Source: a virus
IMG/VR virus record: IMGVR_UViG_3300044716_000732
Location: 1 to 64,000 of that record
Direction: 5' to 3' (one strand)
Length of the DNA: 64,000 bases
Shown here: positions 1 through 64,000 of the stretch, piece by piece
Numbering within the stretch: the first letter of the stretch is position 1
Layout of the letters: each line of letters begins with the position of its first letter
Made by a program: the position numbers and the translations under genes
The notes under the pieces: model-generated
The model's database searches: none
Seen by the model: only the letters and a program-made list of their open reading frames with translations
Told to the model about the DNA's origin: nothing

Positions 1-739
1 TTGATGTAGGAGTACTGGTTGGAGTGCTGGTTGGAGTATCGGTTGGAGTATCGGTTGGAGTGCTGGTTGGTGTTGATGTAGGAGTACTGGTTGGAGTGCT
101 GGTTGGAGTGCTAGTTGGAGTGCTAGTTGGAGTGCTAGTTGGAGTGCTAGTTGGAGTGCTAGTTGGTGTTGATGTAGGAGTACTGGTTGGAGTATCGGTT
201 GGAGTGCTAGTTGGTGTTGATGTAGGAGTACTGGTAGGAGTACTGGTTGGAGTGCTGGTTGGAGTATCGGTTGGAGTATCGGTTGGAGTGCTGGTTGGTG
301 TTGATGTAGGAGTACTGGTTGGAGTGCTGGTTGGAGTACTTGTTGGAGTACTAGTGGGTGTTGAAGTTGGAGTACTAGTGGGTGTTGAAGTTGGAGTACT
401 AGTGGGTGTTGATGTTGGTGTTGGTGTATAATCCGGTGGTATTAAATTTTTAACAGAAACATTTAAACTGCTTTGATTGTTTAAATTTACACCTGTATTA
501 ATATTTAAATTAGAAATAGTTCGATCTAAAGTAACAGAATTTTCAGTAACACTCTGAACATTTCTATTTAAGTTTGAAAGTGCAGAATCTAAAGATTTGT
601 TTTCAGTAACATTCTGAACATTTCTATTTAAATTAGAAAAATTAGGTTCTATTTTTCTAAGACTATCTACATTATTTCTGTTTATGAATTTTTTATTATC
701 AAATCCATATTTTGAAATAGTTATAGAATCTTTTCTCAT
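1..739 (-). CDS. Pro/Thr/Ser-rich (PTST)n protein, probably virion-associated; runs off the left edge
   Basis: ATG at 739 (MRKDSITISKYGF...) stays open into a 12-bp tandem repeat encoding PTST/PTDT; the + strand ORF 24..431 is its shadow. Confidence 0.8.
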   Translation of the reverse strand, partial: MRKDSITISKYGFDNKKFINRNNVDSLRKIEPNFSNLNRNVQNVTENKSLDSALSNLNRNVQSVTENSVTLDRTISNLNINTGVNLNNQSSLNVSVKNLIPPDYTPTPTSTPTSTPTSTPTSTPTSTPTSTPTSTPTSTPTSTPTSTPTSTPTDTPTDTPTSTPTSTPTSTPTSTPTSTPTDTPTSTPTSTPTSTPTSTPTSTPTSTPTSTPTSTPTSTPTSTPTSTPTDTPTDTPTSTPTSTPTS

Positions 740-755
740 TTACATACTTATAGTA

Positions 756-1157
756 TTATCCACCAACTGGTGTTTCGAGTTTTCTGGCAGAACCAAAAAT
801 AGAAGGAAGTTTATAACCTTTTTGTTGTATCAAATCTGTTACTCTTTGTTTTTCAACTTCGTTTTTTGAATTGGAAACTTTTAATAATAATTCTTTATCT
901 ACTGGTGGTTCATTTGTATGATTTCCTACTGCTAAATTACTTAAATCACTTCTTAGTTTTTCAAATGCGCCTTGTTCACTCAATTCTGGATTTGTGATAC
1001 TTTCGATACCTGCTCTATCCATATCCTGTGCATTAACATCTTTTGGTGTTCCCCCAATAGCCATTATTGCTGCTAATGCAGCAGCAGGAAGAAATCCCTT
1101 TTCGTTTAAAACTTCTTCGTATGCATTTTCCAATAGAATTTGATCTTTACTTCTCAT
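756..1157 (-). CDS. hypothetical protein with MRSKDQILLE N-terminal tag (putative internal head protein)
   Basis: ORF; N-terminus shared with 38481, 41833 and 53169. Confidence 0.75.
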   Translation of the reverse strand: MRSKDQILLENAYEEVLNEKGFLPAAALAAIMAIGGTPKDVNAQDMDRAGIESITNPELSEQGAFEKLRSDLSNLAVGNHTNEPPVDKELLLKVSNSKNEVEKQRVTDLIQQKGYKLPSIFGSARKLETPVGG

Positions 1158-1168
1158 ATGTTATATAC

Positions 1169-1630
1169 TTATGTTAAGTAAGCCAAGATCTCGTATCTTT
1201 TTTTAGTTTCCACACCGTCTTCCAGTGCTTCTAAATTCTCCCATGTGAAGCTAATTCTGGAATTTTCTATCTCTTGACCTTCTATGAATGGATTGTCTGT
1301 CTTTCTTCTAAAAACCAAAAGAGCATTACCTTCTGGACCCATTATCATATCTCCTGTAACCATGTCTAAACTAAATCCACACAGGTCTAATATGTTTCCC
1401 AATTCGTGTAAACCTTTGCTTATGCTATCTACCTTGAGATTACCACCGAGCATTTTGCTTTTATGAATTTGATTGGTTACTTTAATTCTTTCTCTTTTGG
1501 AAAGCTTGGGACTATCTATAACAAAATCTTGTACCTCTTCCTTTTCCTCAAAAAGATTTTCCAGATATTCATTTCTTTTTTGCAAAAGATTCGACATCAT
1601 TTCTTCGTAAACTTTTTTAATTGTTTTCAT
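1169..1630 (-). CDS. hypothetical phage protein
   Basis: 153-aa ORF tightly packed in a minus-strand operon. Confidence 0.7.
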   Translation of the reverse strand: MKTIKKVYEEMMSNLLQKRNEYLENLFEEKEEVQDFVIDSPKLSKRERIKVTNQIHKSKMLGGNLKVDSISKGLHELGNILDLCGFSLDMVTGDMIMGPEGNALLVFRRKTDNPFIEGQEIENSRISFTWENLEALEDGVETKKRYEILAYLT

Positions 1631-2508
1631 ATATTTTCCAAAGTTTTTATAACCTCGCTGAATGCATTTGGTTTTCTTGTTCCTGCTCTACCACCCTTTC
1701 CATAGGTTCCGGTGCTTACACCTTGTATTTCAGATGGATACAATTGTTTAAATGCCTTTTCGGCTTCTTTACTTCTCAATGCATCTTTAACAAATTCCAA
1801 AGACTGTCCTCTTAATTCTTTTGGTTTCCATTGTGGGGGCATTTCTTCTCCATCAATATAGTATACAGGAGGATGTTCTGTCATATTTTTACCTGTCATT
1901 CTATACATTTGCCTGTTTAGAGGAGGCTGAGATAGTGCAGATGGTCCCACATTTCCATTTGAAACCGATACATATGTACGCCAAGGATGCCCTTCAGAAT
2001 CAAAATAATATACATCTACTGTAGAATCAGCAACTTCTTTAATGGATCTTTCTTGTGTATTACCGTTCAGGTAATCAACAATTGCCTTTAATGCATAATA
2101 ATATGGTTTATCGTCTTCTCCATATTTGGCTTTCCATTCGTCTATACTTTTCGATTCTCCACCCAATTCTGATTTTAATATTAAACCAAAGTCTTTACCT
2201 GCTTTTTTTGCCACAAGTAATACTTCCCTCAAGAATTCTCCTTTGGACAAAGTATTAGCAATAACTCCTGTATCGGGAAATTCTCTCACAGTATTAAACA
2301 AGTCAGATAATACACTGTGATCCATTGGATTTCTTTTAAATGTATTATATAAAGATAAAATTTTCTTTTCTGCTTCTTCTGATTTTACTTCTGGAATAGC
2401 AGATCCTTTTCTTGTTCCAACATTACCCATTATACTAGGTCTTTTAGACTTGTATACCGCTTCATTAAATATGTTTAGATACTGACTTGTTAATATATCG
2501 AATTTCAT
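1627..2508 (-). CDS. hypothetical phage protein
   Basis: 293-aa ORF, 4-bp overlap with the next gene, TAAATA upstream. Confidence 0.75.
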   Translation of the reverse strand: MKFDILTSQYLNIFNEAVYKSKRPSIMGNVGTRKGSAIPEVKSEEAEKKILSLYNTFKRNPMDHSVLSDLFNTVREFPDTGVIANTLSKGEFLREVLLVAKKAGKDFGLILKSELGGESKSIDEWKAKYGEDDKPYYYALKAIVDYLNGNTQERSIKEVADSTVDVYYFDSEGHPWRTYVSVSNGNVGPSALSQPPLNRQMYRMTGKNMTEHPPVYYIDGEEMPPQWKPKELRGQSLEFVKDALRSKEAEKAFKQLYPSEIQGVSTGTYGKGGRAGTRKPNAFSEVIKTLENI

Positions 2509-2759
2509 TAGCTTATAGATATATTTACAACTATAATGTAAAAAAAACTATATTTTTATTCTTGTAACAATCCAATCATAAATCCTTTTAATAAAATTTT
2601 TATTATTTATTTATTTTCTTTTTGGATTTAAACACTTTAGTAAATCATTTTTAAATTCTACCGAATCTTCTATTTTAACCTTGTTAATATCCTTTGGTTC
2701 ATATTTTTCCAAACCATCTTCCTTTGCCAAAATATTAACATAGTCTTGTATTTGTGGTT

Positions 2760-3005
2760 TCATAAATCCCATTCCAAATTATATTTTCTTGCTTCTTCGT
2801 TAAAACCTTCTTCGTGCATATAATAACCAATAAAATCTAAAAATTCTTGATTCAAGGTTTTCTTTGAGGCAACTTCCAATTTAAAACTATTATAACTTTC
2901 ATTTATAATCTTTACATTACATTTGATTCCTCTCATTATAATATTTACATTATAATAGCCATTTGGATTTTGTGGATATCCTCCTTTATTTTTTTGTTTT
3001 TTCAT
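2760..3005 (-). CDS. hypothetical protein
   Basis: ORF in operon. Confidence 0.55.
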   Translation of the reverse strand: MKKQKNKGGYPQNPNGYYNVNIIMRGIKCNVKIINESYNSFKLEVASKKTLNQEFLDFIGYYMHEEGFNEEARKYNLEWDL

Positions 3006-3507
3006 AAAATTTTGAAAATTTCTTAATTCTACATGAACAATTTTTTCTTATTGAGCATTTATCACATGTTCTGTCATTGTTCAGGTATATATCTGGTCTT
3101 ATGCACATATTTTTTGTCAATTCCACACATGCTTCTTTATTCTTAACCAAGTCTATAACAATTCTCTCTTTATGTAAATCAATTTTTGGTAAATTTGCAC
3201 GTATTTCTTCTATTCTCCGTTCCCTTTCTTCAATAGTTTCTGGTACATATTCTTTTTTTTTCTTTTCGGTTGGATAGAATTGTTCTTTACATGATTTACA
3301 AATAGTTTCGGTTAATATTCTTTTTGGATCAGAATCACACGCATCAAATATAATTTTTTTACCTCTACCTTTCAAAGATATTTGAAAGAATTTACACTTT
3401 GAACACATGATTTTATCATGTGGAAATTTATTATGTGTTTCGTAATAAGCTATCCATTTCTTAATATCTTCAAATTGATCAATAGGTAATTGTTTTTTCT
3501 TCTTCAT
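2986..3507 (-). CDS. Cys-rich putative zinc-binding protein
   Basis: CxxC pairs CSKC, CKSC, CDKC. Confidence 0.65.
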   Translation of the reverse strand: MKKKKQLPIDQFEDIKKWIAYYETHNKFPHDKIMCSKCKFFQISLKGRGKKIIFDACDSDPKRILTETICKSCKEQFYPTEKKKKEYVPETIEERERRIEEIRANLPKIDLHKERIVIDLVKNKEACVELTKNMCIRPDIYLNNDRTCDKCSIRKNCSCRIKKFSKFYEKTKK

Positions 3508-3623
3508 TTATTAACACTTATATCAAAAATTATTTTTTTACAAAAATAAACATCGAAAAATTTAAATATATTTTTCGTATATGAGGTCTGAGATATATCA
3601 GACTTTATTAAAGTATCTGGTTT

Positions 3624-3824
3624 TTATCGTGGCATTTCTACCAAATCAAAATTAACAGTTGCGAAGTTTGCGCTCTTGTTTTGTAAAGAATGACTTATAA
3701 CATTAAACCCTCTTTTGTTATATGAGTCAATTACTTTTTGAATTTCGGTATTGATGAATCTTTCTCTGTCACCGAAAGTTAAGTTTTGGTTTTTTATTTC
3801 TATTTTTACTATTTCTTTTATCAT
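3624..3824 (-). CDS. hypothetical protein
   Basis: ORF in operon. Confidence 0.6.
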   Translation of the reverse strand: MIKEIVKIEIKNQNLTFGDRERFINTEIQKVIDSYNKRGFNVISHSLQNKSANFATVNFDLVEMPR

Positions 3825-3826
3825 AA

Positions 3827-4576
3827 TTATTTAAAAAATTTGGAAAACGGACACTTTGATTCCGTTTCATTATTTACAATCTTATATTGTTTTGGTGTAT
3901 GGAAATAATCTTTGTATCTATCAAAAGCTTGTGTTGTTGCCTTTCTCCATTTATAAAACAAAGATGGAATGCTTGATGAAACATATGCCATAAAATTTTC
4001 TCTTTTAATTGGAATACATTGTGCTATAGGTGTTCCTTTTTTGATTATACCATTAAAATCTTTTCTTATCATGAATGGGAATGATATAGATACTGGATGT
4101 TTGTCGGTATCTACGATTCCACTGAATGTAGTAAATGGCAAATCGTGATGCATGGGAGAAACAAAAAGAGTAGACCATCCTTTTTTAGTTTTAATAATCC
4201 ATGGATTATTCCATTTTAATATTATAGGATTATATTCATCCGGTATTGGATACATAAAATATTGACTAATGTCATGTCTATATATTACCTCAAAATTCCC
4301 ACAATAAGATTGATTTATATGAGTAATGTCATTATTTTCCTGTGATATGTGTACATCATATGGTAGAGGTATCATATAACCAGATGTTAAAGAATCCCTA
4401 AATGGTACACATCTTTTTATGGTTAAATTTGGATTACCATTAGCTCCTATGTATTTTTCATCACTCGTAAAAGACGGCATATCCTTAAACCATTCTGGAA
4501 TAACCTTACCAGAAGGTTGTGGATAAGGAAAATCGGAAAAAACTTCTTCTGATGAAGCAATAAAATTAATTTTCAT
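3827..4576 (-). CDS. conserved phage protein (beta-rich; common in aquatic phages)
   Basis: motifs PEWFK, TIKRCVPF..SGY, KWNNPW.IKT, GIVDTD, KKGTPIAQ. Confidence 0.7.
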   Translation of the reverse strand: MKINFIASSEEVFSDFPYPQPSGKVIPEWFKDMPSFTSDEKYIGANGNPNLTIKRCVPFRDSLTSGYMIPLPYDVHISQENNDITHINQSYCGNFEVIYRHDISQYFMYPIPDEYNPIILKWNNPWIIKTKKGWSTLFVSPMHHDLPFTTFSGIVDTDKHPVSISFPFMIRKDFNGIIKKGTPIAQCIPIKRENFMAYVSSSIPSLFYKWRKATTQAFDRYKDYFHTPKQYKIVNNETESKCPFSKFFK

Positions 4577-4589
4577 TCAACGGATGATA

Positions 4590-5030
4590 TCAAATATTAG
4601 CTGTTGTGTCAATCTTTTTAAAAGCCAATGTAACAACTCTAGTGTTGTCATAATTTACTTCTGTCATACTAGCAAAGTAATATCCATCATATTTTATTTG
4701 ATTATTATCAAAACTTCCAATAGTTGTGTCTGGATTAATCTCATTATCAGGAGATGTCAATGCTGGTTTTTCTTCTTCTATATATGTATATCCAAAATTT
4801 TCAACATCTATTTTAAAAGATTTTTTCATTTCTTCTTTAGTTTTAAAGAATAATTTCCAGAGTGGAACATTACAAAGTAAATTTAAGGCATATGCTCTAG
4901 TGGAGCAAGAATTACAATATTCCGGTTCTTTTATAAAGAATGTAATAAACTTGGAATGTATTATACATCTAACCAAGTCACCTAAGCCTTCTACATATCT
5001 AAATTTAAAAAGTGGATTTTTAAGTTTCAT
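4590..5030 (-). CDS. hypothetical protein (GLGD...CxxC..R..LN motif)
   Basis: ORF in operon. Confidence 0.65.
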   Translation of the reverse strand: MKLKNPLFKFRYVEGLGDLVRCIIHSKFITFFIKEPEYCNSCSTRAYALNLLCNVPLWKLFFKTKEEMKKSFKIDVENFGYTYIEEEKPALTSPDNEINPDTTIGSFDNNQIKYDGYYFASMTEVNYDNTRVVTLAFKKIDTTANI

Positions 5031-5406
5031 GTTGTTTTTTATTTGATAATTTTAAAAGATTTAAATATGTTTCATTGTTTTCAAAACATTGTATATAATC
5101 TTTAACCATTAACTCGAATGGCATTTGACAATTTTTATTTTGTTTAGCTGTTATAAATAATTGTTTTAACAATATTGAAATGAAAAAATTAAATGGATAT
5201 TTGTCATTGAAGAAATTTTCATTTAAAACATTGGAATATGGAACATCTTCTAATTTAACCATTTCACCATCATCGTAATTACCATTCCATCTCCATTTTA
5301 AAATATCGGATTTTTCTATTGGTATTTCTTTAGAAAGAAAAGGATTTTCTAATTTTTGGTCACTATAACTTATAAAATTTTTATCAGAATCAAAAATAGC
5401 ATACAT
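5020..5406 (-). CDS. hypothetical protein, possibly tail-assembly associated
   Basis: ORF downstream of the tail-like paralogs. Confidence 0.6.
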   Translation of the reverse strand: MYAIFDSDKNFISYSDQKLENPFLSKEIPIEKSDILKWRWNGNYDDGEMVKLEDVPYSNVLNENFFNDKYPFNFFISILLKQLFITAKQNKNCQMPFELMVKDYIQCFENNETYLNLLKLSNKKQHET

Positions 5407-5412
5407 ATAGTA

Positions 5413-6042
5413 TTATGTTACCAAATATTCTGTAAATGTCCACGAATTAGTTGATGAGTCAACTTTAAATTTCGCTATTCTTATTTCTTTTATGAAAACG
5501 TCTTTTTTTCTGCCAACAAAATTAAAAACTTTATTTACAATACCAAAATCAAAAGACTCTAATGTTACACTATTTTCACCAACATTATTACTATACAATA
5601 AAAATATAATATTGGCTATTGAATTAGAAGGAAAATTTTTTGCTGGATATAAAGAATTTAATTTATTTAAACCAAAAACACTCAATGTATCATTTGGATA
5701 ATTTACATCTATGTACATTTTTATAATTCCATCGGCTTGATATATATTAATTGGAAATGTAAAAGTTATTTCTCTTTTTTGCCAAGCACTACTTAAATAT
5801 TTTGTAGTGGTTGTAGCTAAATTAAAATTAGTAGGATATTCAAAGTAATCAGCAAATGCATTAAAATTACTTATATTTTCTGATAAATCAGAAAATCTTG
5901 AATAGAAATCATCCGGTTTTTGAAAAAATTGAGAGGATATATTGCATACATTTGTATCTAAAGATAATGTATTATAATTAATCTTACCTAAAGAATCTCC
6001 TACGCAATCACTTAAATTTATAATATTTATTAATTTATTCAT
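5413..6042 (-). CDS. putative virion/tail protein, paralog 3
   Basis: N-terminal DCVGDSLGKINYN motif shared with its neighbours; ATG at 6042. Confidence 0.7.
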   Translation of the reverse strand: MNKLINIINLSDCVGDSLGKINYNTLSLDTNVCNISSQFFQKPDDFYSRFSDLSENISNFNAFADYFEYPTNFNLATTTTKYLSSAWQKREITFTFPINIYQADGIIKMYIDVNYPNDTLSVFGLNKLNSLYPAKNFPSNSIANIIFLLYSNNVGENSVTLESFDFGIVNKVFNFVGRKKDVFIKEIRIAKFKVDSSTNSWTFTEYLVT

Positions 6043-6043
6043 T

Positions 6044-6814
6044 TTATGGTAATTGTTTTTGTAAAACCCATTCGCAATCTTCAACTTTCATTACTAGTGT
6101 ATATATGTTATCGTTTTCGCTTCTATCTTTAAAATATTGATCTATATTTGCTGTACCCGTTCTTGTTTCTGTTTTTGAACCACCTGTATATGAACATGTA
6201 GCGTTTTTTGTTTGACCACAAGAACCTGCAATTGCTCCGCATACATTACCAGATCTACCACAGCTTACATTACCATTATATGTAACAGCACACGTAATAG
6301 TAACCGATACATCGTTTGTAACACAGCCAACAGCTTCTATTTTTTTTAATATATTGTTTCCTGTTCTATCTATTCTTACTTCTTCTTTATAAAACATGAT
6401 ATACACATATGCCACAGAATTTTCTACAAAATTTGTTTTTGATGTATTTGTATTTTTTACCGGATATTTTTGGTTAAACCAAGTAGTAACGGTATTGATG
6501 TGTGTTTGTATGTTATTGCTATTAAATTCAAATACATTTGGATATATTATAACAATAGGTTTTATAAATTTGGCACTATTGGTTTCAACTATGGTAGAAA
6601 AGGAAGTTAATCTTTCTGCTGCATTTATACTGTTAGCAAAATTAATACTAGATTTCCAAAAATTGCTATAAAAATCATAAAACTCTACTAATGGTTTATA
6701 ATATCTATCACTACTTAATAATATATTATTAGTCCAAGTTTCTAATTCGTTAAAATTTATATTGATACTAGATAAGGAATTTCCTATACAATCATTGTGA
6801 TTTAATTTATGCAT
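6044..6814 (-). CDS. putative virion/tail protein, paralog 2 (Cys-rich C-terminal insert)
   Basis: DCIGNSLSSININF motif. Confidence 0.7.
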   Translation of the reverse strand: MHKLNHNDCIGNSLSSININFNELETWTNNILLSSDRYYKPLVEFYDFYSNFWKSSINFANSINAAERLTSFSTIVETNSAKFIKPIVIIYPNVFEFNSNNIQTHINTVTTWFNQKYPVKNTNTSKTNFVENSVAYVYIMFYKEEVRIDRTGNNILKKIEAVGCVTNDVSVTITCAVTYNGNVSCGRSGNVCGAIAGSCGQTKNATCSYTGGSKTETRTGTANIDQYFKDRSENDNIYTLVMKVEDCEWVLQKQLP

Positions 6815-6816
6815 TT

Positions 6817-7602
6817 TTATATTTTTATTATTGTATCATCTACTCTTTTATATTTTAAGGATATTACTCTTGTTAAACTTTTATCAACACTTGATTCATT
6901 ATGTGACAATACAACATCTCGATTATTTTTATTTGGACAGTTTATATTACTATTTCCAATAATTGTTGCACTAGCTAGTCCGCAATATGATGCTGCATCA
7001 TGACATGCGCCATCTCGTTGTTCTTGTCCGTTTACTCTAACGTGATTGCAATTAAATTGTGGTTTTGGACAACCACATCCAGCAGAAGGTTTATTTTGAT
7101 TTTGTGGTACGCAGCTTTCGTAATATGTTTTATAAAAACTCCAAGTAAAACTTTCATTTCTTGAAAGATATAAATCTACATTTATAATTTGACCATTTAC
7201 CAAATTGGAAATAAAATTTGATGTCAACCAATTTTTAATTTGATTTTGATATGTTGTTTGACTTGCGTAATATGTTGGTAAATCTATAATTTTGTTATAT
7301 ATTACATTTAAATCAGTATCCCAATAAGAACTTAATGTTTTAACAGTAGTCTCTGCGCTAAACCATCCCGCAGATAGTGTTTGAAAGTTACTTATAGCTC
7401 TTATCCATCTTGCACTATTGTTAGAAAAATTTGAATATAATGCATTAAAATTGTTAGAATATTTTTGTAAACTATTTAAATTTGTAGATAATGTTACTAC
7501 ATTTGTATTAATAATTTCAAAAGAATTTGCTAAACAAAGTCTTTCATCAATCAAATATACATTTGAGCAAGTTTCATCATCTTTTTTAAATTCTAAAGCC
7601 AT
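6817..7602 (-). CDS. putative virion/tail protein, paralog 1 (Cys-rich C-terminal insert)
   Basis: LCLANSFEIINTN motif. Confidence 0.7.
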   Translation of the reverse strand: MALEFKKDDETCSNVYLIDERLCLANSFEIINTNVVTLSTNLNSLQKYSNNFNALYSNFSNNSARWIRAISNFQTLSAGWFSAETTVKTLSSYWDTDLNVIYNKIIDLPTYYASQTTYQNQIKNWLTSNFISNLVNGQIINVDLYLSRNESFTWSFYKTYYESCVPQNQNKPSAGCGCPKPQFNCNHVRVNGQEQRDGACHDAASYCGLASATIIGNSNINCPNKNNRDVVLSHNESSVDKSLTRVISLKYKRVDDTIIKI

Positions 7603-7648
7603 TATATTATAATATATTTAACACTAAAAACTATTTTATCAATACTAG

Positions 7649-8458
7649 TTATTTTTTAATGCCTTTCATATATTCCTTTTCATCATACCATGTTGGGTAT
7701 ACTGTATTGAATCCAACTGTACATCTTAATTGTGGATATTCTGGACCAGAACCATATGTTATTACGAATTGTTTTTGATTCTGTTGTTGTGTTGTCTGTT
7801 GTGTTGTCTGTTGTTGCTGTTTTTTTTGCCAATTTGTAGTTATTGTATCAGAAGCATTTTTATTAAGTGCTTTTTTAGTATTAATATCGATCCATATTTT
7901 TTTATTAGCATCGTATTTATATTGTTTTCCGCTTTTTTTAGAAGTAACGGTTGTTCCGTCCGGTGGTTCCAACGGTGGCTGTGACGGTGTTGGTGTAGGT
8001 TGCTGAGTAGGTGTAGGTTGTGGTTTTTGTTGACCTTGATCGTAATGTGTTCTTAATAAAAAATCTCTGGTTGTTATCACACCATCTGTATATTCTGGTT
8101 TAGTAGTTTCAAAATAAGAAACGAATTTTGAAGGATCGGGATCTCTGTTTATTATTTCTATTTCCCATTGACCCTCGTTATCAATATCACTAACAACTTT
8201 TGCAATTACACCTACGCTTTTAACCATTGCACCCGAATTAGGAGCAACAATTATTTGACCTTTTTTGGGTTTATTTTTTACACTTAATGGATTTAAATTT
8301 TTATCACCTTCAAAAAATTTACCTTCTAATCCCTTTTGAAAACCACTTTGAAATGATCTGGCAAAATCTAGTATTTCATTCAAAAATATTTGATCAAAGT
8401 TTTTAGCTTCGTTTAGTGCTTTTTTATAATATATATCGAAGATGTTTTTATCTTGCAT
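7649..8458 (-). CDS. hypothetical protein with P/Q/T-rich linkers
   Basis: 269-aa ORF; N-terminus ends ...ALNEA. Confidence 0.7.
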   Translation of the reverse strand: MQDKNIFDIYYKKALNEAKNFDQIFLNEILDFARSFQSGFQKGLEGKFFEGDKNLNPLSVKNKPKKGQIIVAPNSGAMVKSVGVIAKVVSDIDNEGQWEIEIINRDPDPSKFVSYFETTKPEYTDGVITTRDFLLRTHYDQGQQKPQPTPTQQPTPTPSQPPLEPPDGTTVTSKKSGKQYKYDANKKIWIDINTKKALNKNASDTITTNWQKKQQQQTTQQTTQQQNQKQFVITYGSGPEYPQLRCTVGFNTVYPTWYDEKEYMKGIKK

Positions 8459-8705
8459 AAATATATTTATAACTTCTATATAAAATATGGCTATAAAAAT
8501 TGAACTTTTTGACAGTTACGAAATAAATGGTAAAACCTACACTGGAAATTTTCCAATTTATTCATCAGATGCAGTTTGTATTAAACCATCTTATATTGAT
8601 TATGAAAATCAATTGCAATTAGATTTAGAAGAAACCAACGAAGACGAGTGATTTTTAATACAGGTATATTAAGGATTTTAAGATAAATATCTTTAATCAT
8701 TTAAA

Positions 8706-11700
8706 ATGTCTTCTGATAAACAAAATCCATACAGCTACAAAATTTGGTTCTCTTTACAGGAGAACAATCTTACAGATGATCCACAAAAATTGTACATGGA
8801 TTATTTAAAAGAATGGTATCTAACTAATAATAAAAAATTAATAGATCCAAAACAAAAAATTAAAGATGAGTATATTCAATTAATTAAAGATTTGAGTTTT
8901 CTTTTTAATAAAGACGAAAAAGATAAATTTTTACAATCTATAGATTATAATAATAAAGAAGAATTGATATATAATATTCCTCTTTTTGCAAAAAAATTAA
9001 AAGAAATAGCAAAAGTTTTAAATGCAAAAAGAACATCTATAAAAAATTCAAAATTAAAATATAGTTTAATAGGATCTAATGATGGAGTTGAAACATTGTT
9101 TTATGAGTATCTATTGAGATCATTTACTACAAGTGAAAATTCAATAACCCAAATACCTACGACATCATTAAAATATGAGTTTCCTTCTTTATCTGCTGTA
9201 AAAGGTGATTTCTTCATAGAGATAGAAGAATTATATGACACCAACAATTATTTGGATTCTGATCCGGAAATAAATGTGTCAGAGTATTTAAATGTTGATG
9301 ATATATTAAATGAATATCCATTCGAAGATTTAACCGAAAATGATATAGTTGGTATTTTAAATTCCAGATTTGTACCAAGAGCAACGGACAATACTTTAAG
9401 TAAGATATATCAGGCATATTTAACTAGTTTAACAGGTGACATCACAACAGATGCAGAAAAAACTAAACTTTTAAATTATCAAATAAATGCATCAGAAAAA
9501 TACATGGGTGAAACTTTATATGGTTTAACCGCAATAAGATTAAAAGATTTAAATCAACCCGATTATGTATTACAAACTGGTTTCTCACAAGGTAACAACT
9601 GGTTTATTTGGCCTAGTGGAAGTAAGGTTATTGATGATACTTTAGGTGACAATTATTTAACTCCGATATTGTTAACTAATTCAAATTTAGTAAGTTCTGG
9701 TGCAACTGGTGGTAGCTCATATAAAGATTCCGATCTTATATTCACCGACAAAAACGGAACAGTAGAAGGTGCATGGTTAAGGGGACCAAGAACATATTCA
9801 CAAAAAGTTTCAACCAGTATTAATATTTTACCCAATAATATTAGAGAATTTATATATCCATATGTAGGTTATAATTTAACAACAAAAGGATTAAATTGGA
9901 TAGGTTACAGTTTAGTAGATCATGACTATAGAAATTATGATCTACTAACAAATGAACAAAAACTTAATTTGATGAAAAGGTATTACACCGAAACTTTACC
10001 TTTAAGTACATCGAATTCTTTTTATTTAAACCAATCAACTCTAGTAGATAATGGTTCAGAAGCGGGTGATAATACATTAAATGCAGATGCTATAATAAAA
10101 AGAAAACATAGAAATGTTATAGATCAGGTAGCAAATTTTTCTGTTGGGGATGACACAGAAGCTGCATTCTTATATAAATTACAAAAAACAGATATTCCAA
10201 TCTCTTTGGGTATAAACAATATATATTGGCCACTTAAAACATTTGAATCATCGGAAAATCTTCCATTGACAATAAAAAGTGATCATAGTATACCTGTACC
10301 ATTAGCTAATTTGAAGGTATCAGAAGTTATGTCCGGTGCTATTGCTGGTTTAACCTTCGAAACATCGGATGTAATTTATAAATTAAGTAATAGGTTTTCT
10401 GATCCAATTGAAGCCGCATGGTTGGGTTCTGGTTCGATTACTAATTTGGAATCAAACAATGACAAATCTATAAAGATATATGATGAAGATGCTGTGTTTT
10501 GTTCAAAATATATAAATGGTCCAACACAAGCATCTTTAAATTTAAAAATTGGTTCCGCAGAAAAAGTTTCTTTTATATGGTGCGATATAGACACACCAGC
10601 AGATGAGGTTTTCAAAAATTTTGAACATGCTCCAAATTGTGAATATGGTAAGCAATCCCATGATTATTATTCGGATCAAAATTATTTAAATCCAGAACAA
10701 TTAAATCAAACAAACCATTGGAAAAAATGTTCTTGTAAGGCTGTAAACTATTCACCAATTGGTCATATTGGAGATTCACCATTAGATTACAATACTAATT
10801 GTGATTTACTTTTTGCTGATCCAGAAGGACTTAAAGATAACTTTACTTTATTAACATGGAAAGATACCAGAGAATTAAATTATAAAAACAGTCCACAATT
10901 TGCTCATTTTAAAATTGATGGTGACGAAGACAATCCAATTGGTTGGGGTAAAGGTACATGGAAAACCGGAAGAGGAAAAAAAGATTCTTTTGGAAAAGAA
11001 GAACAATTTATACTAAAAACCGGAAGAAGATATACATACTTTAGAACATCATTAAGAAAAGATGAAACATCAAGTTTTGAAGAAACACAAACTTCACCAT
11101 ATTATATCGTAAAATATGCTTATAAAGAATTAAGAGGATTTTGTGATTCCAACAATTCTACTAATGGATCAAATACAAATAATTGTTTTGATATGTTTGT
11201 GGTATTGGATGTTAGTAAATCTCAAAAATTATCTATCGAAGATAGTAAAAATTTAGTAATAAACATATCAAAAGTATTACTAGAAAATTCAAACAACAGT
11301 ATTCAAATAGGTGTGGTTGCGTTTAATAAAGAAACTAGTATGTTATCATATCTTACTAATTCTCATGGTGGATTGGAATTTTATGTTAAAAATGTACAAT
11401 TTGAGGAAGATTTTCCAACTCATAGAACAGATATATTAAATGCTATAAAGGTCGCAGAAGATTATTTATATAATGAATTTCCAGAAAATGCTACATCTAA
11501 TTTTGATTATACTGATCTGTGCTCTAAATTAAGTACTTTGATATTAGATGATACCGCAAAATCAAAAACATTAAATTTACCAAGACCATCATGTGCAAAA
11601 AAATTGTTAATAATAAGTGACGGTGAAGAAAATGAAAGTAAAAATCAGGTAATAGATTATGCTAAGACATTAAAAACTCAAAAGAATGTAGAAATATATA

Positions 11701-14696
11701 CGGTTGATATTGGGTTGAGATCTTATAATAACAATTTATTGGAAACCTTAGCATCTGATCCAACCAGATATTATAATTTGGAAGGTTATCTAAAAGAAGG
11801 AAACGGAGATGTATTAACATTTGCAAATATATTGGCATCCAACATTAATGGGTGTGCATCGGTTGTTCCGAGTTGGAAAAAAGCTGTTAAAAATTCATCT
11901 GGAATATGGACAGCATTAAATGAAAAGTCAGATATGGTCATGAGACCGGGTGATTTTTTGGTTTATGTCCATGCAGCAGAAGTTAACTATATAAGCGAAG
12001 ATTCCAATTCCAGTTTTTCACAAGCTGGTTTATCATTTACATTCAATTCAAAATTAAACGGATGGGATTATGATTTAAAAAAATTTGATCCTAAATTTAT
12101 AGGTGAAATATATGGCGGTAAACCATTTTGGGGTGTATCTGACACATTACCCACATTAGAAAAAAGATTTGAAAAGGAAAGCAATCATTTTTCTGGACAA
12201 TTGAGATTTTTTAATGATTATGTTCCTATAAGACAACCAGAAGTATCAAATATTATTATTGAAAATGGTAGTTTTATTCAATATTTTAGAAGAAAAAATA
12301 CATCATTTGATTGGATTCAACCAATAACCTTATCAACTACATTATCTGACTACCAATGGAATAAGATAAATTTCTATAGACACACATCAAATTTAAGTGA
12401 AATATTAAAAAATGGTGACTTTGATTTCTATGGAGAAAGTAGCGATGAAGTAAGTGATATGTTGTTAGAGAGTTATTCTGATTTCAGAATATCACGATAC
12501 AACTATTTTGCCAGAAATGCTTTCACATATACTCAAGAACTATTTAACAAAGATAGATGTGAAAATACATTTGTAGTATTCAATACCGGATCTATTTTAA
12601 CTCCATCTGAACCTTATTGTAATTTATTAAATACACACTTCCCAACAATTGCTACTGTTTCTATTCCAAAATTAATGGTATCCGAAAAATACTTTGGTGG
12701 TTATTTGACTCCTTTGAATCTAGGTGTTCCTTATTATAGAGGAAAGGGATATTCAATTGAAATAGATAAAGATCAAATTACGGTATATGATTCAACCAGT
12801 GCAGAAAGAACCTTTTTCGATCCAAATAAATATGCAAATAGAAATAGAGGATTATCAAAAAATGATCAAATTTCTCCTGCTGTAGTAAAATATGTGGATA
12901 ATAGATGGATGGTGGATTCTTTTAATTCTGGTAGCAGAATGGGAATGCACATAAACACATTAGAAAATCAAAAGTTTACTCCTTATCAATCTTCTTATGA
13001 GATAATAGGAAAAAATAGTCATGGTGTAACAAGGCAGGATGATCCGATAGAATTTTGGAATAACACTTTACCTGCCATATGGAACGATGAAAAGAATTAT
13101 CCTTTAACATTCCGAAAAGAATTGATGGCACAAACCTATGAATTAAGAAAAACTGGGTTATTGGTTGATAGAGGTATTATGACCAACTGGAGAACCGATA
13201 TATTTGGAAATGAATATGGTATATTTAAAACTCCAACAACAACACCAACCAGTACTCCAATAACACCAACCAGTACTCCTACAAGTACACCAACTTCAAC
13301 ACCAACTTCAACACCAACCAGTACTCCTACATCAACTCCAACCAGTACTCCTACATCAACTCCAACCAGTACTCCTACAAGTACACCAACCAGCACTCCA
13401 ACCGATACTCCAACCAGCACTCCTACATCAACACCAACATCCACACCCACAGAAACTCCGAGTGATTGTTTCAATGGAGTAGAATGGGTTCCAATTGTTT
13501 GGGAAGAATGGCAACCTGATCCAAGTACGGTATGTGAAGGTGAATTTGAACAATATAGATATAATAACTGTGGAGAATATGAAACTAGACTTTCATATGG
13601 AACAAAACCTACAGTATGGGGTGACTGGCAACCGGATCCAAGTACTGTATGTTTAGGTTACTATTTTGATAAATATAGAATTAATAATTGTGGAGATTAT
13701 CAATTCGATTGGGGTATCGGTACTGGTCCTATAATATGGGGAGATTGGGAACCAAATCCAAGTACAATATGTGCAGGAACAGCTTTTGATCAATATAGAA
13801 GTAACAACTGTGGTGATTATGAGTCCCAACCTTCTACTGGTACAGGTGTTATAACATGGGGAGATTGGTATCCCGATACTAATCCAAGCAATGTTTGTTA
13901 TGATCAAACATTTACACAAGATAGATATGATAGCGTCTGTGGAAATACAGATCAAAGAACCGTAAATGGTACAGCACAACCAGTTTGGGGAAATTGGACA
14001 CCAGATCCAAGTACAATTGATATCGGTGTAACATTCACACAAACTAGATATGATAGTAGTGTATGTGGAAAGGTTGAAACTCAACAAGCAGTTGGAACAA
14101 GAATGCCATGTATCGCAAGTAATACAACAAATATGGGCGATGTGGTAGTACCAATAACATATCAAGACTATTTAAATTATTGTGCTAGAATAGATTCCGG
14201 TGGATTTAATTTATACTTGGGAGCAACCGGAGATGAATATTCTTCCGATGGTAATACGGGATGGCTAAGATGGTCGATTAGTATTTCTGGTTCAATCGCA
14301 GCTGGAGGAATTAGTAGCAATAGATGTAGTATATACATAAGTGGAACTGTCAATGGAACCTTATCAAAAACCGGAAATCCACCACCAACACCAAATCCTA
14401 CTATTGAGCCAGCATCATCGTATGGAAATGTTACTATAAATTTCCGTTATGTTGGAACTCAAATGTATATGGGAATAAGTGTAAATTATGGAAATGATAT
14501 AACATCGAATCCTAATTATTTACCAGGTGGGCCGTATTATCAAAATCGTACGGAATTCGGAGGCGGTACGGCTACCGTGTTAGGTTACAACATACCGGTA
14601 ATTAGTTTGTGGTGTCCTGGCTTTTCAAGGGAATGTAGCCAATATGCGCCTCCGGTATATCAAAATACAAGAACAAATTCCTTAATAGTAAGTTGA
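8706..14696 (+). CDS. large virion structural protein with VWA domain, PTST linker and Cys/Trp repeats
   Basis: 1996-aa ORF; VWA MIDAS-like VVLDVSKS...LLIISDG; (PTST)n; repeats WGDWxPDPSTxC. Confidence 0.85.
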   Translation: MSSDKQNPYSYKIWFSLQENNLTDDPQKLYMDYLKEWYLTNNKKLIDPKQKIKDEYIQLIKDLSFLFNKDEKDKFLQSIDYNNKEELIYNIPLFAKKLKEIAKVLNAKRTSIKNSKLKYSLIGSNDGVETLFYEYLLRSFTTSENSITQIPTTSLKYEFPSLSAVKGDFFIEIEELYDTNNYLDSDPEINVSEYLNVDDILNEYPFEDLTENDIVGILNSRFVPRATDNTLSKIYQAYLTSLTGDITTDAEKTKLLNYQINASEKYMGETLYGLTAIRLKDLNQPDYVLQTGFSQGNNWFIWPSGSKVIDDTLGDNYLTPILLTNSNLVSSGATGGSSYKDSDLIFTDKNGTVEGAWLRGPRTYSQKVSTSINILPNNIREFIYPYVGYNLTTKGLNWIGYSLVDHDYRNYDLLTNEQKLNLMKRYYTETLPLSTSNSFYLNQSTLVDNGSEAGDNTLNADAIIKRKHRNVIDQVANFSVGDDTEAAFLYKLQKTDIPISLGINNIYWPLKTFESSENLPLTIKSDHSIPVPLANLKVSEVMSGAIAGLTFETSDVIYKLSNRFSDPIEAAWLGSGSITNLESNNDKSIKIYDEDAVFCSKYINGPTQASLNLKIGSAEKVSFIWCDIDTPADEVFKNFEHAPNCEYGKQSHDYYSDQNYLNPEQLNQTNHWKKCSCKAVNYSPIGHIGDSPLDYNTNCDLLFADPEGLKDNFTLLTWKDTRELNYKNSPQFAHFKIDGDEDNPIGWGKGTWKTGRGKKDSFGKEEQFILKTGRRYTYFRTSLRKDETSSFEETQTSPYYIVKYAYKELRGFCDSNNSTNGSNTNNCFDMFVVLDVSKSQKLSIEDSKNLVINISKVLLENSNNSIQIGVVAFNKETSMLSYLTNSHGGLEFYVKNVQFEEDFPTHRTDILNAIKVAEDYLYNEFPENATSNFDYTDLCSKLSTLILDDTAKSKTLNLPRPSCAKKLLIISDGEENESKNQVIDYAKTLKTQKNVEIYTVDIGLRSYNNNLLETLASDPTRYYNLEGYLKEGNGDVLTFANILASNINGCASVVPSWKKAVKNSSGIWTALNEKSDMVMRPGDFLVYVHAAEVNYISEDSNSSFSQAGLSFTFNSKLNGWDYDLKKFDPKFIGEIYGGKPFWGVSDTLPTLEKRFEKESNHFSGQLRFFNDYVPIRQPEVSNIIIENGSFIQYFRRKNTSFDWIQPITLSTTLSDYQWNKINFYRHTSNLSEILKNGDFDFYGESSDEVSDMLLESYSDFRISRYNYFARNAFTYTQELFNKDRCENTFVVFNTGSILTPSEPYCNLLNTHFPTIATVSIPKLMVSEKYFGGYLTPLNLGVPYYRGKGYSIEIDKDQITVYDSTSAERTFFDPNKYANRNRGLSKNDQISPAVVKYVDNRWMVDSFNSGSRMGMHINTLENQKFTPYQSSYEIIGKNSHGVTRQDDPIEFWNNTLPAIWNDEKNYPLTFRKELMAQTYELRKTGLLVDRGIMTNWRTDIFGNEYGIFKTPTTTPTSTPITPTSTPTSTPTSTPTSTPTSTPTSTPTSTPTSTPTSTPTSTPTSTPTDTPTSTPTSTPTSTPTETPSDCFNGVEWVPIVWEEWQPDPSTVCEGEFEQYRYNNCGEYETRLSYGTKPTVWGDWQPDPSTVCLGYYFDKYRINNCGDYQFDWGIGTGPIIWGDWEPNPSTICAGTAFDQYRSNNCGDYESQPSTGTGVITWGDWYPDTNPSNVCYDQTFTQDRYDSVCGNTDQRTVNGTAQPVWGNWTPDPSTIDIGVTFTQTRYDSSVCGKVETQQAVGTRMPCIASNTTNMGDVVVPITYQDYLNYCARIDSGGFNLYLGATGDEYSSDGNTGWLRWSISISGSIAAGGISSNRCSIYISGTVNGTLSKTGNPPPTPNPTIEPASSYGNVTINFRYVGTQMYMGISVNYGNDITSNPNYLPGGPYYQNRTEFGGGTATVLGYNIPVISLWCPGFSRECSQYAPPVYQNTRTNSLIVS

Positions 14697-14744
14697 TAAA
14701 AAAGGTTTGACTAAATTGTTAAAAATTGATAGAATTTGTTTGAA

Positions 14745-15374
14745 ATGTCTAAAAATCAAACTAAAACAAAAAAAGAAGATATAATCAAATTTTGGATTTC
14801 TAAGGTGGATGAAACAGAATTGAATTTCGATTGGGGCGATGCCGATTTAGTTTGCTGGAACTGTGGTTGTGAGAGAAAAACCCAAAGATGTCATATAGTA
14901 CCCCATTCATTAAATGGAGATGATGATCCTTCAAACTATGTTTTGCTGTGTAATATTTGTCATACCAATGCACCAAATTGTTCAAATCCTAATATTATGT
15001 GGGATTGGATAAAATCAAATAAAACAAAATTTGGAATAACAAATTGCTATTTCATAGAAAAAGGACTGGAAGAATATGAAAGAATATACGGCGGGAATAT
15101 TATAAATGATATGATTTCATCTGGTATTAATGAAAACAATATACATAAACACATAGAGGAATATAACAAAGAAACCAGATTATCCACACATTTTTCCGAT
15201 AGTCATTTCAATCCGGTTTCAACAGCAGGTTATGTGAAAGGGTTGCTAGAAGATTTAAAGGGTAAAGAAACCGAGAAAGAAACAGAAATAAATACAGAAA
15301 TTTTTAAAAAATATATAAAAGATTACGAATCAAAGACAAAAAAATGGGAAAATTTTATGAAAAAAGTTACCTAA
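14745..15374 (+). CDS. HNH endonuclease-like protein
   Basis: CWNC...RCHIVP...NYVLLCNICH; sigma70-type promoter TTGACT-17-TAGAAT just upstream. Confidence 0.75.
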   Translation: MSKNQTKTKKEDIIKFWISKVDETELNFDWGDADLVCWNCGCERKTQRCHIVPHSLNGDDDPSNYVLLCNICHTNAPNCSNPNIMWDWIKSNKTKFGITNCYFIEKGLEEYERIYGGNIINDMISSGINENNIHKHIEEYNKETRLSTHFSDSHFNPVSTAGYVKGLLEDLKGKETEKETEINTEIFKKYIKDYESKTKKWENFMKKVT

Positions 15375-15570
15375 AAAAACAAAAAAGTTGTTCAAAAAGT
15401 AAAAAAAGTTACCCAAAGTAAAGAAAAAGTATTCCATAATAGGGAAAAAATATAGTTTTCTATCTGTAAATAAGAAAAAAGAAAAAAAATAAGGGGATAA
15501 TGTTGATTTAATAGAACATGGTGTTAGAATGAAACATGGTGTGGCATTACCGCACCTATATAAAAATACC

Positions 15571-15918
15571 ATGAAAGAAATATTATCATTAAAATACAAA
15601 GATATATTCTCAATAGAAATTTGGGATAGAGAGAAAATAAAGACAAAGAATATATTCAAGAGATATGAATTAAAATTAAAGTATCCAGAAATATATAAGG
15701 TAAAGTTAGAAGATATGTGTTATAGAATATATAAGAAATCAAAGAAACAAAAGAAATATACACAGGACAAAAAATTTCTAAATGAAGTAGAATATCTATT
15801 GGCAGAAGAAGGAAGAGAGAAATACCTAGAGATTAGAAAAAATACAATGAAGAAACTAATAGAGGTAACAGACAATCATTCTCCAGATAAAGATTCCAAA
15901 GATTCCAAAGATTCATAG
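15571..15918 (+). CDS. hypothetical basic protein
   Basis: ORF; ATG downstream of the motif-2 repeat. Confidence 0.5.
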   Translation: MKEILSLKYKDIFSIEIWDREKIKTKNIFKRYELKLKYPEIYKVKLEDMCYRIYKKSKKQKKYTQDKKFLNEVEYLLAEEGREKYLEIRKNTMKKLIEVTDNHSPDKDSKDSKDS

Positions 15919-16049
15919 AAGATGCAACGAAGTCTGCCAAATGTTTATTCTAAGATTTATAGGGAGAATTTTAAAAAAATAGAATAGGGGAGGAGAATTC
16001 TTTTGGCAGACTTTTTTGGAAAACTCTTTGGTAATTTTGGTATTTTTTA

Positions 16050-16146
16050 GTTGATTTTTTCGGAAATACCTTTCGGAAAGTTTTCCGAAAACTTTCAAAA
16101 ACTAAATTTTTTGTTGATTTTTTCGGAAATACCTTTCGGAAAGTTT
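16050..16146. repeat. 34-bp direct repeat (x2) in an AT-rich non-coding region
   Basis: GTTGATTTTTTCGGAAATACCTTTCGGAAAGTTT at 16050 and 16113. Confidence 0.9.
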
Positions 16147-16512
16147 ATTACAATTAGTTGTCAACAAAAATTTTTTAAAAATTTTTAAAAATTTTCAAAA
16201 TATTTCCAAAAAATCTTCTTGACATTTTCCTAAAAATATGCCTTATATTTCGGTAAGTTCCTAATTCCCAAATGTTTCCGAAGATTCTTGGGAATCCCCC
16301 TCCCAAAAATATTTCGGAAAAATATTTCTTGACAAAATTTTTGTTGACAAGGGGAATTTTTTATGTATTGGAAAACATTTCGGCATCAAAATAATCATTG
16401 CAAAAATTTGGAAACTTGTCAAGTTCTAAAAATTTTGTATTGTCATACAAAACCCTTTTAAAAATTTGGAATATATATTGACATATGGGGGGAGATATGT
16501 AATAATAGTTTC

Positions 16513-16797
16513 ATGGTTCAGAAACACGAAATTCTTTCTGGTAAGTTACAGGAATTGCGAGAGTATTTTTCATTTGTAAAGAAAGAATATAAACAAAACG
16601 AGGTAGAATTTTTTGATATGCCTTCCACAAGTATTAAGGAACAACTGGATTCTATCATAGACGAAAGGAATCCATTTGGATTTGTTTCCTATTGTGTTGT
16701 AAAAGAGCACGGGGAAGATCCTATAGTGGAGGTTAAAACCTACTATATTCTTATTGAAGATGTATTTGATGCATCACTGCGTAATAATAGAACATAG
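16513..16797 (+). CDS. hypothetical early protein
   Basis: ORF directly after a TTGACA (16478) promoter. Confidence 0.6.
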   Translation: MVQKHEILSGKLQELREYFSFVKKEYKQNEVEFFDMPSTSIKEQLDSIIDERNPFGFVSYCVVKEHGEDPIVEVKTYYILIEDVFDASLRNNRT

Positions 16798-17003
16798 TGT
16801 GGCATTACCGCAAGTTTTAAAATACAACAAGATATAACATTTATGATAACAGCAATATGGCAAAACAATAGCCTGTGGAAAACTTCTCCAGTATGGAAGA
16901 AGCTATCTTCAGAAACGAAACAACAAATCCTTGGAACCTTCAAGGAGAAGAAGAATTTACCAAAGAATTTTGAAAAAGAAGAGAAAGGAGGTGAAGAATA
17001 ATA

Positions 17004-17216
17004 ATGTACATGGAATATAAGCTAACAACCATTACAAATGGTTTGGCAAATAGGAACTCTCCTCGTAGTGTGAAGATGCAAATCTTGGATACTATCATTA
17101 ATCCGACGAAGTATATGTTTGTGGGATTTGCAGCAAATGGATCAATTGTCCGTTTGAAGCCAAAGTATCACAATATCAGAGATAAGAAGGGTCGTTTTAC
17201 AGCAAAGAAGAAGTAA
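17004..17216 (+). CDS. small basic protein with C-terminal HNIRDKKGRF motif
   Basis: strong SD AAGGAGGTG upstream; terminator downstream. Confidence 0.7.
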   Translation: MYMEYKLTTITNGLANRNSPRSVKMQILDTIINPTKYMFVGFAANGSIVRLKPKYHNIRDKKGRFTAKKK

Positions 17217-17249
17217 TAATTTCTTTATATTTGCATTTTTTCATATTTA

Positions 17250-17286
17250 CCCGTCTTCCCAATAGGGGAGGCGGGGTTTTCTTTTC
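17250..17286 (+). terminator. intrinsic terminator
   Basis: CCCGTCTTCCC-AATA-GGGGAGGCGGG hairpin followed by a T-rich tract. Confidence 0.75.
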
Positions 17287-17554
17287 TTGATCATTTTGTA
17301 TGACAATACACCATTTGTATTGTCATACAAAACCCTTGGGGATTATTTTTGAAAATTACTTTAATTATATTAAAAATCATTAAAAAAGTAAAGAAAATTC
17401 TTTGTATTGTCATACAAAACTTGTATTGTCATACAAAACTAAATAAAAAACCATTTTTAATGTTTTGTATGACAGGAAAAATATTTAAAAAAATATATGG
17501 ACAGGGGAAAAAAGAGTTGATAGATTGGTGGCATCGAAACCAAACACCTATACA

Positions 17555-17743
17555 ATGATTAAAAAATACTACTTGGAATGCTTCGGAGAAAGAATTCCCT
17601 TGACAAGATTACAAGGAGAAACTATACAGGAGATGCTAATGAAAGACTTTGGTTGGTTGCTGAAACCAATCATGGAACAAACCAACGGCTTTCAAAAAGC
17701 CCTTGACAAACTAAACTGGAAAGTAATAGAAACTACCAAATGA
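17555..17743 (+). CDS. hypothetical early protein
   Basis: ORF after the TGGACA-17-TAGATT promoter. Confidence 0.6.
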   Translation: MIKKYYLECFGERIPLTRLQGETIQEMLMKDFGWLLKPIMEQTNGFQKALDKLNWKVIETTK

Positions 17744-18030
17744 AAAAAACACCAACACCCGATACAGAACAAACTCTGTTCTATACAGCAATCAATGCCC
17801 TGCGAATTGCAGGACAGGAGAAACTCGCCGATGACTTGGATCAGCGCATGGAGAACCTAATCAAGACTCCCAAGGTTGCCATCTTTGTTGATGGTGGAAT
17901 TGTCCAAGGAGTTCGTTCTAATATAGGACAAGAATTGGATGTAGAGATTGTGGATGCGGACAACGATCAAGATGGAGCGGATTGTCGTTGGGAAGATTTG
18001 GAAAATGAACTTGAATTTGGAAACTACTAA
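17740..18030 (+). CDS. hypothetical protein (VxIxVxGGxV family), paralog of 26480
   Basis: KVAIFVDGGIVQGV...LDVEIVDAD. Confidence 0.7.
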   Translation: MKKTPTPDTEQTLFYTAINALRIAGQEKLADDLDQRMENLIKTPKVAIFVDGGIVQGVRSNIGQELDVEIVDADNDQDGADCRWEDLENELEFGNY

Positions 18031-18076
18031 TATGGGAGACTCTCATCAAAACTGGATAGAAACAAAACCAAACCAA

Positions 18077-18280
18077 ATGAAAATCAAACAAGCAATCAAA
18101 GAACTACAAGGACTCGAAAAACAAGGAGTGAAGAATATCATCCTTGCCTTTTGGGAAGCCAAAGATTTTGATAGAGACGAGGACAAATCTTGGGTTGAGG
18201 ATGTGGAGATATTAGACGATAGTTTCGACTGGTCTTCCACACATGATGACTTGAACAACTTTATGGAAAGTTTGAAATAA
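18077..18280 (+). CDS. hypothetical acidic protein
   Basis: ORF with AAACCAAA leader. Confidence 0.6.
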   Translation: MKIKQAIKELQGLEKQGVKNIILAFWEAKDFDRDEDKSWVEDVEILDDSFDWSSTHDDLNNFMESLK

Positions 18281-18621
18281 TAAACCAAATGGAAAATAAT
18301 ACACTTGCAGAACTCGTAGGATTGCTATCACAGGCAATCGACATCATTCGCAATCATGGAGCAGAAGATGATGCGAACTATATTGAAACCCAAATGGAAA
18401 ATACAATCCGATACTACAAATTAGAAAAAGAACAGAATAGTTAAAATGAAATACAAACTTATTGACATAGAGGACGAATCCTCTAACGAATGGAGTGAAC
18501 CTGTCACCAAGGAAGAAGCCTTGGTGTATATTCAAGAATGGAACGAAGAGATGGGAACAAACTATAACTCTATTACGGAGTTCAACGAAAAAGAACAATA
18601 CTGGAAATGGGAGGAAGCAAA

Positions 18622-19071
18622 ATGAAATTTTACGGAGACAAAGGACACAACCCTAAAGTTGTAGAAAGATTCAATCGAATTGCAAAACATTTCGATGTAA
18701 CCGAACTTCCAGAACTTTTAGAGTCTTGGATGGACAATGGAGACATGGAATCCTTTATAGATATGTTGACAGAAAGATTCTATTCCAATTTCAATGAGTA
18801 TGTGATTGAATACAACATTCGTTCTCTCTGTGGAACGAAAGCATATTCAGCAGTCATCATCGACAAAAAAGAATTTGGATCAGATTTTGAGGATATGCTT
18901 TCCTACACAACCCATGAGGTGAAAGAAGATGGTTCTGTTTATTATCTGGAACAGGACTTGGAAGGAAGACGAGCAGATAAAGGCAACCAAGGCGTAATCT
19001 ATGATCGGGCATGGGTTCGATCACCAAAGGAAGGAAAAGAATTTCTTCGATACCTCGAAAGCAACCTCTAA
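18622..19071 (+). CDS. hypothetical protein
   Basis: ORF with GGAGG upstream. Confidence 0.65.
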   Translation: MKFYGDKGHNPKVVERFNRIAKHFDVTELPELLESWMDNGDMESFIDMLTERFYSNFNEYVIEYNIRSLCGTKAYSAVIIDKKEFGSDFEDMLSYTTHEVKEDGSVYYLEQDLEGRRADKGNQGVIYDRAWVRSPKEGKEFLRYLESNL

Positions 19072-19085
19072 ACACATTACAACAC

Positions 19086-19262
19086 ATGACATCACCATCA
19101 GAAAAACACATAGAACAAGAACACGAAATTATCAAGTATGCCCTCACTTTTCTCTTGTCAAACTTGGAGGATGAGGTTATAGAAGATATGTCAGAATACA
19201 TTGGGACAAGTGATCCCGATGAAGTAGAGAAACTAATAACAGACATAGTTGAAAATTACTGA
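19086..19262 (+). CDS. hypothetical acidic protein
   Basis: ORF in operon. Confidence 0.55.
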   Translation: MTSPSEKHIEQEHEIIKYALTFLLSNLEDEVIEDMSEYIGTSDPDEVEKLITDIVENY

Positions 19263-19373
19263 ACGATGAAAAAAATCCTTGACATCTTTTCAAGAATAAA
19301 AGAATATCTGGACTTCATTGATGGTAAAACATCATACATAACCAAACCAAAAACCAAATAGAAAGAAAACCAA

Positions 19374-19850
19374 ATGCCAAACCATTGTAACAACCAACTC
19401 ACACTCGCAAGCGGAGAAGACCTTTTGAGTGTATTGAATCCCTACATAACATTAAAGGGAGATGACATTATCGGATGCCATGAATATCACTTCGATTTCA
19501 ACAAGATCATTCCAGAACCAAAACCAGAAGTAGAAGATTGGTATGGATGGAGAGTAGAAAATTGGGGAACAAAATGGGAAGGATATGATGGAAGATTCAA
19601 CGAAGATCAAACCGCATTATCATTCAGCACAGCATGGAGTCCTCCACTTCCCATCATAAAAAAACTTGCAGAAATTACTGGACAGACTTTCATTCTTGGA
19701 TACATTGAGGAAGGAATGTTCTTCTGTGGAAAATATACAGCAAGTCCAGAAGAAGACTATGATGAGTATTACAACGACATCAAATCCGCACCACAAGAAC
19801 TCCAAGATGAACTTGGATATGTTCCTTGGGAAGAAGTAGAATCAGTATAA
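19374..19850 (+). CDS. DUF1281/Api92(YubB)-like ferredoxin-fold protein
   Basis: MPNHCNN...WYGWRVENWGTKW...FSTAWSPP signature. Confidence 0.8.
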   Translation: MPNHCNNQLTLASGEDLLSVLNPYITLKGDDIIGCHEYHFDFNKIIPEPKPEVEDWYGWRVENWGTKWEGYDGRFNEDQTALSFSTAWSPPLPIIKKLAEITGQTFILGYIEEGMFFCGKYTASPEEDYDEYYNDIKSAPQELQDELGYVPWEEVESV

Positions 19851-19877
19851 ACAATAAACCAAATAGAAAGAAATAGT

Positions 19878-20399
19878 ATGGGATACACACACTACTGGAC
19901 ATATAATCCAAACAATATGTTGGACACCGAAAAACTTCGTAGGAGATTTCGGGTTGCGGTGGATATAATTGAAAAGGCATACAAGAAGGTTAGGAAGAAC
20001 AGATTCATTCACGAAGGACAAGCAGGAGGATTCTATAAAGGTGTTCCTTGCATCATTCGTGGTGGACTTGGAGAAGGATCACCCATGATAAACGAATCAG
20101 AAGTATGGTTCAATGGTGATGCAAAGACAGGAACGGATCACGAGACATTTGGAATCAGATGGTTTCCTTCTGGTGGAGAAGTAAAAGGATTCTGCAAGAC
20201 GGCAAGGAAACCATACGACATTTTGGTTTGTGTTTCTCTCCTTGCATTCAAACACGCATTTAATGATTCAGATGTATTTTCTTTTTCTTCTGATGGAGAC
20301 AATGCAGATTGGGAAGATGCAAGAAACTTATACATGGACATCACATTTTCACACATTGACAAAATCTTTCCAGAAGAAGCAAACTTGGAGGTAGCATAA
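19878..20399 (+). CDS. conserved phage protein (MGYTHYW...FCKTARKPYD family)
   Basis: recognisable family motifs. Confidence 0.75.
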   Translation: MGYTHYWTYNPNNMLDTEKLRRRFRVAVDIIEKAYKKVRKNRFIHEGQAGGFYKGVPCIIRGGLGEGSPMINESEVWFNGDAKTGTDHETFGIRWFPSGGEVKGFCKTARKPYDILVCVSLLAFKHAFNDSDVFSFSSDGDNADWEDARNLYMDITFSHIDKIFPEEANLEVA

Positions 20400-20404
20400 T
20401 CAAA

Positions 20405-20701
20405 ATGAAAACAATCACACTCAAAGAAGCATACCAAATCTTGGAAGATGCAAATGCAGTAATCATTGACAATGATGTTGTGTTGTATCCATCACTATGG
20501 GAATTGAGAGACGATGAAACAAACGAGTTCCTTTATTTCCGTTGGGATGATGGTGGACTTGAATACACTCTCACATTCAAGGAAGGAGACAACCAAGAAG
20601 TAAAGGTTGTGGGTTCTTCAATGTTCCTGCACGATACTGATTCAGAAGGAGAAGACGATCACATTCAAATCACAATCTTGACAACAAAAGAATTAGAATA
20701 A
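20405..20701 (+). CDS. hypothetical protein
   Basis: ORF in operon. Confidence 0.65.
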   Translation: MKTITLKEAYQILEDANAVIIDNDVVLYPSLWELRDDETNEFLYFRWDDGGLEYTLTFKEGDNQEVKVVGSSMFLHDTDSEGEDDHIQITILTTKELE

Positions 20702-20702
20702 T

Positions 20703-20903
20703 ATGGACATATACACAATCAGCAATGACATCAAAGGTTCCCGACGACCATTCTTTCGAGATGAATTTGAAGAATGGATTGAGCAAGCCTGTGAAAAAAG
20801 AACAAGCAGTGAATTTTTTCAAAGCAGGTATGAACAATGGCAAGAAGAAGAATTTCAAAAATTAGATGAAGAAGGTATTGACAAAACAAGCATGGAATGG
20901 TAA
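20703..20903 (+). CDS. hypothetical protein
   Basis: ORF in operon. Confidence 0.55.
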   Translation: MDIYTISNDIKGSRRPFFRDEFEEWIEQACEKRTSSEFFQSRYEQWQEEEFQKLDEEGIDKTSMEW

Positions 20904-20906
20904 GGT
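20878..20906 (+). promoter_or_regulatory. sigma70-type promoter of the tRNA operon
   Basis: TTGACA-17bp-TAAGGT with extended TG. Confidence 0.65.
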
Positions 20907-20928
20907 AGAAGTATAGTAAGTAATGGAA

Positions 20929-20958
20929 GGTTCCCGATGATCCAGATAAAAAAATCGG
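20929..20958 (+). ncRNA. H-type pseudoknot leader element, copy 1
   Basis: GGTTC CCGAT GATCC ... ATCGG; recurs at 21747 and 53589. Confidence 0.6.
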
Positions 20959-21007
20959 AAATAGATATTTGAAATTTTAGATTGCGGGTTAGATAAATAG
21001 TTTATAT

Positions 21008-21089
21008 TGCAGAGTGTGAGAAGTGGTATCTCAGTGCGCTCATAACGCACCGCCCTTGCGCCTCGAAGGTTCGATTCCTTCCTCTGCTA
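21008..21089 (+). tRNA. tRNA-Met(CAT), atypical: 1:72 mismatch, 14-nt variable region, no CCA
   Basis: GCAGAG/CTCTGC acceptor, GTGCG-CTCATAA-CGCAC, GAAGG-TTCGATT-CCTTC. Confidence 0.8.
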
Positions 21090-21594
21090 TTTTGTTTTTG
21101 ATGATGGGTGATATTTTATTTTCAAATGCTTCATCTATAAGTTGCTTCTGTTTTTTTCTGCTGCTTATTTCTGAAACATTTATAACGAAAAAAGAATATT
21201 CCATATCAGATAATTCTTTAAATTTTAAACTATCTTTAAGTTTAACATCTTCAAGTTTTTTTTCTCCGAAAATAGGAAAATAATGAATAGGCCCATTGAC
21301 TTCTATGGCTAAAGATATTTCTGGAATGCAAATATCTATTTCAAGACCAGAAGATAATGTTTGCCTATCTGATTGAATGATCTTTAAAAAAGAGAATTCA
21401 TTCTCTATTTTAGAATAAAGATAATCTTCTGGAAAACTTATATTTCTTTTACAACCTTTATTGATATGGAAATTTTTATTAAAATATCTCATACGACAAG
21501 ATTTACTACAAAATCTTTTATTGTGTTTGGTTTTATTGTGTTTTCTATCTTTTAGAGGTTTAAAAAGTATATTACATTCTGGACAATTTATCAT
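21040..21594 (-). CDS. PD-(D/E)XK (Vsr/DUF559-like) putative homing endonuclease with N-terminal zinc finger
   Basis: CPEC...FCSKSC; LEIDICIPEISLAIEVNGPIHY; antisense within the tRNA cluster. Confidence 0.75.
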   Translation of the reverse strand: MINCPECNILFKPLKDRKHNKTKHNKRFCSKSCRMRYFNKNFHINKGCKRNISFPEDYLYSKIENEFSFLKIIQSDRQTLSSGLEIDICIPEISLAIEVNGPIHYFPIFGEKKLEDVKLKDSLKFKELSDMEYSFFVINVSEISSRKKQKQLIDEAFENKISPIIKNKIAEEGIEPSRRKGGAL

Positions 21595-21643
21595 ATGCTT
21601 ATGAATACTTACACTTACCATAAGCATTGTTTGAAATTTTTAT

Positions 21644-21726
21644 TCCTCGTTAGTAGAATTGGTAAATACACGGGACTGTTAATCCCGCGCAGCAATGCAC
21701 TCTTGGTTCAAGTCCAAGACGAGGAG
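21644..21726 (+). tRNA. tRNA-Asn(GTT) with long variable arm
   Basis: TCCTCGT/ACGAGGA; CGGGA-CTGTTAA-TCCCG; V-arm GCA-GCAA-TGC; G73. Confidence 0.9.
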
Positions 21727-21746
21727 CATCTTACAAAAGATAAAAA

Positions 21747-21776
21747 GGTTCTCGATGAGCCAGATAAAAAAATCGA
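21747..21776 (+). ncRNA. H-type pseudoknot element, copy 2
   Basis: GGTTC TCGAT GAGCC ... ATCGA (compensatory change relative to copy 1). Confidence 0.6.
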
Positions 21777-21785
21777 AAATATCTC

Positions 21786-21814
21786 TTGACCTTTTTAGAA
21801 ACAGGTGATAAGAT
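21786..21814 (+). promoter_or_regulatory. sigma70-type promoter for the second tRNA block
   Basis: TTGACC-17bp-TAAGAT with extended TG. Confidence 0.65.
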
Positions 21815-21892
21815 GGTGGAAGATTAGTAAAGGTTATCTGAACCTTGTAAAAACAATCAGAAAAGATTTTTGATAGAATTTGTATATTGTCT

Positions 21893-21978
21893 GACGATAT
21901 GGTGTAATGGCAGCCACAAGGGTCTTAAAAACCCTTGCTCGTAAGAGCGTGAGAGTTCGAGTCTCTCTATCGTCACCA
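21893..21978 (+). tRNA. tRNA-Leu(TAA)
   Basis: GACGATA/TATCGTC-A-CCA; AGGGT-CTTAAAA-ACCCT; long V arm. Confidence 0.95.
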
Positions 21979-21988
21979 GTTTTAAAAA

Positions 21989-22082
21989 GGGAGGTTAGTG
22001 TAATTGGAAGCACCGACAGACTTATAATCTGTGTTCCATAGATGTTGGACGAGCATGGGTTCGATTCCCATACCTCCTTCCA
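21989..22082 (+). tRNA. tRNA with TAT anticodon (nominal Ile), long variable arm, U73
   Basis: GGGAGGT/ACCTCCT-T-CCA; ACAGA-CTTATAA-TCTGT; ATGGG-TTCGATT-CCCAT. Confidence 0.85.
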
Positions 22083-22105
22083 CTTTGTAAATAGTTAATT
22101 TAGAC

Positions 22106-22178
<73 letters not shown>

Positions 22179-22184
22179 GATTTT

Positions 22185-22260
22185 GTATCGGTGGCGCAAT
22201 GGATAGCGCAAGCGGTTTCTACCCGTTAGGTTGGGGGTTCAAGTCCCTCCCGATACGCCA
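22185..22260 (+). tRNA. tRNA-Arg(TCT)
   Basis: GTATCGG/CCGATAC-G-CCA; AGCGG-TTTCTAC-CCGTT. Confidence 0.95.
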
Positions 22261-22645
22261 ACTACGTATTTCCCCCCATTTTATTTTCTCCCCCATCGAA
22301 TATCTTGTTCTTCTATGAAAACAAGAATCGCACTTCATCTTTGTTGTTTGATACGCAAGCCTAAAAATTGGAAATTTTATGTTTGCGGAATAGCAAGAGA
22401 ATTCTTTAAAAAATAAAAGTTCTTAGTTTTGTATGACAATAGAAATAAACCTTGACAGAAATCAAAAACTTGATCTCAGAGTTTTGTATGACAAAAGAAA
22501 AAAACCTTGACAAAAAAATTTCTGTTGATCTAAAAGTTTTGTATGACAATAGAAAAAAATAAAAATAATTCTTGCACTACATAGAAACCTATGAGAGAGT
22601 GATTGCGTTCAAACGAACAAGAAACAAACCAACCAAACCAAACCA

Positions 22646-24643
22646 ATGATTATTCAAGATAAAGAAACCACTATCGAGCAGATCGGAACAATTCAAGACG
22701 AGGCGCAATTCAAGATGCGGAATAGCCAGAAGGCATTCCAGATTCTTTCCAGTCTGTATTCCGATAAACCTCTCGCAATCGTTCGTGAACTCGGTTGCAA
22801 TGCAATGGATTCCCACATTGCTTCTGGTCAACCCAATCTTCCATTTGCGGTTCATATTCCAAATACTTTAGAACCTTGGTTGACAATCCAAGATTTCGGC
22901 ACAGGCATCTCCCATGAGAATATCTACGAAATCTATTCGGTATATTTCGCCAGCACAAAAACCAACACCAACACCCAAGTTGGTATGCTCGGTCTTGGTA
23001 GCAAGTCTCCCTTCTGCTATACGGACAACTTCACGATCACTTCGATTCACAATCAAGTCAAGCGTATCTACAATGCTTACTTCAATCAGACTGGTATGCC
23101 CACAATCTCTCTGGCATCACAGGAGAATACGAAGGATGCAAACGGAGTCGCAATTCAGATTCCAATTAAGAACTCTGACATTGGAAACTTCCACGCTGCT
23201 GTCTTCAAGGCATTCCGTTTCTTTGATGTCAAGCCAATCATCACAGGTGATTCTATTAACTGGACAGACAAGGCAAACTTTGAGGGAACATTCTGGAAAA
23301 GCTATTCCAATCTCAATAGTTCTTATGCTGTCATGGGGGGAGTCACATATCCTATCGACATATACAAAGTCGATGCTGACCACTACGACATCGTTCGCAA
23401 AGCAGGACTGGTGATTCACTTCAACATTGGGGAACTCGATGTCACTCCTTCCCGCGAATCCCTCATGTATCACGATTGGGTTGTCAAGGCAATCAACGAC
23501 AAAATTGCTCTTGTCAAGAAGGATTTCGTTACCAAGGTTGAAGATCAAATCAAGAACTCACCGAACCTTCTGGATGCGGTGAAGGCACTCTACCTCTTGA
23601 GCAACCAATGGAGTTTCCTCAATTCCACTTTGATTAACGGAAAGGTATTGTGGAACAAGGTCGAGATCACCGATCCTCGAAAATCAATCAAAGCTATCTG
23701 TCAAGATACATTCCAATCTCTTTCTAAAACAAGATGGGGAAGGTCAAAAATCGCTGTATCTGGATATGCGGATTTGAGCAACAATGCTCTCTGGTATTAC
23801 GATGACCTCAAACGAGGATCACATAAACGAGTGACAACCTTCATTCGTGGACATTCCAATTCGGATATTTCAATCAATCTGGTGGATGAAAAGTCGATGA
23901 AGGATTTGATCAAATCTGGATTCCCTGCATCCACATTCATTCCAACTTCCACTCTCCCTGCCATTGCAAGTGGTAGCAGAAAAGGAAGCATCAAGAACAG
24001 CAAGCCAAAAGGATTTATCAATCTCTACTCTATGGGTTCTACATATCAGTCCTCTTGGGAATCCAATAGCTTCGACCTCGCTACTGGCACAGCACCCAAG
24101 TATTATGTTGTCAAGGATGTTTCTACTTGGAAGTTTGACCGCATGGAACTCAACACAACCGATGGTAAAAAACTGATGACGATTGAAAACAAGTCAACTC
24201 TAAATGATTTCTGTCAGTATGCAGGAATAAGCATTGACGATGTTCGCATGGTAGCAAAAAACAATGCGAAATTCCTTGACACACTTGGAAGCACCAACCT
24301 CGCAGATGTTGTCAAGAAAAAACAACCCAAACTTTCTTGGGACACAATTCAGATTGCAAAGCATATCGAATTTAGAACAGCACTCAATGTATCGAAGAAT
24401 AGTTTGTATTCCAAAATCTCCGACACAAATCCATTCAAGATTTTTGTTGACAGCATTCTTGAAATCAAGAAGGAGATCGGAAAACTGGAAAATGTCCTCC
24501 GACATATTTCTTCCGAGGAACGAAAAAATGTTTTGACATATCCTTCAAAGATGGTAGAGTTATTTTATCTCTCCTGTGAAAGTTGGCAGGTGGGAGTCGA
24601 GATGACGCTTAATGCGATTCTCGAAACAGAGAAAACCAACTAA
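22646..24643 (+). CDS. rIIA: rIIA protein (GHKL/HATPase N-terminal domain)
   Basis: LYSDKPLAIVRELGCNAMDSH, DFGTGI, STK, GMLGLGSKSPF, LDVTPSRESL; directly upstream of rIIB. Confidence 0.92.
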   Translation: MIIQDKETTIEQIGTIQDEAQFKMRNSQKAFQILSSLYSDKPLAIVRELGCNAMDSHIASGQPNLPFAVHIPNTLEPWLTIQDFGTGISHENIYEIYSVYFASTKTNTNTQVGMLGLGSKSPFCYTDNFTITSIHNQVKRIYNAYFNQTGMPTISLASQENTKDANGVAIQIPIKNSDIGNFHAAVFKAFRFFDVKPIITGDSINWTDKANFEGTFWKSYSNLNSSYAVMGGVTYPIDIYKVDADHYDIVRKAGLVIHFNIGELDVTPSRESLMYHDWVVKAINDKIALVKKDFVTKVEDQIKNSPNLLDAVKALYLLSNQWSFLNSTLINGKVLWNKVEITDPRKSIKAICQDTFQSLSKTRWGRSKIAVSGYADLSNNALWYYDDLKRGSHKRVTTFIRGHSNSDISINLVDEKSMKDLIKSGFPASTFIPTSTLPAIASGSRKGSIKNSKPKGFINLYSMGSTYQSSWESNSFDLATGTAPKYYVVKDVSTWKFDRMELNTTDGKKLMTIENKSTLNDFCQYAGISIDDVRMVAKNNAKFLDTLGSTNLADVVKKKQPKLSWDTIQIAKHIEFRTALNVSKNSLYSKISDTNPFKIFVDSILEIKKEIGKLENVLRHISSEERKNVLTYPSKMVELFYLSCESWQVGVEMTLNAILETEKTN

Positions 24644-24675
24644 AACAAACCAAGTAGTAAATAGAAAATAATAGT

Positions 24676-25650
24676 ATGGACAATACAACCACACAAGCAG
24701 CAGTCATCATCACAGGTAGCGGCAAGATCGCCGCTACCATCAACGGACAATCCTACACGATTGACACCGATCACCCGAAATACCAACTGGCACTCGATTC
24801 GGTTCGTAACAAGAAATGGAATCGTTTTGTCGATCTGGTCAACATCAGCAAGCAGGTTCAAGAATACTTTGAGGGAACGGATGCAGAGATCAAAGATGGT
24901 TCAATCAACTATCATGGTCAGATCATTCACAACACTCTCACAAAGCGCATTCTCTCCTTCATGCGTGAGGGTCTTCCCCATGAACCACTCTTGAACTTCT
25001 TCAAGAACCTCATGGACAATCCAAGCAAGCGAGCAGTAGATGAACTCTACGACTTCCTTGAAGCAGGAGAACTCCCAATCACCGAGGATGGTCACTTCCT
25101 CGCCTTCAAGAATGTTCGATCCAATTACTTCGACATTCATTCTGGCAAGTTCGACAACTCTGTGGGCAAGGTATGCGAGATGCCTCGCAATGGAGTTGAC
25201 GAGGACAAGGAACGCACCTGTTCCTATGGACTCCACTTCTGTTCGATCAAGTATCTTCCTCACTTCTCCGATGGGGAGAATGGCAAGACAATGATCGTCA
25301 AGATCAATCCCCGCGATGTAGTGGCGATTCCAGCAGACTACGAGAACACCAAGGGTCGCACTTGCCGATACGAAGTAATTGCAGAATACAAAGATGACTG
25401 GCGTTCTAAACTCAATCGGAATGAATCTGGTTGGGACTCCGAACTCTATTCCTCCGATGGTGGAGACTATGAGATTGACGAACTGGATGAGCTTGACGAG
25501 AACGAGAACGAGAACGATTGCTCCTTCTCCAACGATTGCGATGAGAACCATTGCTTCTGTCAAGACAAAGGTTATGGCTACAAACCAAGTGGTCACAAGT
25601 TCCACAATGTTCGTGGACAAGACGGAAAGTTTGTCAAGAAAAATTGGTAA
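24676..25650 (+). CDS. rIIB: rIIB protein
   Basis: NPSKRAVDELYDFL, ITEDGHFLAFK, CSYGLHFCS, VKINPRDVVAIP..Y...KGRTCRYEV. Confidence 0.92.
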   Translation: MDNTTTQAAVIITGSGKIAATINGQSYTIDTDHPKYQLALDSVRNKKWNRFVDLVNISKQVQEYFEGTDAEIKDGSINYHGQIIHNTLTKRILSFMREGLPHEPLLNFFKNLMDNPSKRAVDELYDFLEAGELPITEDGHFLAFKNVRSNYFDIHSGKFDNSVGKVCEMPRNGVDEDKERTCSYGLHFCSIKYLPHFSDGENGKTMIVKINPRDVVAIPADYENTKGRTCRYEVIAEYKDDWRSKLNRNESGWDSELYSSDGGDYEIDELDELDENENENDCSFSNDCDENHCFCQDKGYGYKPSGHKFHNVRGQDGKFVKKNW

Positions 25651-25711
25651 GGTGGTTGGTCAAGGCGAGAGGGGTGGTTCCCTCTCGCCAAACCACATAA
25701 GAAATATCAAT

Positions 25712-26179
25712 ATGGAAAACGAAGAAACACCGAAACCTATTTCCATGAAGAGTGCTCTTGTAGTGGTGGTATCTCTTCATGCCGTTGCCTTATTCGGAAT
25801 AATATATTTTTCTTCTATCAAGTCATCACAAGCAGAGAGTGATAAAAAATTCTTGACAGAGGACAAGTATGCAGGGGTTGAAGCAACACCGACACCATTG
25901 CCAACACCTGATCCTTCTCCGATAGATCAGATACCACCAAAGCAAGCATGGCCTACTGAAAATGTAAAACAAGAACTCAAGACATGGCCGAACACCAAGA
26001 AGGCAATACCTGTTGTTCAAAGTAATTCTCACTACACAAAAGAATATGTCGTCAAACGGGGAGACACATTCAATAGTATAGTGAGGAAATACAAACTCAA
26101 TGCAGATAAACTAAAACAAATAAATAAAATCAAAAACGAAAACACAATCCAAGTAGGACAAAAACTAAAACTAATGTAA
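25712..26179 (+). CDS. membrane-anchored LysM-domain protein
   Basis: N-terminal TM helix; C-terminal YVVKRGDT...N.I.VGQKLKL. Confidence 0.85.
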   Translation: MENEETPKPISMKSALVVVVSLHAVALFGIIYFSSIKSSQAESDKKFLTEDKYAGVEATPTPLPTPDPSPIDQIPPKQAWPTENVKQELKTWPNTKKAIPVVQSNSHYTKEYVVKRGDTFNSIVRKYKLNADKLKQINKIKNENTIQVGQKLKLM

Positions 26180-26181
26180 TT

Positions 26182-26367
26182 ATGAAACATATCGCAACAC
26201 TCACTCTCATCCTCTTCAAAGAACAAAACCTCTACGCATATGAGTATGATGACCAGAACGGGAATATGCAGATCGAATATGGATTCACATCAGTAGGGGA
26301 TGCTCTCAACGGAGCATTCAAAAGGCTAAAGACTTTCACGGTCTTGCCTGATGTAGAGTCAAGGTAA
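26182..26367 (+). CDS. hypothetical protein
   Basis: ORF in operon. Confidence 0.55.
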   Translation: MKHIATLTLILFKEQNLYAYEYDDQNGNMQIEYGFTSVGDALNGAFKRLKTFTVLPDVESR

Positions 26368-26479
26368 TTTTCTTTTGTCATACAAAACTATGGCTACAAA
26401 GAAACGGTTGACTCGAAAAAAGCCAACCAATATGGTAGTGGTTCAAACTAAAACGAAACCTCAACTTATTATAAATGCA

Positions 26480-26653
26480 ATGAGTTTAAAACAGAAAGTC
26501 ACGATACATGTAAGCGGTGGAAGGGTCGAGGATATTGTCAAGGAGAATTGTCCAGAATTGAACATAGAGGTTCATGACTACGATATAGGAGACACTGAAG
26601 ATAACCTGCACCAAGACGAGAAAGGAAAAAACTTTCTATGTTTCGAGTTCTAA
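26480..26653 (+). CDS. hypothetical protein, paralog of 17740
   Basis: KVTIHVSGGRVEDI...LNIEVHDYD. Confidence 0.6.
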   Translation: MSLKQKVTIHVSGGRVEDIVKENCPELNIEVHDYDIGDTEDNLHQDEKGKNFLCFEF

Positions 26654-26892
26654 CAATTGGAATATCCTTGACATTGATTGGATGCACCACAGGAAGCAAG
26701 TATAGGTATATTGAAAACCATTATACGAATGTTCAATCCCCTGTTGAATATCCAGTATATGTGGAAACACCAGTCTATAGAGAAAGACCAGTATATCACT
26801 ACGATTCCCGAAGAGCAACCATGGCGGATCTTGGAAAAGCAATGGGAGAAAAAATGCTAAGAAAAATGAGAGCCGCATACAATGAAAATTAA
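26638..26892 (+). CDS. putative lipoprotein
   Basis: hydrophobic N-terminus ending LIGC. Confidence 0.55.
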   Translation: MFRVLTIGISLTLIGCTTGSKYRYIENHYTNVQSPVEYPVYVETPVYRERPVYHYDSRRATMADLGKAMGEKMLRKMRAAYNEN

Positions 26893-27370
26893 TCCATATA
26901 AAATAGGAATGAACTTCTATATTATTCTAATTGTATTTGTTTTCACATTTTTCGGATGCAAAACATTTGAGAAATATGATGAACGAATGAAGATGAAAAA
27001 AATTGCAGAGAGTATCTGGAACACTCCAGACTTGACAAAGAACAAAAAATAATAGACAATAGTAATATGACACAAAATATAAAAACCAGATGGAATCATT
27101 TTGGAGCATCTATTATCTCTGCTTGTGAAGCAGGACATGATATGAGTATTCCATCTTTCCTATTTTTGGGAATCAAATCTTTCATCTTTAATAAGACATA
27201 TCAGTTTAATAGAACATCGTGTCGTAATAGAACATCGTGTTGCAATACCGCGCATGACACATATACACGCGAAGGAATGCCCATTGCAAAGAGGAAACCA
27301 CTAAAGAAGAAACCACTAAAGAAGAAACCACTAAAGAAAGTAAAGACAAAAATCAATTAGATTATTTTAT

Positions 27371-27625
27371 ATGATGAATACAATAGCACAACTACGACGA
27401 AGCGGATACAAGGTAAGGGTTCTACACTCTCGACCAAAGATGTCCATCCAAAAGATCGGTGGAGTAATGACCGAATACAATCCAAAGGGTGGGAATACAA
27501 TCATCGAGGTGACATCACCAGATGGTAGGAATGCAATAGGAGCCTCACAATGCTCCGAGAAAGAATCTTGGAACAGGAAGATGGGAAATCAAATTGCATT
27601 GGGCAGAGCAATGGCACAACTATAA
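27371..27625 (+). CDS. conserved phage protein (PKGG.T...CS....N.K.G..IALGRA family)
   Basis: family motif; terminator follows. Confidence 0.7.
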   Translation: MMNTIAQLRRSGYKVRVLHSRPKMSIQKIGGVMTEYNPKGGNTIIEVTSPDGRNAIGASQCSEKESWNRKMGNQIALGRAMAQL

Positions 27626-27639
27626 AATAGAAACAGAAT

Positions 27640-27678
27640 AAAAAGCGGTTGTATGTTTTGTCATACAACCGCTTTTTT
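27640..27678 (+). terminator. intrinsic terminator whose stem includes the TGTCATACAA motif
   Basis: AAAAAGCGGTTGTATG-TTTTGT-CATACAACCGCTTTTT. Confidence 0.8.
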
Positions 27679-27839
27679 GTCATACAAAACTTGTATTGTC
27701 ATACAAAACCCTCCCTGATAACAGAATACCTTTTGTATGACAAGAGAAAATTGTATTGTCATACAAAACCCAACCCCAAAAAAAATTTGAAAAAGTTCTG
27801 GACACTATTGGAGATTTGGTGTAGATTGGATTCTCAATT

Positions 27840-28037
27840 ATGAAAAAAGTAGAAACAGCAAAACAAATCCTAAAGGAAATCAATTCATACTCTGTCGAAA
27901 TTCGTTGCGGTTTCAAAGATGAAGTCAATAGGATGATGCAACATATTAAAACCAAATCATTTTTAAAACGATTGGAAGAATATATGAAGACATCTGATTA
28001 TGATGAATTGATTGCATGGGCAAGGAACTATCAATAA
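27840..28037 (+). CDS. hypothetical early protein
   Basis: ORF after TGGACA-17-TAGATT. Confidence 0.6.
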   Translation: MKKVETAKQILKEINSYSVEIRCGFKDEVNRMMQHIKTKSFLKRLEEYMKTSDYDELIAWARNYQ

Positions 28038-28045
28038 GTCCCACT

Positions 28046-28252
28046 ATGAGCGAAAACGACAACTCACAAATCGTATTGGGTATCGGAGTTATTCTATTTG
28101 CAATAGGATTGATTCTGATTACACCTTTTCTTCTCATCTGGTCTGTCAATGGATTGTTTGCTTTGGCAATTCAATACACATGGACGAACTGGTTCTATGC
28201 TCTGGTCATCATGCTTCTTGTTAGGGGAAGCGCATCATATACAAAAAAATGA
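28046..28252 (+). CDS. small membrane protein
   Basis: two hydrophobic segments. Confidence 0.65.
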   Translation: MSENDNSQIVLGIGVILFAIGLILITPFLLIWSVNGLFALAIQYTWTNWFYALVIMLLVRGSASYTKK

Positions 28253-28378
28253 AATCATTCATGGTCTATTGCACTCTGGAAACAGAGGAACCCTTCATGG
28301 TGGAAGCAGAAACATTAGAGGAAGCAAAGGATGAAGCACTCAAGGAACTCGGTTGGCACTTGATCGAAAGCGAAGACG

Positions 28379-28774
28379 ATGAAGAAGAAGATTCAATTTG
28401 AATATAATGATGGGGGAAGACATCGAGCAGGATTTAGTGACAAGGTTGGTGATTGCGTAACAAGATCAATTTCCATTCTATTTGGATTTGATTACTTGGA
28501 TGCTCACCAACAAGTCAACATTCTTTTGAAAAGATTCAGCGATGGAAACTCTCTGGTTCCAAATGGAATTACCAACTCGTCAACAAAAAAGTTGATGAAA
28601 CATTTCGGACTTGTTTGGAATCCCACGAATAGTTTTCTGGACATTCCAAGAAAAGGAAAAGTCATTTTGAATTTCCCTCATCATGTGTGTGCAGTCATTG
28701 ATGGAACAATCCATGACACGCATGACAACAGAAATAATTCAAATAGAATTTATGGGTTTTGGAAATTCAAATGA
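28379..28774 (+). CDS. conserved phage protein (NDGGR...GDCVTR...H..AVIDG..HDT; possible Cys-protease-like fold)
   Basis: family motifs. Confidence 0.7.
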   Translation: MKKKIQFEYNDGGRHRAGFSDKVGDCVTRSISILFGFDYLDAHQQVNILLKRFSDGNSLVPNGITNSSTKKLMKHFGLVWNPTNSFLDIPRKGKVILNFPHHVCAVIDGTIHDTHDNRNNSNRIYGFWKFK

Positions 28775-28984
28775 ATTTTCAAAGCGGATGGGTTTTGTAT
28801 GACAGAAGAAAAACCTGTTGACAGAAACAAAAAAGTTGATCTCAGAGTTTTGTATGACAGGAGAAAAAAATAAAACTATTTCATTTTTTTCTATTGACTC
28901 TGAAACGAATTGGATTTAGAGTAGGGATAGTTAGATGAATGGTTCATCTGACGAAACAAACCACATAAAAGAAAGACTACTACT

Positions 28985-30019
28985 ATGGCACATATGATTG
29001 AAGAAAACATCGACCTCGTTTATTCCGTTGAAGGAACCGAATGGCATGGACTGGCACAAGTCCGCGAGGAGATCACCGAAACTGAGTTCGCTACTCTCTC
29101 CCATGAGATCATCGAATCACCTGTCACTTGTCAAGTTGAGGGACAAACTATCGCACTTCCCAACCACAAAATCCTTGTGGCAGATATGCGCCAGTCTCGT
29201 CCTGACTTGGAAGCGGACAAGCAGTTCGTTCCACTTCATGTTCCCAAGACTGGTTACAAGGTCATCAATAATCGTGAGGTGATCGAGTGCATGAAGGAAT
29301 CATTTGCTGGATTGGATGTTAAAATCACTACCGCTGGCACTCTGGAAGGTGCGAAGAAGTTCTTCGTATCGGTTGACATTGGTGACTCTGACCTCATCAT
29401 CAACAAGGACAGCTTCAAGGCTTATGTGAACTTCATCACTGGTCATGATGGCACTCTGGCGATGACTGCTTATGATAGTGTAATCCGAATCGTCTGCATG
29501 AACACGCTGATGGCAAGCCGTCAAGCCGCTGGCGAGGTTGGATTCTCGGTCTATCATACCAAGAATGCAGACTTGGCAATGAAGAACCTTCCCGAATTGT
29601 TCAACGCTATTCTCAAAGGACGCGCTAACTTGAAGGAAGTGATGGAGTATCTGGAGAGCAACAAGTGCGACCACAATGATGCTCTGGCAATGGCAGCAGG
29701 TTACTTCTGCTTAGAGACAGACAAAGCGGAACTCTCCACTCGCGCCATGAATGCCGCCCAAGGTATCGCAACCTTGTTCAGCAGGGGCATTGGTAACAAA
29801 GGCGAGACTCTGTATGATCTGGCTAACGGAGCAACAGAATACTATACCAGCGGAGAAGGAACGGGCAAGGGTAAGACTTCTCTCGCGGATCGAACATATC
29901 GTTCAGTCATGGGTAGTGCAGCAACTCACAAAGAAGCGTTTGTGGCAATGCTGGCAAATGAAGATCGTAGGAAAGATGCCCTGCGACTTGGCAAGCAAGC
30001 TCTCGCACTTGCAAGCTAA
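28985..30019 (+). CDS. DUF932/DUF945-like phage/plasmid protein
   Basis: MAH...WHGL, GHDG, IRIVCMNT, HTKN, YDLANGATEY. Confidence 0.85.
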   Translation: MAHMIEENIDLVYSVEGTEWHGLAQVREEITETEFATLSHEIIESPVTCQVEGQTIALPNHKILVADMRQSRPDLEADKQFVPLHVPKTGYKVINNREVIECMKESFAGLDVKITTAGTLEGAKKFFVSVDIGDSDLIINKDSFKAYVNFITGHDGTLAMTAYDSVIRIVCMNTLMASRQAAGEVGFSVYHTKNADLAMKNLPELFNAILKGRANLKEVMEYLESNKCDHNDALAMAAGYFCLETDKAELSTRAMNAAQGIATLFSRGIGNKGETLYDLANGATEYYTSGEGTGKGKTSLADRTYRSVMGSAATHKEAFVAMLANEDRRKDALRLGKQALALAS

Positions 30020-30033
30020 AGAGGTATAAACAA

Positions 30034-30064
30034 AACCCCCACTCGAAAGAGTGGGGGTTTTGTT
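30034..30064. terminator. bidirectional terminator with GAAA tetraloop
   Basis: CCCCACTC-GAAA-GAGTGGGG flanked by A and T tracts between convergent genes. Confidence 0.85.
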
Positions 30065-30069
30065 ATCTA

Positions 30070-30555
30070 TTACTTTGTATTGTATTGTTTTACTTTATTT
30101 CCTTTAGATAAATTTTCTTTCCACCATAAAGGCTGTAGATTTTTATAGTGAAAGCATTTTTTTTGTTGTTCTGGATCGGTAAGATCAAAAGAAGAACAAG
30201 GTATAATATGATCTATATGCCATCCATGATTTCCATGATTTTCCCATGACATTCCTTCTTTGAATTGAGACTCTATGTGTGATCTTGCGTCTTCTAAAGT
30301 TCCACCCAAAAGATCCATCGTGTTACATGATTTGATCGACTTTTGTTCTTTCAAAACTCTTAACATTCTATGTCTTAATAATTCTCTCATTTTGAAGTCT
30401 GGATCGTTCCTTTTTCTGTTTCTTTGATATGCGTTTATTTTGTCTCTATTATTATCTCTATATCGTTTTGCTCTAATTAGAATTTTCTCTTTATTGTTTT
30501 CGTAGTTTTTATAGTAAGATTTCAATCTTTGTTGTTTTCTTTTTTCGGTGTCCAT
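30070..30555 (-). CDS. HNH homing endonuclease (WHIDHI..C..FDL...CFHY.NLQPLW family), copy 1
   Basis: motif; the true ATG is at 30555, and the longer ORF merely reads through regulatory repeats. Confidence 0.85.
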   Translation of the reverse strand: MDTEKRKQQRLKSYYKNYENNKEKILIRAKRYRDNNRDKINAYQRNRKRNDPDFKMRELLRHRMLRVLKEQKSIKSCNTMDLLGGTLEDARSHIESQFKEGMSWENHGNHGWHIDHIIPCSSFDLTDPEQQKKCFHYKNLQPLWWKENLSKGNKVKQYNTK

Positions 30556-30789
30556 ATATGTCCAATACTTATTATAGTATATTACAATATCACATAATTT
30601 ATTTCTTTTGTCATACAAAACCTGTTGCAATAGAACATCGTGTAAAAATAGAACATGGTGTTGCAATACCGCGAGTGCGTATGTGCGTATTGTCATACAA
30701 AACCATGAATTGTAGAGTTTTGTATGACGGAAAAAATAGTTGAAAATAGATATTGCAATAAAATCAAAATCAATTAGATTGAAAGTCCA

Positions 30790-30981
30790 ATGAAAGCAAT
30801 ACACTTCACAGCTAACAGCAATTGCCAAACCTATCCAACATCTCAAAGCAACCAAATCACGAAAGATTATTATCATTTTTTGGTTGGTGAAATCAATCGC
30901 AATGTTATTAAAAAAGTAGTTTGCAGAGTCGAAGATGATCGGTTTGGAAAAATTTCCCATTACTTGGTGTCCGAAAGATAA
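30790..30981 (+). CDS. hypothetical early protein (single-gene cassette)
   Basis: between a motif-promoter and a terminator. Confidence 0.55.
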   Translation: MKAIHFTANSNCQTYPTSQSNQITKDYYHFLVGEINRNVIKKVVCRVEDDRFGKISHYLVSER

Positions 30982-31043
30982 TCAACCTTTACAATAATCT
31001 CCCCACAGAATTATTCCAATATAATTATTGACTTGTAAAACAA

Positions 31044-31075
31044 AAAGAGGGAGTCGAAAGACTCCCTCTTTTTTT
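31044..31075 (+). terminator. intrinsic terminator GGGAGTC-GAAA-GACTCCC, copy 1
   Basis: the same hairpin recurs near 32297 and 34717. Confidence 0.85.
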
Positions 31076-31333
31076 GTCATACAAAACTGGTAGAATTGTA
31101 TTGTCATACAAAACCCTCTATCACAGCACATTGCATTTCGTATGACAAGACAAACTTGTATTGTCATACAAAACCTCCTCCCCCCCCATAACCCCCTGTT
31201 CTTGAGTTCTTTGGGTTTTGTATGACAGGAAAAATAGTTGAAAATTTCTCTTCCAAAATAATCCAAATGGAATAACTTGGTTTCAGTCGAAAGCACGATG
31301 CCGACGATGACCAAACCAAAAACCACTACTACC

Positions 31334-32284
31334 ATGTTTAATAAAAATACAGAGTTCAATATCAGCAAAGCACATTCCCGTTTCAAAGTAGCTCGCTCTA
31401 TCAAAGCGGATGGAAACCACAACAAAGTAATTCACTATCTTGGAGGGGTTTCTACCAAAACCCATTTCGAGGATTACTTCTCTAAAGAGAACACCACATT
31501 CGTTCGATATGAGATGGATAAATGTGATCGTCCTAATAATTATTGCCATGCTTGGAATATGGTTCTTTCTCCTGCTGATGCTCGTTACACATTCCACATG
31601 GAATTAACTAAAAAGACACCAGAGCAATATGGTTATTTTGTGAACGAAAATTTTTACACCGAGGTTCAAAAGTTCATGCAAGTCGAAGAAATAATTTGCA
31701 AAAAGAATTATTTCTGGATTGATTTGTGCGGAATGCCAAGTGATTCAAATATCTCCGAAATCAATGATTTTGTTAAATCTTACAATAATTTTGCGGAGGA
31801 AATCTATGTGACTTTTTTCTTGAATCCCAGAAAAGAAAAGGATGCTGCACAAGCAGTCAACCGATATGGCAAATCTCTCAAAGATAGAGCACGATCAGCT
31901 TGTGACACGCTCAAAGAAAAAATTTCTGTTGACATATATTCTTTCTCCGTGTTAGATATATACACCAACGGAAAAGCACCGATGGCAGTAATCAAAATGA
32001 AAAAGAAAATGAAAAAGACAAAAACCAAAATCAGCAAAAACCCAATCTGCAACTCTGAGAACTATGCTCTGATGCGCGACAAGGGATTCACCAACCTCGA
32101 AATCCAGACCATGTGGGGAGTGCCACAAATGGCAGTAGCCGCATATCAAGCATGGAACACGATGGGAGGGAAGACATGGAATGACCAGCAACGCGAACTC
32201 GAAACGATTCGCCTTGGCCGTCGAGTCTGCAAGAACACCATCACTCTGGACGATGAACACGATCCAGAAAATGGAATGATCTAA
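31334..32284 (+). CDS. hypothetical early protein
   Basis: 316-aa ORF bounded by a promoter and a terminator. Confidence 0.75.
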   Translation: MFNKNTEFNISKAHSRFKVARSIKADGNHNKVIHYLGGVSTKTHFEDYFSKENTTFVRYEMDKCDRPNNYCHAWNMVLSPADARYTFHMELTKKTPEQYGYFVNENFYTEVQKFMQVEEIICKKNYFWIDLCGMPSDSNISEINDFVKSYNNFAEEIYVTFFLNPRKEKDAAQAVNRYGKSLKDRARSACDTLKEKISVDIYSFSVLDIYTNGKAPMAVIKMKKKMKKTKTKISKNPICNSENYALMRDKGFTNLEIQTMWGVPQMAVAAYQAWNTMGGKTWNDQQRELETIRLGRRVCKNTITLDDEHDPENGMI

Positions 32285-32293
32285 ACCTCAACC

Positions 32294-32324
32294 GAGGGGA
32301 GTCGAAAGACTCCCCTCTTTTTTT
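32294..32324 (+). terminator. intrinsic terminator, copy 2
   Basis: GAGGGGAGTC-GAAA-GACTCCCCTC plus T tract. Confidence 0.85.
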
Positions 32325-32602
32325 GTCAACAGATATTTCTCTTGTCATACAAAACCCTCCATATTGTTTTGTCATACGAAACCATCCCAACTCCAAGAGC
32401 CAGAAATAGTTTTGTATGACAGAAGAAAAAAACCTTGACAGAAACAAAAAAGTTGATCTCCGAGTTTTGTATGACAGGAGAAAAAAATAAAAATTTTTGT
32501 TGCGGTGTTCGGTGATTGTGGTAGAGTGAATACATCTTCAAACGAGGATACGGAGCAAAGCCAGCCGATCAAGTGGCAAGGGGCGGAAATCCCCAAAACA
32601 AA

Positions 32603-33058
32603 ATGAACATCGCAGAAATCAAAAACATCCTGTCAACTCGCAAAGGTTCCAACCTCTCTGCCATCTTTGGCAAGGAACTCAAGACTCGCAAAGGAGTCAC
32701 CGATTGCGTGGAGAAAGTCACCTCCATCGTTGTGCGTGGTGGAATCGAATACGACAACCAGAAGGTTGTCATCGAAGGCAGGGAAGATGGCACATTGCCA
32801 TCGGAGAATGCAGGTCTTCCTTGGGGACAATGGGCTGAATATCCTTTCCACATTGAACACAAGGGGACTGATTATGTCCGCTTCTACTCTGCCAGCGGAA
32901 TCGCTTTTGAGCCAAAGGTGGAATACTACCTCAACGGAATCCTTGTGGATAAGGCACAAGTTCAACCACTCTGCCTCGCCAGCGAGTTTCCTAATCGTCA
33001 AGACGCACCTCTGGCGATGACGGTGAAAGCCGAGAATGTCAAGGCAATTATTATCTGA
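32603..33058 (+). CDS. conserved hypothetical phage protein
   Basis: GIEYDNQK...LPWGQW...HKGTDYVR; C-ending codon bias. Confidence 0.75.
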   Translation: MNIAEIKNILSTRKGSNLSAIFGKELKTRKGVTDCVEKVTSIVVRGGIEYDNQKVVIEGREDGTLPSENAGLPWGQWAEYPFHIEHKGTDYVRFYSASGIAFEPKVEYYLNGILVDKAQVQPLCLASEFPNRQDAPLAMTVKAENVKAIII

Positions 33059-33110
33059 TTCAATCGGGGGAGGGAAAATCGGTTCCCTCCCCCACAACCA
33101 AAAAATCAAA

Positions 33111-33260
33111 ATGAAAGCAATCACAAAAATCCTCTCGATCCTTTTTCCCTTCAAAGAACTCAACGGAAAGCCAAGCGTGTTCATTCAAGACACATGGCTG
33201 GAAAAGAATACTCGCCCATTGCAAGTCAAGGAATATCTCTGGCATCCTTCAAGAATTTAG
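33111..33260 (+). CDS. small hypothetical protein
   Basis: 49-aa ORF followed by a hairpin. Confidence 0.5.
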   Translation: MKAITKILSILFPFKELNGKPSVFIQDTWLEKNTRPLQVKEYLWHPSRI

Positions 33261-33509
33261 GTGGTGGTCGTCATAGCCGAGGGGGAGGTGTGGTAGCCTC
33301 CCCCTCATTTTTCTGTCAATAAAAAATTGTATTGTCATACGAAACTATTCTGATTGACATCGCAATTTGCGATACCAAAAGGTTTTGTATGACAGAAGAA
33401 AAAAAACTTGACAGAATCTTTTTTGTTGATCTCAGAGTTTTGTATGACAGGAGAAAAAGATAAAAATTTTTATTGCCATGTTCAATCGGTGTGATAAATT
33501 GATTGCCTT

Positions 33510-34154
33510 ATGACCGCACCTTACAAAACTGCCAAGCAAGCCGAAGCAATCACTCACTCTCTTTCGTCACCCTCGAAAATGCCTTGTCATGGATATTCAA
33601 CTCCAGCTTCTCGCTGTATTACTGGTGGCAAATTACGCAAGGTGGCAAATTCAATTTGCTCCGTGTGCTATGCCATGAAGGGTCGATATGTTTTTGACAA
33701 TGTTCTAAACGCAATGGAAAAACGATTCCAGTCTCTTTTCAATTCCAAGTGGGAAGACGCAATCGTTTTTCTGATTGGAAAGAAAGAGAAAAGCGGATTT
33801 TTTCGCTGGCATGATTCTGGCGATTTACAAGGCACTTGGCATTTGCAGAAAATTGTCAATGTTGCCAATCGTTTGCCAATGATCAAATTCTGGCTTCCAA
33901 CTCGTGAGATTTCAATCGTGAGCGATTGGGTGAATGCTGGCAATAAGATTCCCGACAATCTCACGATTCGCTTATCCGCTTTCATGCTGGATGGCCAGCC
34001 TCCGATTGCTGCTGCTAATCGCCTTGGCTTGTGCGTGAGCGGTGCAAGTGATACAGATTACAATTGTCCTTCGTCCAAGCAAGAGGGAAAATGCGGTGAT
34101 TGTCGCAATTGCTGGAACAAGGAAATCTTTCAGGTGAATTACAAAAAGCATTAA
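33510..34154 (+). CDS. gp88-like protein (Cys-rich, radical-SAM-related fold)
   Basis: SKMP...C.TG.KL...CSVCYA...FRWHDSGD...CGDCRNCW. Confidence 0.8.
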   Translation: MTAPYKTAKQAEAITHSLSSPSKMPCHGYSTPASRCITGGKLRKVANSICSVCYAMKGRYVFDNVLNAMEKRFQSLFNSKWEDAIVFLIGKKEKSGFFRWHDSGDLQGTWHLQKIVNVANRLPMIKFWLPTREISIVSDWVNAGNKIPDNLTIRLSAFMLDGQPPIAAANRLGLCVSGASDTDYNCPSSKQEGKCGDCRNCWNKEIFQVNYKKH

Positions 34155-34428
34155 GTGGTGACATAGGCAGAAGCGGACATCCAAAAGGGTGTCCGCTTTC
34201 TGCTGTCAAGAATTATTTGTATTGTCATACAAAACCAACCCCCTGTTTCCACAGCACTCCCTGTTTCCCTGCAACATCGTGTTGCAATGACACACGCACA
34301 GGCGCACACGCTCGCATTACACGCACAGGAGAAGGCGTGTGCTCATGTGTAGGCGTGTTTTGTATGACAGGAGAAATAGTTAAAATAGTTCTTGCGATTA
34401 GATTCTCCTGTGGTATCTTGATTGCCTT

Positions 34429-34701
34429 ATGACCACACTACAAGCACCACACCACACAGTCCTATTCAACATCGCTGGCTTGACTCTTATCAAGATGACC
34501 ATCGAAGACCTCGACGAAGTCTACTCGGTTATCGAATGCACCATGAACGGCGATGGACTCTACGAGGGAGCTAACAAGGAGACGATTCTTGAGGCTTACT
34601 ACGATCAGGAATTGGCTGAAGTCTACGGACTGAACTGGGTCAACCTCATCTCTGGCATCATGCAAGAGACAGGCATGATTGAGAAGTATATCAAAAGCTA
34701 A
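34429..34701 (+). CDS. hypothetical acidic early protein (single-gene cassette)
   Basis: shares the TTGATTGCCTTATGACC start region with 33510. Confidence 0.7.
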   Translation: MTTLQAPHHTVLFNIAGLTLIKMTIEDLDEVYSVIECTMNGDGLYEGANKETILEAYYDQELAEVYGLNWVNLISGIMQETGMIEKYIKS

Positions 34702-34712
34702 CATCAACCAGA

Positions 34713-34745
34713 GGGAGGGAGTCGAAAGACTCCCTCCTTTCTTTT
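34713..34745 (+). terminator. intrinsic terminator, copy 3
   Basis: GGAGGGAGTC-GAAA-GACTCCCTCC plus T tract. Confidence 0.85.
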
Positions 34746-34960
34746 GTCATACGAAACTTGTATTGTCATACAAAACCCAATCCCTGTTTCCATGCCACTC
34801 CCTGTTTCCCTGCCATATCGTGTATGGATTCAGCACCAATTGTCTGACATTCTTTTTTAAAGTTTTTGTTGCCATGTTCGGCGTTTGTGTTATTCTGTTT
34901 GCAGATCGAAGGCAATCACGCCGACGACAAAAAAAATCCACTACCACTACTACTACTACT

Positions 34961-35188
34961 ATGGCTCGACCACTCAAAACCAAATCACCACTCGGCGCAA
35001 TGAACTCGGTGCGCTTCGCATTGTCCCTCGACTCAATGCTTTGCAAAGATTCAGAGGCTCGCGGCATCAGCAAGAGCGACATCATTCGGGCAGCTCTCGA
35101 AGCGTATTATGCTCCTGCTGTGAAGGTTGCGCAAGTGACCGTACCAGCTAAGGCAAAGGCTAAAGCCAAGGCAAAGGCAAAAGCTTAA
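34961..35188 (+). CDS. ribbon-helix-helix (CopG-like) DNA-binding protein with AK-rich tail
   Basis: NSVRF beta strand, GISKSDIIRAALEAY helix pattern, (AK)n C-terminus. Confidence 0.75.
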   Translation: MARPLKTKSPLGAMNSVRFALSLDSMLCKDSEARGISKSDIIRAALEAYYAPAVKVAQVTVPAKAKAKAKAKAKA

Positions 35189-35205
35189 CAGCCAAGGGTT
35201 TACGA

Positions 35206-35237
35206 AGACCACCTCGAAAGAGGTGGTCTTTTTTTTA
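35206..35237 (+). terminator. intrinsic terminator
   Basis: AGACCACCTC-GAAA-GAGGTGGTCT plus T tract. Confidence 0.85.
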
Positions 35238-35364
35238 TTGGCATGGAATTTGATCCAAGCAGTTTTTGTGCCAAGTGTCCAGAAAAAAAGTTTTATTTTA
35301 AGACCCACCCTGCGAAAATTGTCTGACAAAAAAAGACTTGACAGAAAAAAGTTTCTGGGCAATG

Positions 35365-35447
35365 CCCCCCCTACCTATATATGGGGGGGTACTCCCTATA
35401 TATAGGGGGTAAGCCATATAAGGGGGTACTCTGTATATACAGGGTAC
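35365..35447. repeat. cluster of TATA-centred palindromes with G/C runs
   Basis: CCCTATATATAGGG at 35394-35407; GTACTCTGTATATACAGGGTAC at 35426-35447. Confidence 0.8.
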
Positions 35448-36052
35448 TACTCTTCCAATAGATTGGGTTTTGTAAAAATATTTTTAAACTCTATAGATTT
35501 TTTAAGATGAGAAATCATTTCATTCTTTGAAAGATTCTCCCACCACCATAGAGGTTGCAAGTTTGTGTAGTGAAAACATTCCTCTTGTTGTTTGGGATCT
35601 GATAGATCAAAAGCTATGCAAGGTTTGATGTGGTCCAAATGCCAACCATATTGACCATAATTCATCCACACCATTCCTTGTTTAAATCTACTTTCCATAT
35701 AATCCATAAAGTATTCTATAGAACATCCTAATAATTCTAAATACTTTTCACTTTTTTTCGCTTTTTGAGCTTTTAATGCCAGAACGTATCTCCCATTAAG
35801 ATTACGCATCATTTGATATTTTATACCTGTGCCTTTACCATATTTTCTTTTATTTTTGTAACCTGTCTTTTTTCTCCATTTTTTACATATTTGAGAATGT
35901 TTTTTTTTATCTTCCAATGTTCTATTTTGTTGTATTCTTTTGGAAATGTTTCTGGCATTTTGTTTTTGACATTCTTTGCCACAAAGTTTTGATTTCCAGA
36001 CACCCAAGAATTCTTTATTACATATAATACAATTTTTACTATAAGTCTTCAT
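35447..36052 (-). CDS. HNH homing endonuclease, copy 2
   Basis: WHLDHIKPCIAFDLSDP...CFHYTNLQPLWW. Confidence 0.85.
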   Translation of the reverse strand: MKTYSKNCIICNKEFLGVWKSKLCGKECQKQNARNISKRIQQNRTLEDKKKHSQICKKWRKKTGYKNKRKYGKGTGIKYQMMRNLNGRYVLALKAQKAKKSEKYLELLGCSIEYFMDYMESRFKQGMVWMNYGQYGWHLDHIKPCIAFDLSDPKQQEECFHYTNLQPLWWWENLSKNEMISHLKKSIEFKNIFTKPNLLEE

Positions 36053-36075
36053 ATCTCTATATACCCCCCCCTTCC

Positions 36076-36576
36076 TTAAACTTCTCTCTTGTTTTCCAAA
36101 AGTATTTTAAAATCTATTAGATCTTTAATTTTTGTATTATATGTATCTTCCTTAAATGTCATCATGTTTGATGTATCCGTATAACCTTTTTTATATAGTG
36201 TGGCATTTTCGAAAAACTTTTTCTTATTGATTATTCCGCATATCCATCCTGTTTCCAAATTATCCAATATTCTTACAAAAACATAAAAGTCACACTTTTG
36301 TCTTGTATTATATGCCGCAACCGAGCATTCATAATAATCTTTTGGTTTACTGGTACATTTTTTAGATTTTACATCAATTTTTACATTTCCCTTTACTAAA
36401 TCATAATCATAGGTATTTTCTATTTTTGCCTTTAAAAAATCGGCAACCATAATTTCTCCCAAGAATCCTATAATATTCCCCTGCCCTTTCATGAAGGAAT
36501 GTTTTAATACTCCCAATTCTTTGGATTTTTTCTCTGCTTCTTTAATCCATTCCTTTTCTATTCTAACTTCTACCAT
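36076..36576 (-). CDS. PD-(D/E)XK nuclease-like protein
   Basis: GFLGE...YDYD...IDVKSK...DFYVF. Confidence 0.7.
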   Translation of the reverse strand: MVEVRIEKEWIKEAEKKSKELGVLKHSFMKGQGNIIGFLGEIMVADFLKAKIENTYDYDLVKGNVKIDVKSKKCTSKPKDYYECSVAAYNTRQKCDFYVFVRILDNLETGWICGIINKKKFFENATLYKKGYTDTSNMMTFKEDTYNTKIKDLIDFKILLENKREV

Positions 36577-36620
36577 TTACATATGGTAAAAGAAAATAAT
36601 AAAAAAATCAAATATTATTT

Positions 36621-36968
36621 TTAAATATTTGGGTTTCTCAAAAGATCAAAAAGTTGTAGAATAAGATTATCCTTTAATACCCAATTCTCTTCGTTTTCTT
36701 CTCCCTTTTGATTTAGATGGTTTAATAGTTCTCTGGCATCATTCTCTGATAAGCCCTGTAATAAATCTCCCTGTTCTACCGAAGGATTTGGTCTTCCTAA
36801 TCCTATTTCCAATTGTGAAAACTTATTATTTGATGTTTCTTCTGATTCTACGGAATTGTCTTCCAAACCTAGTTGATCATTTTCACCAGATGCAACATAT
36901 TCGGATTGGTTTTCTTTTAAAATATTGGAATATGCTTCTACAAGCATCAAGGTATCTTTGTTCTTCAT
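36621..36968 (-). CDS. hypothetical protein with KD..ML.EAY N-terminal tag
   Basis: MKNKDTLMLVEAYSNILKE. Confidence 0.7.
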   Translation of the reverse strand: MKNKDTLMLVEAYSNILKENQSEYVASGENDQLGLEDNSVESEETSNNKFSQLEIGLGRPNPSVEQGDLLQGLSENDARELLNHLNQKGEENEENWVLKDNLILQLFDLLRNPNI

Positions 36969-36981
36969 TTTATATATTTAT

Positions 36982-37107
36982 CTAAACAATAAACCAATCT
37001 GGAGTATTTCCCATCTTCCATTTGGAAAATTCCTTTTTGTCCTTGATATAATAGGTTCGATATGCCTTGACCGGATCAGCGTCTTTGTATTCTTCTGGCA
37101 TTGCTTG
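36982..37107 (-). pseudogene. orphan duplicate 3' end of the DenV-like glycosylase gene
   Basis: translates to QAMPEEYKDADPVKAYRTYYIKDKKEFSKWKMGNTPDWFIV*, homologous to the C-terminus of 37647..38195. Confidence 0.85.
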
Positions 37108-37123
37108 TGAGGTAAATATTATT

Positions 37124-37708
37124 ATGAATAATAAAAGACAATGTACTATATGTCAAAATATATTTCCAGCAACTACTGAATATTTTCATAAATCTAATAC
37201 CTCCAAATGCGGACTTCATAGTAGATGTAAATCATGTAAGAAATTATTAGAAACGGAAAGAAGAAAGAAAAATCCAGAAAAAGCATTATTGAAAGACAAA
37301 TTTTTTAGAGAAAAATATAAAGACAAAAGAGTATCTTATATAAAAGATTACGCTCAAAAAAATAAAAAAAGATTAAACGAAAAAAGAAAAAAAAGATACC
37401 ATAATGATCCAAAATATAAAATGAAACAAATATTGAGAGGTAGATTTTATGGCGTTATTATTAAAAAATACCAATCTTCTATGGAATTTGGATGTTCTAT
37501 TGAAGAGTTATGTTTATACATAGAATCAAAATTTTCAAATGGAATGTCGTGGGAAAACCATGGAGAATGGCATATAGACCATATCAAACCCTGTTGTGCT
37601 TTTGATCTTACTGATCCAGAACAACAAAGAGAGTGTTTTCATTATTCTAATCTTCAACCATTGTGGGCTGTTGATAATTTGAAGAAAAACGGTAAATACC
37701 CTCAATAA
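37124..37708 (+). CDS. HNH homing endonuclease, copy 3
   Basis: N-terminal CxxC...CxxC; WHIDHIKPCCAFDLTDP...NLQPLW. Confidence 0.85.
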   Translation: MNNKRQCTICQNIFPATTEYFHKSNTSKCGLHSRCKSCKKLLETERRKKNPEKALLKDKFFREKYKDKRVSYIKDYAQKNKKRLNEKRKKRYHNDPKYKMKQILRGRFYGVIIKKYQSSMEFGCSIEELCLYIESKFSNGMSWENHGEWHIDHIKPCCAFDLTDPEQQRECFHYSNLQPLWAVDNLKKNGKYPQ

Positions 37709-38195
37709 ACCAAGATGGTGTGGGTCGTCCTTTTTCCCATTTTGCAAAATTTGATTTTTCTTTAATATAATAAGTTCTATATGACTCTACTATATTTTTT
37801 GATTTATATTGATCAGGCATAGCACAAGGTTGATCTGTAAACTTCCCATCTGGAATAAGATAATCCATATTACATAATTTTTCAATTCCCTTCTGACATG
37901 AATGAATTTTACAATACCTTCTTGTGTATTCATTACAAAGCTCAAGAGCATGAATAGACGCCCAATTAAAATTTTCTCTTGAATCTCCACACCATCTTGT
38001 ACATGGATGATTGTGATATCCCCCTTTTAGTGGTGTTCCTTTTGCTGTTAATGGCATCATATCACTTGTTGCCCCATGTCTAATTACAGCACTTCCAAGT
38101 TGTTGAAAAAGTTCAACTACCATTTTTGAAGAATGTTTATCACAATGATATTGAGCAGCTTTGATTGGGCAGTTATCAAGAATAAAAATATTCAT
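37647..38195 (-). CDS. pyrimidine-dimer DNA glycosylase (DenV-like family)
   Basis: MNIFILD...AAQYHCDKH..KM..E..Q...HNHPCT.W...EYT.RY.K.H. Confidence 0.8.
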   Translation of the reverse strand: MNIFILDNCPIKAAQYHCDKHSSKMVVELFQQLGSAVIRHGATSDMMPLTAKGTPLKGGYHNHPCTRWCGDSRENFNWASIHALELCNEYTRRYCKIHSCQKGIEKLCNMDYLIPDGKFTDQPCAMPDQYKSKNIVESYRTYYIKEKSNFAKWEKGRPTPSWFIEGIYRFSSNYQQPTMVED

Positions 38196-38247
38196 ATGAT
38201 GAGATTACATTGAGAAAACTTTCCAGTCAAGCATAAATATTCTTTAT

Positions 38248-38481
38248 ATGAATTTTGATTACATGGTGGAAAAATATAAAAGAATGTCCGCTGGAATGGA
38301 CGAGGAAGATATTGCAAAAAAAGACATGGTTCCGGTTTCAACTATTAAGAAACAAATAAAGATGGGAAAGAAAGTTGAAACAGAACATGGAGTAAACATG
38401 AAAAAAGCCAAAAAAATTGCAATGGATCATCTTGCAGAAAATCCTAAGTATTATACAAAGTTAAAGAAAGCAAAATTATAA
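38248..38481 (+). CDS. DUF5661-like small protein
   Basis: G.KVE.EH...A.KIAMDHL.E.P.YY.KL. Confidence 0.75.
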   Translation: MNFDYMVEKYKRMSAGMDEEDIAKKDMVPVSTIKKQIKMGKKVETEHGVNMKKAKKIAMDHLAENPKYYTKLKKAKL

Positions 38482-38951
38482 TGAGAAGCAAGGATCAAAT
38501 ATTACTGGAGAATTTATATGATTCCATATCAAATGATAAATTCTCTTATCCTTTGATTGTTTTTCACGGAACCGATTTAAATTCCGCAAAAGATATTAAA
38601 CAAAACGGTTTAGATTTAAGTAAATGTGATAGAGGATATTTCGGAAAAGCCTTTTATGTTACTACTGATGAACAATTAGCAATGAGTAATTATGCCGATT
38701 TTTCTGGAGACGAAGAAGGTGGTGTTGTTTTAAAATTTGAAATGAATCCGGATAATAGGATATTGGATTTAAGAAATTCTGATGATTGGAATTTTTATAC
38801 AAATTTAAAATATAAAGGAAGAGAGATAAGAATTTTTATGGGGTTTGATGAATTTCCATCGATTATGAAATTTCTTGGTGTTGATGCATTATATGATAGA
38901 TCTAATGATGCTTTTGCAGTTTATAATGTAAATATATTAAAAATATTATGA
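38481..38951 (+). CDS. putative ADP-ribosyltransferase-fold protein with KDQILLE tag
   Basis: FHGT...I...G.......FG.AFY.T.....A..YA motif. Confidence 0.65.
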   Translation: MRSKDQILLENLYDSISNDKFSYPLIVFHGTDLNSAKDIKQNGLDLSKCDRGYFGKAFYVTTDEQLAMSNYADFSGDEEGGVVLKFEMNPDNRILDLRNSDDWNFYTNLKYKGREIRIFMGFDEFPSIMKFLGVDALYDRSNDAFAVYNVNILKIL

Positions 38952-39070
38952 AATCATTTGAAAAATTTTTTACAGAAGCATGTTGGAAAAATTACAAACA
39001 AGAAGGGATGAAGAAAAAAGGAAAAAGAATGGTTCCTAATTGTGTTCCAAAAAAGAAAAAGAAAAAATGA
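38948..39070 (+). CDS. small CW..Y...G..VPNCV protein typical of T4-like phages
   Basis: MKSFEKFFTEACWKNYKQEGMKKKGKRMVPNCVPKKKKKK (below the ORF-track cutoff). Confidence 0.8.
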   Translation: MKSFEKFFTEACWKNYKQEGMKKKGKRMVPNCVPKKKKKK

Positions 39071-39543
39071 TTTGTTTTAAAAAATATTTTCTTCTAGAAT
39101 CGCCAGAATATATTGATGGTGTTTATGATAGAACGATGTATGATTTTATATATTTTATAGGAGATTCAGAAGGAGTTTTTTTAGCACCATATAATACTGG
39201 AAGAGAATCACATTCATATGTTTTTAGAGAGCTTAGACAAAGAGGAATTATAAATAAAAATTATAATGTTGTGTACCCAATAGAAAACAATGATGATATT
39301 AAAGTTTTGGGAAATCCCAAAAAAATAGATTTTAATTATTCTGGTGTCATTTTACCAAAACAAGAAGATATCGATTCCACATATATATCGTATTGGACAA
39401 AGGAATCTTTTTTAAAATTGAATGATATAATTTTACCTTATGTTAAAAAGAATATGCCATCTCCATATGCTATGGAATATGTAAAAAAAGAAATTCAATT
39501 AGATGATGGTGGTCCAAAAACAGAAGTTATAAGAATTAAATAA
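39067..39543 (+). CDS. hypothetical protein with M..FKKYF.LE tag
   Basis: ATGA overlap with the previous gene. Confidence 0.7.
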   Translation: MICFKKYFLLESPEYIDGVYDRTMYDFIYFIGDSEGVFLAPYNTGRESHSYVFRELRQRGIINKNYNVVYPIENNDDIKVLGNPKKIDFNYSGVILPKQEDIDSTYISYWTKESFLKLNDIILPYVKKNMPSPYAMEYVKKEIQLDDGGPKTEVIRIK

Positions 39544-39544
39544 T

Positions 39545-40891
39545 ATGAAAACCTTTAAAAAATATTTTCTAGAAGCTATTTCTCTTTCTGTTGCAAAAGA
39601 GAAAAATATGACCCGAAAAAAAAGCGGGGCATATATAAACAAACAGGTAAATGATGTTTTTGGTAATAAGGATAGACTCATATATGATTTTGATTTAGAT
39701 GTAGAAAAAGACTATTCAAATATTAAGACCGATCCAACAAGTACTTTTTATAAAATAAATGAATTATTAGAACAGTATAACTTTTATATTAAAAATATAT
39801 CCGATTATATAAAAGGAATATGTTATAAACAAAATGATAAAAATGTATATAACATAGGAAAAATATTAAATAAATTTGGACAAGAGACGGAACTGATTAC
39901 AAAAAAGGGTGGTAAAATAAAAACCACCGAAGAAGTAGAAATGTATAAATCAGATCCAATAAAAAACATAACATCAAACGAAATGGTTGTTGTAGTTTCT
40001 CGTCATCCATATGATATATATGGAGCATCTACTGATAGAAGTTGGACATCTTGTATGAATTTAGAAGGTGGTGAAATGAAGTGTGCATTAAGTGCGGATG
40101 TTTCTAAAGGTTCTATTGTATTATATTTGGTTCCTAAATCTGAATTAAGAGAAAACGGTAAGATAGCATTGAAAAAACCACTATCTAGAATTTTATTAAG
40201 ACCAATGGTTAATAAAGAGCAAGAGTTGGCATATGCAGTTGGACCAAATAAATATGGCGCAAAAATAGAAAAATTTAAAACCTTTGCTACTGATTGGGCT
40301 ACCGAAAACTTCAATTCAAAAGTAAAAAATAAAAAAGGATTTGTTTATTTAAAAGGTTTATATACTGGAGATTATTCCGAATATCCAAATTTAGATAGAA
40401 CCCAAGAAGATTTGTTAAAGGATAGAAGATTGGAGTTTTTAGATAAAGCAAGAGAAGTAACGGATAAATTTAAAACGTTTCTAAGAAGAGCAACAATATC
40501 AGATAATTTTACAAGTTTATCATATAGTGCGCAGGTTAAAAACAATATATTAATTTTTAATTCAACAGTAAACATTAAAATACCAGTCGATGCATTAGGG
40601 AATATATTTGAAGATAAATTATATTTCAATAGTATTAATAAAGAACAAATAAGAAAGGAATTGAATAATAAAAATAGCGATATATCAAAATTTTTCAATG
40701 CTGTTTCAAATACTTCGGTTTTAACCGATAAATTAAATGAGATAGATATGACAGCAAATAAATTAATTTTAAGTTATTCTTCCGATAGTGAAAACGATAA
40801 TGTTCATGATGAATTATTAAGAGAAATGTTTCCTATAATACAAATATATTATTATTTTTACGAAAGAAACAAACCAAAAACTTCTATATGA
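39545..40891 (+). CDS. hypothetical protein with MKTFKKYFLE tag (SRHPYD...WTSCM motif)
   Basis: 448-aa ORF. Confidence 0.75.
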   Translation: MKTFKKYFLEAISLSVAKEKNMTRKKSGAYINKQVNDVFGNKDRLIYDFDLDVEKDYSNIKTDPTSTFYKINELLEQYNFYIKNISDYIKGICYKQNDKNVYNIGKILNKFGQETELITKKGGKIKTTEEVEMYKSDPIKNITSNEMVVVVSRHPYDIYGASTDRSWTSCMNLEGGEMKCALSADVSKGSIVLYLVPKSELRENGKIALKKPLSRILLRPMVNKEQELAYAVGPNKYGAKIEKFKTFATDWATENFNSKVKNKKGFVYLKGLYTGDYSEYPNLDRTQEDLLKDRRLEFLDKAREVTDKFKTFLRRATISDNFTSLSYSAQVKNNILIFNSTVNIKIPVDALGNIFEDKLYFNSINKEQIRKELNNKNSDISKFFNAVSNTSVLTDKLNEIDMTANKLILSYSSDSENDNVHDELLREMFPIIQIYYYFYERNKPKTSI

Positions 40892-41544
40892 AATCTTTTA
40901 AACAATATATAAAGGAAATGGCTTATCCTGTAAGTTTTTCTTTTGAAGAATTTAATAACATTAAATCATATAATGGTAAATTGAAATATGCTAATGAAAG
41001 ATTGCAGAAAATATCTTCCGGTAGTGCCAGAGTTGTATATAAGGTTGATGAAGAAAAAGTTTTAAAGATAGCCAAGAATAAAAAGGGAATCGGTCAAAAT
41101 TCAATAGAATCTGATTGGGGATTGCAAAGAATGTCTGATATAGTTGCAAAAATATTTGATACAAATGATGATCACTTTTGGGTTGAAATGGAATTGGCTA
41201 AAAAATTAACACCAAATAGATTTAAACAATTAACCGGAATGAGTTTAAATGAAGTTCAAGATATGCTTCGTTTAATGGAAACACTGAATAATAGTTCCAG
41301 AAGAAAATATTTAAAACCCGAACAATTAAAGGAATTACACGACGAATTTAGTCAGAAAGTAAACGACAATGAATTTTTAACATCACTCACGGATATGATT
41401 ATGAATTTTGGAATGAAGTATCCGGGTGACTTCGGGAGGGTAAATTCCTACGGTGAAGTTCTTAGAGAAGGTGTTCCAACAGTAGTATTGGTTGATTTTG
41501 GTCTTAGTGAGTCAGTTTGGGATGATTTTTATAAAGTAAATTAA
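40888..41544 (+). CDS. protein-kinase-like fold protein with MKSFKQYIKE tag
   Basis: GSARVVY...VLKIA...E...D....YG......VLVDFG. Confidence 0.7.
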   Translation: MKSFKQYIKEMAYPVSFSFEEFNNIKSYNGKLKYANERLQKISSGSARVVYKVDEEKVLKIAKNKKGIGQNSIESDWGLQRMSDIVAKIFDTNDDHFWVEMELAKKLTPNRFKQLTGMSLNEVQDMLRLMETLNNSSRRKYLKPEQLKELHDEFSQKVNDNEFLTSLTDMIMNFGMKYPGDFGRVNSYGEVLREGVPTVVLVDFGLSESVWDDFYKVN

Positions 41545-41574
41545 CTTATTTTTAAATAAGTATTAATGTGTTTT

Positions 41575-41820
41575 ATGTCTAGTAAAAAACCAAATTGGAA
41601 CAAAAGATTGAAGTCGGAAGAAACCCGAAACCGTAGAAAAAAAGGAGAAGGGTTTATTACAACTTCGTTTTCAATTGAAGAGGTTTTGGATGAATCCGGT
41701 GAAGTATTGGATGATACTCTTATAAAGTTTTCATTTGGTGGTATATTGATATATTTGAGTGTGGCAAATTCTATGAAATTAAATAAATTATTGACTGACA
41801 TTTTAAATTTAAAAAGGTAA
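41575..41820 (+). CDS. hypothetical protein
   Basis: ORF between co-oriented genes. Confidence 0.45.
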   Translation: MSSKKPNWNKRLKSEETRNRRKKGEGFITTSFSIEEVLDESGEVLDDTLIKFSFGGILIYLSVANSMKLNKLLTDILNLKR

Positions 41821-41832
41821 ATATATAAAATC

Positions 41833-42969
41833 ATGAGAAGTAAAGATCAAATATTATTGGAAAATTTATATAGTAAAATGCTTATTTCAAAAGAGGCATT
41901 TGATCCGGAAATGGGACAAACCAAACCAGTTGATTCTGAAAAATTAGTAGAATATATTAATAGAATAGTTGATAAAAAGAAAACAGGTAGAGTAGATCCT
42001 AAAACAAAAATAAAAGATTATTTACAAATGCCGCATATTCATGCATCTATTGCAAATAAAATTTTAATTAAAACACCAGAAAATGAAACAATTGATTTAG
42101 AAGCATTTAAAAATTTATTAATACAAAGACCCGATTCATTATTAAGACAAAATGATAAGATGAAAAAAAGTACAACTGATGATATAGAGTTTTATAACAC
42201 ATCTTTACCTGCATTAAAGGGATTGGTTATAGATGAATCAACAGGAGATTTTAAAATTGTTGATACCTGTCCTTCTGCTGGTTCTTGTCAATTAGTTTGT
42301 TATGCGAAACACGGATCATATGTATTATTTCCCACCGTTTCATTATCACAAAATAAAGCATTAAATTATTTATTTAATGATTCAGAAGGATTTAAAAATC
42401 AATTAGAAGCAGAAATAAAATTAGCAGCTATTAAGAATAGAAAAAAGAAAGTTCAAATTCGTTGGAATGATTCCGGTGATTTATTGTCTCCTAAATTTTT
42501 TGGTATTGTTATGGATATAGTTAATAATACACCAATGGTAGATCATTACATATATACAAAAGAAGTTGCAATGATTAAATCATACCCCAATCCACCAGAA
42601 AATGTAATTTTTAATTTTTCATATGGTGCAAGAAAAGATCAAGAAAAATTAATCGATCCACAAAAAGATAAGGTTTCTTTTATAGTTAATGTTAAAGATG
42701 CAGCTAAAGAACCTATATTAAATACTATATCAAAATTTAAATATATAGAAATTAAAGATAAAAAATGGCAATATAACAATGTAGATGCTACTAAACAAGT
42801 TATATCACAAAGATACAAAATTGATACAAAAACACTTCTAACAATAGATGAATTAAAAAATACACCACAAGGAGAAGTGGGAGAATATAACGTAATAGTA
42901 TTACCCGGTGAGTCCGATCTATCTGCATCTAGAAGAGATGTTAAAGGAACATATTTAATAATTCATTAA
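41833..42969 (+). CDS. gp88-like protein with KDQILLE tag
   Basis: TCPSAGSCQLVCYA...IRWNDSGD...YIYTK. Confidence 0.75.
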   Translation: MRSKDQILLENLYSKMLISKEAFDPEMGQTKPVDSEKLVEYINRIVDKKKTGRVDPKTKIKDYLQMPHIHASIANKILIKTPENETIDLEAFKNLLIQRPDSLLRQNDKMKKSTTDDIEFYNTSLPALKGLVIDESTGDFKIVDTCPSAGSCQLVCYAKHGSYVLFPTVSLSQNKALNYLFNDSEGFKNQLEAEIKLAAIKNRKKKVQIRWNDSGDLLSPKFFGIVMDIVNNTPMVDHYIYTKEVAMIKSYPNPPENVIFNFSYGARKDQEKLIDPQKDKVSFIVNVKDAAKEPILNTISKFKYIEIKDKKWQYNNVDATKQVISQRYKIDTKTLLTIDELKNTPQGEVGEYNVIVLPGESDLSASRRDVKGTYLIIH

Positions 42970-43008
42970 TTTGATTGACATATTATTATTTTAGTATATT
43001 ATACTAAT

Positions 43009-43152
43009 ATGAGCGCAGGAAAAGGTGATAAACCAAGACCAGTAAATAAAAAAAATTTTAATAAAAATTTCGATGATATTCTTTGGAAAAAAGAAAACGA
43101 TAAAAAAGAAGTGAAAAATAAAAACGGAAAAAAGATTTATCTATACAAATAA
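43009..43152 (+). CDS. small conserved phage protein (GKGDKPRP...NFD.I)
   Basis: leaderless after TTGACA-16-TATTAT. Confidence 0.7.
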   Translation: MSAGKGDKPRPVNKKNFNKNFDDILWKKENDKKEVKNKNGKKIYLYK

Positions 43153-43823
43153 TTCTTAAAACTTTCCAATGAAAGTATATCATCTTGTATTTCTTTATTG
43201 TGATCCATTAATCTTTTAATATATCCACTATTTCTTAAATTTTTAAATGTAAGATTACCAACAGAATATTCTCCTTCTTCTTTTAATCCATCGACTCTAA
43301 TTTTTTTAATTTTTTTTCTTAAATCCTTTAATACATCTATATCTCTTTTGTTATTTATAGCATCTTCTATTTCATATTGGATTCTGGAAACCAATGTTAA
43401 AACTTCATGATCATCCATTGATCTGGTCGGTTTAATTGGTTTTATATACCATTCATCTTTTATTAAATCGTAAATAGCTTTTCCGGTTAGTTCGGTTTCT
43501 TCTGTTTTAATATTCACCTCAACCTTATAACCTCTAATAAAAATATCGTGTTCTTTATTAAAAATTTTACTTCTAGTATCAAAATAATCCGAAACCGTAT
43601 CCATACATTTTTCATCTAATACATCAACTATTATGTGTAAATCTATGTCACTTAAATTATTCCAAACATAAGTTGCGAGAGAACCAGTGAAAAATATATT
43701 TTTAATTTCTATAGGAGTTTCTATATTTTTTAAAAATATTTTAGCTACATTTAAAAGTTTCTCTTTAACATCGGAATCTAATCTTTTGCTATTTTTCCAA
43801 ATGTTTTCATTTAATTTATTCAT
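43137..43823 (-). CDS. Pol-beta-type nucleotidyltransferase
   Basis: TGSLA.Y.W...SDIDLH; EYSVGNLTFK.LR. Confidence 0.8.
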   Translation of the reverse strand: MNKLNENIWKNSKRLDSDVKEKLLNVAKIFLKNIETPIEIKNIFFTGSLATYVWNNLSDIDLHIIVDVLDEKCMDTVSDYFDTRSKIFNKEHDIFIRGYKVEVNIKTEETELTGKAIYDLIKDEWYIKPIKPTRSMDDHEVLTLVSRIQYEIEDAINNKRDIDVLKDLRKKIKKIRVDGLKEEGEYSVGNLTFKNLRNSGYIKRLMDHNKEIQDDILSLESFKNYLYR

Positions 43824-43870
43824 TTATTTGTGTTGTGATTGTAAATATTAAAAAATATTTATTCCATGAG

Positions 43871-44068
43871 ATGAAATATATACTACTAATATTAATGATA
43901 TTTTTTTTATCTCTTATTTCTACTATAGTTTTATGTTTAGTTACATCTTTTTCAAATTTCACATTTTTAGTTTTTAATTTTTTTTTATGTTTATGTTTTG
44001 GTATTATTTTTTACAATATTGTAGTGTTCTCTGTTTGCAAAATTTTAGAAAAAAAATATGATGTTTGA
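43871..44068 (+). CDS. small membrane protein
   Basis: two hydrophobic segments. Confidence 0.5.
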   Translation: MKYILLILMIFFLSLISTIVLCLVTSFSNFTFLVFNFFLCLCFGIIFYNIVVFSVCKILEKKYDV

Positions 44069-44239
44069 TAATTTAATTTTTAAAGAAAATGGTAAATTTT
44101 ATATAAATTTAAACAATTCCAATTTAGAGGTGGTTTTATATAAAGGAGATAATATAAAATTTTCTCATAATGGTCAAAAATACTTTGCTAAAGTTATAAA
44201 GATTGTTGATAATGTTTGTGAGTTGTGTATAATATAAAT

Positions 44240-44443
44240 ATGTCATTGAGAATTGATAATCCTATACCAAAAGAAGAGTTTTTATATCTAGTAGAGACTA
44301 GTGAAAAAGATAAAGATGGAAATAACCATTTAGAAATAGCACAATATAGAAAAGAAAAATTTTGGTTTTTTGGTTGGGATAAGCCAGAAGATTTGGAAAA
44401 TTTTCTTTCTTGGAAAGAACTTGTTGTTGGGATTAAAGAATAA
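44240..44443 (+). CDS. hypothetical protein
   Basis: ORF with TATAAATA immediately upstream. Confidence 0.55.
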   Translation: MSLRIDNPIPKEEFLYLVETSEKDKDGNNHLEIAQYRKEKFWFFGWDKPEDLENFLSWKELVVGIKE

Positions 44444-44462
44444 TTTTTTGTAAGTATATGAA

Positions 44463-46394
44463 ATGTCATATACTTTAAAAAACGATGTTTCTTCTGCTCC
44501 ACTTAATTGTAATGTAGGTTACAATAATAGCTGGATTCATGTTGATAATAATGCTGGTAGAGAGCTTTTTGCGCAAGCATCTTACATAACTAATTTTTCA
44601 GATATAAACATTAGTTTATCTGCCAGTGACCTAGACATAGGTTCGGTACATATATTAGATCCCGATAGCGGATTAAAAGCTGATGTTGTGCCAGTTGGAA
44701 TTGGAATTGGTGCATTAAGAGTTATAAGTCAAGATTTAGAATCTTTCGAAGATGATGTAACTATTGGTGATAGATTAGGAAATTTTGCATCGGTATATGC
44801 TCCTTTAAGCGCACTTAAAGTTTATAATACAAATCCTATATCTTCTGTAGATATAACAAATATTGTTACAGTAAAGGCATCTAATACATTTCCAATATCT
44901 GGATCTGTAACCGTTTTAAATCCAGTAACTTCTGTTAATGTTTTAAATTTTCCAACACAATTAACTGCTATTAGTATTACTAATCAATTGACAGGAATAA
45001 CCATTTTAAATCCAATAACATCGGTTAATGTTTTAAATTTTCCAACACAATTAAGTTCTGTTAGTATTTTAAATCCAGTAACATCGGTTAATGTTTTAAA
45101 TTTTCCAACACAATTAAGTTCTGTTAGTATTACTAATCAGTTAACAGGAATAACCGTTTTAAATCCTGTTACTCAAGTTACTACATTACCACAACCAACT
45201 CAACTTGATGCATTTGGTAGATTAAGAATATCTTCCCCTATGACTTTGTTTGATTCTTCACATCGTTACAAGGATAATAATTTATGGTCTACACTATCCG
45301 CAAATGGAGGTTCGGTTTCATTTAATGCATCACAGGGATTAATGAATTTAAACGTTACTAATACAGCAGGAGCAAGCGCAATAAGAGAAACAACAAAGGT
45401 ATTTTCCTATCAACCCGGTAAATCCTTGCTTGTCATGAATACATTTGTCATGGCTTCTTCTGCTACCAATTTAAGACAGAGGGTAGGATATTTCGGAGAT
45501 CAGAATGGAATATACTTTCAGTTAGATGATGGTAATATTAGTATAGTTAAAAGATCCATTGTCACTGGTTCTATTGTAGAAAGTGTAATTTCTCGTTCTA
45601 ATTGGAACGGTGATAAGCTAGATGGAACTGGCTCTTCTGGTATAGTTTTAGATATAACCAAAGCTCAAATTTTTTGGATGGATATTGAATGGTTGGGAGT
45701 AGGAACAGTAAGAGTTGGTTTTTGTATTAACGGGCAGTTTATTGTTTGTCACTCATTCCATCATGCTAATATTATAGATTCAACTTATATTACTACAGCT
45801 TCCTTGCCTTTAAGATATGAGATTATTAATAAAGCAGCTACAACAGGTGGATCTAAAACACTAAAACAAATATGTTCTACTGTTATTTCCGAAGGTGGTT
45901 ATGAATTAAGAGGCTTACAACAAGCAGTCTCTATTCCAATAACTTCACCAAGAACGTTTGCGGTAGCTGGTACGTTTTATCCAATCATTTCAATTCGATT
46001 AAAAACAACTCCAGACAGACTCGATGCAATTATTATTTTAACTGCTTTATCAATACTTGGACAAGGAAATGGCATAAATTATAACTGGCAGGTTAAAGCA
46101 AGTGGAGTCACAACAGGAGGAGACTGGGTTGATGCTGGGGTTGACAGTGCCGTTCAATATAATATTACAGGAACAAGCTATGCAGGAGGAAGAATTTTAG
46201 CAAGTGGATTTTTAAATGCTTCTAATCAAGCTTCTCCAAATTTGGATATTCTTAAAGAAGCTTTGTTTAAGTTTCAATTAGAACGAAACAATTTAACAAA
46301 AACTCCTTTTGAATTAACTTTGGTTGCTGCATCAGATACCACTAATGGTTCTGGTATGTTTGCTTCTATGGATTGGGAAGAAGTTAGTCGTTGA
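44463..46394 (+). CDS. virion structural protein with internal repeats
   Basis: DAFGRLR...LFDS, YQPGKS, EWLGVG..R.GF motifs; repeats LNPVTSVNVLNFPTQL. Confidence 0.75.
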   Translation: MSYTLKNDVSSAPLNCNVGYNNSWIHVDNNAGRELFAQASYITNFSDINISLSASDLDIGSVHILDPDSGLKADVVPVGIGIGALRVISQDLESFEDDVTIGDRLGNFASVYAPLSALKVYNTNPISSVDITNIVTVKASNTFPISGSVTVLNPVTSVNVLNFPTQLTAISITNQLTGITILNPITSVNVLNFPTQLSSVSILNPVTSVNVLNFPTQLSSVSITNQLTGITVLNPVTQVTTLPQPTQLDAFGRLRISSPMTLFDSSHRYKDNNLWSTLSANGGSVSFNASQGLMNLNVTNTAGASAIRETTKVFSYQPGKSLLVMNTFVMASSATNLRQRVGYFGDQNGIYFQLDDGNISIVKRSIVTGSIVESVISRSNWNGDKLDGTGSSGIVLDITKAQIFWMDIEWLGVGTVRVGFCINGQFIVCHSFHHANIIDSTYITTASLPLRYEIINKAATTGGSKTLKQICSTVISEGGYELRGLQQAVSIPITSPRTFAVAGTFYPIISIRLKTTPDRLDAIIILTALSILGQGNGINYNWQVKASGVTTGGDWVDAGVDSAVQYNITGTSYAGGRILASGFLNASNQASPNLDILKEALFKFQLERNNLTKTPFELTLVAASDTTNGSGMFASMDWEEVSR

Positions 46395-46420
46395 TACATT
46401 AAAAAAACTAAATATAATAT

Positions 46421-47269
46421 ATGTTTAAATATATTGTAGGATTTGCTGCTTTAGTTGTTGCTGGTTGTGCTGCTTTTTTTTCAGTACAAGGACTTGCAAC
46501 ATTATATGCTGGACAATTTATAGCTGTTTGTGTAATGGCTGGTGGTTTAGAATTTGGTAAATTAGTTGCTGCTAGTTACTTGCATCGTTACTGGAAAGAA
46601 ACTAATTTTCTATTAAAATCATATTTAATAATTGCTGTAATATCTTTGATGGCAATAACATCTCTTGGTATATTTGGTTTTTTAACATCTGCCTATCAAG
46701 AAAGTCATGTAAAAATTGAAATGGTAGATTCCAAAAAACAAATGCTGGAAACTAAAAAAACATCAATTACAGAACAAATCGATGTAAACAAAAAAAGAAT
46801 AGATGTTTTAAACGATATAAGAATCTCTCAAGAACAAAGAGTTAAAGAAGCAGGGAATTATAAATTACCAAGAGAGCAAGCATATGCCGCAATAGAAAAA
46901 GCAAATTCTGAATTAAATGAATTACAAGAAAAAAATAAAAATTATTTTTTAGAAATAAACAATATAGAAACAAATCTATTGGAATTAAAAGCAGAAGAAT
47001 CTAAATCAACCGATATAGGAACTTTGAAATTTGTTTCTGAACTTTTCAATTTAGATATTCAAACTATTGTTAAATGGTTTACTATTATAATAGTTTTAGT
47101 TTTCGATCCATTAGCGGTTTCTTTGGTTCTTGCTTATAATAATATAGTGGAAAGAAAATACAAAAAAGAAGAACCTATCGAAGAAAATAAAGAAGAAGAA
47201 CCAAAACAAAAATTTAATTTGTTTAAAAGAAAAAGCACACCTCTTAATGTAAAGTATAAAGATAAATAA
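46421..47269 (+). CDS. membrane protein with coiled coil
   Basis: AAFFSV.GL...LE.GKL...TS.GIFGFL...VFDPLA. Confidence 0.75.
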   Translation: MFKYIVGFAALVVAGCAAFFSVQGLATLYAGQFIAVCVMAGGLEFGKLVAASYLHRYWKETNFLLKSYLIIAVISLMAITSLGIFGFLTSAYQESHVKIEMVDSKKQMLETKKTSITEQIDVNKKRIDVLNDIRISQEQRVKEAGNYKLPREQAYAAIEKANSELNELQEKNKNYFLEINNIETNLLELKAEESKSTDIGTLKFVSELFNLDIQTIVKWFTIIIVLVFDPLAVSLVLAYNNIVERKYKKEEPIEENKEEEPKQKFNLFKRKSTPLNVKYKDK

Positions 47270-47414
47270 TATATCTATGCGCTATTCTTCAAACAGATCT
47301 TATAGGGATACTATAAATGAAGAAGTTGAAAAGCTAATGCAAAAAATAGATAAAAAACCAAAAAAGAAAAATTGGTTAGTTAGATTTTGGGAATGGTTGA
47401 TTTGTATGTATAAA

Positions 47415-47452
47415 AAAATTGCGAAGAAATTATAATTTCTTCGCAATTTTTA
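47415..47452. terminator. bidirectional terminator
   Basis: AAAAATTGCGAAGAAAT-TATA-ATTTCTTCGCAATTTTT between convergent genes. Confidence 0.75.
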
Positions 47453-47469
47453 AAACAATTTTGTAAAAA

Positions 47470-48648
47470 TTAACTTACTCTAATCGTCTTGTTCAAAGAA
47501 CAAACTGTTGCTCTTTTGTTATGAACAACAACTGTTTCCACCCCTGTTACATCTTCTGTGTAATTAACAATAGAAAAACCATTTTGCCAATTTGCACCTG
47601 ATACATAAGTAGGGTTCAATTTACAAGCACAACCATTTTCATAGTTCTTAATAATTTGATCTGGACGAGATCCAATACGAGGAATTCTTTGGCAAGTAGA
47701 ACCAATTCTGTGAGTATGATTTGTGATAGTTGAAGCATATCGTTTTTCGAATGTTCCTCTCGCAGAAAATCCACCATTTTTTCTCACCACATCTCCATGA
47801 AGAACAAACAAATCATCTGGAAGCTCAACGATGGATTCTTCATCTTCATTAGAGTCAATCAATTTAATTCGTGACCAACTTTCATGTGGATGGAATACTT
47901 TCGAATATGAAAGATTGTTCGCAATAGTAGGAATACACAAGAGTTGTTTAATATCGTCACTAGAAGAGATATAACGCCACCAGCGACCTTCTACGCCATT
48001 TCCTGAATGGTTTCCATTAGTTTCTAAGATCTCTGTTTGATATGGTTCTGTAATATCATGTAAAAGCTTTAGAAATTTATGATATGCCAAAATCTCATCG
48101 TTCAAAGTATGCGTGTGACGAGGATCTTTTGAATAACGACTGATCGATAACATATCAACCGTATCACCATTTAGAATAACCTTCTGCGGTTTAAGCTCAT
48201 CTACAACTTGTAGGAAAATATCTAGAGTATTCCAGCACTCTACACCAAAATGAGTGTCGCCAATAACAAGAGCTATTTTATTTGGTTCGTAGTATGTTCT
48301 CGGCCTTGGTGGTGCAGGATATTGAACAGCTTTGATATTCATCAAAATTTCTTTGATTTTTTGCTCATCATATTTAGAAAAATTAGAAACGAACATAGAA
48401 GGATCTAATTGATCAGACTCTTGTTCGGTGATAATATCTACTCTATTATCATTCTCATCATAAGAAGATTCTTCTTCGATTATAGTAGTTTTTACTTTGG
48501 TGGTTCGTTTCCTACCAGTAATCCAATCGAAAACGGTTGACCTTGGTACACCTAAAATTTCTGAGATTTCGGTGTTAGATTTTCCCTTTTTGTGTAGGGA
48601 CAATACTTGTTCTTGTTTTGTTTGTTTTGAGTTTGTATTAATGCTCAT
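47470..48648 (-). CDS. HTH-fused calcineurin-like metallophosphoesterase
   Basis: N-terminal HTH (EISEILGVPRSTV); GDTH, NGD, GNH, HG, HTH motifs. Confidence 0.8.
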   Translation of the reverse strand: MSINTNSKQTKQEQVLSLHKKGKSNTEISEILGVPRSTVFDWITGRKRTTKVKTTIIEEESSYDENDNRVDIITEQESDQLDPSMFVSNFSKYDEQKIKEILMNIKAVQYPAPPRPRTYYEPNKIALVIGDTHFGVECWNTLDIFLQVVDELKPQKVILNGDTVDMLSISRYSKDPRHTHTLNDEILAYHKFLKLLHDITEPYQTEILETNGNHSGNGVEGRWWRYISSSDDIKQLLCIPTIANNLSYSKVFHPHESWSRIKLIDSNEDEESIVELPDDLFVLHGDVVRKNGGFSARGTFEKRYASTITNHTHRIGSTCQRIPRIGSRPDQIIKNYENGCACKLNPTYVSGANWQNGFSIVNYTEDVTGVETVVVHNKRATVCSLNKTIRVS

Positions 48649-48720
48649 CTACTTCAGATTACTACACAAAAAAAAATTGTCAAATATAATTTTTTAAAGG
48701 TAAATATTTGATACTAGAAT

Positions 48721-49092
48721 ATGCCAAATTCGATGGATAAATTTAATGAGTTTGAAAACAAACATAGAGCATTTATAAATTTAGTAATAAAACCACTATT
48801 AACATTAATTGCTTTTTTAAGTATGGGATATTATACTATGTGGTTATCTACTAACTATGTACGTCAAGACAAATTTAGTTCATATGTAGAAAAACAAATA
48901 TCATTTGATAAACAACAAGACGAATTGATGAAATCTAGATTTGATATAACACAAACAAAATTAGAAACTATAATAAATCAACAAACAATTTTTAACGAAC
49001 AACTTAAAACATTTAACACTTTAACAGCATCTTATCAAAAACAAATTGATTCATTAAATGATAGAATAATATATTTGGAAAGAAAAAAATGA
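48721..49092 (+). CDS. membrane-anchored coiled-coil protein
   Basis: one TM segment plus coiled coil. Confidence 0.65.
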   Translation: MPNSMDKFNEFENKHRAFINLVIKPLLTLIAFLSMGYYTMWLSTNYVRQDKFSSYVEKQISFDKQQDELMKSRFDITQTKLETIINQQTIFNEQLKTFNTLTASYQKQIDSLNDRIIYLERKK

Positions 49093-49294
49093 ACAAAATG
49101 TCTTATCGTCAAGGTATAATAATAAAAGATATCAACAATGGGATAAAAGAAGGAGATTTGATACAGATAGTATCGGAAGATAGAGAAAATTTTTTAATCA
49201 GAAGATGTTATGCTTCACCAGTAGAAAAAGTTTCTAAAAATTTTATAAGAATTGTATAAAAGGTAAAAATATAGAGTAAGTATAAATACATACT

Positions 49295-49810
49295 ATGAAA
49301 AAAGATGATATTTTATTGAACGAAGCCTATAACAAAGTAATTGAACAACAATTAGATGAAGATTTAGGTTCTTTTTTAAAAACAGTAGGTGGCGATGTGG
49401 TTAGAGGAATTGGTGGTGCTGCAAAGAAAGCAGTTTTGGGTACACAAAAAGCATATGCTGGTGCTAAACAAGCTGGTATTGGCGCACTTGCTGGCGCACA
49501 AGGTAAAGATCCTCGTTCTTTAGCGAACTATAACAAGCAATCACAAATTAAAGGTGAACTTACAAAAAAACAAAATGAAATAGATAGTCAATACACAGCA
49601 CAAAGATTGACACAATATTTAAATAGTATGTTAACTGGTGTTGTAAGAGACGTTAAAAATTTAGGATTAGGTGTTGAAGATCTAGATGGTTTGAAGCAAG
49701 ATTTATTCGCTACTTTTAAAAAACATTTACAACAATCAGGAACAATTCAATCAGCAGGAACAGGATTGGTTCGTTCTGGAAGTAAGGGTGCAGTAAAATT
49801 AAATAAATAA
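49295..49810 (+). CDS. hypothetical protein with KDDILLNEAY tag
   Basis: TATAAATA at 49281; Gly/Ala-rich. Confidence 0.7.
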   Translation: MKKDDILLNEAYNKVIEQQLDEDLGSFLKTVGGDVVRGIGGAAKKAVLGTQKAYAGAKQAGIGALAGAQGKDPRSLANYNKQSQIKGELTKKQNEIDSQYTAQRLTQYLNSMLTGVVRDVKNLGLGVEDLDGLKQDLFATFKKHLQQSGTIQSAGTGLVRSGSKGAVKLNK

Positions 49811-49848
49811 TATTGACAAAAAAACATAGTTGTAGTTAGAATACTACT

Positions 49849-50256
49849 ATGTTTTCTAGATTAGAAGAAATTGCAAAATCTCTAATAGACGAGACTTCTT
49901 TTAAAACCAGATGTCGTCATTTTTCTTTTATTTTATACAAAAGAAAAATAATATCTATTGGTATGAATTGTAAAAAAACTCATCCAATAAATTTATTAAA
50001 TCCAAAATTTTGTAAAGAGAATGGATTAAATGTTTCCGATCAAAAACAAATATGTTCCGAATTGAATTCTATTTTGAAGTTGAAAAGAATGACAAATATA
50101 GATACCAATAAATGTATATTGGTAAATTTGAGATATGATAAAAATGGAAACTTGGCATTATCAAAACCTTGTTCATCGTGTGAAAATTTATTGAAATATC
50201 ATAATTTCAAAAAAATAATATGGACTAATGATAATGGAGAATATGTTTCTCTGTAA
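49849..50256 (+). CDS. cytidine/dCMP-deaminase-fold protein
   Basis: IISIGMN...CSE...SKPCSSC. Confidence 0.7.
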   Translation: MFSRLEEIAKSLIDETSFKTRCRHFSFILYKRKIISIGMNCKKTHPINLLNPKFCKENGLNVSDQKQICSELNSILKLKRMTNIDTNKCILVNLRYDKNGNLALSKPCSSCENLLKYHNFKKIIWTNDNGEYVSL

Positions 50257-50298
50257 AAAAATTTTGACATTTTTTAAAAATGTGAGTAAATTTGTTTT

Positions 50299-51309
50299 AT
50301 GAAACTCGCATCAATTGAAATCATAAAAAATATAAAAATTCACCCTAATGCGGATTCTTTAGAAATCGCAGAAGTTTTGGGCTGGCAGACAGTGGTAAAA
50401 AAAGGAATCCACAAAGAGGGAGATAAGGTTGTTTTTATTACGATTGATACTATTGTTCCTCGTCGGGAATGGTCTGAATTTTTGGTAGATCAAAAAAATC
50501 CAGATAAGCCTATTAGATTAAAAAACATAAAGCTTCGTGGAGAATATAGTTCTGGTTTGGTTATTCCTTTGATTGAATTTCCTTTACAATTCGAATCTCT
50601 AGATGTTGGTGATGATGTAACAGAAATACTTGGTATTCAAAAGTATGTAAAGGAAATCCCTGCTAATCTTTCTGGTGAAACATTAGGAGATTTTCCCACA
50701 AATATCATCTCAAAAACAGATGAAGACAATGGTTTGAATGATCCCAAGTTGGTTGATGAAGTGTTTAAAGTTGATAAAGAACTTACGATAAGTCTAAAAA
50801 TAGATGGATCTTCTTGTACTTTAATAGTAGAAGATGGAAAATTGATACAAGTTTGTAGTAGAAATCTTTCTAAAAAAGAAACTGAAAATTCTACATTTTG
50901 GAATGCAGCAAAAAAATTAAATATACCAGAAAATTGGACGGGCGTCATACAATCGGAAATGGCGGGTAATGGAATACAATGTAACAATTTAAAAATCAAC
51001 GAGATAAAATTATTTGTATTTCAAATTTATACTGATAATAAATATATGACATATGATGAAATGAAGCAATTTTGTGATAATCATTTAAAATGCGATGTTG
51101 TTCCATTGATTTGTAAACTTAAAATAGAAGATACAATAAATCTTTGGACGGATCCTTTAAAGAAATTACAAGAATTGGCAGATAAACAAAAATATTCAAG
51201 CGGACTTGATGCGGAGGGAATTGTTGTAAGACCCTCTAGTTATATCAAATCTAGAAATTCTAGAAGACCATTAGGATTCAAATTGATAAACAGAAATTAT
51301 AAAGATTAA
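50299..51309 (+). CDS. RNA ligase, DRB0094/Rnl5 family
   Basis: MKLASI...HPNAD.LE, LRGEYSSGL, KTDE, KIDGSS, EGIVVR, FKLIN. Confidence 0.88.
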   Translation: MKLASIEIIKNIKIHPNADSLEIAEVLGWQTVVKKGIHKEGDKVVFITIDTIVPRREWSEFLVDQKNPDKPIRLKNIKLRGEYSSGLVIPLIEFPLQFESLDVGDDVTEILGIQKYVKEIPANLSGETLGDFPTNIISKTDEDNGLNDPKLVDEVFKVDKELTISLKIDGSSCTLIVEDGKLIQVCSRNLSKKETENSTFWNAAKKLNIPENWTGVIQSEMAGNGIQCNNLKINEIKLFVFQIYTDNKYMTYDEMKQFCDNHLKCDVVPLICKLKIEDTINLWTDPLKKLQELADKQKYSSGLDAEGIVVRPSSYIKSRNSRRPLGFKLINRNYKD

Positions 51310-52226
51310 TCCTTTATACATTTTTCAACTACACATCTAGAAATATTTAATTTTTTAGATATTTTATTTATTGTAATATTATTATTATATTCTTTTAAAC
51401 AAAAGTCACATAACTCTTTATATGTTTTGAATTGAAAATTAGGTATTCTTTTTAAAATTTTAGACATAGTTTGATTTTTATTTTCTCCCACATTAAATCT
51501 TTTTAATATATTACGAATAACAACACCACTTAAATTAATTTTAGATCCAATGCTCCAAATACCCAATCCCTTTTTACTTTCTTCTAAACAAAAATTTTCA
51601 AGTTCTTCATAACTATTAAAAATAAAATTTTTATGATGTTTTTTAATTTGTCTCCAAGAATTTTCTTTACATGTTTTTTTAGCATGTTCCCTTAATGCTT
51701 TTAATCTTTCAACACTTAATTTTCTTCCAATTGATTTTTCTCTTATTTTATTTTTTGTAATATCAGTATGTTTTTTTCCATACATTCCATTTTTAATACC
51801 TTTTCTTGCAAAAAAATTTGAATAATTCTTCTTGAAAAATAAAATTTCTCTACTATTCATTATTCTATATTTTTGATTATCTTCTCTTTTTTTAAACATA
51901 GCATAAAATGCTTGCATAATAGAGTTATTATTCGTTATCATTCTCAATGCTAAAATTTTATGACAAATTAAATGTTCTTTCAGAGTTAAAAAAACAATGT
52001 TATTTATATCATTTTTTGAATATTCATCTGAAATACATTTTGGTAAAATATGATGAGCTTCATAGTTATATTTTCCATATTTTTTATTGACATATTTTTT
52101 TGCTGAATATATCTTTTCATAAGAAAAAACTATTCTATTACTTGCTCTTTTTATTATTTTTTCATATATACGATAATACTTTTGTGAATTCGATAAATTT
52201 TTTATTTTTTCTAAATAAATGTTCAT
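51306..52226 (-). CDS. HNH/NUMOD3 homing endonuclease
   Basis: EAHHILPK...NIVFLTLKEH.ICH; NGMYGKKHT. Confidence 0.8.
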   Translation of the reverse strand: MNIYLEKIKNLSNSQKYYRIYEKIIKRASNRIVFSYEKIYSAKKYVNKKYGKYNYEAHHILPKCISDEYSKNDINNIVFLTLKEHLICHKILALRMITNNNSIMQAFYAMFKKREDNQKYRIMNSREILFFKKNYSNFFARKGIKNGMYGKKHTDITKNKIREKSIGRKLSVERLKALREHAKKTCKENSWRQIKKHHKNFIFNSYEELENFCLEESKKGLGIWSIGSKINLSGVVIRNILKRFNVGENKNQTMSKILKRIPNFQFKTYKELCDFCLKEYNNNITINKISKKLNISRCVVEKCIKD

Positions 52227-52318
52227 AAAACTACTTATCAAATTTAGATGTTTTTGGAATAGGTATTCAACATAATTATTGACATTTTTAAAATTTAATG
52301 TATTGTATAAAGACTAAT

Positions 52319-52498
52319 ATGTATAAACTGGAAAGAAAAGAAAACGAAGGTGTGTGGTATGAAGTAATGCTTTCTCCATTTAAAACAAGGGAAGAAATTA
52401 AAGTATATCATGCAAAGTACAGCAAATATTATCCTAATACAAAAACAACTTATAGAGTTACAAATCTTGAAACAGGAGGAATGAAAGTAATACGATGA
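52319..52498 (+). CDS. hypothetical protein
   Basis: ORF after TTGACA. Confidence 0.55.
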   Translation: MYKLERKENEGVWYEVMLSPFKTREEIKVYHAKYSKYYPNTKTTYRVTNLETGGMKVIR

Positions 52499-52677
52499 AT
52501 GTTTTTAAAGAATTGGAAGAGGTAGGATACACTCAAGTCAAATTAAAAAATATGACCGATAATATTTTGGATGCATATAAAAAAAATCCAAAAGAATGTG
52601 AAAGACTTTTGAAAGAATTAGCAAAGATAGATCACGAATTAGAAGAATTGGATAAAGAATTTTCAAAATATCTATGA
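52495..52677 (+). CDS. hypothetical protein
   Basis: ATGA-coupled ORF. Confidence 0.6.
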   Translation: MNVFKELEEVGYTQVKLKNMTDNILDAYKKNPKECERLLKELAKIDHELEELDKEFSKYL

Positions 52678-53153
52678 AATTTATAGAAGTAATTTTAGAA
52701 AATAGTAAACTTAAAGAAGCAAAACTATTTGCTCCTGCTAAAAAAGCTGCTAATAATCCAGAAACAGGTATTACGATTCAAAATAAATCTGCTTATCATG
52801 TTATTAAAGATTGTGCAAATATAACAATCAAGTATCTTCCTCTTTATGTATTTGCACATTATGAATGTTTTTTTACAGAATTGTCTGGAAAATTTAAAAG
52901 AAAAGATATAGAAGAATTTGTTTCTGGTGCAGAGAAAGATATTGTTTTAAATCAACTTCTTATTCTTATATTGGAACTAAATGGTGGATTGGTAGGAGAG
53001 ACTCCAAAGATTTCTGTTTCGGATAATAGCGATTTCGAAATTAATGATCCTTATGGTGAATATGGAGTTGGGTTTGAAGAAATACCAAATAAAAATGAAA
53101 ATAATAATATGTCTGTTGTAGATAGTTTATGTAAACTTTTTGATGTGAAGTAA
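52674..53153 (+). CDS. hypothetical protein
   Basis: ATGA-coupled ORF. Confidence 0.65.
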   Translation: MKFIEVILENSKLKEAKLFAPAKKAANNPETGITIQNKSAYHVIKDCANITIKYLPLYVFAHYECFFTELSGKFKRKDIEEFVSGAEKDIVLNQLLILILELNGGLVGETPKISVSDNSDFEINDPYGEYGVGFEEIPNKNENNNMSVVDSLCKLFDVK

Positions 53154-53168
53154 GATAAGTAAATTAGT

Positions 53169-53543
53169 ATGAAAAACAAAGATCAAATATTACTGGAACA
53201 AGCATATTCAAAAATTTTAAATGAAAATTTAGATAAATTTCAACCACATGATCCGGAAATGCAAGAATTATCTAAAGTAGGTCTTGGTGAAGAATATCCA
53301 GAAGATGAGAACGTTTCCTCTGATGATAGAAATTGGTATTTCGATGAAGATGGACAACCACCATATAATGTAAAATATTCTAATAGAACGTTTAATATTA
53401 GAGGTAAAGAAGTATTGATCAAACAAGAAATGGATCAAGACGATGATAGTAGGTGGTATTATATTTCTCTTGTTGATCCAGAAACAAAAGAACGTGTTTT
53501 TAATGATGTTACAGAAGATCAAATCAAAAAAATGTTTTTTTGA
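53169..53543 (+). CDS. hypothetical protein with KDQILLE tag
   Basis: MKNKDQILLEQAYSKILNE. Confidence 0.7.
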   Translation: MKNKDQILLEQAYSKILNENLDKFQPHDPEMQELSKVGLGEEYPEDENVSSDDRNWYFDEDGQPPYNVKYSNRTFNIRGKEVLIKQEMDQDDDSRWYYISLVDPETKERVFNDVTEDQIKKMFF

Positions 53544-53546
53544 TTG

Positions 53547-53575
53547 TTGACATTTTTGAAAAAATAATATATAGT
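53547..53575 (+). promoter_or_regulatory. sigma70-type promoter of the ncRNA/tmRNA operon
   Basis: TTGACA-17bp-TATAGT. Confidence 0.75.
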
Positions 53576-53588
53576 CTTTATTAGATAG

Positions 53589-53642
53589 TTGGTTCCCGAT
53601 GAGCCAATGGGACTGAGAATACTCGGTCGAATACAAAATCGG
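53589..53642 (+). ncRNA. H-type pseudoknot element, copy 3 (hairpin inserted in loop 3)
   Basis: TTGGTTC CCGAT GAGCCAA, GACTGAG-AATA-CTCGGTC, ATCGG. Confidence 0.65.
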
Positions 53643-53673
53643 AAATTGATATTTGACATTTTAATTTTAGTAG

Positions 53674-53753
53674 ACCCGCCATGCCTCTCACTTGACATGA
53701 GTAGTTTCTAAAGTACACGGCAACTAAGTAAGTTGATGCACACTTTGGCGGGT
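53674..53753 (+). ncRNA. structured ncRNA A (unknown)
   Basis: ACCCGCCA/TGGCGGGT closing stem; internal hairpins CTCA/TGAG and CAACT/AGTTG. Confidence 0.6.
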
Positions 53754-53760
53754 GTTTCTT

Positions 53761-53916
53761 TTACCAAGCGCAGATGCTCGCAAAGCTCTACCGCGATGGG
53801 TGACAATGCAATGTTTCCGGAAACAACATTTAACCCATAGGGAACTTCTTCGATTATTATGTATGCGTCCATAAGATACTTGGAGGACTAATGATTAGAA
53901 TGAGAGGTCTTGGTAA
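53761..53916 (+). ncRNA. structured ncRNA B (unknown)
   Basis: TTACCAAG/CTTGGTAA closing stem; internal ATGGGT/ACCCAT and GTCC/GGAC stems. Confidence 0.5.
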
Positions 53917-53927
53917 TGATTTTAAAA

Positions 53928-54113
53928 ACTGGAATGTTGGTTTAGAAAACCATCATCTAAGGAGTGGGAGATTGGACGTGGAGAACTGGTAATTAGTATG
54001 GACACAATTCAAATAAGCCATACATCCTATTTATAGGTACGGAGATGACCGTGAATTGCGTTTCACAGGACGAAGAAATTCGTAACCCCTTTAGCTTTAA
54101 AAGGCACACCAGT
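53928..54113 (+). ncRNA. ncRNA C: mimic of the 23S rRNA GTPase-associated centre (H42-H44) with an insertion
   Basis: ACTGGAATGTTGGTTTAGAAAACCATCATCTAAGGAGT...GCACACCAGT aligns to E. coli 23S 1051-1108 with compensatory changes. Confidence 0.75.
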
Positions 54114-54125
54114 AAAATTTTGATA

Positions 54126-54266
54126 AGTCGGACGGGAATAGTGTGCTGTGCTGTTCTTAAAAAGCTCACCGTTGCAGACTGTCACCAGACTCGATTAGGC
54201 AGAGGGTAACAAGTAATCTTCGTCCAACGTGAGAAAAACACGGTAGCCAATGAAGAACTTTCTGGT
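54126..54266 (+). ncRNA. structured ncRNAs D/E (unknown)
   Basis: AGTC/GACT and ACGG/CCGT stems (54126-54180); ACCAGA/TCTGGT stem (54184-54266). Confidence 0.4.
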
Positions 54267-54285
54267 AATGATCTTTGAAATTTAT

Positions 54286-54696
54286 GGGGGTGAAAGGATT
54301 CGACATTGGATTCTAACTTCTCAGTGCATGTAGAGGATGATAGTTGGCCTCTTTAATAATCTATCAAAAACTAAATGCAGAAGACAATACTTCTGATCTT
54401 TTAGACGAAGCTGAATACATCTTCAACAATGCTGACGAGTTCCTCGCTGGCGTTGAAGACTACGCACTCGCCGCCTAAGAGCCTAACGGTAATCCTCTAA
54501 ATCCGTTTTGAATTGCAGAGGTTTTGACGATCTGTTAGAAATCATGTAAAAAATATTACGGAGTTTGTTGTAACTTTAAAACATCAAGGTTGGTTAATGT
54601 GCCAAGATACCTTATAAATCAAATACATTAAAGCATGTGTAGATCTGAAAGTAAACGTTTAATGGACACGACTATCGTATGTCGTCACCTCCACCA
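54286..54696 (+). ncRNA. ssrA: tmRNA
   Basis: GGGGGTGAAAGGATTCGAC 5' end; CACCTCC-A-CCA 3' end with G3:U; tag ORF 54377-54478 ending YALAA*. Confidence 0.95.
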
Positions 54697-54701
54697 TTTT
54701 T

Positions 54702-54789
54702 GGGTAGATAGACTCGTAAGGGGCGAGAATTGGCTGTAGACCAATTGTTATTTTTAACCCTGTCCGTTCGAATCGGACTCTGCCCACCA
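54702..54789 (+). tRNA. tRNA-Tyr(GTA)
   Basis: GGGTAGA/TCTGCCC-A-CCA; ATTGG-CTGTAGA-CCAAT; long V region. Confidence 0.9.
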
Positions 54790-54796
54790 TTTATAA

Positions 54797-54871
54797 GTCT
54801 CTATAGTGTAACGGTTAGCACAGTACCCTTTCACGGTATTAGTATCGGTTCAAATCCGTTTAGAGATGCCA
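54797..54871 (+). tRNA. tRNA-Glu(TTC)
   Basis: GTCTCTA/TAGAGAT-G-CCA; GTACC-CTTTCAC-GGTAT. Confidence 0.9.
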
Positions 54872-54890
54872 AATTTTGCGGAGTCGAACC

Positions 54891-54931
54891 AAACCCCTTT
54901 GGGCTACCAACCTAGAGGGGTTTATTTATTT
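54891..54931 (+). terminator. terminator of the ncRNA operon
   Basis: AAACCCCTTTGG...CTAGAGGGGTTT plus T-rich tail. Confidence 0.7.
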
Positions 54932-54953
54932 AAAATAAAGATAAATATTTTAT

Positions 54954-55553
54954 ATGAAAAAGTTATTTTTATTTTGTTCTATTTTATTATTTTTAAACAG
55001 CTGTACTGTTTATACAGAAAAACAATCTGAAGCATTATCTCGTTCCGTTTATGCTACCAAAGATTCTTTAGACAACGCAAGATTAGACTTAGCCGATACC
55101 TATGCTAATGAATCAACAAGAATAGTAAAACCACCTAAACAAAGAATAGATATTAAACCTGTTTATAAAAAGAATATTGATAATATTTCAAGTCAAAGCA
55201 AAGTAAAACCAACAATTATAAACAAACAAAGAGTTTTAATAATACCCGAAAAATATAAAAACGATACGGTTGTTGTTGTAAGCTCCGAAGAATATCAACA
55301 ACTCTTAAAAGATAAAGAAACATACGAACAAATAGAAAAAGATATTGCAAATATAACAGAAACAAAAATAGCAGTAGATCAGGAATTGATTCGTCAAATG
55401 GAATATAATGATAAAATGGTTAGAGATTTGAATATAATGCAGAAAAAATTGATAGAAAAAGATCTTGCGATTTTACAAAGAAATATTGCAATAATATTTT
55501 TACTTGTTATAATGGGTGGAGCAACTTATCTAAGAATAAAAGGAATACTCTAA
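54954..55553 (+). CDS. lipoprotein with C-terminal TM helix (candidate unimolecular spanin)
   Basis: MKK-hydrophobic-LNSC lipobox-like; C-terminal IAIIFLLVIMGGATYL. Confidence 0.6.
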   Translation: MKKLFLFCSILLFLNSCTVYTEKQSEALSRSVYATKDSLDNARLDLADTYANESTRIVKPPKQRIDIKPVYKKNIDNISSQSKVKPTIINKQRVLIIPEKYKNDTVVVVSSEEYQQLLKDKETYEQIEKDIANITETKIAVDQELIRQMEYNDKMVRDLNIMQKKLIEKDLAILQRNIAIIFLLVIMGGATYLRIKGIL

Positions 55554-55846
55554 TGGATGAAATTATAAAAAATTTATCAAAACTATATCCAGAATTTGAA
55601 TTTAAATCAAATTTATATTCTAATGCAACCCAAAGACCAGTTGTTCAGATATATAATGTATTAAGTTGGCTGAATCAAAACCCAACAGAATTAGAAGAAT
55701 TAACCGATCAACAATGGGATAATATAGAAGTAAATGAAGTTAATATTGGAAAGTTATGGGATTGTTTAATAATGAATAGTGGGGAAATTTCATTTGATGG
55801 TGATATAAATTTCGATGCTTCTTTAGACAAGTATAATAATTTTTAA
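55553..55846 (+). CDS. hypothetical protein
   Basis: coupled ORF. Confidence 0.6.
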   Translation: MDEIIKNLSKLYPEFEFKSNLYSNATQRPVVQIYNVLSWLNQNPTELEELTDQQWDNIEVNEVNIGKLWDCLIMNSGEISFDGDINFDASLDKYNNF

Positions 55847-55889
55847 AAAAACTTGCATAAAATTTTAAACATGTTAAAATTTTTATCTT

Positions 55890-56198
55890 ATGAAAAAAGA
55901 TGAAAAAATTCTTTCACAAGAAATGATAGATTATTGTGAAAGAGCTATTGAAGAGTCTAAAAAATTGTGTGATGAAATTTTAGACTCTTATAAAGGAAAC
56001 TTAGAACAAAAAGAATTTCTAAAAGAATTATCAAAAATGATGGAAATTGATAATATGATTAAAGAAAAAATAAACAATTTATCTTTTTCTGATATTAAAA
56101 ATGATAATAATATTTTAGATGAAATAGATGAAATGTTAAAACGGAAATTTAATATTTTAGATTTTTTAAATTTTACAGATGAAAAACAATTGGTTTGA
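55890..56198 (+). CDS. hypothetical protein
   Basis: ORF after a promoter-like sequence. Confidence 0.6.
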   Translation: MKKDEKILSQEMIDYCERAIEESKKLCDEILDSYKGNLEQKEFLKELSKMMEIDNMIKEKINNLSFSDIKNDNNILDEIDEMLKRKFNILDFLNFTDEKQLV

Positions 56199-56282
56199 TA
56201 TTTTTTGTTGGGTTACACTAACGGTAGCAGCATTATATACTACCTTATATGCAACATATGTAATGTTAGAAGTTTTATTAAA

Positions 56283-56543
56283 ATGAAAACACTAAAAGAA
56301 AAAATTATAGATATATTAAATGAAGATGAAAATTTTTTATTAGCAGATGGATTTGATGATGCATTTGTTGGTATAGGTAGACAATTCGGTAGACCTATTG
56401 CTGTATATGATAGATTTGAATGTATAGAATTATTGATAAAAGAAGGAATGTCCGAAGAAGAAGCCGAAGAGTATTTTCAATTTAATGTAGAAGGTGCATG
56501 GGTTGGTGAAAATACTCCTATATTTTTAGAAAAATTATATTGA
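56283..56543 (+). CDS. conserved phage protein (ADGFD.A..G...EA.EYF.FNV.GAW.GE.TP)
   Basis: family motif. Confidence 0.75.
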   Translation: MKTLKEKIIDILNEDENFLLADGFDDAFVGIGRQFGRPIAVYDRFECIELLIKEGMSEEEAEEYFQFNVEGAWVGENTPIFLEKLY

Positions 56544-56577
56544 CAGTATGATAATTTTAATTTATAGTAGATAAAAA

Positions 56578-57225
56578 ATGAAAAAGAAAACCAAACCATC
56601 TAAAAAAGTATCCATAGAGTTTGATGAAAGACATCTTGGTACTCTCACAACTGCACTAGAAGTTTATTCTCGTCTTCGTTCTGGTCAAATCAAAATCGCA
56701 ATGGATACTGCTTTTTGGGATAAGGAATTGTCTTATGAGGATGGAGAAGTTCTTGAAAGCATGGTAAGAACTATTGTTTTCCATAAAGAAGAAGAATTGA
56801 TGGAACACAGAAATGCTTACTATGGTGTTGGTTGCGAGAAAATGAAAGATGGCACAGTAGCATGGGAGATTAAAAAGACCATTGATCAATATCTACACTA
56901 TCAAAGGAATGATGGTTATAGAAGTATTTGTAATGTTTCTGGTGATGGGGCTTTTCAAATTTCTGATGTTCCTATTCCAAAAATCATAGAACCTTCTCGT
57001 ATGTTGTCGGAATTTGCTTATTGGAAACCACAAAAAGAATTCAGAATTCCGCAAAGATATCAAGATCGGGTTGATAAAGCAATGAAGAATAAAGACTTTA
57101 ATTTAGTTTGGGAACTAGTAGATAAGGCGTTTAAGAATAGTTTACCGAAAGGTTCTAGTTCTAGTGTAAAAGAAGTTGCTGGAACTTACTATGTAGTAAT
57201 TACAGAACCGTATAAAATGGATTGA
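56578..57225 (+). CDS. hypothetical protein
   Basis: 215-aa ORF after a TTGACA promoter. Confidence 0.7.
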   Translation: MKKKTKPSKKVSIEFDERHLGTLTTALEVYSRLRSGQIKIAMDTAFWDKELSYEDGEVLESMVRTIVFHKEEELMEHRNAYYGVGCEKMKDGTVAWEIKKTIDQYLHYQRNDGYRSICNVSGDGAFQISDVPIPKIIEPSRMLSEFAYWKPQKEFRIPQRYQDRVDKAMKNKDFNLVWELVDKAFKNSLPKGSSSSVKEVAGTYYVVITEPYKMD

Positions 57226-57809
57226 TGATGAATTATATCAATAAACATAATGTTTTAATTTTAAATAAACACTGGATACCCATTAACACAACTACAGCTA
57301 GACATTCTTTTTCTTTAATGTATTCGGAAAATGCGAAAGGAATAATGATAGAAGAAGATAAGGTAGTTCCGCTAGAGTGGAATGAATGGGTCAGTTTAAA
57401 TATTAATGAAACGGATAGGAAGATAAAAACAGTAAAAGGATTTGTAAAAATTCCTACTGTTATTGTTTTAAATCATTATGATAAAATTCCAAGACAAACT
57501 ATAAAATTTACACAAAAAAATTTATGGGAAAGAGATAATTTTACTTGTCAATATACTGGTAAAAAATTAACTAGATTGACAGGTAATATCGACCATGTTA
57601 TTCCTAAATCACAAGGAGGAAAAACATCATGGGAAAATTGTGTATTGGCGCATAAAGAAATAAACGCAAGAAAAGCCGATAAGACACCAGAACAAGCAGG
57701 TTTGAAATTAATAAAAAAACCATCTGCGCCTAGATTTATGCCAGTTTCTTTCTATATTAGAAATAAAGATGAAATAGAGGATTGGAATCTATTTTTAAAT
57801 GTAATTTAA
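57222..57809 (+). CDS. HNH endonuclease (McrA-like)
   Basis: VLILN...RDNFTCQY...IDHVIPKSQGG..SWEN.V......N..K...TP. Confidence 0.85.
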   Translation: MMMNYINKHNVLILNKHWIPINTTTARHSFSLMYSENAKGIMIEEDKVVPLEWNEWVSLNINETDRKIKTVKGFVKIPTVIVLNHYDKIPRQTIKFTQKNLWERDNFTCQYTGKKLTRLTGNIDHVIPKSQGGKTSWENCVLAHKEINARKADKTPEQAGLKLIKKPSAPRFMPVSFYIRNKDEIEDWNLFLNVI

Positions 57810-57812
57810 TTT

Positions 57813-58100
57813 ATGGAAAATATTATTGAAGAAATTACAAAATTGACTGTTGAGTGGAGGTCTTTGAGTGGGAAAGGTCATTGTAAAGATAAAGATTTTC
57901 ATTGGTATATAGAAACCAAATGGAGTTATGGTCAACCTCCAAAATATAGTGTGCAACATCACGGTTACATTTTACACGATTTTGAGGAAATAGAATGTAG
58001 TTCTTATGAAGAAGCATTGACTGTTTTGAGAGATACTTTAAAAGAAAAAATAGAAGAAGAAAAGAAATTACAAAAAGAAAACGAAGAAAATGAATGGTAA
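57813..58100 (+). CDS. hypothetical protein
   Basis: ORF in operon. Confidence 0.65.
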   Translation: MENIIEEITKLTVEWRSLSGKGHCKDKDFHWYIETKWSYGQPPKYSVQHHGYILHDFEEIECSSYEEALTVLRDTLKEKIEEEKKLQKENEENEW

Positions 58101-58101
58101 T

Positions 58102-58806
58102 ATGAAAACATTAAACAAAAACAAACCTTTATTATTTTTAGGAGATCATCATGGAGATTGGCGATTTCTTTTTGATATCATCAGAGAAAAGAATATTGAA
58201 AATTGCAATATTATTTCTGTTGGAGATCTTGGTATAGGGTTTAAATATAAAAAAGAATCCGAATATTCTCAATCAGAGAAACTTAGCAACATGTTCAAAG
58301 AAAAAAACATCAATTTTTATGGTATTCCGGGGAATCATGATAATAGATTCTTTTTTGAAGGAAAAAATAGAATTGTCTATGAAAATTTTGAACTAATTGA
58401 AGATTATACTGTTGCAGAATATGATGGCAAATCTATTCAATTTATTGGCGGTGCTGTTTCTATTGATAGAACTTCTCGTAAAGAAGGTGTTTCATATTGG
58501 GAAGACGAAGCTGTTAAATTAGATAGAGATAAATGCAAAGAAGTTGATATTCTTGTAACCCATACTGCTCCGTCTTGGTGTTTTCCACAACAGTTTAATG
58601 AAATGGTTTATGGTTGGGCATTAGAGGACGCATATCTTATAGGAGATCTTAGTAATGAAAGAGCAATAATGGATGAGATTTTTAAACTATGTAAACCAAA
58701 ACTTCATTTATATGGTCATTTCCATAGTTCTTGGACTGAAGAGATTAATGAATGTAAACACAAACTATTGAATATTAATGAAATTTGGGAGATGCGTAAT
58801 GATTAG
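58102..58806 (+). CDS. calcineurin-like metallophosphoesterase
   Basis: GDHHG, VGD.G, GNHD, GGA.SID, THTAP, GHFH. Confidence 0.88.
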   Translation: MKTLNKNKPLLFLGDHHGDWRFLFDIIREKNIENCNIISVGDLGIGFKYKKESEYSQSEKLSNMFKEKNINFYGIPGNHDNRFFFEGKNRIVYENFELIEDYTVAEYDGKSIQFIGGAVSIDRTSRKEGVSYWEDEAVKLDRDKCKEVDILVTHTAPSWCFPQQFNEMVYGWALEDAYLIGDLSNERAIMDEIFKLCKPKLHLYGHFHSSWTEEINECKHKLLNINEIWEMRND

Positions 58807-59035
58807 TTTAAAAAAGATAAGTAGTATTATGACAGATGCATTATCGGCAACGGAATGTTTTTTTTATAATTCTTCCGTTTATAGAGAATTTTTAGAAGAA
58901 AGAGAAGAAATTCTAAAACATAAATGGCTGGAAAGTGAAAAGAAAGGCTATGATATCGGTTATAGTTCTGCTTTAATCGATTGGGTTTTAAAACATAGAA
59001 CTAAATGGAGAAAACGTAAAAACCATGAAATCTAG
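58799..59035 (+). CDS. DUF4032-like small protein
   Basis: EREEILKHKWLESEK.GYDIG...AL.DW..KH...WR. Confidence 0.7.
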   Translation: MISLKKISSIMTDALSATECFFYNSSVYREFLEEREEILKHKWLESEKKGYDIGYSSALIDWVLKHRTKWRKRKNHEI

Positions 59036-59128
59036 TACAAAAACAATTTTAGCTGGAATAACATTCTTTTTAGTATCTTTCTTTTATTTTTGGTTGATGT
59101 TTCTTCAAAAATAGTATATCATCATATA

Positions 59129-60214
59129 ATGAAAGTTAATCTTCCTATAGAAGAGGGTTATTTTAATATTACTCCAGATGAATTCTGTGGATTATATTGT
59201 TGGTTAATAACTCCGGAGAGAGATGCGAAATGGAATAAAAACAACCTTTTTTATAGATCTTTAATTGTTGATAGAGAAGGAAACGTGTTGTCTTCTGGTT
59301 GGCCTAAGTTTTTTAATTACGAAGAGAAACCAGATTGTTATCCGGATCCTAAAAACTTTAATGATTTGAAATATGAGGAAAAAAAGGATGGTTCTCTTTT
59401 AATTGCTGATTATGTAAATGGTCAATTCTCTATGAGAACCAGAGGAACTGTTTCTTATAGAACTCAAGAAAATGCAAAAGATTTTGAATTACTTCCGGAA
59501 CGATACCCTAAAGTTGTTGAGTTCTTAAAAGAAAATCAACACCTCACTTTATTGTTTGAAATAGTAACTCCGAGTAATGTTATTGTAATAAGACCACAAC
59601 AGTTAGAGTTTTATCTTATTGGAGCAATAAACAAAAATGGAATGGTAGTAGTTTCCTCTGCTGATTTAACCGACATCTGGAGAAAAATCGGGCCGATTCC
59701 AATGCCACAGTCTTACAATTTTCTAGATACTAATGATATTTCTAAAATCGCAGAAACCATTAAACATTGGAAGGGGAAAGAAGGAATTGTTGTTTCTTAC
59801 AATAATGGACAGAGTAGAATAAAATTAAAGTCGGATTGGTATCTTTTTATTCATAAAGTTAAATCCAAACTAAATTCTACTAAGAATCTTATTGAATTTT
59901 ATATAGAAAAAGAAATGCCATCATATGAAGATTTTTATAAAATAATTGAAACGGATTTTGATTATGAGATTGCAATTCAATTAAAACGAGAAATAGAAAA
60001 AATTTGTGAAGCAGGAGAAAAATCAAAAAAATATATTGACTATATCCTAGAAGTGGTGCATGATATAAGAAAGGTAGAAACGAGAAAAGAACAAGCCGAA
60101 ATGATAAAAAGAAATTTCCAAGAAAATTCTTCATTCGTATTTTGCGTTTTAGATGGTAGAATAATAACAAAAGAACAATGGACGAAACTTATAAATCAAA
60201 ATTATGAAAGTTAA
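59129..60214 (+). CDS. RNA ligase, T4 Rnl1-like
   Basis: KFFN, EKKDGSL, LLFE, EGIVV, KLKSDWY. Confidence 0.85.
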   Translation: MKVNLPIEEGYFNITPDEFCGLYCWLITPERDAKWNKNNLFYRSLIVDREGNVLSSGWPKFFNYEEKPDCYPDPKNFNDLKYEEKKDGSLLIADYVNGQFSMRTRGTVSYRTQENAKDFELLPERYPKVVEFLKENQHLTLLFEIVTPSNVIVIRPQQLEFYLIGAINKNGMVVVSSADLTDIWRKIGPIPMPQSYNFLDTNDISKIAETIKHWKGKEGIVVSYNNGQSRIKLKSDWYLFIHKVKSKLNSTKNLIEFYIEKEMPSYEDFYKIIETDFDYEIAIQLKREIEKICEAGEKSKKYIDYILEVVHDIRKVETRKEQAEMIKRNFQENSSFVFCVLDGRIITKEQWTKLINQNYES

Positions 60215-60413
60215 AGAATTAATAGAAATATTGCAAAAAGAAGATCCAGAAACACTAGTGGTTGTTGATGGTTATGAAGGAGATTATACAACTCCAAGAA
60301 ATACACATCAGTTTCATGTAAAAGAACAGGAAGCAGAATGGTATTATGGTGAATATGAACCCTGTTTTAAAGAAGATCCAGACGCAATAAAAGCAATTTT
60401 ACTACCGAGATAA
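60204..60413 (+). CDS. hypothetical protein (MKVKELIE.L...DP...V...GYEG)
   Basis: common small phage family. Confidence 0.7.
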   Translation: MKVKELIEILQKEDPETLVVVDGYEGDYTTPRNTHQFHVKEQEAEWYYGEYEPCFKEDPDAIKAILLPR

Positions 60414-60414
60414 T

Positions 60415-60693
60415 ATGTATTTTAATATAACATTAAGAAACTTTTGCAAACCAAGAAAAGAGTTTAAAAAATATTTTTCATTTTATAAACAACTTTCCAA
60501 ATATAAAAATGTAGAATTCGAAATATTTTATGCAGGAGATAACATTTTTCAATTTCAATTAGATTTTTCTCCAATTACAAGAGATCATGGTGGATTGAGT
60601 ATAAATTTAACTTTTTTGGGGTTTGACGCAGGATTTATAATTTATGATTCTCGACATTGGGATAATGAGAATTGGTGTTGGGAAGAAAAATAA
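60415..60693 (+). CDS. hypothetical protein
   Basis: ORF in operon. Confidence 0.65.
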   Translation: MYFNITLRNFCKPRKEFKKYFSFYKQLSKYKNVEFEIFYAGDNIFQFQLDFSPITRDHGGLSINLTFLGFDAGFIIYDSRHWDNENWCWEEK

Positions 60694-60836
60694 TCATGAA
60701 AATAAAAAAACAAAGAGTAACAGAAAGAAAAATTGGTTCTACTAAAATTCGAAAAACTGTAACTGTTAGTATTTCTAGACCTTCTAGGAAAAAGAAATAA
60801 ATTGACATTTCTACAAAATATATTATTATTAGATAT

Positions 60837-61346
60837 ATGGATCATGAATTAGAACTAAAACTATACAATAAATACCCCAAAATTTTACAAGACTGTGGAA
60901 AAAGTCCCATGGAATCTTGTATGGCTTTTTGGATGGAAACGGATTCGGGCTGGTATAATCTTCTCGACAAATGCATGGAGAAACTTCAATACTTCTGCGA
61001 TCTTTGTTCAAAGAATGGTGAAGAGGTACAAGTTGTTGCTAACCAAATTAAAGAAAAGTACAGCACCCTCCGTTTTTACGTAAGTGTCTATGGTGCAAAT
61101 AGTATTGAAAATAATATCATAGATGACATCATTAATCAAGCGGAAGCAGAGTCCGCTAGAACATGTGAAGTGTCAGGAAAATATGGTGAATCTTGCAAAC
61201 GAGGTGGTTGGTATAAAACTCTCTGTTACGAAGAAGCAAGAAAGCTAGGTTATGTAGCTTGCGATGAATCGACCGAAGCATACTGGAAAGAAAAAGACGC
61301 AAAAGGAGAAAAAAATGACGACCACGAAGAACTTGGAACAACTTGA
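60837..61346 (+). CDS. conserved phage protein (GW..L...QIKEK...LRFY...TCE..G)
   Basis: family motif. Confidence 0.75.
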   Translation: MDHELELKLYNKYPKILQDCGKSPMESCMAFWMETDSGWYNLLDKCMEKLQYFCDLCSKNGEEVQVVANQIKEKYSTLRFYVSVYGANSIENNIIDDIINQAEAESARTCEVSGKYGESCKRGGWYKTLCYEEARKLGYVACDESTEAYWKEKDAKGEKNDDHEELGTT

Positions 61347-61776
61347 AGAGTTTGCGTTTTATGAAAGCGGATTATCTGCCGATGGATGTTTAGAAAAATT
61401 AGATTATTATACAAACGAAGCCATTAAAAGATACGGTAGAATTCTTGTAGAAAAACAAAAAGAAAACTTCATAAACGGATTTCAAGGATGTTGCTATACA
61501 TGCGAACCTGTTGGAATGCTTAATCAAAAGTTGGAAGAACAGCTTAGAGCAATCGAAGAAGATGGAACAGAAGAACATAACAATGCGGTAGAGCTTCGCA
61601 TGAAACTTGCAGAATCTCTTGTTAAAAATGATGAACTTAAAAAAATAGCTAGAAAACTTTACGGTACAGTTCTTCATGTATATGAATTAGCCAAAGTAGA
61701 TCCCTTGGTTGTAATCGGTCCCTCTCTATATAAAGAAGCGGCTGAAGGAGCAAAAGAATATGAAGATTTTGAATGA
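61315..61776 (+). CDS. hypothetical protein
   Basis: ORF in operon. Confidence 0.6.
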   Translation: MTTTKNLEQLEEFAFYESGLSADGCLEKLDYYTNEAIKRYGRILVEKQKENFINGFQGCCYTCEPVGMLNQKLEEQLRAIEEDGTEEHNNAVELRMKLAESLVKNDELKKIARKLYGTVLHVYELAKVDPLVVIGPSLYKEAAEGAKEYEDFE

Positions 61777-61907
61777 AATTCTTGAAAAAATTCTATTCTT
61801 TTCGGTTATTCTTTTATTGATATTATCCGCTTTTGTTTTCAGTTATTATATACAAACACAGAGCAAATTAGACATGCAAGAATTGGAACAGATGGTAGAA
61901 CAAGAAA

Positions 61908-64000
61908 TTACTGCTGGAAAACAATAGTAACTGTCCACCCCAATCCGCCAAGAGTTGTTGGCAACGCTAAACGTTGATAGCTAGATAATGGAGTAGTGCT
62001 AGTTAATGTTTTGTAAATTCTTCCTGTAGTGCTTGCTGTGTTATTCAAAACAGTTGCAGCAGAAGTTGGAGATGTATAAGTGAATGTGTTTATATCTGGT
62101 ACACTTAGTACTATAGAAGTCGCATTAAATCCAGTACCGATATTATTAACGGTAATAACATCATTTTGAAAGAGTCCATGACCCGATACCCTTGCAGTAA
62201 CAGTATAAGAATTTGCAGGACGAGTAAAAGTAGCGGCTGGCCAATTTGTTATACCTACTCTTGCTGATGTTAATTTTACGCAATTTGTTGTAAAATCAGG
62301 AGCAGAATTACCAGTTCCAATGTTTAATACTCTTGTTCCAGAATTTCTTCCAGCAGCTGCAAAGGAAGATAGAATTCCATTCACGGTTGATTGAGATAAA
62401 ATATTCGAACTAGCATTAAAAGTTGCAAAAGAACTTAATACAGGACCAATTGTTCCACCAGATAAACTATTTGTTTGAACTTGAAAGGTTACAAGTGCTG
62501 TGTTATTTCCAAGATACGGTAAGTCTCCTGATAATGCATTTATATGAGCATAAAAAGTTTGAAGATTTGTAGCACCACTTAATGAATTAATTTTGGTTAA
62601 TCTATTTGAGTGAACCTGAAAATTAGTTAAAGATTTGCAATCATCTAATGAAGGAATTTCGCCTGATAGGCTGTTTGAATAAACCTGAAAATCTTTCAAG
62701 GCACTTAATCCATTTAAAGAAGGAATTGTTCCTGATAATGCATTTATAAGAGCATAAAAAGTTTGAAGATTTGTAGCACCACTTAATGAATTAATTTTGG
62801 TTAATCTATTTGAGTGAACCTGAAAATTAGTTAAAGATTTGCAATCATCTAATGAAGGAATTTCACCCGATAAGCTGTTTGTATAAACCTGAAAATCTTT
62901 CAAGGCACTTAATCCATTTAAAGAAGGAATTGTTCCTGATAATGCATTTTTAAGAGCATAAAAAGTTTGAAGATTTGTAGCACCACTTAATGAATTAATT
63001 TTGGTTAATTTATTAGAATACGCCTGAAAAGTAACCAAAGATTTACAATCATCTAATGAAGGAATTTCACCCGATAAACTATTGTCATGTACTTGAAATA
63101 AAGATAATGCACTCAATCCATTTAAAGATGGAATTTCCCCAGATAAACTATTACTAAATGCAGTAAATCTTTGAAGACTTTTAGCTCCGCTTAAAGAATT
63201 AATTTTGGTTAAACCACCTTTATTGGCAGAGTTTAATCCCTCTACTGCAAACTCTCGTAAGTTTGGATTAAAATCCAATGTCGGAATTTCTCCTGTAAAT
63301 GCATTTTGTGAACCAACATATTGAATTAAATTTGGAAAAGCTGATAAACTAGGAATATTTCCAGTAAGTCTTTGTCTACTACCTCCTTGAATATTAATAT
63401 CGGTTAATGCAGTCGAATATGGTGGAAGAATTGGATGTGGACCAGTTAATGCGTTTTGTTGTATGAATAATAGTCTTAAATTAGAACATGCGCTTAGGTT
63501 TACTGCGTTTGTTCCACTAAGACTTGAATTGTTTAAATATAAAACTTCTAGGTTAGTTAAATTAGACAAATCAGGAAATTGTCCTGATAATGAAATGTAT
63601 TTATTATTTGTACTAGCAGCAAAGTTTATAACTCTTATATTTGGTTTATTGTTAAGTGTTTCTAAACCAGTTATAAGAGTATCTCTTGCATTAATAACTT
63701 CAAGACCTGTTAAAGAACCATAATTTGTTAGTCTTATATTGTAATCATATTGCACATCAATATTTTTAATATTGGGAATTAAACTCAAATCACAATCTCC
63801 AACAATTGGATTATAATACAAATTTAAAGTCTCTATTTTATTTCCTACAGAAAACGTTGGAACTGCTGTTAGCCCATTCCAATATAAATCCAAGCTTGTT
63901 AAATTAGGAAATCGTGTCGCATCGAAATTATTTTTATATAGAGAATATCTAGCTTTTAAATCAACCAAAGAATTTAGATTTGATGTCGAATCAATAGCCG
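61908..64000 (-). CDS. leucine-rich repeat protein (probable virion/receptor-binding); start beyond the right edge
   Basis: LxxFxxxxNxLSGxIP repeats; 204-bp tandem super-repeat. Confidence 0.85.
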   Translation of the reverse strand, partial: AIDSTSNLNSLVDLKARYSLYKNNFDATRFPNLTSLDLYWNGLTAVPTFSVGNKIETLNLYYNPIVGDCDLSLIPNIKNIDVQYDYNIRLTNYGSLTGLEVINARDTLITGLETLNNKPNIRVINFAASTNNKYISLSGQFPDLSNLTNLEVLYLNNSSLSGTNAVNLSACSNLRLLFIQQNALTGPHPILPPYSTALTDINIQGGSRQRLTGNIPSLSAFPNLIQYVGSQNAFTGEIPTLDFNPNLREFAVEGLNSANKGGLTKINSLSGAKSLQRFTAFSNSLSGEIPSLNGLSALSLFQVHDNSLSGEIPSLDDCKSLVTFQAYSNKLTKINSLSGATNLQTFYALKNALSGTIPSLNGLSALKDFQVYTNSLSGEIPSLDDCKSLTNFQVHSNRLTKINSLSGATNLQTFYALINALSGTIPSLNGLSALKDFQVYSNSLSGEIPSLDDCKSLTNFQVHSNRLTKINSLSGATNLQTFYAHINALSGDLPYLGNNTALVTFQVQTNSLSGGTIGPVLSSFATFNASSNILSQSTVNGILSSFAAAGRNSGTRVLNIGTGNSAPDFTTNCVKLTSARVGITNWPAATFTRPANSYTVTARVSGHGLFQNDVITVNNIGTGFNATSIVLSVPDINTFTYTSPTSAATVLNNTASTTGRIYKTLTSTTPLSSYQRLALPTTLGGLGWTVTIVFQQ

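Follow-up and report, generated by a model that had tools for sequence, protein, structure and literature searches.

Organization of the Motif-Bearing Cassettes

The window, the stretch of 64,000 nucleotides analyzed here, comes from an uncultured T4-like phage of ~200 kb that is a relative of the cyanomyoviruses. No lysogeny module was seen in this T4-like phage, and it is presumably lytic. The rIIA/rIIB region was found to be built of self-contained cassettes, each of which comprises one gene or a small number of genes together with a weak sigma-70-type promoter, an intrinsic terminator, and copies of the 13-mer GTTTTGTATGACA arrayed in either orientation. About ten early-gene units bear copies of this motif. 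The heptamer GTATGAC occurs 39 times on the two strands of the window versus 4.6 expected; in 100 dinucleotide-preserving shuffles the mean was 4.6, the maximum was 12, and none reached 39. Intergenic spacers of the 16.4–34.8 kb interval contain 36 of these copies, of which 16 are forward and 20 reverse. The longer conserved word, which the preliminary description did not report, is GTTTTGTATGACA; it is present in nearly all of the 36 regional copies, frequently takes the form TTGTATGACAATACAA, and the motif contains the palindrome TGTAT-N4-ATACA. Intervals between copies are 19, 27, or 55 bp, and inverted doublets with an internal spacing of 17–21 bp are common.

The first regional copy is a single reverse-strand TGTCATACAAAAC at 16441–16453 (GTCATAC at 16442). 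An array of five copies on both strands follows at 17293–17474 (17298+, 17322-, 17409-, 17428-, and 17467+), in which 17298/17322 is an inverted doublet and 17467 is the promoter-proximal copy of a forward sigma-70-like promoter at 17498–17526 (TGGACA, 17-bp spacer, TAGATT). Three forward copies 55 bp apart (22431, 22486, and 22541, within 22426–22548) precede the forward rIIA promoter at 22572–22600 (TTGCAC, 17-bp spacer, GAGAGT) and the rIIA start at 22646; both of the upstream units carry TTGACA 21 bp from the motif start. A single reverse copy at 26376–26388 ends 1 nt 5' of the ATG at 26390. Between 27640 and 27770, a terminator-like hairpin of motif-like sequence is combined with five copies (27660-, 27679-, 27698-, 27735+, and 27758-), the pair 27735/27758 being an inverted doublet. 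The DUF932 gene (28985–30019) is preceded by a forward unit at 28792–28922, which consists of two forward copies (28797 and 28852) and a promoter at 28894–28922 (TTGACT, 17-bp spacer, TAGAGT).

The remaining units are on the right-hand side of the region, and their copies occupy both strands. Copies at 30610-, 30692-, and 30722+ (unit 30609–30780) lead to a promoter at 30753–30780 (TTGCAA, 16-bp spacer, TAGATT), with the next ATG at 30790. The unit at 31046–31278 contains a terminator hairpin, copies at 31076-, 31103-, 31140+, 31163-, and 31220+, and a promoter at 31251–31278 (TTCCAA, 16-bp spacer, TAACTT). In the unit at 32294–32527, a terminator with a T run (32294–32317) is followed by TGTCAA, 13 nt, the reverse copy 32344-, further copies at 32371-, 32414+, and 32469+, and a promoter at 32500–32527 (TTGCGG, 16-bp spacer, TAGAGT). 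The unit at 33279–33500 is composed of a terminator (33279–33306), copies at 33334-, 33387+, and 33442+, and a promoter at 33473–33500 (TTGCCA, 16-bp spacer, TAAATT), with the ATG of a GP88-family gene at 33510, 9 nt past the -10. Copies at 34224- and 34362+ (unit 34223–34419) precede a promoter at 34392–34419 (TTGCGA, 16-bp spacer, TATCTT) and an ATG at 34429. A terminator at 34711–34740 is followed directly by two reverse copies (34746- and 34765-; unit 34711–34777). Next to these are the forward promoter (34842–34896) and gene (34961–35188, forward strand) of a 75-residue ribbon-helix-helix (RHH) protein with an (AK)n tail, which is the candidate motif-binding regulator.

Of the 36 regional copies, only 8 lie next to a promoter; that the other 28, which are not beside a promoter, form arrays in cassettes resembling the promoter-early stem-loops (PeSLs) discussed below is a new observation. 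These arrays are arranged in the order terminator, array, next promoter, and many copies adjoin the preceding terminator.

Spacing and Quality of the Motif-Linked Promoters

The preliminary description proposed that the motif sits a fixed distance upstream of degenerate -35 boxes and that this defines an activator-dependent promoter class. All eight of the distances on which this proposal was based are correct, and the fixed phase holds. The spacing is 31 bp, or three helical turns, in six cases (17467 to 17498, 22541 to 22572, 30722 to 30753, 31220 to 31251, 32469 to 32500, and 33442 to 33473), 30 bp in one (34362 to 34392), and 42 bp, one helical turn more, before the DUF932 gene (28852 to 28894). 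A TAnnnT or GAnnnT hexamer lies 16–17 bp past each of the eight -35 hexamers. The A-rich, UP-like tract was also confirmed, since the 23–35 nt between motif and hexamer are 74–92% A+T and 46–71% A. The contrast drawn with promoters elsewhere on the contig was upheld in part. The motif-linked -35 boxes are off-consensus, with TTGC in 5 of 8 and TTGACA in none. In a list anchored on a -10 box 5–12 nt before an ATG, 21 rows fell outside the motif region and 11 of these had a TTG hexamer at 16–18 bp (4 TTGACA, 2 TTGACT, 1 TTGCAT, and 4 others). The motif-linked core promoters are also weaker than those elsewhere by their -35, spacer, and -10 sequences, as seen in the metagenomic contexts described below. 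The distance from -10 to ATG is 9 nt in several units and 6–10 nt at motif-free promoters elsewhere on the contig.

The same phase was found outside the window. In the close relative G002, seven of the eight promoter-proximal copies have the 31-bp spacing and the eighth has 42 bp. Metagenome contigs provided 262 distinct motif contexts; the full promoter-like pattern was found at offset 31 in 41 of these, and at any other offset from 8 to 61 in at most 8. These 41 promoters have a TTGCnn -35, a 16-bp spacer in 39 cases, and a TAnn(C/T/G)T -10, and the sequences between -35 and -10 and the downstream genes are unrelated. The eight promoters of the window are paralogous copies of one conserved cassette, and thus the constant spacing is partly inherited. 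In 79 contexts TTGACA lies at +21, where a -10 box at the usual distance almost never accompanies it (1 of 262 contexts), and these are unexplained by the activator model.

The motif is as invariant as the promoters of phage polymerases, and it could itself serve a phage-specific polymerase or sigma factor as promoter, with the sigma-70-like boxes being incidental. We consider this to be very improbable. The TTGnnn, 16-bp spacer, and TAnnnT elements are kept in the 41 contexts while the intervening sequence varies, and the distance from motif to ATG ranges from 67 to 133 nt whereas that from motif to -35 is constant. Inverted doublets are common, and 20 of the 36 copies face the terminator before them and are thus antisense with respect to the upstream gene. 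As a minor point, an RNA-library contig (depth 11) covers 32546–32835, downstream of the predicted -10.

The Motif in Related Phages

The 13-mer is near-invariant across its copies (35 in this contig, 42 in G002), whereas the flanking sequence varies, and it is the same in a sub-lineage in which rIIA is just 39% and rIIB 62–64% identical. This near-invariance suggests selection on the word itself and is counted in favor of its being an operator. A relative without the motif, G001, has rIIA DNA that is 90% identical and a consensus promoter at rIIA (TTGACA-N17-TAGTAT); the rIIA leader is homologous and the -10 falls at the same spot. G001 may be regarded as a natural control for the pairing of motif and weak promoter.

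In two other relatives the same promoters are accompanied by a different word. The proteins of G003 and G004 are 84–94% identical to those of the window (DUF932, 94 and 87%; GP88, 89 and 84%, respectively), and GTATGAC is at chance level (1 and 3 copies). These genomes contain 58 and 33 copies, respectively, of TGTAACAC, which in 15 cases lies 29–30 bp upstream of the same kind of promoter. The complete 226-kb genome G005, which encodes a Gp23-type capsid protein, has a third word, TTTGTAAAACAAAG, with 16 copies in the homologous region. That the word changes between lineages is a new finding. The geometry near -61 does not extend to this third lineage, where the operators are ~50 bp or more upstream of the -35.

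The preliminary description left it open whether the activator is encoded by the phage or by the host. A recruited host factor, such as a global regulator, is improbable: three words among close phages from similar samples are not what a shared host factor predicts. The half-site TGTCAT/ATGACA does resemble the halves of the E. coli PhoB pho box as described in PMC3465305, but the phage copies are 19, 27, or 55 bp apart rather than 11 bp. A scan for the 19-mer in one genome per prokaryote species returned single chance matches and one phage-like contig in a MAG.

Close relatives gain, lose, or swap genes at the motif-array joints. The motif could be mainly a recombination or mobility element, a homology patch or terminal inverted repeat like those of PeSLs, REPINs, and MITEs, which lets cassettes be excised, inverted, or swapped, in which case its position at promoters would follow from the common descent of the cassettes. 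The left end of each cassette carries a forward copy and the right end a reverse copy, and where this contig and G002 diverge, the junctions coincide with motif or promoter sequences (30793–32364 of the window is replaced, G002 has an extra unit at 34481–35078, and doublets are present or absent). More different flanks were joined at the motif than at a control point 150 nt away (39 of 161 and 50 of 164 flank clusters versus 22 of 237 and 6 of 259), figures that are inflated by paralogy. By visual comparison, one RNA-library contig fuses spacer sequence from 26.4 kb of the window to the motif at 32406. We nevertheless judge this explanation to be unlikely as the main role, since homology patches need neither an invariant 13-mer nor an exact 31-bp phase and the wholesale change of word and DNA-binding protein between lineages points to recognition by a protein. 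No recombinase or transposase was linked to the arrays, and no motif copy lies near the TnpB-like gene at 73.4 kb of the contig. Recombination and regulatory roles can coexist.

A Candidate Reader of the Motif

The protein encoded at 34961–35188 scores 22.2 bits against Pfam RHH_1 (cutoff 20.5); the B, C, and D forms fall below the cutoff (19.1, 15.6, and 14.7 bits) and the G004 form gave no hit. Its AlphaFold model is strand-helix-helix, and the top-ranking structural matches, CopG and other RHH proteins, have Foldseek E-values of at least 0.35. The gene keeps its syntenic position in all relatives whose sequence covers the locus, and the strand of the protein changes along with the motif. 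A single small protein with a Lys/Ala tail is encoded by each of G0, G003, G004, and G005, in synteny with the RHH gene; the G002 homologue, which has a shorter tail below the threshold of the Lys/Ala-tail screen, was found separately. Alignment of the relatives' tailed proteins to that of the window by hhalign gave probabilities of 70–72%.

The strand before helix A is SVRFALSLD or VVFRLPLNLD in lineages with GTATGACA, VLNLR(L/V) in those with TGTAACAC, and MVTFRCE in the third-word lineage, a co-variation that rests on three motif classes and on a register of the DNA-reading strand that we assigned and that differs in the hhalign alignment. Sub-lineages A and B share a motif, yet two of the three putative DNA-facing residues differ (R-A-S versus R-P-N). 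Since the word differs between relatives together with a small DNA-binding protein, the word is most likely the docking site of that protein. The RHH gene is linked to the region, and thus another linked gene could be the reader.

Proposed Role of the Motif

Anatomy, spacing, conservation among relatives, and the joint variation of motif and RHH strand were all observed. The explanation that we prefer, at roughly even probability, is that a sequence-specific regulator encoded by the phage uses the motif as its operator. The leading candidate for this regulator is the small Lys/Ala-tailed RHH protein, and the chances that it binds the motif are about evenly balanced. That binding activates rather than represses is put somewhat below even, from the weakness and position of the promoters. 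One operator per promoter, a 16–20 bp site, would be centered at approximately -60 to -61 of the predicted start, with an A/T-rich, UP-element-like tract between it and the -35. A protein bound near -61 could aid RNA polymerase much as class I activators do, making up for a TTGCnn -35, a 16-bp spacer, and a poor -10. The remaining copies would hold additional protein and may double as homology patches for cassette exchange.

The activator-dependent class is supported with respect to fixed phase, A/T-rich tract, and weak core promoters. The motif is not simply an upstream activator site, however, as 28 of 36 copies are away from promoters, 20 are inverted, and many abut a terminator. A phage-encoded activator fits the co-variation of motif and RHH protein.

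The RHH family consists largely of repressors. In an alternative model the pair of RHH protein and operator would be negative or architectural: the protein, made early, would coat the arrays through cooperative binding and its Lys/Ala tail and later shut off or insulate the promoter class, comparable to Arc and Mnt in P22 or to omega on heptad arrays. We give this a lesser but appreciable probability. Arrays of 2–5 sites in both orientations flank every cassette, inverted doublets resemble dimer-of-dimers operators, copies abut terminators, and the G005 sites are too far upstream for class I geometry. In contrast, none of the eight promoters has a copy over the -35, -10, or start; the promoters in question are weak, not strong, and a consensus promoter is found in the relative that lacks the motif. 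Neither occlusion nor spreading requires a strict rule of one site at 31 bp. In the promoter of the RHH gene itself, the lineage-specific word is absent from the standard position; this promoter has GTCTGACA followed 27 bp on by TTGCCA (34869–34874), a 16-bp spacer, and TATTCT (34891–34896); GTCTGACA at 27 bp also precedes the RHH gene in a lineage that uses a different motif.

Comparison with Known Systems

Class I activator-dependent promoters are exemplified by CAP, which at -61.5 contacts the alpha C-terminal domain. The phage promoters are similar in having a site centered ~60–61 bp upstream of the predicted start, one variant a helical turn farther out, an A/T-rich tract suited to the alpha C-terminal domain, and a weak -35, and by analogy class I-like activation could operate at them. 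Unlike CAP, the binding protein is probably of the RHH rather than the CRP family; the palindrome TGTAT-N4-ATACA is 2 bp shorter than the geometry of CRP, FNR, and NtcA, and extra copies lie 55 bp apart upstream and inverted beside terminators.

CopG, Arc and Mnt of P22, and omega of pSM19035 are RHH regulators with repeated operators. The phage resembles these systems in its candidate small strand-helix-helix protein and in operators made of short words repeated directly and inverted. It differs in the Lys/Ala repeat tail, in the variable site spacing (17–21 bp in doublets and 19, 27, or 55 bp between copies), in sites that lie upstream of the core promoters without overlap, and in having one candidate regulator for about ten promoters of a lytic phage. 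NikR, an RHH protein, binds GTATGA-N16-TCATAC (PMC7055735) and is a precedent for the operator explanation; its half-sites share GTATGA with the phage motif.

The immunity specificities of lambdoid phages are repressor/operator pairs that differ between close relatives. Here also, near-identical genes are accompanied by different operator words and different putative cognate DNA-binding proteins. This phage is T4-like and presumably lytic, however, and its operators are spread over 35–60 copies and about ten promoters, so that a switch in specificity needs concerted replacement.

The PeSLs of T4-type phages are described as a terminator stem-loop, an A/T-rich tract, and a sigma-70-like promoter (PMC2839356, PMC4122927). 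The phage units are likewise repeated composite elements of these three parts, lie between small genes in the hyperplastic early region of a T4-like phage, and form the joints where close relatives gain, lose, and swap genes. In these accounts PeSL promoters are given as sigma-70 consensus and no separate operator is described, whereas the promoters reported here are off-consensus and each unit carries 1–5 invariant 13-mers in both orientations; one 13-mer per unit keeps a constant phase to the -35, and the word is lineage-specific.

Results

The window contains 39 copies of the word GTATGAC where 4.6 would be expected, a count that was matched by no shuffle. Three of these copies (4663, 14959, and 50944) stand without the longer context and are at the chance level. 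The remaining 36 lie in intergenic spacers between 16.4 and 34.8 kb, 16 of them forward and 20 reverse. The conserved word is GTTTTGTATGACA, and the next bases are partly kept, as ..A.AA here and as ATA.AA in G002, a close relative that carries the motif. Many copies read TTGTATGACAATACAA, an inverted repeat with a 4-bp centre.

After the preceding gene, a spacer begins with a G+C-rich hairpin and a T run (32294-32317, 33279-33306, 34711-34740, and others elsewhere). Past the hairpin come TGTCAA, 13 nt, and a reverse copy of the motif, to which another reverse copy is often added. Next, a spacer may have one or two forward "upstream units" or none; each has the motif and a TTGACA 21 bp after the motif start, and they are arranged with a 55-bp period. 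Inverted motif doublets are found in some spacers. The spacer is closed by a single forward "proximal unit" consisting of the motif, 24 A/T-rich nt, TTGCnn, 16-17 nt, and TAnnnT. The preliminary description had placed the last GTATGAC 31 bp upstream of a degenerate -35 box at six promoters and 30 and 42 bp upstream at two others. All eight distances are exact, and the observation was borne out and could be extended. Each of the eight -35-like hexamers is followed after 16-17 bp by a -10-like hexamer. The tracts upstream of these promoters are 74-92% A+T, and consensus sigma-70 promoters are present elsewhere on the contig.

A generic scan of this A/T-rich DNA was no better than shuffles for promoter-like sites (66 versus 54 ± 8) or terminator-like sites (18 versus 14.6 ± 4.2), and the promoter calls therefore rest on conservation. 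In several units an ATG is located 9 nt past the -10, so that nearly leaderless messages would be expected. The corresponding distance at motif-free promoters elsewhere on the contig is also 6-10 nt, which supports the promoter calls. Many motif-free promoters of the form TTGACA/TTGACT, 16-18 bp, and TAnnAT, with no Shine-Dalgarno sequence, were noted at 42975-64588 and at 64-87 kb of the contig, and much of the expression of this phage seems to be leaderless or nearly so.

Several known elements were considered and set aside. The Bacteroidetes -7 box, the sigma-54 -24/-12 element, the MotA box, the lambda CII site, the LexA box, and the extended -10 misfit in spacing or sequence, and the motif palindrome is 2 bp shorter than the CRP/FNR/NtcA palindrome. 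The copies are not spaced by 11 bp as in a pho box, judged by a published pho-box list (PMC3465305). Promoters for a phage polymerase would always be oriented with the downstream gene, and 20 of the 36 copies are on the opposite strand, facing terminators. The only Rfam matches were tRNAs and a tmRNA, with none at the motif, and a literature search with the motif strings returned no phage paper on them.

Further repeats were noticed between reverse and forward motif copies at 34240-34300, 34778-34812, and 30623-30690. The sequence CCCTGTTTCC occurs twice in two spacers, the palindrome TGCAACA-TCG-TGTTGCA lies near 34283, and kindred TTGCAA...AGAACA inverted repeats lie near 30625. These extra repeats may be sites for a second factor. 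Several cassette genes (33508-33516, 34427-34435, and metagenome loci) open with the conserved sequence GATTGCCTTATGAC(A/C), and TATGAC thus recurs at the cassette start codon, about 66 bp past the TATGAC of the putative operator. Outside the window, another family of repeats is present in G002, with about 20 copies and the sequences GAATCCCAATTA and ACAGAATCCCAA.

Relatives That Keep or Lack the Motif

G002 is 80-97% identical to the contig in DNA sequence and has 48 GTATGAC copies across the homologous 16 kb. Its proximal copies are at an offset of 31 in seven of eight cases and at 42 in the eighth. When metagenomes were scanned with a 19-mer, 37 contigs with 63 loci were found. Scanning viral contigs with a 14-mer proved too unspecific, with at least 118 single chance hits. 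Together with one phage-like contig from a genome collection, 29 of 38 contigs have at least four motif copies. Among 262 distinct 210-bp contexts, which include many near-duplicates from related strains and are units of shared ancestry, 41 have the full promoter pattern at offset 31, which is the peak, and every other offset has at most 8.

The -35 hexamers of these 41 proximal units are most often TTGCAA (11), TTGCCA (7), TTGCAT (6), and TGGACA (5), and 39 of the 41 units have a 16-bp spacer. The motif promoters use TTGCnn, TGGACA, or TTCCAA as the -35 and TAnn(C/T/G)T as the -10. Spacer sequences and downstream genes differ among the 41 units, which means that paralogues share the phase, as does a sub-lineage with only 39% identity in rIIA. 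A TTGACA matched at five or more of six positions peaks at offset 21 in 79 contexts, mostly reverse copies adjoining a terminator. This hexamer was rejected as part of a true promoter, as only 1 of the 262 contexts has a -10 there at 16-18 bp.

The relative G001, a 40-kb fragment, has no extended motif, and its rIIA-rIIB DNA is 90% identical to that of the window (rIIA, 22646-24643; rIIB, 24676-25650). Its rIIA promoter, the one gene compared, is TTGACA-N17-TAGTAT. The leader after the -10 is homologous in G001 and the window, and this fixes the -10 position at the rIIA gene of the window.

Relatives with a Different Word

Searches with the GP88 and DUF932 proteins identified relatives in which the word itself is different. 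The two members of a second lineage, G003 (30 kb; DUF932 94% and GP88 89% identical) and G004 (65 kb; 87 and 84%), have one and three copies of GTATGAC, respectively, and 58 and 33 copies of TGTAACAC, usually in the form ATGTAACACAATACA. Their layout is that of the window, with reverse copies past terminators, inverted doublets, and a proximal copy. The proximal copy is 29 bp (n = 8) or 30 bp (n = 7) before TTGnnn or TGGACA, which is followed by a 16-17-bp spacer and a -10 hexamer, mostly TATTCT. At orthologous promoters of the first and second lineages, the core is kept and the word is swapped. In G005, a complete genome of a third lineage, the word is TTTGTAAAACAAAG, and its 16 copies, mostly doublets, are found at 190.9-195.7, 205.7, and 210.3 kb beside GP88 and rIIA/rIIB. 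Here the doublet is separated from the downstream -35 by some 50 bp or more.

A Candidate Ribbon-Helix-Helix Regulator

A candidate ribbon-helix-helix (RHH) regulator of 75 amino acids (MARPLKTK...VRFALSLD...RGISKSDIIRAAL...(AK)n) is encoded at 34961-35188. The protein scores 22.2 bits against Pfam RHH_1, with a cut-off of 20.5, and related forms fall under the cut-off. The AlphaFold model is a strand-helix-helix with a mean pLDDT of 68.7, and of 87-90 over residues 21-50. The best Foldseek match is CopG (probability 0.97, rmsd 1.3 Å over 38 residues, at a weak E-value), and the other top matches are CopA, ORF56, Arc, omega, ParG, and AmrZ, all with E-values of at least 0.35, as for CopG. A phmmer search of PDB sequences with the protein matched only a designed repeat protein.

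In all motif-bearing contigs that span the site, an RHH homologue follows the same neighbouring gene. These homologues fall into two forms that are 45-49% identical, with R18 invariant. A small Lys/Ala-tailed protein is found at the corresponding place in G003, G004, and G005, and it is the sole such protein in each of these and in the contig. The homologue in G002 was identified separately from this tail screen, and the G001 fragment has no small Lys/Ala-tailed protein. With hhalign, the G004 and G005 proteins are related to the window family at 70-72% probability.

The strand register was our own assignment, from the hydrophobic alternation before helix A. In this register the residues predicted to face the DNA are R-A-S and R-P-N for GTATGACA, V-N-R for TGTAACAC (G003 and G004 alike), and M-T-R for the word of the third lineage. 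The strand is thus kept within a motif class and changed between classes. The comparison covers three classes, the gene is linked to the region, and the test was capable of failing. This co-variation across lineages gives no more than indirect support to the predicted binding of the repeated operator by the RHH protein through paired dimer strands. In the first lineage as well as the second, GTCTGACA precedes the -35 of the RHH gene's own promoter by 27 bp (window 34842-34849; G003 about 19.4 kb). Since GTCTGACA is common to lineages with different array words, the RHH promoter does not follow the lineage word.

The RHH protein NikR binds GTATGA-N16-TCATAC (PMC7055735). This precedent shows only that an RHH strand would be able to read a GTATGA half-site. 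A search of the literature on ribbon-helix-helix proteins together with cyanophages or early promoters found nothing relevant among the papers listed.

Exchange at the Motif

Where G002 differs from the contig, the breaks are at motif or promoter sequence. The segment 30793-32364 is replaced in G002, which also has one extra unit, and motif doublets are present in one of the two and absent from the other. The same -35 and spacer are found with differing -10 boxes and genes. More flank combinations are found at motif joints than at a control point, a count that is inflated by paralogy. The HNH/endonuclease-VII-like genes at 30070-30560 and 35447-36052, both on the reverse strand, are absent from the same places in G002 and look like free-standing homing endonuclease insertions.

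RNA was examined in one freshwater metatranscriptome run, as contigs, with which 6% of sampled words were shared. Ten of its contigs aligned at 85% likeness or more; such contigs cannot show starts, and uncovered stretches carry no weight. A contig of depth 11.1 covers 32546-32835, downstream of a predicted -10 (32522-32527). We take the 23 letters before its cover at 32546 to be sequencing adapter. The loose end before 32406 is similar by eye to the 26.4-kb spacer of the window. The RNA contigs amount to no more than weak hints.

Genomic Setting

The window makes up the leading 64 kb of a viral contig of 87,022 bp with a G+C content of about 30%. Two relatives evaluated with CheckV (a 96-kb record, 47% complete; a 226-kb record, 100%) indicate a genome of about 200 kb, so that the contig represents only part of a T4-like phage. 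Besides rIIA and rIIB, the window carries genes for a DUF932 protein, a denV-like glycosylase, RNA ligases including a gp63-like one, two proteins of the GP88 family, and several HNH endonucleases. One virion protein shares 67% identity with proteins of T4-like cyanomyoviruses, and G005 (225,756 bp) encodes a Gp23-type capsid protein (300 bits). Judged by rIIA/rIIB, the RNA ligase and denV-like genes, the virion protein, and the G005 capsid, the locus lies in a hyperplastic region of a phage of the T4 type. The 22-35 kb segment gave a single 40-nt tRNA-like match when compared by megablast with 50,697 records of isolated phages, and tblastn with rIIA gave no match above 60% identity.

Other features were recorded along the contig. 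The window has eight tRNAs and one tmRNA (100 bits; 54286-54696), and in the six-tRNA cluster (21007-22260) four of the six are unusually long at 84-94 nt. Several 2-kb bins of the motif-rich block at 22000-36000 have 42-44% G+C against 26-31% in most other parts of the window, and the block looks like an island of different composition. A 1996-aa ORF with a von Willebrand A domain occupies 8706-14696. It probably also contains internal nucleotide repeats, with AGCACTCCAACC and CCAGTACTCCTAC among the most frequent k-mers. A small protein at 38481-38951 has weak matches to ADP-ribosyltransferase families (PARP, E 1e-4, under the cut-off). Outside the window are a TnpB/IS605 OrfB-like gene (73356-74615), with two copies in G002, and a homologue of the Thoeris inhibitor Tad3 (81444-81932; E 2e-39).

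Discussion

The motif is probably an operator, and the case for and against the RHH protein as the reader of the word is evenly balanced. With a 16-bp spacer, the proximal GTATGAC would start near -65, and a site of 16-20 bp would be centred at about -60 to -61. Counted from a predicted start, this is the position of a class I site, centred near -61.5 or whole turns further, with one case at 42 bp. The A/T-rich tract lies at the docking place of the alpha C-terminal domain, by the textbook positions for CAP and UP elements.

The preliminary description had proposed that an activator drives these promoters. RHH-dependent activation is our favoured view, because the core elements are weak and the motif-free relative has a consensus promoter. 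That the bound RHH protein activates is nevertheless tentative and somewhat doubtful. RHH proteins usually repress, most copies are located away from promoters, the TTGACA at +21 is unexplained by activation, and the geometry in G005 is different. The activator proposal is supported in part.

A broader and rather unlikely possibility is that operator and regulator form swappable "specificity modules" in lytic phages of the T4 type, in which the RHH protein and its word are replaced together between relatives whose genes stay 84-94% identical. The word would be copied 35-60 times over about ten early promoters. Some of the early genes of each lineage would then obey a transcription code private to that lineage, with heteroimmunity-like incompatibility in co-infection, and the operator copies would also be joints for cassette exchange. 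Transcription control in T4-like phages beyond the T-even group is poorly known, and cyanophage-type relatives are reported to be without MotA and AsiA. In this locus a protein of 75 residues is matched with a word of 13 bases, and two natural further pairs could serve as specificity controls. Should the link prove right, it would show how a large lytic phage brings an accessory block of early genes under a single regulator of its own, how a code of this kind is exchanged in concert over dozens of sites, and that PeSL-like shuffling joints can double as operators. Orthogonal operator/regulator parts would be gained as well.

Comparison with Known Systems

The cassettes share with PeSLs a terminator stem-loop, a sigma-70-like promoter, and an A/T-rich tract. 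The PeSL promoter matches the sigma-70 consensus, however, and the promoters described here do not. Breakpoints of indels and replacements fall within the elements in both, as judged here from the G002 comparison, the doublets, and, with caveats, the mosaic joints. The pattern of breaks and swaps at motif joints is the behaviour described for PeSLs (PMC2839356, PMC4122927). REP/REPIN elements and MITEs offer another comparison, with three inverted doublets here and seven in the G002 locus; no Y1 transposase was found with Pfam and PHROGs in the 87-kb contig, which is part of the genome. The nearest parallels are PeSL cassettes, class I promoters, and RHH operator arrays. Neither their combination nor the wholesale swap of word and protein between close relatives turned up in our literature searches.

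What the first reader, a model, noticed from the sequence alone, without database searches (positions are those of the whole stretch)
53547..54931. A 1.4-kb all-RNA operon: pseudoknot leader, 4-5 unknown closed-stem RNAs, tmRNA and tRNAs
Seen: one promoter (53547) and one terminator (54891) enclose an ORF-free, GC-enriched block. It parses into consecutive units, each closed by a terminal helix: 53674-53753 (ACCCGCCA/TGGCGGGT), 53761-53916 (TTACCAAG/CTTGGTAA), 53928-54113, 54126-54180 and 54184-54266 (ACCAGA/TCTGGT). Short spacers separate them, like a tRNA array. Unit 54126-54180 (ACGG-GAATAG..CTGTTC-TTAAAAAG-CTCA-CCGT) weakly echoes the same rRNA three-way junction. Inference: a polycistronic precursor processed into several translation-related phage RNAs, none of which I recognise as a named family.
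Basis: partly seen in the sequence, partly recalled or inferred. Interest (0 to 1): 0.8.

Follow-up and report, generated by a model that had tools for sequence, protein, structure and literature searches.

The report
Phage operon of shuffled structured RNAs
A large lake phage has one gene-free operon that carries a ribosome-rescue RNA, two tRNAs and five conserved folded RNAs that related phages swap like cassettes; one of these copies the ribosomal RNA site that binds protein uL11, and what any of them does is untested.

Summary
Window 53547-54931 runs from a promoter to a terminator with no ORF of 60 aa or more, and its G+C is raised. It holds a leader, five helix-closed units (A, B, C, D1, D2), a tmRNA, tRNA-Tyr and tRNA-Glu. 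In some relatives a tRNA sits in the same slot.

- **Structure:** B, C and D have compensatory base changes supporting their folds.
- **Expression:** contigs from 4 RNA libraries of 4 studies cover units A to D.
- **Rfam:** it names only the tmRNA and one tRNA (ARAGORN finds both tRNAs).
- **Unit C:** a stand-alone copy of the 23S rRNA GTPase-associated centre (H42-H44) with an insert of about 126 nt. I also found this family in gut-metagenome tRNA arrays.
- **Unit A:** resembles the abiF antitoxin hairpin but scores below Rfam's threshold, and no AbiF gene is present.
- **Unit D1:** its "echo" of the rRNA site is at chance level.
- **Unit D2:** the constant unit just upstream of the tmRNA.

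My reading is an rrn-style stable-RNA operon of separate RNAs, some of them molecular mimics. Function and RNA ends are untested.

This scan had already noted the rRNA-mimic family, and a related "five shuffled modules" locus, on other DNA. My two searches of the held paper library found no published description.

The parts
53547..53575 (+). sigma-70-type promoter, TTGACA-17-TATAGT
   Evidence: 11 of 12 matches. Both hexamers are conserved in 6 of 6 aligned relatives.
53589..53643 (+). Leader element: stem TTGG/CCAA, a loop whose CCGAT can pair with ATCGG downstream (pseudoknot), and a variable hairpin at 53611-53629 in the linker
   Evidence: The motif occurs 3 times in the window (20929, 21747, 53591) against 0 expected. 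One compensatory change supports the loop-tail pairing, in the 21747 copy. The linker hairpin differs in sequence but still pairs across relatives, and is absent from the two other copies in the window. No Rfam match, PreQ1 included.
53648..53661 (+). Box GATATTTGACATTT (boxA-like), copy 1
   Evidence: There are 3 exact matches in the window (20964, 53648, 54270), all inside RNA clusters. It matches E. coli rrn boxA at 9 of 13 positions. That boxA was located in the rrnH leader and spacer. Any function is inferred.
53674..53753 (+). Unit A: long hairpin whose base resembles the abiF RNA motif, with a 47-nt insert in the loop
   Evidence: Rfam abiF RF03085 scores 29.8 bits (gathering score 37, E 0.0068). 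Three divergent homologues reach 26.9-28.1 bits. Of 20 predicted pairs, 4 carry compensatory changes. Found in 31 of 86 loci.
53761..53916 (+). Unit B: cloverleaf-like four-way junction. It has an 8-bp closing helix, two extended arms, a 5-nt linker AGGGA, and a 5-bp arm next to the 3' strand of the closing helix; that arm carries a variable extension at 53849-53905
   Evidence: 17 sequences and 36 pairs; 97.7% of cells paired; 7 pairs with changes on both sides (4 of 500 shuffles reach this). The extension is deleted in 3 of the 17 relatives and shortened in 4. Found in 33 of 86 loci.
53928..54113 (+). Unit C: free-standing copy of the 23S rRNA GTPase-associated centre (H42, H43, junction, H44-like hairpin), with an insert of about 126 nt made of several hairpins
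   Evidence: Details are in the full report.
54122..54183 (+). Unit D1: stem GATA/TGTC, stem GTC/GAC, an internal loop, stem ACGG/CCGT, then a 7-bp hairpin and an unpaired TTAAAAAGCTCA
   Evidence: The ACGG/CCGT helix has 2 covarying pairs in four combinations. It is replaced by an unrelated 5' domain in 10 more distant loci. Its sequence likeness to 23S is at chance level.
54184..54266 (+). Unit D2: three-way junction RNA and the most conserved unit. In most loci that hold both it ends 18-105 nt before the tmRNA
   Evidence: 42 distinct sequences with 90% mean column identity. Helices covary. The covariance model scores 113 bits here and finds no second copy in the window or in 15 other loci. 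The pattern is absent from 185,579 species genomes.
54270..54283 (+). Box GATCTTTGAAATTT (boxA-like), copy 2, directly before the tmRNA
   Evidence: It is also present before the tmRNA in L003, L006 and L007 and in L059 and L078.
54286..54696 (+). tmRNA, with the tag reading frame at 54377-54478 (33 residues ending YALAA)
   Evidence: Rfam RF00023 scores 100.1 bits over the full model. ARAGORN did not call it.
54702..54789 (+). tRNA-Tyr (GTA)
   Evidence: ARAGORN. Not listed by Rfam.
54797..54871 (+). tRNA-Glu (TTC)
   Evidence: ARAGORN. Rfam tRNA 61.1 bits at 54797-54868.
54891..54933 (+). Intrinsic terminator: a 13-bp stem followed by a T-rich tail

Best explanation
This is a stable-RNA operon of a lake phage of about 200 kb, built much like a bacterial rRNA operon.

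Shown:
- One strong promoter and one terminator enclose a leader, five separately evolving structured RNA modules (A, B, C, D1, D2), a tmRNA and two tRNAs.
- Related phages gain, lose, duplicate and reorder the modules. tRNA genes occupy the same slots.
- B, C and D have covariation-supported folds.
- RNA-library contigs cover A to D.
- Unit C is a copy of the 23S rRNA domain that binds uL11 and the stalk base. It belongs to a wider family found in tRNA arrays.

Inferred:
- The host RNA polymerase makes one long untranslated transcript.
- The leader structure and the boxA-like boxes keep that transcript from being terminated early.
- Host tRNA-processing enzymes cut it at the helix-closed, partly tRNA-shaped units, releasing separate stable RNAs.
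- These RNAs act away from the ribosome as imitations. C would bind a protein or toxin that normally recognises the GTPase-associated centre. A would bind an AbiF-type toxin in the way its antitoxin RNA does. B and D2, which are tRNA-shaped, would engage tRNA- or tmRNA-handling factors.
- The net effect would be to keep translation running in an infected cell whose RNA-directed defences are active.
For: Operon frame.

Conservation and modularity: nhmmer found D in 70, the leader in 61, tmRNA in 48, B in 33, A in 31 and C in 30 of the 86 loci searched. Many of these loci are the same contig held in two collections. Architectures include leader-A-B-C-D-tm, leader-D-tm, A-C-D, A-B-D, B-D, C-B-D, B-C-B-D, and D2 with a different 5' domain. 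Of the 31 distinct spacer inserts, some are tRNA-Thr or tRNA-Ala, and two further unknown families have 9 and 7 distinct members.

Structure:
- D: 98.5% of cells paired; 19 cells with changes on both sides (0 of 500 shuffles reach this).
- B: 97.7% paired; 7 compensatory pairs (4 of 500).
- C: 99.3% paired; 6 compensatory pairs (3 of 500).

RNA libraries: all 4 RNA runs laid, from 4 studies, give contigs on A to D. One 733-nt contig spans 53662-54256. Near-identical contigs at depth 64-80 cover A-B and C-D-tmRNA.

Unit C as an rRNA copy:
- The best local match of the whole operon to E. coli rRNA is 23S 1057-1088, 26 of 32 identical, E 0.009.
- A profile of C against the rRNA operon gives E 2e-4.
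- The 58-nt E. coli domain aligns to unit C at 46 of 58 (z 8.4) in relative L025 and 42 of 56 (z 4.5) in the window.
- A 21-nt stretch of the L025-type unit C (the window's copy differs in it) is identical to real 23S genes, and also to 7 free-standing elements in gut metagenome-assembled genome (MAG) contigs.
- Of those 7, 5 lie in loci with tRNA arrays, and one also has a tmRNA.
- The closing helix covaries across these elements.

Unit A: abiF hits at 26.9-29.8 bits in 4 divergent copies. The abiF motif is the RNA antitoxin of the AbiF toxin (PMC12373285, passages read). There is no Abi_2 gene in this record or in a complete 203-kb relative.

Neighbourhood: an RNA ligase gene lies 2.2 kb upstream.
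Against: - No RNA 5' or 3' ends are mapped. Contigs cannot show ends, strand or level, and DNA can be present in RNA libraries.
- The relatives are close (81-93% mean column identity), so the compensatory changes are few events inherited by several sequences.
- The whole-region fold is no more stable than shuffles.
- A's likeness to abiF is below Rfam's gathering score, and A has one motif where the studied antitoxin has two.
- In the window's own copy of C, both loops that face translation factors on the ribosome are altered, so it may not bind what the real domain binds.
- D1's likeness to rRNA is at chance level.
- No uL11, uL10, bL12, AbiF or Ro-like gene is present in the phage to suggest a partner.
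- The host is unknown.
- The antitermination role of the leader and boxes rests on a 9-of-13 likeness and on position only.
Confidence: 0.6

Rival explanations
1. A to D form one large ornate non-coding RNA, in the manner of the phage-associated GOLLD or ROOL RNAs. It would have a constant 3' domain (D2) and a variable 5' part, and would work as a single particle.
For: The units abut with spacers of 0-12 nt. One RNA-library contig spans 53662-54256. The order A-B-C-D is the commonest. GOLLD and ROOL lie near tRNAs in phages (recalled, not from a call).
Against: Units occur without their neighbours, in other orders and duplicated, and tRNAs sit between them in some relatives. Each unit is closed by its own helix. 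No GOLLD or ROOL match appears even at E up to 10.
Confidence: 0.12
2. The units are RNA partners or scaffolds of phage proteins (ribonucleoprotein particles), not decoys for host factors.
For: In a Prevotella MAG contig, a free-standing copy of the same rRNA domain lies about 400 nt upstream of a TROVE (Ro-like) gene. Most proteins near the operon match no family.
Against: No TROVE or DUF2828 gene is present in this record, or in the 4 relatives searched, one of them a complete 203-kb genome. No protein gene travels with the modules across architectures: small ORFs are found between D and the tmRNA in only some relatives.
Confidence: 0.2
3. A to D are a long cis-acting leader that controls transcription or processing of the tmRNA and tRNAs, in a riboswitch-like or attenuator-like way.
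For: They lie between the promoter and the tmRNA. D2 is usually just upstream of the tmRNA.
Against: Many relatives have the leader followed directly by D, or D2 alone, so A, B and C are dispensable for tmRNA expression. L025 and L041 carry leader-A-B-C with no D detected. No riboswitch family matches.
Confidence: 0.05
4. The block is decayed sequence: a dead gene, or scraps of captured host rRNA without function.
For: Unit C derives from, or copies, rRNA sequence.
Against: There is 81-93% column identity across dozens of contigs from many lake samples, with compensatory changes. There is no ORF remnant. RNA-library contigs are present.
Confidence: 0.03

Closest known systems
Phage T4 tRNA cluster with the small stable RNAs RNAC and RNAD
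   Same: Unnamed stable RNAs are co-located with phage tRNA genes. Their function is still unknown (PMC9697503, passage read).
   Different: Here there are five units plus a tmRNA, a dedicated leader, and cassette-like shuffling. blastn of 53540-54300 against 50,697 phage records found no match, so no sequence relation is detectable.
GTPase-associated centre of bacterial 23S rRNA (H42-H44, E. coli 1051-1108)
   Same: Unit C keeps the closing helix, the H43 sequence, the junction and an H44-like hairpin in the same order. uL10 anchors the stalk to this region of 23S rRNA and uL11 binds the same region (PMC1635324, start of abstract seen).
   Different: Unit C is free-standing, not part of an rRNA. 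It is interrupted by an insert of about 126 nt. In the window's copy the H43 loop is 2 nt shorter and the H44 loop is rebuilt.
abiF RNA motif (Rfam RF03085), the RNA antitoxin of the AbiF toxin (RCd22 of C. difficile)
   Same: The base of unit A has the same stem sequence CCCGCC/GGCGGG, the bulged A, a 3-bp inner stem and the CUCUCA loop start.
   Different: The score is below the gathering score. The loop carries 47 extra nt. Unit A has one motif rather than two, and no AbiF gene is nearby or in a complete relative.
Pseudo-ToxI of phage PhiTE: a phage RNA that imitates an antitoxin RNA to escape abortive infection
   Same: It is a precedent for a phage-encoded RNA mimic that neutralises an RNA-binding toxin (PMC3475682, search listing and start of abstract seen).
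   Different: A different toxin family is involved. The role of unit A is only inferred.
Bacterial rrn operons with boxA antitermination signals in the leader and spacer
   Same: A strong promoter drives a long untranslated transcript of stable RNAs. A conserved box follows a leader structure and recurs before the second large RNA. The E. coli boxA sites were located.
   Different: The box matches at only 9 of 13 positions. It also recurs before single tRNA genes. Binding of NusB and S10 is untested.
GOLLD and ROOL large phage-associated RNAs; bacterial Y RNAs
   Same: They are structured RNAs of unknown or partly known role near tRNA genes in phages. Y RNAs mimic tRNAs (PMC4201824, title and start of abstract seen).
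   Different: There is no Rfam match to GOLLD, ROOL or YrlA in the operon. The present units are separable.

Membership tests
tmRNA (RF00023) | Full-length match over the gathering score, with a tRNA-like acceptor end and a tag reading frame | tested here: met
   100.1 bits against 47, model positions 1-374. The tag is 33 residues ending YALAA with a stop.
tRNA | Cloverleaf with an anticodon, called by ARAGORN or Rfam | tested here: met
   ARAGORN calls tRNA-Tyr and tRNA-Glu. Rfam lists tRNA-Glu at 61.1 bits but not tRNA-Tyr.
abiF RNA (RF03085) | Score at or above Rfam's gathering score of 37 bits | tested here: not met
   29.8 bits in the window. 28.1, 26.9 and 26.9 bits in three relatives.
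abiF RNA (RF03085) | Lies upstream of an AbiF (Abi_2) gene | tested here: not met
   No PF07751 match in this record or in 4 relatives, including a complete 203-kb genome.
abiF RNA (RF03085) | Binds and neutralises AbiF | not testable with these tools
   This needs a co-expression assay.
23S rRNA GTPase-associated centre (as a fold) | Closing helix H42 pairs the two ends | tested here: met
   5 pairs, 100% paired in 14 sequences. The helix covaries across the lake and gut members.
23S rRNA GTPase-associated centre (as a fold) | H43 stem and loop sequence | tested here: met
   26 of 32 identical to E. coli in the window. Two compensatory pairs are seen in 3 sequences. The window's loop is 2 nt shorter than the rRNA loop.
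23S rRNA GTPase-associated centre (as a fold) | H44 hairpin with the rRNA loop sequence | tested here: inconclusive
   Relatives L025 and L049 keep a near-rRNA hairpin. The window has a different, longer loop.
23S rRNA GTPase-associated centre (as a fold) | Binds uL11, the stalk base or thiopeptides | not testable with these tools
   This needs binding assays.
LSU rRNA gene (RF02541) | Is part of a full rRNA gene | tested here: not met
   Only model positions 1083-1154 align, at 7.6 bits. There is no rRNA gene in the window.
GOLLD / ROOL | Match to the Rfam model | tested here: not met
   No match at E up to 10 in 53400-55000 or in 53915-54275.
PreQ1-I riboswitch (leader) | Match to the Rfam model | tested here: not met
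   No match at E up to 10 for any of the three leader copies. The likeness in architecture is recalled only.
rrn boxA | Sequence close to TGCTCTTTAACAA, placed after a leader structure and in a spacer | tested here: inconclusive
   9 of 13 positions match, and the placement fits. Binding of Nus factors is not testable here.
T4 RNAC / RNAD | Sequence relation | tested here: not met
   No blastn match of 53540-54300 in the phage collection.

The most novel reading that the evidence does not exclude
The operon is a battery of RNA decoys. The phage floods the cell with imitations of RNA targets and RNA antitoxins: an rRNA GTPase-centre copy, an AbiF-antitoxin look-alike, and tRNA-shaped units. It delivers them together with spare tRNAs and its own tmRNA. 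RNA-directed host toxins and modifying enzymes would then be soaked up, or kept switched off, while translation continues. The cassettes would be exchanged between phages as the hosts' defences change.
Probability: 0.3. Interest if true: 0.9.

Novelty: new variant of a known kind. Interest (0 to 1): 0.7.

Why it matters
Phage tRNA clusters are usually read as codon-supply devices. This locus shows that the same slots also carry a set of other structured RNAs that are conserved, exchanged between phages and represented in RNA libraries.

At least one of them copies a functional centre of the ribosome, and another resembles an antitoxin RNA. If they act as mimics, this would be an RNA-based layer of phage takeover or counter-defence. 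The only tested precedent I know is the pseudo-ToxI RNA.

The locus also supplies five compact RNA folds with defined boundaries for structural and binding studies. D2's consistent position next to the tmRNA raises a testable link to ribosome rescue.

Tried and rejected
- **Sarcin-ricin loop inside unit C.** Window 54037-54069 aligns with 23S 2655-2686, and 53973-53988 with 2622-2638. Their scores (13 and 12) equal those of plainly unrelated matches. The tetraloop register also does not fit. Rejected.
- **Unit B as an rRNA mimic.** The B profile hits 23S 1523-1595 at E 0.047, but the hairpins differ. Rejected as chance.
- **D1 as a second copy of the rRNA site.** Its best score is tied with other 23S windows and is below the mean of shuffles. 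Only the stem, internal-loop and junction layout is alike.
- **Ribosomal or partner proteins in the phage.** No L11, L10, L12, Abi_2, TROVE or DUF2828 match in this 43%-complete record. Four relatives, one of them a complete genome, were searched for L11, L12, Abi_2, TROVE and DUF2828 with no match. L10 was searched in this record only.
- **Cultured phages.** blastn of the free-standing element of L094 against the phage collection gave only 23S sequence inside phage records. The Paenibacillus phage hit lies in an unannotated stretch of about 3.4 kb that looks like a whole rRNA gene.
- **D2 elsewhere.** The D2 covariance model found nothing beyond the window's own copy in the window and 15 other loci, the 7 gut loci among them.
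- **Depth in RNA libraries.** In run X11 the contigs on the operon have depth 64-105, and the two contigs on the flanking genes have depth 2 and 4.1. The latter differ from the window at 20-21 letters, so they come from relatives. Contig depth and uncovered stretches cannot rank expression, so I do not use this as evidence. Adapter-flanked contig ends at 53882 and 53979 fall inside units and were not read as RNA ends.
- **Papers.** Two searches for a phage-encoded mimic of this rRNA domain listed nothing on it. That covers only the held library, and supplements were not consulted.
- **Host.** The 21-mer shared with rRNA occurs in scattered lineages and names no host.
Full report
**1. What is in the sequence**

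The window comes from an 87-kb virus record judged 43% complete. Public runs that hold the stretch are lake and freshwater metagenomes. A relative carrying the same operon is a 202,880-bp record with terminal repeats, rated complete.

- A consensus promoter, TTGACA-17-TATAGT, lies at 53547-53575.
- A 13-bp terminator hairpin with a T tail lies at 54891-54923.
- No ORF of 60 aa or more lies inside 53576-54285 on either strand.
- G+C is 0.37-0.44 inside the block, against 0.18-0.31 around it.

Rfam finds a full-length tmRNA at 54286-54696 (100.1 bits) and a tRNA at 54797-54868. ARAGORN finds tRNA-Tyr at 54702-54789 and tRNA-Glu at 54797-54871, but not the tmRNA. The tmRNA tag frame reads 33 residues ending in YALAA.

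Between the promoter and the tmRNA, Rfam names nothing at its thresholds. At E up to 10 the only notable match is abiF RNA at 53675-53753, with 29.8 bits against a gathering score of 37. The minimum-free-energy fold of the whole 710 nt is no more stable than shuffles, z = -0.40. The case for structure therefore rests on comparison with relatives.

**2. Relatives and modularity**

I gathered relatives in four ways:
- The upstream ORF led to 13 viral loci. Rfam found a tmRNA downstream of the match in four of them, and tRNAs but no tmRNA downstream in a fifth.
- A leader pattern found 29 viral loci.
- Two 18-mers, from D and from C, added four loci.
- A D pattern found 40 metagenome loci, and none in one genome for each of 185,579 prokaryote species.

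Many loci are the same contig held in two collections. I therefore also give counts of distinct sequences.

| Module | Loci with a hit (of 86) | Distinct sequences |
|---|---|---|
| D | 70 | 46 |
| leader | 61 | 42 |
| tmRNA | 48 | 35 |
| B | 33 | 24 |
| A | 31 | 18 |
| C | 30 | 21 |

These counts come from nhmmer profiles of each unit.

Observed architectures are:
- leader-A-B-C-D-tmRNA, the commonest;
- leader-D-tmRNA;
- A-C-D, with no B;
- A-B-D, with no C;
- B-D;
- C-B-D;
- B-C-B-D.

In 10 more distant loci, D2 follows an unrelated 5' domain. L025 and L041 have leader-A-B-C and no D.

The spacers hold 31 distinct inserts of 45-400 nt. Among them are tRNA-Thr, tRNA-Ala and an undetermined tRNA. 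Two further unknown families have 9 and 7 distinct members. The units thus behave like genes in a tRNA array, not like domains of one RNA.

**3. Folds**

| Unit | Sequences | Pairs | Cells paired | When partners are slid | Pairs changed on both sides | Shuffles reaching the covariation score |
|---|---|---|---|---|---|---|
| D | 20 | 41 | 98.5% | 38-51% | 5 | 0 of 500 |
| B | 17 | 36 | 97.7% | 38-44% | 7 (4 of 500 shuffles reach this) | 0 of 500 |
| C | 15 | 51 | 99.3% | 33-43% | 6 (3 of 500 shuffles reach this) | 0 of 500 |

- **D.** For the count of pairs changed on both sides, 78 of 500 shuffles reach the observed 5. The helix ACGG/CCGT occurs in four paired combinations.
- **B.** It folds as a four-way junction. 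An 8-bp closing helix encloses two extended arms, a 5-nt linker, and a 5-bp arm that abuts the 3' strand of the closing helix. This is the layout of a tRNA without tRNA sequence marks. B's variable extension is deleted in 3 of the 17 relatives and shortened in 4.
- **A.** 4 of its 20 predicted pairs carry compensatory changes.
- **Leader.** The motif recurs at 20929, 21747 and 53591, each at the head of an RNA cluster, against 0 copies expected by chance. The loop-tail pairing has one compensatory change, in the copy at 21747. The 25 orthologues were fetched with a pattern that fixes those bases, so they say nothing on this point. A hairpin in the linker varies in sequence, keeps pairing, and is absent from the two other copies.

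The relatives are close, at 81-93% column identity. These counts therefore reflect few independent events.

**4. Unit C is a copy of a ribosomal RNA domain**

An earlier first-reader note on this window (e1-6136337) gave me the lead, and I tested it.

The match to E. coli rRNA:
- I fetched E. coli rrnH. The best local match of the whole operon to it is 23S 1057-1088: 26 of 32 identical, E 0.009.
- A profile of unit C gives E 2e-4 at 23S 1054-1090.
- Rfam's bacterial LSU model aligns 53919-54118 to positions 1083-1154, with 138 nt set aside as an insert. After that penalty the score is only 7.6 bits, E 3.9.
- Aligning the 58-nt E. coli domain to unit C, with a long gap allowed, gives 46 of 58 identities in relative L025 (z 8.4 against 500 shuffles), 42 of 58 in L049 (z 7.0), and 42 of 56 in the window (z 4.5).
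- The H43-like helix has two compensatory pairs.
- In the window's subtype the H43 loop is 2 nt shorter and the H44-like loop is different. In L025 and L049 both loops are close to rRNA.

The wider family:
- A 21-nt stretch of the L025 type occurs in 20 loci of the genome collection.
- I ran six of these through Rfam. Three are true LSU genes. One, L094 from a Prevotella MAG, is an isolated 74-nt match to LSU positions 1082-1155 at 60.6 bits. Two gave no LSU match.
- From the printed flanks I count 13 true rRNA sites and 7 free-standing elements.
- Four of the free-standing elements lack the insert.
- Three (L097, L099, L107) carry an insert at the same place as unit C, of 130-285 nt.
- Five of the 7 loci hold tRNA arrays. 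In L107 the element lies between tRNA-Met and tRNA-Val, with a tmRNA 1.2 kb further on.
- The closing helix covaries among them.

This scan had already noted the family in at least 20 other genomes. My route to it was independent of those notes. My two searches of the held paper library found no description.

**5. Units A, D1 and D2**

- **A.** Its base reproduces the abiF motif: the same outer stem sequence, the bulged A, the 3-bp inner stem and the start of the loop, with 47 extra nt in the loop. Three divergent homologues reach 26.9-28.1 bits. The abiF motif is the RNA that binds and neutralises the AbiF toxin; the studied antitoxin carries two motifs (PMC12373285, passages read). No AbiF gene is present in this record or in a complete relative. 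If the likeness is real, A would be an orphan antitoxin-like RNA.
- **D1.** It has a layout like the base of the rRNA domain: a 3-bp stem, a 2-by-4 internal loop, a 4-bp stem and a junction. By sequence it is no closer to that site than to other parts of 23S or than shuffles are.
- **D2.** It is the most conserved unit, with 42 distinct sequences at 90% column identity and many invariant unpaired bases. In most loci that hold both it ends 18-105 nt before the tmRNA. I could not assign it. Its closing helix, a 3-bp hairpin with a GG-containing 9-nt loop, and a long arm next to the 3' strand give it a tRNA-like outline. That reading is recalled knowledge of tRNA form and is not tested.

**6. Expression**

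Of 24 runs listed as holding the stretch, 6 are on record as RNA libraries. I laid four of those, from four studies, and all four give contigs on A to D:
- one 733-nt contig covers 53662-54256;
- in run X11, near-identical contigs of depth 79.6 and 64.4 cover 53666-53882 and 53979-54459.

Contigs cannot show ends, strand or level, and DNA can be present in such libraries. This is presence in RNA libraries, not proof of processing.

**7. How it most likely works**

The design parallels an rRNA operon: a strong promoter, a leader structure, a conserved box, stable RNAs with short spacers, and a terminator.
- The box (53648 and 54270) matches E. coli boxA at 9 of 13 positions.
- E. coli has boxA both in the rrn leader and in the spacer.
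- I recall that the rrn boxA of low-G+C Gram-positive bacteria is closer still, but I did not test that.
- The box also precedes single tRNA genes at 21630 and 21865. It may instead be a processing signal.

Release of the units by tRNA-processing enzymes is inferred from their closed, partly tRNA-like shapes and from tRNAs sharing their slots. For the RNAs themselves I favour mimicry:
- C imitates the site that anchors uL11 and the stalk (PMC1635324, start of abstract seen). A bacterial toxin is known to modify that site at helix 44 (PMC8661411, passages read).
- A imitates an antitoxin RNA. The precedent is a phage RNA mimic of the ToxI antitoxin (PMC3475682, start of abstract seen).
- An RNA ligase gene 2.2 kb upstream, the phage's own tmRNA and its spare tRNAs fit a theme of keeping translation alive under RNA-directed attack.

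None of this is tested. The window's own copy of C has altered loops, which weakens a simple decoy reading for this subtype.

**8. Verdict**

Relative to published knowledge, the closest thing is the T4 tRNA cluster with RNAC and RNAD, whose functions are still unknown (PMC9697503). The present locus is a richer, modular variant that includes an rRNA-domain copy.

Within this scan, a related locus was already described as five shuffled modules (e1-5648093), and the rRNA-mimic family has been noted many times.

Noticed in passing
window 20929-22260: A second RNA region holds two more copies of the leader motif (20929, 21747) and six tRNA genes. Several of these are unusually long for their type: Met 84 nt, Asn 84 nt and Ile 94 nt. 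Rfam places the extra bases in the variable region.
   Followed up: partly
window 21100-21600, - strand: A gap of about 550 nt between tRNA-Met and tRNA-Asn looks coding on the minus strand. It may be a small gene inserted in the tRNA cluster.
   Followed up: no
window 53169-53543 and 49295-49810; L003 7236-7465; L007 6677-6895: Small ORFs share an N-terminal MK.KDQ..LE.AY-type start. In L003 and L007 such ORFs sit between unit D and the tmRNA. Earlier notes of this scan read this start as a packaging tag.
   Followed up: no
window 50299-51309 and 58090-58806: An RNA ligase (PF09414, with an OB-fold domain) and a metallophosphoesterase flank the RNA operon at 2-3 kb. This is a possible RNA-repair pair.
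   Followed up: partly
L094 3476-7092: In a Prevotella MAG contig an isolated 74-nt copy of the 23S uL11-binding domain (5861-5935) lies between a WYL regulator, a SIR2 protein and an AAA ATPase on one side and a TROVE (Ro-like) gene on the other. This looks like a defence or RNA-quality-control island with its own rRNA-domain RNA.
   Followed up: partly
L074 365-554, - strand: A group I intron match (57 bits, gathering score 50) lies in a distant relative's locus, about 560 nt from its tRNA genes and 760 nt from its tmRNA.
   Followed up: no
window 54377-54478: The phage tmRNA tag is 33 residues, which by my recollection is about three times the usual length. RNA-library contigs from relatives diverge within the tag near 54460.
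   Followed up: no
window 53662-53666: Contigs from two RNA libraries carry unrelated sequence upstream of this point. It coincides with the leader/unit A boundary, so it is a likely recombination joint between cassettes.
   Followed up: partly

Follow-up and report, generated by a model that had tools for sequence, protein, structure and literature searches.

The window, the 64,000-nucleotide stretch of DNA analyzed here, belongs to a T4-like lake phage and holds a plus-strand unit in which a promoter-like site, an abiF-like RNA, a lookalike of a 23S rRNA domain, a tmRNA gene, genes for tRNA-Tyr and tRNA-Glu, and a terminator-like site follow one another; all features given below lie on this strand. 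The promoter-like site at the head of the unit (TTGACA-17-TATAGT, 53547-53575) agrees with 11 of 12 consensus positions and persists in 6/12 aligned sequences of the window's lineage; nothing beyond its resemblance to the consensus identifies it, and a promoter scan found such sites to be no more numerous in the region than in shuffles. A second candidate promoter, a TTGACA at ∼53654, has no -10 hexamer at 16-18 nt in the window, and we treat it as a relic; its counterpart in the relatives L020 and L030 reads TTGACA-17-TAGAGT. The abiF-like hairpin (53675-53753), which carries a 47-nt insert in its loop, lies 175 nt upstream of the rRNA lookalike and matches RF03085 with 29.8 bits (below the gathering score of 37, E 0.0047). 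In L065, a sister lineage, the motif is uninterrupted, 37 nt long, and above the gathering score (49.6 bits), and its stem halves are kept in 12/12 sequences of the window's own lineage. No Abi_2 gene was found in the 87-kb record that contains the window (43% complete).

The segment between the lookalike and the tmRNA gene (54114-54285) is a conserved non-coding stretch with no Rfam match at E <= 10. It is kept in the lineage and, together with 53754-53927, accompanies the element in L065. The tmRNA gene follows (54286-54696; RF00023, 100.1 bits; called by ARAGORN in relatives, not in the window), and then come tRNA-Tyr (54702-54789, ARAGORN), tRNA-Glu (54797-54871, ARAGORN and Rfam), and a terminator-like hairpin of 13 pairs, 6 of them G-C, with a T-run (54891-54923) at the end of the unit. 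A pairing noticed by eye between 53761-53766 and 54264-54269 was set aside as it is broken in several relatives. When the 751-nt non-coding stretch was compared with GenBank phages by blastn, no match was returned; the core is short, so this result carries no weight either way.

Contigs from the metatranscriptomes of four studies cover the rRNA lookalike, with the proviso that contigs cannot show ends, strand, or level and that such libraries can contain DNA. They span 53662-54256 (X20, record 5), 53759-54113 (X21, records 13-15), 53803-54069 (X23, record 19), and 53979-54459 (X11, record 2), the last crossing the boundary into the tmRNA. Adapter sequence is present in X11 at 53882 and 53979, positions that we do not take for RNA termini. 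Some contigs skip 80-91 nt at 53672-53764 and 53722-53803; they represent relatives with a different abiF-loop region. No RNA-library contig covers 53200-53554 or 55046-55300, a gap in cover to which we attach no weight. The original prediction held the element to be cotranscribed with the tmRNA and tRNAs; this is plausible from the promoter-like site at 53547-53575, the terminator-like site at 54891-54923, and the one RNA-library contig over 53979-54459.

Positions 53928-54113 (186 bases) recreate helices 42-44 of 23S rRNA, the uL11/GTPase-associated center (GAC), with a 128-nt insert. In order, they consist of ACTGG, A, ATGTTGGTT, TAGAA, AACCATCAT, CTAAG, GAGT, the insert, GCTTTAAAAGGC, ACA, and CCAGT. 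This reading had been made earlier from the letters of the DNA and is borne out, including the 128-nt insert at 53966-54093; the E. coli-type 23S reference quoted with it is a letter-for-letter match to a genuine 23S gene (L033). A degenerate pattern of the core matches once in the window and in 0/100 dinucleotide-preserving shuffles. The equivalent of the top of H42 is a closing helix whose 5' strand, ACUGG (53928-53932), pairs with 54109-54113. It is followed by the H43 mimic (53934-53956), in which a stem (53934-53942 with 53948-53956) closes a 5-nt loop, UAGAA (53943-53947), where the family loop has 7 nt. Positions 53957-53965 hold CUAAG (1082-1086, C-G closed) and then GAGU (1087-1090). 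On the 3' side of the insert, a UUUA linker (54090-54093, UUUG in the family) leads to a derived H44 hairpin, GCUU-UAAA-AGGC (54094-54105; GC-GUAAUA-GC in the family), and to ACA (1101-1103) and CCAGU, the 3' strand of the closing helix (54106-54113). The details of the original prediction survive as well: sequence and model alignment agree on the ACUGG/CCAGU helix, the H43 stem GGUU/AACC is a compensated change from GGCU/AGCC, the 1082:1086 pair is C-G at a place where U-A, C-G, and A-U all occur in the family, 1090:1101 is U-A, and the two positions by which the H43 loop is shorter appear as deletions in the model alignment.

RNAalifold applied to 17 lineage sequences predicts an insert domain (53966-54089) with basal GGG(A)/CCCC pairing, a long stem (53977-53994 with 54054-54069), and hairpins at 53996-54023, 54026-54037, 54038-54053, and 54070-54083. 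Pairs changed on both sides occur in three of these hairpins (three pairs in 54070-54083, two in 54026-54037, and one in 53996-54023); the long stem is a prediction only, because its columns show no variation. The same calculation pairs 1083-1090 with the CCCCUUUA stretch in preference to the GAC junction, and the lineage data are neutral between the two because those columns never vary. As a single sequence, the element has ordinary fold stability (z = -0.70, with 47/200 shuffles folding equally well or better). A copy of the sarcin-ricin loop in the insert was considered and rejected for the window: a 14-nt consensus with up to 2 mismatches is found in 1/109 family inserts (L149), and the best match to the motif within 53501-54300, at 53897, has 4 mismatches, which is about what chance would give by our estimate.

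The element is almost certainly a structured RNA belonging to a large phage-borne family. A scan with the 5'-core pattern matched at least 39 viral stretches, namely one true 23S gene, 11 window-like elements, and 27 canonical elements with inserts; the 3'-motif pattern matched at least 120. These scans of viral contigs gave at least 126 two-part elements, of which at least 109 are distinct; the family is widespread. Taken together, the 5' and 3' ends of its members reconstitute the top of H42 plus H43 and H44, with a variable domain between 1090 and 1091. These inserts run from 26 to 366 nt and differ among lineages; the smallest members (L049, L071, L131) carry only a 26-nt hairpin. Complete phage genomes with a member measure 81 to 519 kb. 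Among 24 stretches from genome contigs, 15 are family members and 9 are genuine or broken 23S; one, L164, is 23S that diverges after GAGU, and we take it to be a broken or chimeric contig.

That homologues keep the H42-H44 pairings is shown by an alignment of relatives (A1). It comprises 32 of the 38 elements with an insert <= 118 nt and a closing helix >= 5 bp; two with an extra H43 hairpin (L047, L083) and four near-duplicates (L008, L071, L126, L128) were left out. In these 32 diverse members, 96.0% of the cells are paired, versus 72.3% in shuffles and 32-54% in slid controls. Both sides change in 17 of 25 pairs, including 7 of the 8 closing-helix pairs, and the covariation score was reached by 0/500 shuffles. 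The 1082:1086 pair is U-A in 18, C-G in 12, and A-U in 1 of the 32. Base counts were taken from the 94 of 109 cores that align gap-free: U1060, A1084, A1085, G1087, A1088, and G1089 are invariant (94/94), position 1072 is C in 94/94, and 1071 is G in 93/94, the assignment of G1071 and C1072 resting on our own numbering of the model columns. A1067 is A in 80/94, laxer than in rRNA.

A covariance model (R1), built from 32 relatives outside the window's lineage, aligns to the element over its full length (1-167) with 58.8 bits (E 1.3e-16). No other match in the window or the 87-kb record is significant; the next one in the window scores 5.5 bits (E 2.8). The window's record (43% complete) and five related records, all of them fragments, contain one match each when searched for a second copy. 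For comparison, R1 gives 51.7 bits with a genuine 23S GAC, 83 bits in an unannotated gap of the cultured Cronobacter phage GAP32 (JN882285.1, about 289514-289760), and 96.1 bits with L065 (4492-4676, minus strand), so that the window lies 37 bits below its canonical sister. All parts of the family architecture are present in order: closing helix, H43, 1082:1086, GAGU, an insert with basal GGG/CCC, U-run, H44 hairpin, ACAC, and the closing helix again.

We find no sign of a surrounding rRNA gene. There is no Rfam rRNA match at gathering scores over the whole window and none at E <= 10 in 53300-54400, and blastn against the partial rRNA operon in L033 matched only a 14-nt core word, with no flanking 23S. 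Neither H41 and lower H42 on one side nor H45 on the other continues the element; its flanks are phage non-coding sequence common to L065. The absence of other rRNA sequence around the element, as first reported, is thus borne out by both searches. The genome of Flintibacter muris contains a resident mimic that is unlike its own 23S GAC. A second genome (G007) likewise has a mimic (L203) unlike its 23S copies (L207, L209, L211), although the origin of these short contigs is doubtful, and two genomes are too few cases to generalize from. Family and insert-helix covariation, together with the invariant 5' core described below, support the earlier view that the element is an independent structured RNA under selection for the H42-H44 fold and not captured rDNA.

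The window departs from the family in two places that go beyond the original prediction. The two bases absent from its H43 loop are the family's near-invariant G1071 and C1072, and its 3' half deviates from the family consensus at the H44 hairpin. It has neither the canonical 7-base H43 loop with these two bases nor an H44 loop of the G-U-A-R-N-A type, and because G1071/C1072 are absent and H44 is rebuilt, we regard it as a derived variant and not a typical member. In H44, the 2-bp stem and 6-nt loop have given way to a 4-bp stem and a UAAA loop; position 54103, opposite U54096, gives U-G in 7 and U-A in 6 of 13 derived sequences, which fits the 4-bp stem. In the ribosome, H43 and H44 touch through C1072/C1092, G1071/G1091, and A1070-A1096, according to PMC2952862. 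The altered H43 loop and H44 are the two partners of this tertiary contact, and they have been rebuilt together. Every short-loop copy with a known 3' half has the derived H44 (the window, 11/11 viral loci, and 7/7 metagenome loci among the matches listed), whereas canonical-loop copies of the same lineage have the canonical H44 in 5/5 cases (L065, L177, L184, L187, L194). We count this coupled change once, because it is one evolutionary event.

Across 12 lineage sequences, 0/41 columns of the 5' core are substituted, versus 13/123 in the insert and 3/22, 27/78, 45/174, and 32/171 in the other parts of the unit. The insert hairpin at 54070-54083 shows a fully compensated replacement in L032 and L037. 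In our reading, the lineage is a functional variant, not a decaying copy: it retains the stem/junction ligand and has ceased to imitate the apex that faces factors and thiostrepton; the apex is not a faithful copy, since G1071/C1072 and the GUAAUA loop, with A1095, are lost. Because these two near-invariant bases and that loop are missing, the tertiary fold of the lineage may differ from that of the GAC, and uL11 binding that depends on the compact fold could be lost.

What such an RNA might do is suggested by what it copies. The account we favor, argued by analogy with the ribosomal domain and held at somewhat less than even confidence, is an imitation of the GAC that acts in trans, off the ribosome, and is read by a host component, most likely uL11. 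The mimic would be released from a poly-RNA transcript together with the tRNAs, act away from the ribosome, and offer the H43/junction surface of the GAC to whichever host component ordinarily recognizes it. This would most probably be uL11, through its C-terminal RNA-binding domain, and the mimic could deplete the free or exchangeable pool of uL11 or keep uL11 bound to the inserted domain. The result would be altered behavior of host ribosomes, or of uL11-dependent signaling (RelA), during infection. In support of reading in trans, no protein neighbor is shared among the 110 loci within 4 kb (the largest cluster occurs in 6/110), and no uL11 C-terminal domain was found in the window's 87-kb record (43% complete) or in 50 other family-bearing phage records, 23 of them >= 90% complete. 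The tRNA or tmRNA gene close to many members, always on the same strand, agrees with production alongside tRNAs, and the metatranscriptome contigs place the element in RNA libraries. The lower part of H42, with its kink-turn, carries the uL10 site; the element has only the top 5 bp of H42 and is without that part.

A reader other than uL11, such as a translational GTPase, RelA, an rRNA-modifying enzyme, or a host defense protein for which the RNA would be a decoy, seems to us unlikely, while faring best among the competing accounts. The bases that point toward factors are largely kept in canonical members (A1067, and the G1093-A1098 loop, which is kept in members found via the 5' core alone), and with an abiF-like RNA in the unit, decoy RNAs would be in keeping with the locus; according to PMC12373285, the C. 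difficile abiF-motif RNA neutralizes the AbiF toxin through direct binding. The window's lineage, however, has rebuilt exactly the apex touched by factors and thiostrepton while its H43 stem and junction stayed constrained. Since that apex is not faithfully copied, the earlier suggestion of a decoy for factors that inspect it is less likely here than in canonical members. We know of no defense protein that targets the GAC, and none was found in the searchable literature.

The GAC fold could also be a mere three-way-junction scaffold, with the function residing in the variable insert or in the whole 600-nt unit, to which the scaffold would give only support or protection. The inserts vary between lineages and cover a wide range of lengths, the insert of the window's lineage is well kept and has compensated hairpins, and both flanks (53754-53927, 54114-54285) also stand beside the element in L065. 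Yet the members with a 26-nt hairpin insert indicate that the GAC part alone is enough for retention; core conservation is far above that of any insert, and bases are kept beyond the needs of a generic junction (U1060, A1084, A1085, and A1088 in 94/94), so faithfully that R1 recognizes genuine 23S. We consider this account rather improbable.

Less probable again is a role in cis within the tmRNA/tRNA transcript, for instance as a processing, stability, or folding module, without a target in trans. Proximity speaks for it: for 49/110 elements a tRNA or tmRNA gene is no more than 100 nt away, on the same strand in 49/49, and in the window the mimic is 172 nt upstream of the tmRNA. Against this, 36/110 loci have no tRNA in the examined stretch, L065 retains the whole mimic unit without the downstream tmRNA and two tRNAs, and RNA processing does not explain why an rRNA domain that binds protein should be copied exactly. 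A functionless fragment of captured or decaying host rDNA, to which the strong local similarity to 23S and the two missing near-invariant bases, readable as decay, might point, is already contradicted by the absent rRNA flanks (Rfam, blastn), the fixed insert site with its covarying basal helix, the compensatory changes among 109 distinct members, the unsubstituted 5' core in sequences from different samples, and the Flintibacter muris copy that is unlike its own 23S GAC, and we regard it as very improbable.

Taking the trans-acting imitation of the uL11 site as the preferred reading, we can go a step further for the window, with a proposal that is tentative and, in our judgment, unlikely as a whole: the lineage would be a natural dissection of the GAC whose function needs only the uL11-CTD-type surface and not the factor/thiostrepton cleft, and the unit would be a stable-RNA operon. 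The H43 loop would have lost two bases and the H44 hairpin gained two in one coupled step that removed the G1071/C1072 triples, with the H43 stem and junction frozen meanwhile. The abiF-like RNA, the GAC mimic, the tmRNA, and the tRNAs would each replace or imitate a host RNA of translation or defense. In the window, natural variation has uncoupled the stem and junction of the GAC from its apex, and with its canonical sister L065 it forms a matched pair for comparisons of binding and folding. The function of the family is directly testable, because members are present in cultured phages such as GAP32; Aeromonas phage 4_4572 (about 75083-75221) is another candidate carrier. If the family does work as a free-standing version of the uL11 site, this would be the first virus-encoded, trans-acting imitation of a ribosomal functional center known to us, and it would reveal a new means through which phages may adjust host translation or the stringent response.

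The claim of novelty holds against Rfam and the searchable literature. No Rfam 15 family matches 53928-54113 at gathering scores or at E <= 10, and none matches the element in eight canonical loci (gathering scores) or in L065 (E <= 1). The openly searchable literature yielded no account of a free-standing GAC mimic. The accessible part of a survey of 10,006 candidate viral structured RNAs (PMC10690425) reports no overlap with rRNA, and that of a preprint (bioRxiv 10.64898/2026.10.21.760802) does not mention 23S, L11, or GTPase; the supplementary tables of either could list the motif unnamed. New here is also that the lineage is a derived form in which the H43 and H44 loops were rebuilt together.

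Several known systems invite comparison. Ribosomal-protein leaders, such as that of rplJ/L10, are cis-regulatory RNAs upstream of ribosomal-protein genes and loose mimics of rRNA. Like the mimic, they are RNAs off the ribosome that imitate an rRNA site for protein binding. The mimic differs in having no ribosomal-protein gene downstream: an autoregulatory leader lies upstream, and on the same strand, of the gene of the protein it binds, whereas the tmRNA and tRNAs lie downstream here, and the neighbors across the family are tmRNA, tRNAs, or nothing conserved. It is, moreover, a near base-for-base copy of rRNA found in phages, and no Rfam leader family matched it. GOLLD and ROOL are large, ornate, phage-associated RNAs near tRNA genes and of unknown function. 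The mimic shares with them a phage or prophage location and proximity to tRNAs and differs in that its conserved core is an rRNA copy; Rfam gave no match to these families anywhere in the window or in nine family loci. The pseudo-ToxI of phage PhiTE (PMC3475682) and the abiF antitoxin-like RNA (PMC12373285), are described as phage non-coding RNAs that imitate a host RNA and occupy a host protein; compared with these decoys, the mimic imitates a ribosomal domain instead of an abortive-infection antitoxin RNA and has no known toxin partner.

A further comparison is with the GAC of bacterial 23S rRNA itself (E. coli 1051-1108). The two have the same helices in the same order, the junction bases U1060, A1084, A1085, G1087, and A1088, and the natural covariations at 1057-1059/1079-1081 and 1082/1086; GAGU at 1087-1090 occurs in genuine 23S genes too (L207-L209, L211). 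Unlike the GAC, the family is free-standing and outside rRNA operons, has a domain of 26-366 nt between 1090 and 1091, has A at 1101 in a U-A pair with 1090, and reduces its H42 part to a plain helix of variable sequence. The window's lineage differs further, having dispensed with G1071 and C1072 and placed a UAAA loop on a longer H44 stem.

The element at 53928-54113 was confirmed in the window exactly as originally read, and the E. coli 23S reference quoted for it is identical to the stretch of L033, a genuine E. coli-type 23S gene, that encodes the uL11-binding GTPase-associated center (GAC). A degenerate pattern for the 5′ core has a single match in the 64-kb window and matches 0 of 100 shuffles. 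An ORF scan of the window places the element in a 1.4-kb stretch without long ORFs, which starts with a promoter-like site (TTGACA-17-TATAGT, 53547-53575), contains a tmRNA gene (54286-54696, detected by Rfam at 100 bits) together with tRNA-Tyr and tRNA-Glu, and ends with a terminator-like hairpin (54891-54923). The Rfam search proposed with the original prediction was run and gave no Rfam 15 match on the element: none reached its gathering score in a search of the entire window, and none appeared at E ≤ 10 when 53300-54400 was searched. We note that the promoter-proximal 130 nt (53540-53675) are mosaic, since 12 relatives that are nearly identical elsewhere show at least three unrelated versions of this stretch, and that a second TTGACA box at ∼53654 has lost its −10 hexamer in the window and kept it in relatives L020 and L030. 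The tmRNA was missed by ARAGORN and has an unusually long tag reading frame.

In IMG/VR viral contigs, the 5′ core pattern picked out 39 stretches among the matches listed: one true 23S (L033), 11 near-identical to the window, and 27 others with the same core. Behind the core, these 27 carry GAGU, then an insert that varies, then the motif UUUGGCGUA-R-N-AGCACAC, and finally a strand complementary to what precedes the core. The 3′ motif alone matched at least 120 stretches in viral contigs; seeking the 5′ core upstream of each yielded at least 126 two-part elements, at least 109 of them distinct, and six 3′-motif matches among those listed were without a core, four of these being cut by the locus end. 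We built an alignment (A1) of 32 diverse short-insert members and imposed on it the GAC secondary structure plus the basal helix of the insert. In this alignment, 96.0% of cells are paired vs 72.3% in shuffles, both sides change in 17 of 25 pairs, and the covariation score was reached by 0 of 500 shuffles; when the partners are slid by 1-3 columns, pairing falls to 32-54%. Covariation is seen in 7 of 8 closing-helix pairs, in 1057:1081, 1058:1080, 1064:1074, and 1082:1086 (U-A 18, C-G 12, A-U 1; E. coli numbering throughout), and in all four basal pairs of the insert, while the columns of the 3′ motif were preset by the search pattern and are uninformative. Homologues keep the GAC pairings, as had been predicted, and the element's RNA fold is a copy of the GAC that is both conserved and covarying. 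In nine loci (L047, L083, L073, L105, L106, L109, L130, L136, and L137), the 5′ core diverges past the start of the H43 3′ strand; an extra hairpin is visible there in L083, and the family can thus accommodate an insertion at a second site. One of 109 inserts among the matches listed (L149) carries a hairpin matching the sarcin-ricin-loop consensus with two mismatches, and the window contains nothing comparable.

The likeness to 23S rRNA is close. In genuine 23S genes (L207-L209 and L211), GAGU at 1087-1090 is followed directly by GCGUAAUAGC, which puts the family insert precisely at the 1090/1091 boundary. Among the matches listed, the smallest inserts are 26-nt hairpins (L049, L071, and L131), and the GAC part is therefore the constant core of the family. 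In 94 gap-free family cores among the matches listed, G1059, U1060, G1063, C1072, C1075, C1079, A1084, A1085, G1087, A1088, and G1089 are invariant; position 1071 is G in 93 of them, and position 1067 is A in 80. R1, a covariance model built from A1 with the window's lineage left out, scores the genuine GAC of L033 at 51.7 bits (E 5.7e-14). We also observed a Caryophanon MAG contig (L164, 1460 nt) in which genuine 23S turns unrelated right after GAGU (1090), the insert point of the phage family; this is probably a broken or chimeric contig.

The same model, which contains no sequence from the window's lineage, matches the element over its full length at 58.8 bits (E 1.3e-16), and its closest canonical relative, L065, at 96.1 bits. 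L065 shares both the flanks and the insert with the window, with an identity of 83% across 53736-54285. The window element is thus a family member, but a derived one. Its H43 loop reads UAGAA vs UAGAGGC in L065, with the G1071 and C1072 positions absent; its H44 hairpin is GCUU-UAAA-AGGC vs GC-GUAGAA-GC, and two extra bases (GA) stand at the start of the insert. In E. coli, according to PMC2952862, H43 and H44 are joined by C1072/C1092 and G1071/G1091 cis WC/H pairs, by hydrogen bonds to G1099 and C1100, and by A1070-A1096. The two altered places are therefore opposite sides of one tertiary contact. The derived H44 occurs in the window, in 11 of 11 viral short-loop loci among the matches listed, and in 7 of 7 metagenome short-loop loci with the 3′ half present (an eighth is cut), and the canonical H44 in 5 of 5 canonical-loop copies of the lineage with a 3′ half (L065, L177, L184, L187, and L194). 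The two changes are therefore always coupled; as a single evolutionary event, they count once. Within the derived group, 54103 is G or A facing U54096 (U-G 7, U-A 6), which fits a 4-bp H44 stem with a UAAA loop.

The derived element is not decaying. Across 12 derived-group sequences from different samples, 0 of 41 columns are substituted in the 5′ core (53928-53968) and 3 of 22 in the 3′ core, with 13 of 123 in the insert, 27 of 78 in an abiF-like part, and 45 of 174 and 32 of 171 in the flanks (53754-53927 and 54114-54285). The hairpin at 54070-54083 changes from ACGAA-GAAA-UUCGU to AUAGA-GUAAAA-UCUAU in two relatives (L032 and L037), with three pairs compensated. RNAalifold on 17 lineage sequences supports four insert hairpins plus a long enclosing stem that lacks any variation; it also favors a different partner for 1083-1090, the CCCCUUUA stretch, but the columns are invariant, so that variation cannot decide on this alternative.

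The core also lies in unannotated gaps of GenBank phages, including Cronobacter phage GAP32 (R1 83 bits, between two hypothetical genes), Serratia phage BF, Aeromonas phage 4_4572 (R1 44.6 bits, upstream of tRNA-Met), Paenibacillus phage Pd_22F, and several Erwinia and Xanthomonas jumbo phages. A narrow core pattern run on 185,579 species, each represented by a single genome, matched 24 stretches, which are nine genuine or broken 23S and 15 family members, the latter in assemblies labelled Flintibacter muris, Acidithiobacillus, Clostridiaceae, Nitrospira, and others. The Flintibacter mimic differs from its own genome's 23S GAC and was therefore not captured recently from that genome. On the complete chromosome of Acidithiobacillus sp. 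M4-SHS-6 (L161, ∼3550-3980), a member with a ∼330-nt insert and a GUAAAU H44 loop lies between two tRNA genes and could sit in a prophage or tRNA island. A Ca. Limenecus MAG contig (L155, 3996-5387) has three R1 matches within 1.4 kb (94.8, 42.1, and 21.4 bits), which may be tandem or degenerate mimic copies.

The phage is T4-like, with rIIA, an Rnl1-type and a second RNA ligase, and a virion protein, and comes from lake water (record of 87 kb, 43% complete). Two RNA ligase genes (phrog_968 type; Rnl1/phrog_562 type) and a homing-endonuclease gene, at 50299-52241 and 59090-60214, flank the stable-RNA unit, reminiscent of the T4 tRNA-repair genes. A second tRNA cluster (Met, Asn, Leu(taa), Ile(tat), Met, and Arg(tct)) occupies 21007-22260, and the sole PHROG match of a 1996-aa ORF at 8706-14696 is a weak one to a family of unknown function. 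Upstream of the mimic, an abiF-like hairpin (RF03085, 53675-53753) with a 47-nt loop insert falls short of the gathering score of 37, at 29.8 bits; in L065 the motif is uninterrupted (4814-4850, minus strand) and, at 49.6 bits, exceeds that score. No Abi_2 gene was found in the 43% complete record. Because a C. difficile abiF-motif RNA neutralizes the AbiF toxin (PMC12373285), an orphan abiF RNA carried by a lytic phage could serve as a decoy against AbiF.

L065 retains the abiF motif, the mimic, and both flanking stretches without the tmRNA and two tRNAs (54286-54945 in the window), so the mimic unit is independent of those genes; the downstream protein gene directly adjoins the unit there, and the tmRNA/tRNA-Tyr/tRNA-Glu block thus behaves as an insertion/deletion cassette. 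A tRNA or tmRNA gene lies within 100 nt of the element in 49 of 110 loci, on the same strand in all 49, and the fetched stretch is without a tRNA in 36. Among protein genes, no recurring neighbor emerged: within 4 kb, the largest cluster was present in 6 of the 110 loci. Fifty phage records that carry the family, of which 23 have a completeness of at least 90%, yielded no uL11 C-terminal domain, and neither did the window's own record (43% complete). Part of 53540-54930 is present in 24 public runs, six of which are RNA libraries, and contigs overlap the element in 4 of 4 metatranscriptomes compared, from four studies: 53662-54256 (X20 record 5), 53759-54113 (X21 records 13-15), 53803-54069 (X23 record 19), and 53979-54459, reaching into the tmRNA (X11 record 2). 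Being assembled contigs from libraries that may contain DNA, these speak to presence, not to ends, strand, or level. The element is placed among stable-RNA genes, has no phage-encoded partner nearby, and is present in RNA libraries.

We propose that the mimic RNA would be excised from its transcript along with the tRNAs and, once freed, would act in trans on a host component that recognizes the GAC. In rRNA, the uL11 C-terminal domain binds the H43 stem and junction, as seen in L11-RNA crystal structures, and the GAC apex adjoins the uL11 N-terminal domain, thiostrepton, and factors. Because the stem and junction are the part frozen in the window's lineage, with the apex rebuilt, uL11 is the simplest candidate for the reader, although we put it forward tentatively. 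Only a plain 5-bp helix of H42 is present; the lower H42, which carries the uL10/L12 site, is absent, and the mimic is therefore unlikely to carry the whole free stalk. Speculatively, the phage might gain by titrating uL11 to leave relC-like ribosomes, which cannot activate RelA, or by holding uL11 on the inserted domain. Some other reader of the GAC-like site seems unlikely, and we consider a pure scaffold rather improbable. We doubt strongly that the RNA works in cis. Junk is hardly credible for a covarying fold with an unsubstituted 5′ core.

As for known systems, Rfam 15 contains no such family, the openly accessible full-text literature searched gave no description of one, and it goes unmentioned in the accessible text of two large catalogues that list candidate structured RNAs. 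The window contributes four things: H43 and H44 loops remodeled in a coupled way while constraint continues, the neighboring abiF-like RNA, a sister lineage that lacks tmRNA, and contigs from RNA libraries.
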